32,000 bases of DNA, taken from Phycisphaera mikurensis NBRC 102666 (lineage in GTDB: Bacteria; Planctomycetota; Phycisphaerae; Phycisphaerales; Phycisphaeraceae). The stretch lies in NCBI RefSeq assembly GCF_000284115.1, contig NC_017080.1, positions 1 through 32,000 on the forward strand. Direction: 5' to 3'. Positions 1 through 32,000 of this stretch are shown piece by piece (position 1 is the first letter of the stretch; every line of letters begins with the position of its first letter). A model generated the notes under the pieces. That model saw nothing but the letters and a program-made list of their open reading frames with translations. It was not told the DNA's origin and did no database searches. The position numbers were made by a program, and so were the translations under genes.

Positions 1-116
1 TGCCCACCGATCCCGCCCCCACCGGAAGCCGAGCGCCCGAGGGCGCGGCCGGGCGTACGCCCGGCAGAGGCCGCTCCGGGGCCGCCGCACGCAGCGACGC
101 CACGCTCTGGCGGGAG

Positions 117-1562
117 ATGAACGAGTACCTCTGGGACAAGCACGCCCCGATCTGCAGGCAGTGGTTCTCCGACCTGCACCTCCACCGGCTCGAGCAGGGC
201 CTGCTGGAGATCCGCACCGGCACGGCGATCCAGCGGAACTACCTGCAGAATCGCTGCCTCGAGCCCTTCACCGAGGCGGCGCAGCAGACGACCGGCCAGC
301 TGATCGCCGTCCGCTTCGTGCACGGCCCGCCGCGCACGATCGAGCCCGAGCCCGAGCCCGAGCCGACGCCCCAGCCCGCCGTCGAGCCGGCGGTCGTCTC
401 GCTGCCGCTGCCGCGGACCAGCACCGACGACGTGCGCAAGCTCGCCGCCGAGCGGTCCGCCGCCGCCCGCGAGGCCGAGGAAGCCGCCTTCGCCGGCGGC
501 CCGACGCCCGAGCAGCTCGGCGGCGGGGCCGAGCTCGACGACGGGCTGATCCTCAGCCCCGACCACACCTTCGACCAGTTCGTCGCCGGCCCGAACAACG
601 AGCTGGCGCTGGCCCTGTGCCAGTCGGTGGCCGAGGCCCCCGCCACGGCGTACAACCCGCTGTTCATCCACGGCGGGGTCGGCCTCGGCAAGACCCACCT
701 CCTCCAGGCGATCTGCCTGCAGATCCTCGAGGCCCGGCCGGCGTTCAAGATCGTGTTCGTCTCCTGCGAGAAGTTCACGAACCAGTTCCTGGAGTGCGTC
801 CGCAACGGCCGCTGGGCGCAGTTCCGCCTGCACTACCGCGAGGCCGACATGCTCGTCATCGACGACGTTCACTTCCTCGCCGAGAAGGAGCGGAGCCAGG
901 AAGAGTTCTTCCACACCTTCAACGAGCTGCACGGCCAGAAGAAGCAGATCGTGCTCTCCTCCGACGCCGCCCCTTCGGAGATCCCGGGCCTGACCGACCG
1001 GCTCATCTCTCGCTTCAACTGGGGGGTGGTCGCCCCCGTCGGCGCCCCCAGCTACGAGACGCGGATCGCGATCCTCGAGGCCAAGGCGGAGCTGCGGGGC
1101 CTCGGCGTGCCGCGGACCGTGCTGGAGTACATGGCCCGGCGGATCGACACCAACGCCCGCGAGCTCGAGGGCGCCATCACGACGCTGCAGGCCCACGCCC
1201 ACGTCGCCAAGCGCCCGATCGACCTGGAGCTCGCCCGCCGGGCGATGGGCGACCCCAACGTCGTGACCTCCGGCCGCGTGACGCTCGGCCGCATCGTCGA
1301 CGTGGTCTGCAAGTTCTACTCGGTCAAGCAGAGCGAGCTGCAGAGCAAGCGCCGGCACAAGAGCATCGCCGAGCCGCGGCAGGTCTGCATGTTCATCGCG
1401 CGGCAGCGCACGGACCTCTCGCTCGAAGACATCGGCGGGCACTTCGGCGGGCGGGACCACACTACGGTGATGCACAGCGTGCAGAAGATCACCAAGAAGG
1501 TGGCGGAGGACGAGGTGTTCGCGGCCCAGATCCTCAAGATGACCGAGGATTCGCAGGCCTGA
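117..1562 (+). CDS. dnaA: Chromosomal replication initiator protein DnaA (481 aa)
   Basis: ATG at 117. AAA+ Walker A GGVGLGKTHLLQAI and Walker B MLVIDDVHFL. C-terminal DnaA DNA-binding region SLEDIGGHFGGRDHTTVMHSVQKI. Typical N-terminal domain I and an EPEPEPEP/Pro-rich linker. Confidence 0.97.
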   Translation: MNEYLWDKHAPICRQWFSDLHLHRLEQGLLEIRTGTAIQRNYLQNRCLEPFTEAAQQTTGQLIAVRFVHGPPRTIEPEPEPEPTPQPAVEPAVVSLPLPRTSTDDVRKLAAERSAAAREAEEAAFAGGPTPEQLGGGAELDDGLILSPDHTFDQFVAGPNNELALALCQSVAEAPATAYNPLFIHGGVGLGKTHLLQAICLQILEARPAFKIVFVSCEKFTNQFLECVRNGRWAQFRLHYREADMLVIDDVHFLAEKERSQEEFFHTFNELHGQKKQIVLSSDAAPSEIPGLTDRLISRFNWGVVAPVGAPSYETRIAILEAKAELRGLGVPRTVLEYMARRIDTNARELEGAITTLQAHAHVAKRPIDLELARRAMGDPNVVTSGRVTLGRIVDVVCKFYSVKQSELQSKRRHKSIAEPRQVCMFIARQRTDLSLEDIGGHFGGRDHTTVMHSVQKITKKVAEDEVFAAQILKMTEDSQA

Positions 1563-1635
1563 GCAGGAGGCGGGATCGTCCTGCCGCGCCGAGGCGGGCG
1601 CCGACGCGGGCGGACGGCCGGCGACACGTTCGGGG

Positions 1636-1666
1636 CCGGTCCGCGGAGCCCGCGCCCGCGGACCGG
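1636..1666. terminator. Perfect 11-bp GC-rich inverted repeat (ccggtccgcgg / ccgcggaccgg, 9-nt loop) between convergent dnaA and the permease gene; variant of the REP-like family
   Basis: Read directly: ccggtccgcgg-agcccgcgc-ccgcggaccgg. It sits in the 122-nt spacer between two convergent stop codons. There is no U-tract. The arms are the same 10-mers as the 46-nt elements elsewhere, in swapped order. Confidence 0.45.
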
Positions 1667-1684
1667 TCCCGCGGGTCCCGGCCC

Positions 1685-4600
1685 TCAGCCCGCCGCGGCC
1701 TCCCGCCGGTAGCCCTCGCGGCTCTCGTCCGGCAGCGTCCGCCACAGCAGGAACTGCCGACGCAAGCCCGCGAAGAAGGGCTTGTTGAGCCGGGCGAAGT
1801 CGCCGCGCGTCCCCGACAGCCGGTCGACCACGACGCGGACGCGGTCGACGCCGGCGATGTCGGAGGGCTCGCTCCAGAGGCGCAGCCGCTGGGTGACGCC
1901 CAGGTCGAAGGGGGCGAGGGCGACGTCGGCCAGCAGCGTGGGGGCGTCGCCCCCGTCCGGGCCGGCGGCATCCCCCTCGCCGGGCACGGCGGCGACGGAG
2001 GAGCAGGCGAACCGGCCGATGCCGGCGTCGTCGTGGCTGCGGAAGTGCTCGGCGAGGAAGCCGCGGACGCCGCCCATGTCGGCCGCGCTCACGGTGAAGG
2101 GGAAGACCAGGTCGAGCCGGTCGCCGCCGCCGGGCGTTCTCACCGGCGCCGGCAGCCGCCAGCGGCGGACCAGCCCCGGGTTGGCCGACCTCGCCGCCGC
2201 GGCGGCGGGGTACAGCGAGGACAGCATGACCACCGCCATCACCACGCCGGTGGCGAAGAGCGCGTTGCCGCTGGCGAAGTTCACCGGCAGCTCGGGCACG
2301 AGCCCGCGCTGGGCGAGGGTGGCGGACACGCGTGCCAAGAACAGCGCGAGCAGCTGACCCCCGAGGCCGCCGACGACGGCGTAGACCGCGCCCTCGGCCA
2401 GGAACAGCGCCCCGATGTGCCGCGGCGCCAGCCCCAGCGCCGAGAAGGTGTAGATCTCCTGCTTCCGGTCGGAGATCGAGCCGAGCAGCGTGCCGAAGAC
2501 GATGAGCCCGCCGAGCGCCAGCGGCACGACGATGGCCGCGGCCCCGCTGACCGAGGTGAGCGTGGTGAGCACGCGGCGTTCCAGCCCCGCGGCCCCCGCC
2601 GACCAAGCCGGCTGCGGCAACGCGGTCGCGAGCGCGTCGGCGGTTTCGGCGACGCCGATGCCCCCCGCGGGGAAGACGGTGAGCCCGTCGGGCCGGCCGC
2701 CGAGCTCTTCGGCCAGGCGCACGCCGACGAAGGCGACCTCCGCGACGCCGAGCCGCTCGGCCGCGCCGCCGCCCGCCGACGCGGCGGCGTCGCGGCCGGC
2801 CGACGACCCGCCCGCGGCGCGGTCCCGGCCGGGCTCGAGCACCGGCAGCACGGGCTGGCCATCAACGTGGCGCAGCCGCCCGATGCGGTCGGCGTCGAGA
2901 ACCCCCGCGAGGCGCACGCGTCGGCCCGCGAGCCGGAAGCGGTCGCCGACCTCCAGGCGCAGCGACCGCGCCGCCGCGGGGTTGAGGAAGACGCCGTCGG
3001 CGGAGAGCTCGCCAGCGAGGGTGGCGGCGGTGAACCGCTCGGGCCCGACGCCCGACGCGGTGGCGCTGGCGAGCGCCCGCGAGAGCGCCGGCCAGCGCCG
3101 CGGCAGGCGCGGGTCGATCCCGACCACGCAGCGGATCCGGCCGTCGGCGGTGCCGTCCTCCCGGGCGAGCGCGAGGCCGCCGCCGGGCACGCCCTCGGCG
3201 AGGCCCGGCGGGTCGATGCGCCAGGTCGCGAGGGCCTCGGCGGGTCCGCCGGCGCCCACGCCGCCGCCGGCCGCGCCGCCGAGCAGCGACGCGTCGCGGC
3301 CGCCCGCGGCCGAGGCCGCCGCGCCCGCCAACTCCGCCGCGGCCCGCGGGAGCGGGCCGCCGTCGACGCGACGCACCAGCACCGCGTCCGTGGGCGTGCC
3401 CGGACCCGGCGTGCCGACCGCGGCGAGCCCCACGCCCAGCCGCCGCTCGAAGCCGGCGAAGCAGAGCACGGTGAAGGTCAGCACCACCACCGTGAGCGTG
3501 GTGAGCGCGGTGCGGGTCTTCCGCCGCCGCATGGTCGAGATGCCCATCTGCACCGCCGCCAGCAGCGCCGCGACCTGGCCCGCGTTCTGCGGTTGCCCGC
3601 CCTCGCCGTGCAGCTTCGCGAGCTGCACGCGGAACTTGGAGATCAGCAGCACGATCACCAGCCCCGAGAGCAGCAGGATCGCGAAGGCGAGGAACACGAT
3701 GATCGGCGTCGAGGCCACGGCGAAGCCGGGGTGCAGCGCGTACAGCGCCGCGAAGGTGAGCCCGAAGCAGACCGCGAAGCCGGCGACGCGGCCCCGGATG
3801 CCCTTGGCGCCGATCAGCAAGCGCTCGCCGAAGAAGGCGAAGGGCACCGCCAGGGCGAGCAGCAGCACGACGGCGTTGACGAGGTCGTCCATCGCGGCGC
3901 GCAGCGGGTTGTAGACCCGCTGGCCCAGGGCGAAGGCCAGGCGGGCCGCCTCGGGCGCGGCCTCGCCGCCGCCGGCGGCGTTGTCCAGCGCGGCGCGGGC
4001 GTCGCGGTGCAGGCGTTCGAGGTCGCCGCGGAGGATCCCGCGGGCGCGGAGCGCCGCCAGGCGCGACTCGTTGAGCGACCAGAGGTTGCCGGCCGAAGCC
4101 AGCAGCACCGACACCCCGCCGCGACCGGACCCCGCGGCCGCGGGGTCCGCCGGCCCGGCGGCGGGTGCGAACTCCCCGGGCGGCAGCAGCAGCGGGCCCT
4201 CCGGCTGGAAGACGCGGACGCCCGAGTCGGCCAGGCCGGGCGTCAGGTGGTAGAAGCCGAACGGCCCGGCTTGGCCCACGAGCGCATCGGCGGGGCGTGG
4301 CCGCGACCCCGCGGCCCCCAGCAGCACGGTGAATCGCCCGGGCGCCGTCGGCTCATCCGGGCGGAGCGTGACGACGGCGGAACCGGACGCCGCCGCCGAC
4401 CCGTCGCCCAAACCCAGCCCCAGGAGGTCGGTCCGCAGCGCCGCCGCCGGCGTCCCGCCCACGCGCTCCTGCGTGCTCACCGCGGTCAGTGCGCCGCGGG
4501 CGTCGTGCGTCGCCCCCAGCGTGGCCAGCTGGCGGTCGAGGTCGGCGTGGGCGGCCACCACGTCGAAGCGGCCGGCGCCATCGGCGACGACCATCCGCGC

Positions 4601-6889
4601 CGGCTCGTACGAGGGAATCGCCCGGCGGGCGAGGCTGTTCCACGCGTTGGCCGGATCGGCCGGCATCGGGAACAGCGCGACGACCGCCCCGGGCGCCGGC
4701 CGGTCTTCCGCGAGCCCGCCGGCCACCCGCTGCTGCACCACCGGGCCCACCGGCACGCCCAGCGAGTCGTCCGCGGCGCCCGCCGCCGCGACGGCCGCGG
4801 GCCGCCGCGTGCCCGCCCGGTTGTCGATCGCCTTGTCGGCGAAGGGCGCCCGGTCGGGCAGGCCCGGCCGGTTCAGCCCGGCGACGAACAGCCGCAGCGC
4901 CGCGTCGCCCTGGGCCGCGAAGCCGGCGGCGTCCAAAGCGGCGAGCGTGTCGCCGGGGTGGCCGTCGCGGCGTCGGGCGTCGTGGCAGGTGGCGAAGGCG
5001 ACGTTGAAGAAGCCGTGCGTGCCGGCCAGGAAGCCGCTGTGCACGAGCGGGCCGGGCACGGCCAGGCGCCCCGCGGCCGGGTCACGCAGCGTCTCGGCGT
5101 CGAGGCCGCGGAACGCTGGCGCGTCGCCGGCGGCGGCCGCCGCCGCGGCGAAGTGGCCGAGCACCCGCTGGTGGTAGCCGGGCGCGTCCGCCTCGGGCGA
5201 GAGGCTCCACGCCGCGCCCACCCGCCCGGCGTCCGACCCGGCCACCACGCCCCAGGACGGGCCCTCGCCGGAGAGGTCCAGCGAGGCGTGCAGAGCCACG
5301 CGCACGGCACGGGCGTCGCCGGCGACGCGGCCCGACGCCGCGGCCTGCACCGCTTCCTGCTGCCCCAGCTCGACCTGCCGCCGTGCCGCCGCCGTCGAGC
5401 GTGCCCGCAGCGCCGCCCGGGCCGCGGCGAGCAGCTCCCGCCCCTCCCGCGGCGCCGCCTCCACCGTGAAGAGCGTCCCCGCGTCGGCCGCCTCGTGCAC
5501 GTGGCGCCGCACCGCGTCCCAGCGGGCGACGCGACCGGACACCGTCGGCAGCATCGCTCCCGCCGCTTCGTCACCCCGCGCCGCCTCCAGCCGCAGCAGC
5601 CGCAGCTCCCGCGCCGCGTCGGCCCGGGCCCACGCCGCCCGGGCCGCCAGGAGCGGGCGCAGCGATGCGGCGGCCGAGGCCGGCAGGCCGCGCGCCGCGT
5701 CGGCGTCCTGCGGGAGCGTCCGCAGGGCGAGCGTCGACGCCGCCAGGTCGCGGGCGGCGGCCTGGATCGCCTCCCGCCGCCGGGCCGGGTCGTCGGTGAG
5801 CGCCGCGTAGAACGTCCGGGCCCCCTGCATCCCGCGGCCGGCGTTGTCGAGGAAAACCAGCACGACCCGCCGCGGCGGCGGGTCGGCCGCGAGGCGCCGG
5901 GCCGCCTCCAGCAGCAGCGCCGCGTTGGCCGCGTTCCGCGCCCCCGGGCCGCGCTCTGGCACGCTGCCGAAGCTGTCCAGGTCGGCCGCGAGCACGACCG
6001 GCCGCCGCCGCGCCGCCGCCGCGGTCAGCGCCGGCGTGGCCCCCGGGGCCGGCTCGATGACCGCCACCACGCTGCGGCCCGTCGCCGCCACCACCGGCAC
6101 CGCCGCCTCCAGCGTCGCCTCGGCGCCGCCCGCGGTCAGGTCCAGCCCCGCGGAGAGCCCGCTGCCGGGATCGACCTCGGCGAAGAAGCGGGGCAGGTTC
6201 ATCGGCGCCGGAACCGACTTCATCGCTTCGCCCGCCGCGACGCCCGCCTCGGCCCGGAAGACCACCGCCGCCGCGCCCAGCGCGAAGGCTCGCTCCCACG
6301 CCTCCTGCGGCACGTCATAATCGAGCACCACGATCGGGGCCGCGTCGCCCGGCGTCGCCACCGCCGCCGCGACCTCCGCGGCCGACCCCCGCCCCGCGTA
6401 CCGCAGCGGCCCGGTCAGCCCGCCCGCGGGCGTGACCGGCGGGCACACCAGGTTCGGCCGGCACGGGAACAGCGGCACCACGCCCCGCTCGAAGCCGTTG
6501 GCGTCGCGGACCGTCAGCCGCACGCCGCTCTTGGCCCCGCCGTCCGCGGCACCGGCTCCCGGTCCGGGTCCTTGCTCCAGCCGCGGCATCGTCTGCCACA
6601 CCGGCATCTCCAGCGGCAGCACCTCGTCCACCCCCGCCTCCCGCAGCCGCTGCATCACGTACGCCGAGGCGTCCCGCCCCGGCTCGGTCCCGGCCAGCCG
6701 GTGCGGGTACGACGCCAGCCTCGCGAGGTCCCGCTCGAAAGCGGGCCCCAGCGAGGAAGGCTCCCGGGCGGCCGCCCGACCGCCAAGAAGCACCGCCGCG
6801 AGGACGGCGAGGATGCCCAACCCGCGGACCCGACGGCCCGCGGAGCGAGCGTCCGACGCCGAGCCCGGAGAAGCGTTCCGAGCGTTCAA
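1685..6889 (-). CDS. Giant ABC-transporter permease (1734 aa): N-terminal anchor, PA/M28-peptidase-like ectodomain, 3-TM cluster, MacB-type TM plus second ectodomain, C-terminal FtsX module, 163-aa cytoplasmic tail
   Basis: One uninterrupted frame. Proposed TTG start at 6889 overlaps the ATPase stop (TTGA). Anchor GLGILAVLAAVLLGG. PA-like PIVVLDYDVPQEAWERAFALGAAAVVF. M28-like VVLAADLDSFG, PGARNAANAALLLEAARRLA, VVLVFLDNAGRGMQGARTFY and GHPGDTLAALD. MacB-like MRRRKTRTALTTLTVVVLTFTVLCFAGF. FtsX motif SISDRKQEIYTFSALGLAPRHIGALFLAEGAVYAVVGG. The start codon is uncertain. Confidence 0.85.
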   Translation of the reverse strand: MNARNASPGSASDARSAGRRVRGLGILAVLAAVLLGGRAAAREPSSLGPAFERDLARLASYPHRLAGTEPGRDASAYVMQRLREAGVDEVLPLEMPVWQTMPRLEQGPGPGAGAADGGAKSGVRLTVRDANGFERGVVPLFPCRPNLVCPPVTPAGGLTGPLRYAGRGSAAEVAAAVATPGDAAPIVVLDYDVPQEAWERAFALGAAAVVFRAEAGVAAGEAMKSVPAPMNLPRFFAEVDPGSGLSAGLDLTAGGAEATLEAAVPVVAATGRSVVAVIEPAPGATPALTAAAARRRPVVLAADLDSFGSVPERGPGARNAANAALLLEAARRLAADPPPRRVVLVFLDNAGRGMQGARTFYAALTDDPARRREAIQAAARDLAASTLALRTLPQDADAARGLPASAAASLRPLLAARAAWARADAARELRLLRLEAARGDEAAGAMLPTVSGRVARWDAVRRHVHEAADAGTLFTVEAAPREGRELLAAARAALRARSTAAARRQVELGQQEAVQAAASGRVAGDARAVRVALHASLDLSGEGPSWGVVAGSDAGRVGAAWSLSPEADAPGYHQRVLGHFAAAAAAAGDAPAFRGLDAETLRDPAAGRLAVPGPLVHSGFLAGTHGFFNVAFATCHDARRRDGHPGDTLAALDAAGFAAQGDAALRLFVAGLNRPGLPDRAPFADKAIDNRAGTRRPAAVAAAGAADDSLGVPVGPVVQQRVAGGLAEDRPAPGAVVALFPMPADPANAWNSLARRAIPSYEPARMVVADGAGRFDVVAAHADLDRQLATLGATHDARGALTAVSTQERVGGTPAAALRTDLLGLGLGDGSAAASGSAVVTLRPDEPTAPGRFTVLLGAAGSRPRPADALVGQAGPFGFYHLTPGLADSGVRVFQPEGPLLLPPGEFAPAAGPADPAAAGSGRGGVSVLLASAGNLWSLNESRLAALRARGILRGDLERLHRDARAALDNAAGGGEAAPEAARLAFALGQRVYNPLRAAMDDLVNAVVLLLALAVPFAFFGERLLIGAKGIRGRVAGFAVCFGLTFAALYALHPGFAVASTPIIVFLAFAILLLSGLVIVLLISKFRVQLAKLHGEGGQPQNAGQVAALLAAVQMGISTMRRRKTRTALTTLTVVVLTFTVLCFAGFERRLGVGLAAVGTPGPGTPTDAVLVRRVDGGPLPRAAAELAGAAASAAGGRDASLLGGAAGGGVGAGGPAEALATWRIDPPGLAEGVPGGGLALAREDGTADGRIRCVVGIDPRLPRRWPALSRALASATASGVGPERFTAATLAGELSADGVFLNPAAARSLRLEVGDRFRLAGRRVRLAGVLDADRIGRLRHVDGQPVLPVLEPGRDRAAGGSSAGRDAAASAGGGAAERLGVAEVAFVGVRLAEELGGRPDGLTVFPAGGIGVAETADALATALPQPAWSAGAAGLERRVLTTLTSVSGAAAIVVPLALGGLIVFGTLLGSISDRKQEIYTFSALGLAPRHIGALFLAEGAVYAVVGGLGGQLLALFLARVSATLAQRGLVPELPVNFASGNALFATGVVMAVVMLSSLYPAAAAARSANPGLVRRWRLPAPVRTPGGGDRLDLVFPFTVSAADMGGVRGFLAEHFRSHDDAGIGRFACSSVAAVPGEGDAAGPDGGDAPTLLADVALAPFDLGVTQRLRLWSEPSDIAGVDRVRVVVDRLSGTRGDFARLNKPFFAGLRRQFLLWRTLPDESREGYRREAAAG

Positions 6890-7662
6890 GGCTCTTCCCC
6901 CGCCACCGAGCCCACCGTGATCCGCACGTCCTCGCGTTCCTGCACGCGGTCGAGGCGGCCGTCTTTGATCCACATGATGCGGTCGCACAGGGCCAGCAAG
7001 CGGTGGTCGTGCGTCGAGCAAACCACCGTCACCCCCGCGTCGCGGTTGATCCGCACGAGCAGGTCCAGGACGTCCTGGCCGGTCGCGAAATCCAGGTTCG
7101 CCGTGGGCTCGTCCGCCAGCAGGATCGCCGGGCGGTTGGCCAGCGCACGGGCGATCGCCACCCGCTGCTGCTGCCCGCCGGAGAGCTCGACGGGCCGGTG
7201 ATCCCACCGCTGGGCGATCCCCACCGTCTCCAGCAGGGCCATCCCCCGGCCGCGCGCCGCGTCGGGATCGACACCCGCGAAAGCCATGGGCACCGTCACG
7301 TTCTCCAGCGCCGTCATGTACCGCACGAGGTTGTACTGCTGGAAGATGTACCCGATCTTGCGGCAGCGGAGGAAGGCCAGCTCCGCCGCCGACAGCTGCG
7401 CGACGTCCACCTCGTCGATCAGGATCCGCCCGCCGGTGGGCCCGTCCAGCCCGCCGATCATGTTGAAGAAGGTCGATTTGCCCGAGCCCGACGGCCCCAT
7501 CACCGCGATCAGCTCGCCCCGGTGGATCACCGCGTCGACCCCGCGGAGCGCGTGCGTCGCCGCGTCGCCGCCGCCGTAGACCTTGGTGAGGCCGACGGTG
7601 CGGATGATCGGAACCGGCGCCCCGGGATCGAGCGGGGGCGGTGGCGTGGCGGACGCTTCCAT
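6886..7662 (-). CDS. ABC transporter ATP-binding protein, MacB/LolD-type (258 aa)
   Basis: ATG at 7662 (MEASATPPPP...). Walker A GPSGSGKST, Q-loop FQQYNL, signature LSGGQQQRVAIARAL, Walker B ILLADEPT, H-loop CSTHD. The track ORF extends to 7800 through Arg/Gly-rich sequence that I do not accept as coding. Confidence 0.95.
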   Translation of the reverse strand: MEASATPPPPLDPGAPVPIIRTVGLTKVYGGGDAATHALRGVDAVIHRGELIAVMGPSGSGKSTFFNMIGGLDGPTGGRILIDEVDVAQLSAAELAFLRCRKIGYIFQQYNLVRYMTALENVTVPMAFAGVDPDAARGRGMALLETVGIAQRWDHRPVELSGGQQQRVAIARALANRPAILLADEPTANLDFATGQDVLDLLVRINRDAGVTVVCSTHDHRLLALCDRIMWIKDGRLDRVQEREDVRITVGSVAGEEP

Positions 7663-7709
7663 GCGGGCCGGGAGCGTACGGAAGCGGGCGGCCGCCCCGG
7701 CCCCCGACG

Positions 7710-7755
7710 CCGCGGACCGGAGGCCGGAACGCGGCCCGGCGGCCACGGTCCGCGG
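7710..7755. repeat. REP-like 46-nt palindromic element, copy 1 (CCGCGGACCG-N26-CGGTCCGCGG)
   Basis: ccgcggaccg-gaggccggaacgcggcccggcggcca-cggtccgcgg. The stem extends to 11 bp with g7709/c7756. Intergenic, between tRNA-Gly and the ABC ATPase start. Confidence 0.75.
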
Positions 7756-7808
7756 CGGCGGCGGCGCGACGCGTCCGTTTCCGCTTCCGCTTCCGCGCAC
7801 GAGGACAA

Positions 7809-7824
7809 GCCGCCCGGGGGCGGC
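7809..7824 (-). terminator. Short GC hairpin downstream of tRNA-Gly (gccgcc-cggg-ggcggc)
   Basis: 6-bp perfect stem with a 4-nt loop, 22 nt after the tRNA 3' end on the minus strand, followed by cttgtcc. Weak U-tract. Confidence 0.3.
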
Positions 7825-7845
7825 CCGCTCCTGCGTCGGCGAACT

Positions 7846-7917
7846 AGCGGGTGATGAGGATCGAACTCACGACATTTACCTTGGCAAGGTAACGCTCTAC
7901 CGCTGAGCTACACCCGC
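7846..7917 (-). tRNA. tRNA-Gly (anticodon GCC), 72 nt, CCA not encoded
   Basis: Hand-folded cloverleaf: GCGGGTG-TA-GCTC-AGCGGTA-GAGC-G-TTACC-TTGCCAA-GGTAA-ATGTC-GTGAG-TTCGATC-CTCAT-CACCCGC-T. The acceptor stem is perfect, the T-loop is TTCGATC and the anticodon loop is TT-GCC-AA. Confidence 0.95.
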
Positions 7918-7967
7918 GTGAGTGGCGGAGAGTGTAGACGGTCGCCGCTTGGCGTCAACCGGCTTCC

Positions 7968-8666
7968 TCAGCGGTTGGAGAGCACCTGCAGGAGGTCGGG
8001 AAGCGGGGCCTGGCGGTCGGTGAAGGTGAGGATCAGGCGTGCGATCGACGGCTGCTCCTCGCGGCGGAAGCGGACGGCGTTGTCGCCGAGGTGGAAGTGA
8101 TCCATCACCAGCTCGGTGTCCAGCGCCACCGTTTCGCCCATGCCCAGCGGCTCGTCGTCGGCGACCGTGAGCCGGAAGGTCGTGCCCGGCTGGTACTGGA
8201 TGAGCGGGGCGTCGACGAGTGTCTCGACGTCGACGCGGCCCTGCTGGTCGATCATCACCTCCTTCACGTCGGCGGCGAAGAGGTCCCAGCTGCCGATGAG
8301 GGTGTCGCCGCGGGTGCTGGAGGTGTGCACCGTGTTGCCCTGCCAGGCGATGCGGTAGACCGGGTCGGGCCCCGAGTCGCCCCAGTCCCAGGCTTCGCCG
8401 CCGGGGCCTTGCGGCCGGAACTCGACGAGCTTGAGGTGGACGTAGTAGTCGTGCCCGGGCACCAGCGGCGGCGGCCCGATCGGTTCGGCCTCGGGGCCGG
8501 GGTCGGCCGCCGCCGCCGCGCCGAGCGACGGCAGCCCCCCGCCGCCGTGCCAGTGCACGCCGAAGGCGGCCGCCGCCACCAACGCCACCAGGACCAACGC
8601 TCCCGCCAGCGGCTTCAAGCCCGACCCGCGGCCCCGCGGGTGCTCACTGGATCCGGGCTCCGGCAC
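7968..8666 (-). CDS. Hypothetical single-pass membrane protein with C2-like beta-sandwich ectodomain
   Basis: GTG at 8666; an alternative TTG at 8618 would give MKPLAGALVLVALVAAAAFG. Signal-anchor LKPLAGALVLVALVAAAAFGV. C2-like pattern YVHLKLVEF...DSGPDPVYRIAWQGNTVHTSSTRGDTLIGSWD...FRLTVADDEPLGMGETVA. The track start at 8873 would overlap the methyltransferase 3' end and is Arg-rich, so I reject it. Confidence 0.6.
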   Translation of the reverse strand: MPEPGSSEHPRGRGSGLKPLAGALVLVALVAAAAFGVHWHGGGGLPSLGAAAAADPGPEAEPIGPPPLVPGHDYYVHLKLVEFRPQGPGGEAWDWGDSGPDPVYRIAWQGNTVHTSSTRGDTLIGSWDLFAADVKEVMIDQQGRVDVETLVDAPLIQYQPGTTFRLTVADDEPLGMGETVALDTELVMDHFHLGDNAVRFRREEQPSIARLILTFTDRQAPLPDLLQVLSNR

Positions 8667-8788
8667 GCGGCGATCGTAGAGCGGCGCGGATCCCGAAGGC
8701 CACGGCGGTCCGCGCGTCCGTGCGGCCGCGACGCTCCCGCCGCGGCGGCGGGCGCGGAGGCTCCCGCTCCGGCGAGCTCCCGGCGACC

Positions 8789-17386: not shown

Positions 17387-18328
17387 TCAGCCCGCCGTTG
17401 CACCCACGCCGCGGAGCGCTTCCGCGACGCCGGCGACGCCGAGCAGCAGGCCCAGCACGCCGTTGACGGTGAGGAAGGCGGTGCCCAGGCGCTCGAGCCG
17501 GCCCCCGCGCACGAGCCACTGCTCGCACAGCAGCAGGGCCAGCGCCAGCGTGGTCGCGCCCGCGAAGAGCGGCCCCAGCCGCGGCTCGGCGAGGTTCAGG
17601 CCCGCCAGCGAAAGGAACGCCAGCGCGTGCAGCGCCCGCGACACCGCCACCGCCCCCCCCGCACCGAACCGGGCCGGGACCGAGCGGAGACCCAGCCGCG
17701 CGTCCACCTCCCGGTCGGCCAGGGCGTAGAGCACGTCGAAGCCCGCCACCCACCCCGCGACGAAGCCCGCGAGCAGCCACGGCCCCGGCGTCGCCGCGTA
17801 CGCCGGTTCCACCGCCAGCGCCGCGGCGACCGGCGACACCGCCAGCGCCACGCCGAGCACGACGTGGCACCAGGCCGTGAACCGCTTCGTGAAGCTGTAC
17901 AGCGCGAGCCAGCCGAGCACGGGGAGCGCGAGCGCAACCGGCCAGAGGTTCCCGCGGAGGAACCAGAAGCCCGCGGCCGCCGCGACGAAGAGCACGGCCG
18001 AAACCACGATCGCGCCCCCGGCGAAGGCCGCGGACAGCCGGCCCGCCGGGATCGCGCGGCCCGCGGTCCGCGGGTTCTGGGCGTCGAAGCCGGCGTCGGC
18101 CACCCGGTTGACCGTCATCGCGAAGGTGCGGGCCGTCACCATGCAGGCGAGGACCAGCAGAAGCTCCCCGGGCGTCGGCCACCGCCCCGCCGACGCGGCC
18201 GCGAGGGCCATGCCCAGCAGGCCGAAGGGCAGCGCGAAGACCGAGTGGCTGAGCTTGATGTCGCGGGCGAGCGCGGCGGAAGAGGCAAGAGACGAAGAGA
18301 CGAAGAGACGAAGGGACGGAGTCAGCAC
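17387..18328 (-). CDS. UbiA-family aromatic prenyltransferase (MqnP/UbiA-like; about 313 aa)
   Basis: NRVADAGFDAQNPRTAGRAIPAGRL (NxxxDxxxD...RT..R motif) and YALADREVDARLGLRSVPARFG (second Asp-rich motif). Multiple TM helices. Start is GTG at 18328 (7-nt overlap with the ubiX stop) or GTG at 18373. Confidence 0.85.
   Translation of the reverse strand: MLTPSLRLFVSSSLASSAALARDIKLSHSVFALPFGLLGMALAAASAGRWPTPGELLLVLACMVTARTFAMTVNRVADAGFDAQNPRTAGRAIPAGRLSAAFAGGAIVVSAVLFVAAAAGFWFLRGNLWPVALALPVLGWLALYSFTKRFTAWCHVVLGVALAVSPVAAALAVEPAYAATPGPWLLAGFVAGWVAGFDVLYALADREVDARLGLRSVPARFGAGGAVAVSRALHALAFLSLAGLNLAEPRLGPLFAGATTLALALLLCEQWLVRGGRLERLGTAFLTVNGVLGLLLGVAGVAEALRGVGATAG
18287..18318. repeat. Tandem octamer (aagagacg x3 plus aagggacg) inside the 5' end of the UbiA-family CDS
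   Basis: Read directly: aagagacg aagagacg aagagacg aagggacg, preceded by the related gaagaggc. It encodes SLRLFVSSSL on the minus strand. The unit length is not a multiple of 3. Confidence 0.8.
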
Positions 18329-18957
18329 CGCGGCTGGCCCCCGCGGTCCGCGGTCGGGGCGGCCCCGTCCCACCGCGGGCTCGCGTCGTGCTCGACCCCG
18401 AGGTGGTCCAGCACGCGGGCGACGACGGTGTCGGCCACCTCCTCCACCGTCCGCGGCCGCGTGTAGAAGCTCGGGTTCGCCGGCAGCACCACCGCGCCCG
18501 CCTCGTCGGCGGCGAGCAGATTTTTAAGGTCCACCCGCGACAGCGGCGTCTCGCGGTGCACGAGCACCAGCGGGCGACGCTCCTTCAGGCACACGGCCGC
18601 GGCGCGGTGCAGGAGGTGCTGGGCCTGCCCGGTGGCGATGGCCGACAGCGAGTTGCTCGAGCAGGGCACCACCGCCATGCCGTCGTGGCGGAAGCTGCCC
18701 GACGCCAGCGTCGCGCCGACGTCGCCGGGGCGGTGGTTGACGAGGTTCTCCGGGCAGGGCCCGCCGGCCTCGCCGCCGCAGAGCGCGGCGAGGTCGAGGC
18801 CCTCCATCCCCAGCTCGTCCCGCAGCAGCCGGACGCCCAGCGGCGTGACCACCAGGTGCGTCTCCACGCCGGCGGCGACGAGGTGCGTCACGAGCCGCTG
18901 CGCGTAGATCGCGCCGCTGGCCCCGCTCACCCCCACCACGATGCGTCCGGGCCTCAC
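18322..18957 (-). CDS. ubiX: Flavin prenyltransferase UbiX (211 aa from GTG 18957; track start 19062 is also GTG)
   Basis: RIVVGVSGASGAIYAQRLV, GMAVVPCSSNSLSAIATGQAQHLLHRAAAVCLKERRPLVLVHRETPLS and VVLPANPSFYTRP are all colinear with the UbiX/Pad1 family. Confidence 0.92.
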   Translation of the reverse strand: MRPGRIVVGVSGASGAIYAQRLVTHLVAAGVETHLVVTPLGVRLLRDELGMEGLDLAALCGGEAGGPCPENLVNHRPGDVGATLASGSFRHDGMAVVPCSSNSLSAIATGQAQHLLHRAAAVCLKERRPLVLVHRETPLSRVDLKNLLAADEAGAVVLPANPSFYTRPRTVEEVADTVVARVLDHLGVEHDASPRWDGAAPTADRGGQPRC

Positions 18958-18992
18958 GCGGCGAGCGTAGAAGCCGCGGCCGCGGCGACAAG

Positions 18993-19025
18993 CCCGCCCT
19001 GCGCCGGGGCGCGGCGCAGGGCGGG
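18993..19025 (-). terminator. Perfect 13-bp GC hairpin between the PEP-CTERM gene stop and ubiX
   Basis: cccgccctgcgcc-ggggcgc-ggcgcagggcggg. On the minus strand it is followed by cttgtcgcc. On the plus strand it is followed by ctggtttctcc, so it may act in both directions. Confidence 0.5.
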
Positions 19026-19065
19026 CTGGTTTCTCCCCCGGATCCTCCCCCCGTTCCGGCACGGA

Positions 19066-19671
19066 TCAGGCCGAGCGGCGGCGGCCCAGGAGGGCGGCGC
19101 CACCGAGGGCGACCAGCGCGAAGCTGGCGGGCTCGGGAACGGCGTTGACCTCGAAGCTGTCGAGCTCGAAGCTGTCCCCGGCACCGTTCTGGTCCAGGAC
19201 CAGCGTGAGCGACACGCTGCTGGTGCCGTCGAGCACGGGAACGCTCAGCACGCCGGCGTCGTCGCCGCCGAAGGTGCCGGTGGCGATGCTGGCGCTGTCG
19301 GCGAACACGTCGTAGGTGATGCTGTCGGTGCTGTCGAACCCGTCGAGGTCGTACGCGAAGCCGACGGTGATGTCGGTCAGGCCGCTCACGTCGACCCCGT
19401 CAAAGGTCAGCGTGACGGGGTTGAGCTGCGGCTCGCCGGGCTCGTTGCTGAGGTCCCGGCCGAAGATCACGTTGTCGGGACCGAGGTCGGCCCCGGCCTG
19501 GATGAAGAGGCCCTGGTCGGCCGAGCCGGGGTCGACGAAGAGGCTCGAAGCGACGTTGTTGGACCAGGTGTCGCTGCCGTCGAACTCCGCGGAGGCGATG
19601 ACAGCGGCGGAGGCCGGACCGGCGAAGCCGGCGGCGGCGAGGGCGAGGGCGGTGGTCTTGAAAGCGGTCAT
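19066..19671 (-). CDS. PEP-CTERM sorting-domain secreted protein (201 aa)
   Basis: ATG at 19671. Signal peptide MTAFKTTALALAAAGFAGPASAA. C-terminal VPEPASFALVALGGAALLGRRRSA (PEP motif, TM segment, Arg cluster). The track's 391-aa ORF is an in-frame upstream run-on. Confidence 0.85.
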   Translation of the reverse strand: MTAFKTTALALAAAGFAGPASAAVIASAEFDGSDTWSNNVASSLFVDPGSADQGLFIQAGADLGPDNVIFGRDLSNEPGEPQLNPVTLTFDGVDVSGLTDITVGFAYDLDGFDSTDSITYDVFADSASIATGTFGGDDAGVLSVPVLDGTSSVSLTLVLDQNGAGDSFELDSFEVNAVPEPASFALVALGGAALLGRRRSA

Positions 19672-19718
19672 GGGGGTCGGTCTCTCCAAAGTCGCGCCGA
19701 AAGCGCAGGATCCACGCT

Positions 19719-19745
19719 CACCCGCAGGGAACTCCCCTGCAGGTG
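19719..19745. promoter_or_regulatory. Imperfect inverted repeat (cacccgcaggg-aactc-ccctgcaggtg) upstream of the PEP-CTERM gene
   Basis: 11-bp arms with one mismatch, 48-74 nt upstream of the ATG at 19671, immediately after a cTTGACC hexamer on the minus strand. The operator or leader-hairpin role is inferred. Confidence 0.3.
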
Positions 19746-19963
19746 GGTCAAGAGGCCGGGCCCGGGGATTCCGGGGCCGCCGCGCCGCAGGAATGGGCAC
19801 GGGATGCGTCTTGACCGGGGTTATGCAAGACCGGTGCCAGGTGGCTCCGCTCCCCCGAGAGCGGCCGATCGCCGCCAAACTAGAAGCATGCCGGCGGGGC
19901 GTCGAGGCCCTCCACCGGCGATTCACGCAAAGCTGACAAAGTTCATGTTTCCCGCACAAGCGG

Positions 19964-20009
19964 CCGCGGACCGCCGCTCTTGGCGAGCGCGACGCGCGAC
20001 GGTCCGCGG
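19964..20009. repeat. REP-like 46-nt palindromic element, copy 2
   Basis: ccgcggaccg-ccgctcttggcgagcgcgacgcgcga-cggtccgcgg. Both arms are exact and the interior is 26 nt. It ends 26 nt before the dgt ATG. Confidence 0.75.
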
Positions 20010-20035
20010 GATGGCGGGCGGTACCGTCGGGCTCC

Positions 20036-21370
20036 ATGAGCGACCCGCCGCCCGTGCTCCGCTGGGACCGCCTGCTCTCGGCGGAGCGGATCCCGCTGCC
20101 CGGTGAGGAGGCAGACGCCGCGTCCGCGCGCAGCGGCGACGCCCACCGCACGCCCTTCGAGGCCGACCACGACCGGGTCGTGTACGCGGCCCCGTTCCGG
20201 CGGCTGGCCCGCAAGACGCAGGTCCACCCGCTGGCCCCCAACGATCAGGTGCACAACCGGCTGACGCACTCCATCGAGGTCGCCAGCGTGGGGAGGTCGC
20301 TGGGGCGGCGGCTGGGCGCCTTCTTGACGGGGCGCGGCGACCTCGCCCGGGAGCACGCCGACGACCTCGTGTGGATCCTGCAGGCCGCCTGCCTCGCCCA
20401 CGACCTGGGGAACCCGCCCTTCGGCCACGCCGGGGAGTACGCGCTGCGGGCCTTCGCCGCGAAGCACCCCGCCGACGTGCCGGGTGCGGGCACGCCCGCC
20501 GCGGCCGATTGGGCGCTCTTCGAGGGCAACGCCCAGGGGTTCCGCCTCGCCGCCCGAGCCGACAACCCAGGGGCCGGCCACCTGCGGCTGACGTGCTCGA
20601 CGCTGGGCGCGATCGTCAAGTACCCGTGGGCGGTGGACGACCCGCGGGCCGCCGCCCGGGGCAAGTTCAACGCCTTCCACTCGGAGAAGGACGTCTTCGC
20701 ACGGGTGGTCGACGCGTGCGGTCTCGCGCTGCCGGGCGGCCGCGTCGCCCGGCACCCGCTGTCGTTCCTCGCCGAAGCCGCCGACGACATCTGCTACCGG
20801 ATCCTCGACCTCGAGGACGCCGTGGAGATGCGGATCGTCCCGGAGGAGCGGGTGCGGCGGATCTTCGCCGGCTTCACCGAGGCCGACCCCGCCGCCCCGC
20901 TGTCGAAGCTCCGCGGCGGCGTCATCCGCGCGCTGGAGCGGGCCTGCTGGAACGCCTTCGTCGACGGCTTCCCGGCGGTCATGGCGGGCGAGCGGGAGGA
21001 CGACCTGAAGTCGAGCCTCGCCGGCCGGCTGCCCGACGCGCTCGCCGAGGTGAAGGCGCTGTACGGCGAGATCTTCGCCCACCGCGACAAGGTGGCCGCC
21101 GAGCTGGGCGCGTACAAGGCGCTCGGCCGGATCGTCACCGCGCTCGCCCGCTCGGTCGACGACCTCACCGCCTCCCCGGGCCGCCGCTTCGCCGAGACGG
21201 ACTTCCTCACGCAGCGCACCCTCGAGCTCGCCTTCGGCCGGTCCCACGTGGAAGAGCACCCCGGCCGCGGGGCGTTCTGGTGGAGTCACCGGGTGATGGA
21301 CTTCGTCAGCGGCCTCACCGACAACGGCGCCCGCGACCTCTCCGCCGCGATCGACGGCCACGCGGCGTGA
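20036..21370 (+). CDS. dgt: dGTPase-family deoxynucleoside triphosphate triphosphohydrolase (HD domain, 444 aa)
   Basis: ATG at 20036. RTPFEADHDRVVYAAPFRRLARKTQV, NRLTHSIEVASVGRSLG and CLAHDLGNPPFGHAGE (HD motif). Confidence 0.93.
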   Translation: MSDPPPVLRWDRLLSAERIPLPGEEADAASARSGDAHRTPFEADHDRVVYAAPFRRLARKTQVHPLAPNDQVHNRLTHSIEVASVGRSLGRRLGAFLTGRGDLAREHADDLVWILQAACLAHDLGNPPFGHAGEYALRAFAAKHPADVPGAGTPAAADWALFEGNAQGFRLAARADNPGAGHLRLTCSTLGAIVKYPWAVDDPRAAARGKFNAFHSEKDVFARVVDACGLALPGGRVARHPLSFLAEAADDICYRILDLEDAVEMRIVPEERVRRIFAGFTEADPAAPLSKLRGGVIRALERACWNAFVDGFPAVMAGEREDDLKSSLAGRLPDALAEVKALYGEIFAHRDKVAAELGAYKALGRIVTALARSVDDLTASPGRRFAETDFLTQRTLELAFGRSHVEEHPGRGAFWWSHRVMDFVSGLTDNGARDLSAAIDGHAA

Positions 21371-21380
21371 GGGCCTCCGC

Positions 21381-21417
21381 CGGCTGCGCAACGCCCGCGC
21401 AGCCGTGTTTTGTTTCT
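21381..21417 (+). terminator. Rho-independent terminator of dgt
   Basis: cggctgcgc-aacgccc-gcgcagccg (9-bp perfect stem) followed by tgttttgtttct, starting 11 nt after the TGA. Confidence 0.75.
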
Positions 21418-21421
21418 GGAA

Positions 21422-21467
21422 CCGCGGACCGTCGGCGTTCCGGGCGTCGACGGCCGGCGATCCGCGG
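21422..21467. repeat. REP-like 46-nt palindromic element, copy 3 (one arm mismatch)
   Basis: ccgcggaccg-tcggcgttccgggcgtcgacggccgg-cgatccgcgg. The interior is 26 nt. It starts 5 nt after the dgt terminator T-tract. Confidence 0.7.
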
Positions 21468-21585
21468 GGAGGCCCGGCTGCAGCCTGGCGGCGAGGGCGC
21501 TGGGGACCTCGATCTTCACGAACGCCGAGCAACCGGTCGCGGGCGCGGAGCCGCCCACCGGCTCCGGATGTCTGCGACATTTTGC

Positions 21586-21613
21586 TTGACTACAGGTACA
21601 ACTCTGATACATT
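21586..21613 (+). promoter_or_regulatory. Sigma70-like promoter candidate (TTGACT-16 nt-TACATT) for the regulator/DUF1559 locus
   Basis: It sits in the most AT-rich patch I noticed among the window's intergenic spacers (gacattttgcttgactacaggtacaactctgatacattttcgg), 62 nt upstream of the regulator ATG. TACA occurs three times (21591, 21597, 21608). Confidence 0.4.
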
Positions 21614-21616
21614 TTC

Positions 21617-21652
21617 GGAGCGGGCCGGTCTTTCCCGGCCGGTTCCCGCTCC
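21617..21652 (+). promoter_or_regulatory. Leader hairpin or palindromic operator candidate directly after the -10 element
   Basis: ggagcggg...cccgctcc is an 8-bp outer stem enclosing ccgg/ccgg or ggccgg/ccggcc pairings around tctttc. It ends 22 nt before the ATG at 21675. Confidence 0.35.
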
Positions 21653-21674
21653 CGTCGCCTCCGAGGCTCCTCCG

Positions 21675-22853
21675 ATGCCGCCGCCCGATCCCCTCCACGA
21701 GGCCCTCGCCGCGACATACCCGCCGCGTGGGTCGGCCGACCAGCTGCGGGAGCGCCTGCTCACGGTGCTCCGCGACGCCTCCACGGCGGCGGGTTCGAGC
21801 TTCTTCACCGACGCCGACCTCGTGGAGATGACCGGCCTGTCGCGGAGCACGGTCCGGCGGGCGATGGACCGGCTCCAGGCCGAGGGGTGGGTGCAGCGGG
21901 AGATCGGCCGCGGGACCTTCGTCGGGCCGCGGGCCGTTGGAGCGGCCGCCACGCCGGGACCGGAACAACCAGCCGGAGGCGACGCGGGCCGGGCGCTCCG
22001 CCGGGTCGCGGTGGCTTCGTTCCGGCTTGCCGGAACGACCACGCTGGAGACCGACTGGTACACGGCGGCTCTCCTGCAGGGTCTGGACCGGACCTGCCAC
22101 GAGCACCACGTGGCGGTGGAGCTGCTCGGCCTCACCGAGATGCGCAGCGACGTGCTGGTCGAGCGGATCCGCCGCTCGCGGCCCCACGTGCTGGTGTGCC
22201 TCGCCCCGGGCCCGACGTCCGTCGAGCTGCTGCTGGAGGCGCAGCGGTGCGGGATCCGCCGCGTCGTCGTGGCCTCCGCCCGAACCGTGGATGGCGTGCC
22301 GGCGCTCGTGGAGAACAACCACCAGGGCGCCCGCGTCGCGGTGGAGCACCTCGCTTCGCTGGGCCACGAACGGATCGGATTCCTGAACCGCCGGCTCGGC
22401 GCCGTCTGGCTGCACGAGCGGCAGCACGGGCACGTCGAGGCGCAGCGTGCACTGGGCTTGCCCGACGACGAGGGGCTGACCTGCTGGTTCGCGCCGCCGT
22501 CCGGGCCCTGGGAGCCCACCCCCGACGACACCGCGGCCATCGCCCGGTGGCTGGAGCGGTCGGGCGCGACCGCCGTGGTCTGCGGGACCTTCTACGGAGC
22601 GCTGGCGCTGGAGCCGGCGGCGGAGCTCGCCGGCCTCGCGGTGCCCGCCGACCTGTCCGTGCTGGCCTTCGACGACCACCCGCTGCTCCGCAGCGCCTTC
22701 GGTGGGCGGTCGGTTACCCGCCTGGGCGTTCCGCTGGGCGAGATGGGCGGCATGATCGCGCGCGTCGCCGGCAGCGGCCAGGACTTGCCGCCGACCACCT
22801 TCTTCGACTTCGACTTCATCCGCGGCGGGACGACCGCCGCGCCCCTCTCCTGA
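21675..22853 (+). CDS. Hybrid transcriptional regulator: GntR-type winged HTH plus LacI/PBP-type sugar-binding domain (392 aa)
   Basis: ATG at 21675. HTH LVEMTGLSRSTVRRAMDRLQAEGWVQREIGRGTFV. C-terminal periplasmic-binding-fold pattern (PALVENNHQGARVAVEHLASLGHERIGFL...PADLSVLAFDD). Confidence 0.85.
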   Translation: MPPPDPLHEALAATYPPRGSADQLRERLLTVLRDASTAAGSSFFTDADLVEMTGLSRSTVRRAMDRLQAEGWVQREIGRGTFVGPRAVGAAATPGPEQPAGGDAGRALRRVAVASFRLAGTTTLETDWYTAALLQGLDRTCHEHHVAVELLGLTEMRSDVLVERIRRSRPHVLVCLAPGPTSVELLLEAQRCGIRRVVVASARTVDGVPALVENNHQGARVAVEHLASLGHERIGFLNRRLGAVWLHERQHGHVEAQRALGLPDDEGLTCWFAPPSGPWEPTPDDTAAIARWLERSGATAVVCGTFYGALALEPAAELAGLAVPADLSVLAFDDHPLLRSAFGGRSVTRLGVPLGEMGGMIARVAGSGQDLPPTTFFDFDFIRGGTTAAPLS

Positions 22854-22889
22854 TCCCCGGGATCGGGATCTTCCTCTCCGAGTCTCGCC

Positions 22890-23657
22890 ATGGCCCCTCC
22901 CCGCCGCTGCGCTGCCGCCTTCACCCTCATCGAGCTGCTCGTGGTGATCTCGATCATCGCGCTGCTGATCGGGATCCTGCTGCCGGCGCTGGGCGCCGCC
23001 CGCGCCGCGGCCCGCGACGTGGCCTGCCTAAGCAACGTCCGCCAGTTCGGGATCGCCTTCGCCGCCTACGAAGCGGACAGCCGCGTCCTGCCGGCCGGGA
23101 AGACCAGCAGCAGCCCGTACCTGGACTGGTCGATCTCGCTCCGGGAGGACTACCTCTCCGGCGAGCGGGAGCAGACGCTGCGGTGCCCCTCGGCCGCGGA
23201 GGGCGCGGCCACCGCGAACAAGCACTACAACACCCACCCGCGGCTGATCCCGGACCTGGAGATCGACGACTTCGCGGCCCCGGTGCCCCGCCCCAAGCTG
23301 CGCCAGATTCGCACGGATCAGATCCGCGCCGTCACCGACCTGTACCTGATCTCCGACGGCGGCCAGGCGCCCGAGAGCGATCCCTTCGTCCCGCTGGCGT
23401 CGCAGCCGGTGGCCACGCGCGTCGACGGCAACCGAATCTTCTACCAGGGCGTGGTCGCGTACAGCAACCAGGATCCCAACGAGCGGATCGATCCCGGGAA
23501 CCAGACCAGCAACGGAGGCTTGGGCGACCCCTTCAGCCCACGCTTCCGCCACGGCAACGACGCGGTCGGCAGCTTCCTGTTCGCGGACGGCCACGGCGGC
23601 ACCCTCGGCGCCGACACCTTCACCGCGAAGCACGTGCGGGTGCCCAACCCCTACTGA
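22890..23657 (+). CDS. DUF1559-type protein with prepilin-like N-terminal methylation motif and H-X9-DG-like C-terminal motif (255 aa)
   Basis: [35 protein letters not shown]-terminal [19 protein letters not shown]. Position -1 is Ala rather than the usual Gly. Confidence 0.9.
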
Positions 23658-23733
23658 CCGCGTCCTGATCGTCTTCCCCTCGCGGCCGCCTGCCGGGCGG
23701 CCCGCACCCGCCCCTTCTCACCCGGAGAATCCC

Positions 23734-24498
23734 ATGGCCCGCTTCCCCTTCCCCGCCCTCCTCGCCGCCGCCGCCCTCGCGGCCGCGGCCCCGTCCGCCC
23801 AAGCGGCGACCTTCTTCGAAGACTTCGACGGCGACACGATCGCCACGACCGACCTCACGATCACCAGCCGCGACGGCGAGGCGGTGAACACGATCGTCAG
23901 CCAGGGGGCGTCCGACGACGCGCTGCAGATCCAAACCCTGGGCAACGACGGCGACCTGGTCCGCGCGACGACCACCGACGCCACCGCGGTGCAGCAGTTC
24001 ACCGTCTCCGCCGACGTTTCGACCGTCGCCCAGAACTTCTCGCGGAGCTTCACCGGCCTCCTCGCCGGCGGAGCGAACACGATCAACAACGACGGCTACC
24101 GCGTCCGCGTCCGGCAACCCGGCTTCAGCGACACCGGCTACGTGCTCGAGCTCCGCTCGGGCGGTGCCGTCATCGACACGACCCCGATCGCGGCGAGCCC
24201 CCAGGGCAACCCCTTCACGCTCACCCTCAGCGGGTTCCTCGACGCGGCCGGCGACCTGCAGCTGACCGGCACCAACGGCACCGAGACCGTCTCGGGCACG
24301 GTCAGCGCCAGCGGCGTCTTCTTCGGGGCCGGGGCGTACGGCATCGAGGGCGGCGGCGACTTCAGCAACAACCGCTACGAGGTTCAATTCGACAACCTCA
24401 GCGTCGACGTCAGCAACGTGCCGGTGCCCGAGCCCGGCTCGCTGCTGCTGGCCTCCGCCGGCGTCGGCTTGCTGGCTCTGCGCCGCCGCCGCGCCTGA
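23734..24498 (+). CDS. PEP-CTERM sorting-domain secreted protein (254 aa)
   Basis: ATG at 23734 with GGAG 6 nt upstream. Signal peptide MARFPFPALLAAAALAAAAPSAQA. C-terminal VPVPEPGSLLLASAGVGLLALRRRRA. Confidence 0.88.
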   Translation: MARFPFPALLAAAALAAAAPSAQAATFFEDFDGDTIATTDLTITSRDGEAVNTIVSQGASDDALQIQTLGNDGDLVRATTTDATAVQQFTVSADVSTVAQNFSRSFTGLLAGGANTINNDGYRVRVRQPGFSDTGYVLELRSGGAVIDTTPIAASPQGNPFTLTLSGFLDAAGDLQLTGTNGTETVSGTVSASGVFFGAGAYGIEGGGDFSNNRYEVQFDNLSVDVSNVPVPEPGSLLLASAGVGLLALRRRRA

Positions 24499-24553
24499 AG
24501 CGCAGCGACCCGGATCCCGCTCGTTGCCCTCCACCCGGGGGCCACGGGCCTTC

Positions 24554-26692
24554 ATGCGTCCCGCACCCGCCCTCCTCGCCGCCCTCTTGCTCGCGCTCCC
24601 GGCGCCGGCGTCCTCCGCCGGATCCGCCGCGGGCGCCTGGCACGCCGTGCCGTGGGTGACGGCCGACGCGCTGACCGACCCCGCGGTCACGCGCGGGGGC
24701 GAGGGCGGGCAGTGGATCCGCTCGCTGGCGATCGACGGAGCCGACGGATCCTTCCTGATCTATGGAACCGACGTCGGCGGCCTGTTCCGCACCCTCGACG
24801 GCGGCGACACCTGGGAGCCCGCGAACGTTGGCTACGAGCCCCGGGGCACCTGCGCCGTCGCGATCGACCCGGCGAACCCCGACCGCTGCCTCTCGGTCGG
24901 GGCCAACTCCGTGGCTTCCGACGCGCACGGGATCTGGCTGAGCACCGACCGGGCCGGCTCGTGGGAGCACAAGCTCGTGGCCCGGATCTCCTCGACCGTC
25001 GACTTCCGCCAGCAGCTCGCCTACGACGCCGCGAGCTTCGACGAGGCCTTGGGTTTCTGCACCGACGCGTACTGGTCACGGATCCGCGACGACGAAGCGA
25101 AGTGGGGCGAGGTCCAGCCCGACCCGGCGCTGTACCGGACCTCCGACGGCGGCGAGACGTGGGAGCGGCTCCCCGGCTCGGAGCCGTTCGCCGGCGGGCA
25201 CCTCGTGACCCACCCCACACGCCGCGGCGTGCTCTACGCGACCCACCCCGGCGGCCTGTCGGTGAGCGAGGACCGCGGCGAGTCCTTCCGGCTCCTGCTC
25301 GCGGGGAACTTCGCGGGCGTGGCGGTCTCCCCCGACCGCCCCGACGCGCTGTGGGTGGCCCACCCCGGTGGCTTGAAGATCTCGCACGATGGCGGCCGCA
25401 CCTGGGCCGACAGCCCGATGACCGGCGTCTCGCTGGAGGGCCGGGAGGGCGTGGTGTTCGAGCACCCGACGGCGAGCCCGGTGGACGCCGACCGCCTCGC
25501 CGTGCGCAGCCGCGACGAGGACTGGTCCTGGAAGCTGCACGTCTCCGGCGACGGCGGCCGCGGCTTCCGCGAGGCCGCTTTCGACAACGACCTCGCCTTC
25601 CTGCCCTTCAACGTCCGCCACTGGGCGGTCGCGTGGAGCCCGACGAACGCCCGGATCGGCCACACGGTCGGCGGGGACTGGGCGACCCGGTCGCTCGACG
25701 GCGGCGAGACCTTCGCCTGGGCGGGCGACGGGATCAACGGCATCAAGGTCGGCGGCGCCTTCCACTTCGGCTCCGCGTCGCCGGGCACCGTCTACCTGGG
25801 GGCCCAGGACTACAACGGCGCCATCACCCGCGACGGCGGCCGCACCTGGAGCTACGTCAACGCCTCGGGCGACGGCTGGGGCGGCATGGCCTACGGCGGC
25901 TTCGCGGTCGACGACCGGACGCTGATCGTCGGCAAGGGCGAGGGCTGGGACGGGCTCCGGGTGGTGACCGTTTCCACGGACGGCGGTGAAACGATGCGGG
26001 AGGTGCCCGGGGCGACCTGGGACGGCAACCGGTCGGATCCCGCGACGTTCGGGCTGGAAAGCTCTCTCGCCGATCCGCGACGCGAGGGCGTCTGGTTCTG
26101 CGGGCCGTTCCGGACCGCCGACGCGGGCGGGAGCTGGGAACGCATGACCGGCTGCCACGGCGTGGTCGCGGCGCAGGGCGGCTTGCTCTACGGCGTGCGG
26201 CAGACCGACGGGGACGACGCCGCCGTGGTCACCAGCGCCGACGGCGGCGTGGCGTGGCGGCCGCTGGTGGGCGGGTACGCCCGGATCCGGGACGTGGCTC
26301 CCGAGGTCGGCGGCGACGGGGTGTACTTCGTCGCGGACAAGAAGCTGCACCGCTTCGACGCCGACACCGGCGTCGAGGTGCTCGACACGCCGGGCGACGC
26401 CCGGTGGGGCCGCAACGTGGCCAGCGTCGCGACGGACCCCGGTCGGCCGGGCCGGCTGTACGCGGCCCAGCACACCAACGCCCACAAGTCCTCGGTGGGC
26501 GCGATGGTCTCGCGGGACGGCGGGCGGACCTGGGCCTCGCTCACCCGCACCGAGCCGCTGGACGGAAGCGGCGACGGCGGCGGCCTTGACGGCGGCAACG
26601 AAGCTTCGTGGGTCCGCGTGGATCCCGCGACGGGGGACGCCTGGTTCGCGACCGGCTGCTACGGGCTCTGGCGATGGAGCCCGGCGGACTGA
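24554..26692 (+). CDS. Secreted Asp-box (BNR) repeat beta-propeller protein, GH74/sortilin-like (712 aa)
   Basis: ATG at 24554 with signal peptide MRPAPALLAALLLALPAPASSA (the track start at 24524 is TTG). About 12 SxDxGxTW-type boxes, for example TLDGGDTWEP, TSDGGETWERL, ISHDGGRTWAD, ITRDGGRTWSY, VSRDGGRTWAS. Confidence 0.8.
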   Translation: MRPAPALLAALLLALPAPASSAGSAAGAWHAVPWVTADALTDPAVTRGGEGGQWIRSLAIDGADGSFLIYGTDVGGLFRTLDGGDTWEPANVGYEPRGTCAVAIDPANPDRCLSVGANSVASDAHGIWLSTDRAGSWEHKLVARISSTVDFRQQLAYDAASFDEALGFCTDAYWSRIRDDEAKWGEVQPDPALYRTSDGGETWERLPGSEPFAGGHLVTHPTRRGVLYATHPGGLSVSEDRGESFRLLLAGNFAGVAVSPDRPDALWVAHPGGLKISHDGGRTWADSPMTGVSLEGREGVVFEHPTASPVDADRLAVRSRDEDWSWKLHVSGDGGRGFREAAFDNDLAFLPFNVRHWAVAWSPTNARIGHTVGGDWATRSLDGGETFAWAGDGINGIKVGGAFHFGSASPGTVYLGAQDYNGAITRDGGRTWSYVNASGDGWGGMAYGGFAVDDRTLIVGKGEGWDGLRVVTVSTDGGETMREVPGATWDGNRSDPATFGLESSLADPRREGVWFCGPFRTADAGGSWERMTGCHGVVAAQGGLLYGVRQTDGDDAAVVTSADGGVAWRPLVGGYARIRDVAPEVGGDGVYFVADKKLHRFDADTGVEVLDTPGDARWGRNVASVATDPGRPGRLYAAQHTNAHKSSVGAMVSRDGGRTWASLTRTEPLDGSGDGGGLDGGNEASWVRVDPATGDAWFATGCYGLWRWSPAD

Positions 26693-26703
26693 GCCTTCCA
26701 GAT

Positions 26704-26749
26704 CCGCGGACCGCCGGCCGTTCCGGCCGTTCCGGCCGACGGTCCGCGG
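26704..26749. repeat. REP-like 46-nt palindromic element, copy 4 (interior holds ccggccgtt x2.8)
   Basis: ccgcggaccg-ccggccgttccggccgttccggccga-cggtccgcgg. Both arms are exact, the interior is 26 nt and pairing continues 6 bp inward. It starts 12 nt after the stop of the first propeller gene. Confidence 0.78.
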
Positions 26750-26808
26750 CCGCCGGCGGGGCCACGCCTCCTCCCCCTCCGTTCCCGCACGACACCGAGA
26801 CGCCGCCG

Positions 26809-29478
26809 ATGATCTCCCTCTTACGCCGCTGCCTTTGGTCCCGATCCGCTCCCGAGCCGGTCCGCTTCGGGGCCCTTGAACCGCTCGAACCGCGGGTGCT
26901 GCTCTCCGCAACGCCGCTGCAGTGGGAGCCGCTGGACGAGCCGGGCGCCGGCGGCCGCATGGACGCGATCCACGTGAGCCCGCACGACGCCCGGCGCGTG
27001 CTGCTCGGCGGCGACATGCTCGGGATCGGCCGGAGCACCGACGGTGGTGACGCCTGGATGCCGACCTCGGGGCTGCTCTCCTGGGAGGTCGGCGACTTCA
27101 CCTCCCACCCCGACCGCCCGAACGAGGTCTGGGCCGGGACGCTCAGCGGTCCGCACCGCAGCATCGACGGCGGGCAGACGTGGGAGCCGCGGCGAGCGGG
27201 CATGCCCGCCCCGCGCTTCGGCGAGTTCACCGCGCCCGTCGAAACGATTCTCTACGACCTGGGCAGCACCGCCCGCTCGAGGCTGCTGGCCTTCACCGGG
27301 GACCACCGCGACTTCTCGGGCAACACGACGAACCAGGGCCGGGTGTACCTGAGCCGCAACGGCGGCGAAAGCTGGACGCTGGCCAGCACCGTCGTCGACG
27401 GCGGCAACATCGTCGACGCCGCCTACGCCGGCGGGAGCCACGAGTACCTGTGGACGGCGGTGCGGGACCACGGGATCTACCTCAGCAGCAACGACGGCAA
27501 AGCCGGCACGTGGACCCGTCGCAGCAGCGGCCTGCCGACGCTGGGCAGCGGCGTCCACCTCTCCGGCGTCGTTGCCCACCCCGACCGCCTCGGCACCGCC
27601 TTCGCCACGGTCGCCGTGGATCAAGGGGACCAGCGCCTGCGAACCGATCCGGCCCGCGCAGACGCCGGCGGCGTCTACCGCACCACCGACCGTGGCCGGA
27701 GCTGGCAGAAGGTCGAGGGCGGCGGCTCGTCGTCCTACTGGCCGAGCAGCTTCCAGCACCTGGACATCGGCCGCGACGGCGCGACGCTCTACGCCGTGAA
27801 CGACTCCTGGTCCTCGCCCCGCGGCGTTTACAAGAGCGCCGACGGCGGGAGCGGCTGGCAGCACGTGCTCTCGGCGGCAAACGCCAGCGGCCGGATGAGC
27901 GAGGCGACGCCCTTCGGCCCCGGCGACACGGTCGATCAGTGGTGGGTGGAGATCGACCCCAACGACGACGACCGCGTCTACACCGCCGGGACCCATTCGG
28001 CGCTGCGGTCCACCGATGGCGGCGCGACCTGGGACGACGTCACCTCCGACAGCGCCGGCGGCGGGCTCTTCCGCGGCACCGGCTACGGCGGCTGGGTCGC
28101 CACCAACGCCCAGTGGAACCCGTACCGGCCAAGCGTGTTGGTGGCTCAGGGGCTGGACTCCGGCCACGCGATGATCGCCGATGGAGACGGCTCGGCCTGG
28201 CGGGTCCGCCAGAGCGGCCTGCCCAGCTACGGCGGCGGCCAGGACGTCGCCTTCGGCGGCGACGGGCAGACGCTCTTCGTGGGGTTGGGCCAGCAGGGCT
28301 TCTCCGAGCGGCAGGTCGCCCGGAGCCTCGATGGCGGTGTGAGCTGGTCGGACCTCTCGGTGCCCGCCGCCGTGGAGAACGCCATGGTCGGGTCCATCCA
28401 CGCCGACCCCAGCGACGGCAACGCCGTCTGGGCGGTGATGGGCGGCTCGCTCTACCGCTCCGACAACGCGCTGGCCGACCCCGCTTCCGTCGCTTGGACG
28501 CGGCTCGACCGCTTCAACGGCGAGACCGTCCGCGACATCGAGGCGGCGCCCAACACGGGCGACGACTTCTTCGTCGCCACCGACGGCGGCGTCTGGAAGA
28601 CGACCAACGGGCGGGACTTCGCTGCGCTCGGCGGACCCGCCGGCGGCGAGGCCTCGGCCCTGGCGGTCGACCCGACGGATCCCGCCGTCGTGTGGGCCGC
28701 GGTCAACAACAGCTTCTGGGGCGACTTCGGCGTGTGGCGGCTGGACAGCGGGAGCGGGGGCGGGTGGCAGCGGATGTTCACCGGAGACCGCGGAGCCGCC
28801 GCCTGGGTGCGCGATCTCGCGGTGGACCCCTCCGATCCGCAGCGTGTCGCGCTGGTCACGAACCAGAACCCCTTCAGCGGGGTGTCGCTGGCGACCGGCG
28901 TGTGGCTGACCGAGGACGGCGGCCAGAGCTGGTCGCAGCAGAACGAAGGCTTGCGGGTGCTCCGCGGCAGCACGATCAACTTCAGCCCCGCGGGCGACCG
29001 GATCGCCGTGGGCCTCAACGGCGGCGGCTTCGCCACCGCGTCGCTGCCTCCCGCGACGCCGCAGAGCTTCATCGGTCGGTCGATCCGCATCCAGGCCCTC
29101 AACGACGGCGAGTACGTGACCCGCACCGGGGGCGGAGCGGGGCCGTTGCAGTCGACCGCGGCGAGCGCCGGCGACGCCGAGGTCTTCGAAGTCGTCGACG
29201 CCGGCGACGGCTTCGTGGCCCTGCGGGCCTCCAACGGGAAGTACGTCGCCGCGGACCTGAGCAACGGCCGCAACGGCACCCTCTACGCCGATCGCACGAG
29301 CGTCCGGGGCTGGGAGAAGTTCGAGCTGGTCCCCTCGGGCCCGGGCCGCTTCGGCCTGCTCGCCAACGCGAACAACCGCCTCGTCGCTTCGGAGAGCGAC
29401 GGGAACCAGCCCCTGAAGGCGCGGACGGACCCGGGCAGCTTGGGGGCGTGGGAAGCCTTCACGCTCGAGATCGTGTGA
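26809..29478 (+). CDS. Secreted Asp-box beta-propeller protein with LEPR-XLL-type N-terminus and C-terminal fascin-like beta-trefoil (889 aa)
   Basis: ATG at 26809. N-terminus ...FGALEPLEPRVLLSATP. Asp boxes RSTDGGDAWMP, RSIDGGQTWEP, RSTDGGATWDD, RSLDGGVSWSD, LTEDGGQSWSQ. The last ~137 aa (about 29065-29475) form three internal repeats ending EVFEVV, GWEKFELV and AWEAFTLE. Confidence 0.8.
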   Translation: MISLLRRCLWSRSAPEPVRFGALEPLEPRVLLSATPLQWEPLDEPGAGGRMDAIHVSPHDARRVLLGGDMLGIGRSTDGGDAWMPTSGLLSWEVGDFTSHPDRPNEVWAGTLSGPHRSIDGGQTWEPRRAGMPAPRFGEFTAPVETILYDLGSTARSRLLAFTGDHRDFSGNTTNQGRVYLSRNGGESWTLASTVVDGGNIVDAAYAGGSHEYLWTAVRDHGIYLSSNDGKAGTWTRRSSGLPTLGSGVHLSGVVAHPDRLGTAFATVAVDQGDQRLRTDPARADAGGVYRTTDRGRSWQKVEGGGSSSYWPSSFQHLDIGRDGATLYAVNDSWSSPRGVYKSADGGSGWQHVLSAANASGRMSEATPFGPGDTVDQWWVEIDPNDDDRVYTAGTHSALRSTDGGATWDDVTSDSAGGGLFRGTGYGGWVATNAQWNPYRPSVLVAQGLDSGHAMIADGDGSAWRVRQSGLPSYGGGQDVAFGGDGQTLFVGLGQQGFSERQVARSLDGGVSWSDLSVPAAVENAMVGSIHADPSDGNAVWAVMGGSLYRSDNALADPASVAWTRLDRFNGETVRDIEAAPNTGDDFFVATDGGVWKTTNGRDFAALGGPAGGEASALAVDPTDPAVVWAAVNNSFWGDFGVWRLDSGSGGGWQRMFTGDRGAAAWVRDLAVDPSDPQRVALVTNQNPFSGVSLATGVWLTEDGGQSWSQQNEGLRVLRGSTINFSPAGDRIAVGLNGGGFATASLPPATPQSFIGRSIRIQALNDGEYVTRTGGGAGPLQSTAASAGDAEVFEVVDAGDGFVALRASNGKYVAADLSNGRNGTLYADRTSVRGWEKFELVPSGPGRFGLLANANNRLVASESDGNQPLKARTDPGSLGAWEAFTLEIV

Positions 29479-29622
29479 GCCGCGGCCCTTGGCGGGGCAG
29501 GGTGGCCCCCGCATCCGACGGCAAGCGTCGCCCACCGCTCCCGCGTGCTGCTCTTCGGGCTCCTGCCGCTGCCCACCGCCTGGCCGGCGCACCGCGCGCC
29601 ATCTCTTGGTGGGTCAGCGTCA

Positions 29623-29651
29623 GCGGGGCGACGCCCCGCCCCGGGGGGCGG
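29623..29651. terminator. Two overlapping GC hairpins between convergent genes (gcgggg-cgacg-ccccgc; ccgcccc-gg-ggggcgg)
   Basis: Read directly in the 194-nt convergent spacer. No U-tract; function is inferred from position only. Confidence 0.3.
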
Positions 29652-29672
29652 TCCGGGATGGCGCGCGGTGCG

Positions 29673-30011
29673 CTAGGCGGCCCGCTTGTGGCGTGGGACC
29701 TTCGTGAGGAACGGCTTGTCGCCGGTGAGGTCGGCGATGCGGCGCTCCAGGTCTCTCTTTTCCTTCTGCAGCGCGACTTTGCTCACGAGGTCGAGGAGAC
29801 CGCCGTCGAGCTGCTTGGCGACGGCCCGGAGCTGCTTCTTCAGCTCGGCGACCCGCGGATCGGCCGTCGGCTTCTGCCGCTTGGCGGTGGCGGCGGCCTT
29901 GCTCTTGGCCTTCGCCTTGGGGGCGCCCGCCGGCTTGCGCCCCGGCTTGGGCGGCGCCTCCTGCTTCGCGGCGCTGGCGGACTTCTTCTTGTTCGGGCGG
30001 GCGGAGGCCAT
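29673..30011 (-). CDS. Small lysine/alanine-rich basic protein with predicted helical C-terminal half (112 aa; alternative ATG at 30071 gives 132 aa)
   Basis: MASARPNKKKSASAAKQEAPPKPGRKPAGAPKAKAKSKAAATAKRQKP, then VAELKKQLRAVAKQLDGGLLDLVSKVALQKEKRDLERRIADL. Third-position GC bias fits coding sequence. I recognise no family. Confidence 0.55.
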   Translation of the reverse strand: MASARPNKKKSASAAKQEAPPKPGRKPAGAPKAKAKSKAAATAKRQKPTADPRVAELKKQLRAVAKQLDGGLLDLVSKVALQKEKRDLERRIADLTGDKPFLTKVPRHKRAA

Positions 30012-30103
30012 GGGAAGCTTTCTCTTGGGGTGCGGACAGTCACGCGCCAGCGGGGCGAGCAGGCTCCTCATCGGAAGGAGGACGGGGCGGCTTCAGGGGT
30101 CGA

Positions 30104-30141
30104 GCAGAGGAGCGGGGCGTCGCACGCCACCGCCCCTCTGC
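30104..30141. other. Long imperfect hairpin inside the 443-nt spacer
   Basis: gcagaggagcggggcgt-cgc-acgccaccgcccctctgc: 7+4+5 bp with one mismatch and one bulge. It lies 33 nt upstream of ATG 30071 and 93 nt upstream of ATG 30011 on the minus strand. Confidence 0.4.
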
Positions 30142-30454
30142 ATCTGCACCCGTCGTGTTGTGCGCGTCGGGCAACTCTCGGTGCTGGGCGGACGCTCGCG
30201 TTCCCTCCGGTCTTAGTCCCGCACGTCAATCCCGACCCCAGTGATGGACACGCTGATGAATGCAGAAACAGCCTGTGCGCCCTGCCGAGCGTGGCGGGCC
30301 GCTTCAGCTGGGCTGCCCGCCTCCGCTTCTGGATCCACGGGGTGGATGAGCCACCTGTGCAGCCAACGGGCCGGGTGCAGCCCCTCCCGCGCAGCGTTGC
30401 GCTGCCGCGTGATGCTCTTGTGCTCCTGCTCCTTCGCTCCCCGATCCAGATCCT

Positions 30455-31507
30455 TCAGCTGCTGTAGGTCGCGGCCTTCACGGCCTCGACGATCTTCTGG
30501 GCGTTGGGGAGCATCTCCTGCTCCATCGCGCGGTTGTACGGCGCGGGGATGTCGTCGTTGTGGACGCGCTTCACGCTGTTGTCCAGGTCGTCGAAGCAGT
30601 GCTCGTGGATCTGGGCGGCGACCTCGGCGCCGACGCTGGCGAAGGGCCAGCTCTGGTCGACGACGACGGCGTAGTTGGTCTTCTTCACGCTCCGGACGAT
30701 CGTGTCGGTGTCCAGCGGGCGGTAGGTGCGGACGTTGATGACCTCGACGTCCAGGCCCTCCTTCTCCAGCGCCTCGGCGGCTTCGAGCGCGAAGTGGACC
30801 GGCCGGCCGGCGGCGACGATGGTGCAGTCGGTGCCCTCCTTGATGACCTCGGCCTGGCCGAGCGGGATGACGAAGTCGTCGTCGTCCTCGGGCGGAGCCC
30901 AGAGGCCGTCGTGCAGGTAGCGGGAGAAGTCCTTGTCGCCGCGGGCCCCCATGCCCAGCATCCGCTCGGACTCCAGGTTGAAGAAGGGATCGGGGTCCTG
31001 CAGGCCGGCCTTGAGCAGGCCTTTCGCGTCGCGGGGGGTGGCGGGCACGGCCAGCTTGAGGCCGGGCACCGAGCTGAACATGCTCTCAACCGACCAGCTG
31101 TGCGTGGAGCCCAGCTGCCCGCCGGCGCCGTTGTTGCCGCGGAAGACGATGTTGCAGCCGAACTGGCCGCCGCTCATGTAGAGCATCTTCGGCGCGTTGT
31201 TGATGATCTGGTCGGCGGAGACCAGGCAGAACGACCAGCTCATGAACTCGATGATGGGCTTGAGGCCGTACATCGCCGCCCCGATGCCCAGGCCCGAGAA
31301 ACCGGTCTCGGAGATCGGCGCGTCGACGATCCGGCGCGGGCCGAACTCGTCGAGCATGCCCTCGCTGACCTTGTACGCGCCGTTGTACTCGGCGACCTCC
31401 TCGCCCATGAGGAAGTGCCGGTCGTCCTTGCGCATCTCCTCCTCCATGGCTTCGCGGAGGGCGTGGCGGTACTGGATCTTGCGGTCGGTTCTCGTGTCGG
31501 CGGCCAT
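30455..31507 (-). CDS. pdhB: Pyruvate dehydrogenase E1 component beta subunit (350 aa)
   Basis: ATG at 31507 (the track TTG at 31516 is 3 codons upstream). MGEEVAEYNGAYKVSEGMLDEFGPRRIVDAPISETGFSGLGIGAAMYGLKPIIEFM and INNAPKMLYMSGGQFGCNIVFRGNNGAGGQLGSTHS are colinear with alphaproteobacterial/mitochondrial-type PdhB as I recall it. Confidence 0.92.
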   Translation of the reverse strand: MAADTRTDRKIQYRHALREAMEEEMRKDDRHFLMGEEVAEYNGAYKVSEGMLDEFGPRRIVDAPISETGFSGLGIGAAMYGLKPIIEFMSWSFCLVSADQIINNAPKMLYMSGGQFGCNIVFRGNNGAGGQLGSTHSWSVESMFSSVPGLKLAVPATPRDAKGLLKAGLQDPDPFFNLESERMLGMGARGDKDFSRYLHDGLWAPPEDDDDFVIPLGQAEVIKEGTDCTIVAAGRPVHFALEAAEALEKEGLDVEVINVRTYRPLDTDTIVRSVKKTNYAVVVDQSWPFASVGAEVAAQIHEHCFDDLDNSVKRVHNDDIPAPYNRAMEQEMLPNAQKIVEAVKAATYSS

Positions 31508-31526
31508 GGTGTTCAAAGTAGAGGAT

Positions 31527-31724
31527 TCAGCTTTCGCCCTCGGGGACGGGGATCTCCAAGGCCCTGCAGATGGAGCGGGCGGTGTTGTGTTGGATCTCCT
31601 TGTGCCGGGGGACCGCCTGCACCCGGCCGTTGAACAGGTTCACCCAGATCGTGTGGCTCCCGCCTTCAGGGTCGACGCGACAGCAGTGGCGGCGGAGGTG
31701 CTTCTCCAGCTTCCGCAGCTTCAA
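31527..31724 (-). CDS. hicA: HicA-family mRNA interferase toxin (65 aa)
   Basis: TTG start at 31724 in a TTGA overlap with the hicB stop. KLRKLEKHLRRHCCRVDPEGGSHTIWVN...AVPRHKEIQHNTARSICRALEIP matches the HicA pattern (GSH...VP.H.EI..GT...I). Confidence 0.8.
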   Translation of the reverse strand: MKLRKLEKHLRRHCCRVDPEGGSHTIWVNLFNGRVQAVPRHKEIQHNTARSICRALEIPVPEGES

Positions 31725-31963
31725 AGGCTGAGCTTCCGACAGACGGCGCCCTCTGGGAGGCGTTTCATTGCCTGCGCCCGCCGGTACGCAAAGAGTTCAA
31801 GCAACGACTCTTCGAGGTTGGCGATGGCCGTCGCTTCGGTCGGCCCCTCCCCATTGGCCTCGTAAAACTCGGCGCAGGCGGCGTGGAACCCCGTCTCCCC
31901 CTCGTCCGGCGGCGTGATGATGTACGTGATCTCCAGATTCGCGTGCTGGGTGGTAGCGGTCAT
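31721..31963 (-). CDS. hicB: HicB-like antitoxin, N-terminal (UPF0150/RNase-H-like) domain only (80 aa)
   Basis: ATG at 31963. LEITYIITPPDEGETGFHAACAEFYEANGEGPTEATAIANLEESLLELF fits the HicB N-domain pattern. No RHH or HTH tail is present. Coupled to hicA. Confidence 0.7.
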   Translation of the reverse strand: MTATTQHANLEITYIITPPDEGETGFHAACAEFYEANGEGPTEATAIANLEESLLELFAYRRAQAMKRLPEGAVCRKLSL

Positions 31964-32000
31964 GACGGATTCAGAAGATTACGAGGTAGAGGAACACGGC

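What the first reader, a model, noticed from the sequence alone, without database searches (positions are those of the whole stretch)
1636..26749. Dispersed intergenic palindromic element family CCGCGGACCG-N26-CGGTCCGCGG (REP-like)
Seen directly. Four copies share identical 46-nt geometry: 7710-7755, 19964-20009, 21422-21467 (3' arm cgatccgcgg, one mismatch) and 26704-26749. The interior is always exactly 26 nt but differs in sequence. In three of the four it starts ccg or tcgg and ends cga or ccgg, so pairing continues 3-6 bp inward; the 7710 copy differs and pairs through an offset inner stem instead. Copies 1 (read as its reverse complement), 3 and 4 share a cgttccgg core. A fifth locus (1636-1666) uses the same 10-mers in swapped order around a 9-nt loop. 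All five are intergenic, although intergenic DNA is only a small fraction of the window. Single arms do occur inside CDS (14439-14448, 18064-18073, 18344-18353), but none has an exact partner at the 26-nt spacing. Conserved arms with a fixed-length, variable interior do not look like ordinary terminators. Possible roles (inference): REP/BIME-type elements mobilised by a RAYT-like transposase, mRNA-stabilising or terminating hairpins, or paired half-sites for a DNA-binding protein.
Basis: seen in the sequence. Interest (0 to 1): 0.7.

Follow-up and report, generated by a model that had tools for sequence, protein, structure and literature searches.

The report
Fixed-length palindromic repeat family in Phycisphaera
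The window, from the planctomycete Phycisphaera mikurensis, carries a real and apparently undescribed family of 46-base palindromic repeats, with two invariant 10-base arms around a free-drifting spacer of exactly 26 bases, that resembles known REP elements but also appears, unusually, written onto ordinary protein-coding sequence.

Summary
The window is the dnaA region of Phycisphaera mikurensis. CCGCGGACCG-N26-CGGTCCGCGG occurs about once per 6 kb in 75 kb of this genome. It also occurs in congeneric genomes (88-91% DnaA/ClpB identity) but not in more distant Phycisphaerae.

The arms are almost always perfect. The half-site extends outward (C-S-G-A-N) and inward (Y-S-G). The spacer is 26 nt in about 60 of 62 copies, although neighbouring intergenic DNA is full of indels. 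The interior evolves roughly neutrally, shows no covariation, and keeps only a weak shared consensus.

Single arms are at chance frequency, so the pair is the unit. Most copies are intergenic, in all intergene types. They are not canonical terminators.

Two things are unexpected:
- Exact or 1-mismatch units lie on native, gap-free coding sequence (NAPRTase, ADH, UbiA).
- Two units in a ~94%-identical tandem duplication (~97% outside the unit) have unrelated interiors.

Foot plus stem resembles the REP-like hairpins that flank class 3 Y1-HUH transposase genes of Planctomycetes.

Best reading: a REP-type, protein-recognised element of a new variant. A RAYT-like gene could not be sought.

The parts
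7710..7755 (.). Exact 46-nt unit (CCGCGGACCG-N26-CGGTCCGCGG). It lies in the intergenic region 90 nt downstream of tRNA-Gly (7846-7917, minus strand) and upstream of the ABC ATPase gene.
19964..20009 (.). Exact unit in a divergent intergenic region, 26 nt upstream of the ATG at 20036 (HD-domain protein).
21422..21467 (.). Unit with one arm mismatch (CGATCCGCGG). It lies between a canonical terminator (21381-21405) and a promoter-like site (21586-21613).
26704..26749 (.). Exact unit 11 nt after the stop of the BNR/sortilin gene. It is conserved at the matching position after the homologous BNR gene in relative L122 (arms 20/20, interior 20/26).
14877..14922 (.). 1-mismatch unit inside native coding sequence of a zinc-type alcohol dehydrogenase (ADH). 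It encodes AADREAPGPGEVAVRV.
18028..18073 (.). 1-mismatch unit inside native UbiA prenyltransferase coding sequence. It encodes PRTAGRAIPAGRLSA.
6504..6549 (.). 2-mismatch unit at N26 inside the 5' part of the 1685-6823 ORF. It may be a proto-site or a decaying copy.
1636..1666 (.). Hairpin built from the same two 10-mers in swapped order with a 9-nt loop, between the convergent dnaA and 1685-6823 genes. This arrangement was seen only once in 233 kb of lineage DNA. It has the arm order of the Rubinisphaera brasiliensis GTAG REP.

Best explanation
The units are a lineage-specific REP-type repeat family of the genus-level Phycisphaera clade.

**How it works (proposed)**
- The two 10-nt arms, plus about 3 nt inward and a C-n-G-A-N 'foot' outward, are the recognition determinant of a sequence-specific protein.
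- When single-stranded, the arms pair into one 10-13-bp stem flanked by feet on both sides, a 'double-foot' hairpin.
- The 26-nt interior is a spacer or loop. Its sequence is free but its length is constrained.
- The most likely partner is a Y1-HUH enzyme of the TnpA_Y1 class 3 / RAYT kind. It would bind stem plus foot on single-stranded DNA and occasionally copy or replace units.
- Individual copies are then kept by selection at the host level.

**Shown**
- The family, its geometry and its lineage range.
- Arm invariance against a neutral interior.
- The length constraint.
- That the pair, not the arm, is the unit.
- Placement across intergene types and in coding sequence.

**Inferred**
- The hairpin form.
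- The identity of the protein.
- Copying or replacement as the mode of spread.
For: **Source and abundance**
- The source genome is P. mikurensis.
- There are 12 units with <=1 mismatch in 75.5 kb of this genome.
- A relative with 88% DnaA identity has 7 units in 21 kb. Further relatives and one marine metagenome add more.
- None was found in L176/L177 or L179.

**Arms versus interior**
- Arms are either perfect or absent. In 139 kb there are about 45 exact copies, 3 with 1 mismatch and 1 with 2 mismatches.
- The half-site consensus extends to -4 C, -3 G/C, -2 G/A, -1 A (55%), and to position 11 Y, 12 S, 13 G. CNGA occupies -4 to -1 in 14 of 84 half-sites, against roughly 2% expected.
- Interior identity between copies is 0.44, against 0.34 for shuffled interiors, with no covariation.
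- Orthologous units keep their arms while interior and flanks diverge and flanks gain indels.
- The N25 and N27 variants each also carry an arm mutation.

**Turnover**
- Two units in a 419-nt tandem duplication (94% identical overall, ~97% outside the unit) differ completely in the interior and in the 14 nt after the right arm. This points to replacement or independent insertion.

**Link to known REPs**
- The foot and stem match the 5' half of the class 3 TnpA_Y1 REP-like hairpins, a class found mainly in Planctomycetes, with about 600 copies in Solibacter usitatus (PMC6006769).
- A 9-mer is shared with the R. brasiliensis RAYT REP.
Against: - No Y1-HUH gene was found, but only about 2% of the genome could be inspected.
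- No GTAG or CGTC tag is present, and the foot is present at only about half of the half-sites.
- There is no master sequence, and no two loci share a near-identical interior. That argues against recent transposition.
- Exact and 1-mismatch units lie on native, gap-free coding sequence: NAPRTase, ADH and UbiA. They cannot be insertions.
- A strict loop length is not an obvious requirement for hairpin recognition and fits a rigid double-stranded-DNA-binding dimer better.
- By my own rough estimate the class 3 resemblance has about a 3% chance of arising somewhere in that table by coincidence.
Confidence: 0.42

Rival explanations
1. Bipartite double-stranded-DNA site. A rigid dimeric or tetrameric host DNA-binding protein recognises two inverted ~15-bp half-sites centred 36 bp apart. 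Candidates are a nucleoid-structuring protein, a gyrase-type or roadblock protein, or a protein that marks gene boundaries. Sites are created and kept in place by selection or by a molecular drive, not by transposition.
For: - Information peaks in the 10-bp core and decays on both sides.
- The 26-bp spacing is strict although flanks are rich in indels.
- There is no covariation.
- Arms are sharply either perfect or absent.
- Exact and near-exact units are superimposed on native coding sequence at the same spacing: 3 pairs with <=1 mismatch in 67 kb of CDS, against 0.000 in codon shuffles. All lie within ~50-320 nt of gene junctions in operons without spacers.
- Unit 21422 lies between a terminator and a promoter.
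- Units occur in divergent, convergent and tandem intergenic regions.
Against: - The L178 duplicated units have unrelated interiors plus an unrelated 14-nt tail. This is hard to explain by evolution in place.
- Intergenic interiors share a weak consensus (TTYC at positions 17-19 in 27 of 63 units).
- The foot and stem resemble class 3 REP hairpins.
- No candidate protein is known, and I know of no precedent for a 36-bp centre-to-centre palindromic site present in hundreds of copies.
Confidence: 0.3
2. RNA-level element. The transcribed hairpin has the same stem sequence from either strand. It would be a processing, stabilising or factor-dependent termination signal at gene ends, recognised by a specific RNA-binding protein or RNase.
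For: - Many copies start 1-50 nt after a stop codon.
- The stem is stable, at -29 to -40 kcal/mol.
- At the BNR 3' end, the relative that lacks the family carries a different GC-rich palindromic stretch in its place.
- REPs in enterobacteria are known to stabilise upstream mRNA (established knowledge; PMC6006769 background).
Against: - 5 of 21 intergenic copies in unbiased loci lie in divergent intergenic regions, 0-62 nt upstream of start codons.
- There is no T-run after the units, while the organism does use canonical terminators, one directly upstream of unit 21422.
- The interior motif shows no orientation bias relative to transcription: 7 sense against 4 antisense.
- There is no covariation.
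- Copies inside coding regions would cut or stall the host's own mRNAs.
Confidence: 0.15
3. Decaying miniature inverted-repeat transposable element (MITE) with 10-bp terminal inverted repeats, mobilised by a DDE transposase.
For: The unit has inverted termini and is short, dispersed and mostly intergenic.
Against: - There are no target-site duplications.
- The interior is near saturation while the termini are perfect.
- Some copies are native coding sequence.
- Conservation extends beyond the termini.
Confidence: 0.04
4. Compositional coincidence of CCGCGG-rich, 74% GC sequence.
For: - Single arms and arm sub-words occur at Markov-expected frequency.
- Chance pairs do occur in unrelated high-GC genomes.
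Against: - There are 9 matches against 0.26 expected.
- Spacing is exclusively N26 in this lineage, against uniform spacing elsewhere.
- Codon shuffles give 0.
Confidence: 0.005

Closest known systems
REP-like hairpins flanking class 3 TnpA_Y1 (Y1-HUH) genes (Quentin et al. 2018, PMC6006769; e.g. CCGAGCCGCGACCGTAAGGGAGCGGA in Legionella and Solibacter; found mainly in Planctomycetes and Acidobacteria)
   Same: - A CnGA foot, one spacer base, then a stem that begins CCGCG.ACCG followed by T.
- GC-rich.
- Can reach hundreds of copies.
- The phylum matches.
   Different: - One extra G in the stem.
- The tandem G.A internal loop is replaced by Watson-Crick pairs.
- The GTNA tetraloop is replaced by a 26-nt variable loop.
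- Feet occur on both sides.
- No associated gene has been shown here.
REP / BIME / REPIN-RAYT systems (E. coli, Pseudomonas; PMC3116915, PMC3733652)
   Same: - Short palindromes, dispersed and in high copy.
- Mostly extragenic and often at gene 3' ends.
- Persist at orthologous sites.
- Restricted to a lineage.
- 'Double-foot' and long-loop variants are known, and intragenic copies are known.
   Different: - No GTAG or CGTC tag.
- No master sequence; the interior is essentially neutral.
- A strictly fixed 26-nt loop.
- Single units rather than doublets.
- Not depleted from divergent intergenic regions.
- The CDS copies are native sequence rather than insertions.
Rubinisphaera (Planctomyces) brasiliensis GTAG REP: GTAG-GGTCCGC-TCC-GCGGACC (PMC6006769 Table S1)
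   Same: - Shares the 9-mer CCGCGGACC and the 7-bp stem core.
- Has the same arm order as the swapped hairpin at 1636-1666.
   Different: - The opposite arm order to the N26 units.
- A 3-nt loop.
- A GTAG foot, which is absent here.
DNA uptake sequences (Neisseria DUS, Pasteurellaceae USS)
   Same: - Mostly perfect copies, shared within a genus-level clade.
- Present in both intergenic and coding DNA, where they shape the amino-acid sequence.
- Often found as inverted pairs after genes.
   Different: - Here single arms are at chance frequency.
- Only the pair at exactly 26 nt is over-represented.
- Density is about five times lower.
- No link to competence is known.
Intrinsic (Rho-independent) terminators
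   Same: A GC-rich hairpin that often follows a stop codon.
   Different: - No T-run.
- Invariant stem sequence and a 26-nt loop.
- Also found in promoter regions and coding sequence.
- A canonical terminator coexists next to unit 21422.

Membership tests
REP / REPIN-RAYT | Short (about 20-65 nt) palindromic repeat in high copy, dispersed in the genome | tested here: met
   The unit is 46 nt. There are 12 units with <=1 mismatch in 75.5 kb of P. mikurensis, which extrapolates to roughly 600 per genome. Relatives also carry copies.
REP / REPIN-RAYT | Predominantly extragenic | tested here: met
   About 12 units lie in ~9 kb of intergenic DNA against 5 in ~66 kb of CDS, roughly a 17-fold enrichment.
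REP / REPIN-RAYT | Conserved unpaired tetranucleotide foot (GTAG, CGTC or CnGA) next to the stem | tested here: inconclusive
   There is no GTAG or CGTC. A occupies position -1 in 55% of half-sites, and CNGA occupies -4 to -1 in 17%, on either or both sides.
REP / REPIN-RAYT | A cognate Y1-HUH (RAYT / TnpA_Y1) gene flanked by the repeats | not testable with these tools
No such ORF exists in the ~300 kb held.
REP / REPIN-RAYT | Copies form a sequence population around a master sequence, with the whole unit conserved | tested here: not met
   Interior identity is 0.44 against 0.34 for shuffled interiors. No near-identical pairs occur at different loci.
Intrinsic terminator | Stem-loop followed by a T/U run | tested here: not met
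   No unit was called by the scan, and no T-run follows any unit. A canonical terminator was called at 21381-21405.
MITE | Terminal inverted repeats with target-site duplication and a conserved interior | tested here: not met
   There are no direct repeats at the flanks, the interior is diverged, and the CDS copies are native sequence.
DNA uptake sequence (DUS/USS) | A single short motif strongly over-represented genome-wide | tested here: not met
   Outside the units there are 5 and 3 single arms, against 4.3 and 2.7 expected. Arm sub-words are also at expectation.
Rfam RNA families | Match to a curated covariance model | tested here: not met
   Only tRNA-Gly scores at the gathering threshold in the window.
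CRISPR / integron attC arrays | Clustered arrays of direct repeats, or cassettes with RYYYAAC/GTTRRRY core sites | tested here: not met
   The units are solitary and dispersed, their arms are inverted, and they lack these core sites.

The most novel reading that the evidence does not exclude
The unit is not primarily a transposed sequence. It is a genome-wide bipartite signal, two inverted 10-15-bp half-sites exactly 26 bp apart, that is actively written or strongly selected in place, even onto conserved protein-coding sequence. It is occasionally rewritten: the interior and a short tail are replaced while the arms stay. On this reading it would be a new kind of self-marking or boundary signal, driven by a site-specific enzyme or uptake-like bias. 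It would be comparable in logic to DUS/USS or Chi but recognised as a spaced pair.
Probability: 0.22. Interest if true: 0.85.

Novelty: new variant of a known kind. Interest (0 to 1): 0.6.

Why it matters
- Repeat families of Planctomycetota are barely charted. This one is abundant, extrapolating to roughly 600 copies in a 3.8-Mb genome, and is sharply defined. I could not find it described: searches for the arm strings and for the organism returned nothing relevant.
- It separates constraints that are usually entangled in REP elements. Sequence constraint falls only on the arms, length constraint falls on the spacer, and the interior is neutral.
- Units on native coding sequence, together with unrelated interiors inside a young duplication, point to maintenance or rewriting processes that current REP/RAYT models do not cover.
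- The family also offers a concrete substrate for the uncharacterised class 3 Y1-HUH proteins of Planctomycetes.

Tried and rejected
- **Genome-collection scan with a variable gap.** It served only as a background for spacing.
- **Exact-sequence look-ups of DnaA and P0009.** Both failed.
- **Inner-stem or long-hairpin model.** Rejected. Nested-pair frequencies equal permuted controls, and the mean folding z-score is only -0.8.
- **One-sided orientation.** Using T at position 11, TTYC, or the foot gives no consistent relation to transcription.
- **Partial arms in the flanks, as a REPIN-like outer arm.** They occur at the background rate.
- **RAYT between paired units in L159.** The ORF there is a small membrane protein.
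- **Regex and local HMM for Y1-HUH across all loci.** Nothing found.
- **Canonical class 3 REP hairpins in lineage loci.** None found.
- **P. mikurensis plasmid in PLSDB.** Not present.
- **Orthology of metagenome contigs to held loci.** None was usable.
- **Simple inversion of the interior between the L178 duplicates.** 13 of 26 positions match, which is not informative.
- **Methylase or very-short-patch-repair style k-mer drive on CCGCGG or CGGWCCG.** Rejected.
- **Clean empty-site comparison.** Not obtained. Intergenic regions without the unit are not alignable to those with it.
Full report
**Source and gene map**

The window is about 74% GC. Its DUF1559 pseudopilin gene (22890-23657) is 100% identical to a Phycisphaera mikurensis protein on a 3,803,225-bp contig. 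Its 5' end lies inside dnaA of that species (P0121). A GC3 frame analysis plus Pfam gave this map:
- dnaA on the plus strand, to 1562.
- A packed minus-strand block from 1685 to 19674, holding an FtsX/M28 giant ORF, an ABC ATPase, a methyltransferase, four glycosyltransferases, a zinc-type alcohol dehydrogenase (ADH), two epimerases, UbiA, a flavoprotein and a PEP-CTERM protein.
- Plus-strand genes from 20036 to 29478.

tRNA-Gly lies at 7846-7917 on the minus strand.

**Checking the observation**

At up to 3 mismatches the N26 pattern has 9 matches, against 0.26 expected. The extra matches fall in coding sequence: 14877-14922 and 18028-18073 (1 mismatch each) and 6504-6549 (2 mismatches).

**The family beyond the window**

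- Other P. mikurensis loci carry more units. L121 has four exact units in 20.9 kb. L180 has two exact units in 22.6 kb.
- Congeneric genomes from metagenomes carry them too. L178 (88% DnaA identity) has five exact copies plus two variants in 21.4 kb. L183 has three, L181 one and L122 one.
- A fixed-N26 scan of metagenomes returned 53 stretches, about 31 of them from one marine assembly with ~70% GC.
- No unit was found in 18 kb of L176/L177, which carry the window's 21.6-29.5 kb gene order (GntR regulator, DUF1559, PEP-CTERM, BNR), nor in L179 (62% DnaA identity).
- In unrelated high-GC genomes the same arm pair occurs by chance at all spacings from 11 to 41 nt, without a peak at 26.

The family is therefore specific to a genus-level clade. 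Its density is about one unit per 6 kb, which extrapolates to roughly 600 per genome (inference).

**Anatomy**

- **Arms.** They are invariant. In 139 kb of lineage DNA there are about 45 exact units, three with one mismatch and one with two. Counts at 3-4 mismatches are near the background seen at other spacings.
- **Spacing.** It is 26 nt in all exact pairs. The two off-length copies, N25 (L178 15054) and N27 (L183 11822), each also carry an arm mutation.
- **Half-site.** The consensus continues outward: -4 C 0.51, -3 G 0.54 or C 0.37, -2 G or A, -1 A 0.55, and 0 never A. It continues inward: position 11 Y, 12 S, 13 G.
- **Interior.** It shows no pairing beyond what the symmetric consensus gives. 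It keeps only weak family resemblance, with best-orientation identity of 0.44 against 0.34 for shuffled interiors, and TTYC starting at positions 17-19 in 27 of 63 units.
- **No recent copies.** No two different loci share a near-identical interior.
- **The pair is the unit.** Single arms and all arm sub-words occur at Markov-expected frequency outside the units.

**Evolution at orthologous sites**

- The unit after the BNR gene is shared by P. mikurensis and L122. Arms are 20/20 identical and the interior 20/26. The 8 nt to the left differ, and a 12-15-nt indel abuts the right arm. At the same position L176/L177 have a different GC-rich palindromic stretch.
- The DnaJ-ClpB spacer carries a homologous unit in L178 and L183. 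The arms are kept, while interior and near flanks are about 55-65% identical and the flanks hold several indels. P. mikurensis and L181 lack it.

So the interior and flanks evolve about neutrally, the arms and the spacer length are under constraint, and units are gained and lost between close species.

**Placement**

In the loci not selected for carrying a unit, 21 intergenic units split into 8 convergent, 8 tandem and 5 divergent (and my tabulation). Many start 1-50 nt after a stop codon. The divergent ones lie 0-62 nt upstream of a start codon.

None is followed by a T-run. A canonical hairpin+T-run terminator lies at 21381-21405, just upstream of unit 21422-21467, and a promoter-like site follows at 21586-21613. 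That unit therefore sits in a probably little-transcribed spacer. The interior motif has no consistent orientation relative to transcription.

**Two unexpected findings**

First, units lie on native coding sequence.
- L180 21101-21146 is exact and lies in the NAPRTase C-terminal domain. It aligns gap-free to PDB 2f7f.
- Window 14877-14922 encodes AADREAPGPGEVAVRV of the ADH N-terminal domain, gap-free against 4ej6.
- Window 18028-18073 encodes the conserved UbiA NPRT...RLS segment, gap-free against 4od4.
- L121 15394-15439 is exact and lies inside a TIGR03915 domain match covering residues 5-250 against profile positions 2-243.
- In 67 kb of P. mikurensis CDS there are three pairs with <=1 mismatch at N26, and only one at any other spacing from 2 to 62. 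In 300 codon shuffles the mean count was 0.000.

These copies cannot be 46-nt insertions. The arms were acquired in place. All lie within about 50-320 nt of a gene junction in operons without spacers.

Second, L178 17978-18396 and 18397-18815 form a 419-nt tandem duplication. It is 94% identical overall and ~97% identical outside the unit. Each copy carries a unit, but the two interiors and the 14 nt after the right arm are only about 45% identical, while both arms persist. This needs replacement, independent insertion or local rewriting.

**Comparison with known systems**

Searches for the arm strings and for the organism found no description of this family.

Surveys of REPs define GTAG- and CGTC-tagged families, with stems of 5-13 bp and loops up to about 20-27 nt, and note intragenic copies (PMC3733652). 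Quentin et al. (PMC6006769) describe class 3 TnpA_Y1 proteins. These occur mainly in Planctomycetes, Acidobacteria and some Proteobacteria. Their genes are flanked by atypical hairpins with a CnGA foot, which reach about 600 copies in Solibacter usitatus.

Their Table S1 gives CCGAGCCGCGACCGTAAGGGAGCGGA and relatives. The 5' half, CnGA-G-CCGCGACCG-T, matches the independently derived half-site here, C-S-G-A-N-CCGCGGACCG-T, with one extra G. By my rough estimate such a match has about a 3% chance of arising somewhere in that table. It is a lead, not proof.

The same table lists a Rubinisphaera brasiliensis RAYT REP, GTAG-GGTCCGC-TCC-GCGGACC. It shares the 9-mer CCGCGGACC and has the arm order of the swapped hairpin at 1636-1666.

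No Y1-HUH ORF is present in the DNA I hold. The rest of the genome could not be searched.

**Weighing the explanations**

- **For a REP-type, HUH-recognised element:** the resemblance in foot and stem, the high copy number, the extragenic bias, the lineage restriction, gain and loss between species, and the replaced unit in the duplication.
- **For a rigid bipartite double-stranded-DNA site kept by selection in place:** the strict spacing amid indel-rich flanks, arms that are either perfect or absent, the lack of covariation, and above all the native CDS copies.
- **Against a purely RNA-level role:** copies in divergent intergenic regions, the neighbouring canonical terminator, and the CDS copies.
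- **Excluded:** MITE, uptake-sequence and compositional explanations fail specific tests.

The first two readings are not exclusive. Enterobacterial REPs are both RAYT substrates and protein-binding sites.

I commit to a REP-type, protein-recognised element of a new variant, with a fixed-length neutral spacer and a double foot, at confidence of about 0.4. The bipartite double-stranded-site model follows at about 0.3.

Noticed in passing
window 21381-21405 and 21586-21613: A canonical intrinsic terminator (9-bp stem, then TGTTTTGTTT) follows the HD-domain gene. A sigma-70-like promoter match precedes the GntR/LacI-type regulator gene. This shows the organism uses ordinary terminators.
   Followed up: partly
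window 7846-7917 (minus strand), promoter-like site 7958-7931: A tRNA-Gly(GCC) gene sits in the spacer that also holds unit 7710-7755.
   Followed up: yes
window 29587-29603 / 29657-29673: A perfect 17-nt inverted repeat (GCGCACCGCGCGCCATC) with a 53-nt spacer lies in the convergent intergenic region after the 26860-29478 gene. Its arms are unrelated to the family.
   Followed up: no
window 1685-6823 (minus strand): A ~1713-aa ORF of about 80% GC has only FtsX and Peptidase_M28 domain hits. Most of its length is unassigned.
   Followed up: no
window 21657-29478; L121 7786-10891; L122 and L176: A recurring module appears at several P. mikurensis loci and in relatives. It consists of a LacI-like regulator, a DUF1559 pseudopilin, a PEP-CTERM protein and BNR/sortilin proteins, and resembles a polysaccharide-utilisation locus.
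   Followed up: partly
L178 17978-18815 and 18327-18908: A 1-kb gene-free spacer downstream of clpB holds a 419-nt tandem duplication (94% identical overall, ~97% outside the unit) and a 52-nt tandem repeat in 4 copies. Its function is unknown.
   Followed up: partly
L178 13952-13997: A unit ends at the base immediately before the annotated ATG of the DnaJ-like gene. It would therefore occupy the whole ribosome-binding region.
   Followed up: no
L178 6924-6985: Here the palindrome extends 8 nt beyond both arms (CTGAGAAT...ATTCTCAG). It contains the TGA stop codons of both convergent genes.
   Followed up: no
L179 17899-18535; L183 7634-8291 and 12844-13510: HepT/MNT toxin-antitoxin pairs are present in the related Phycisphaerae loci.
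   Followed up: no
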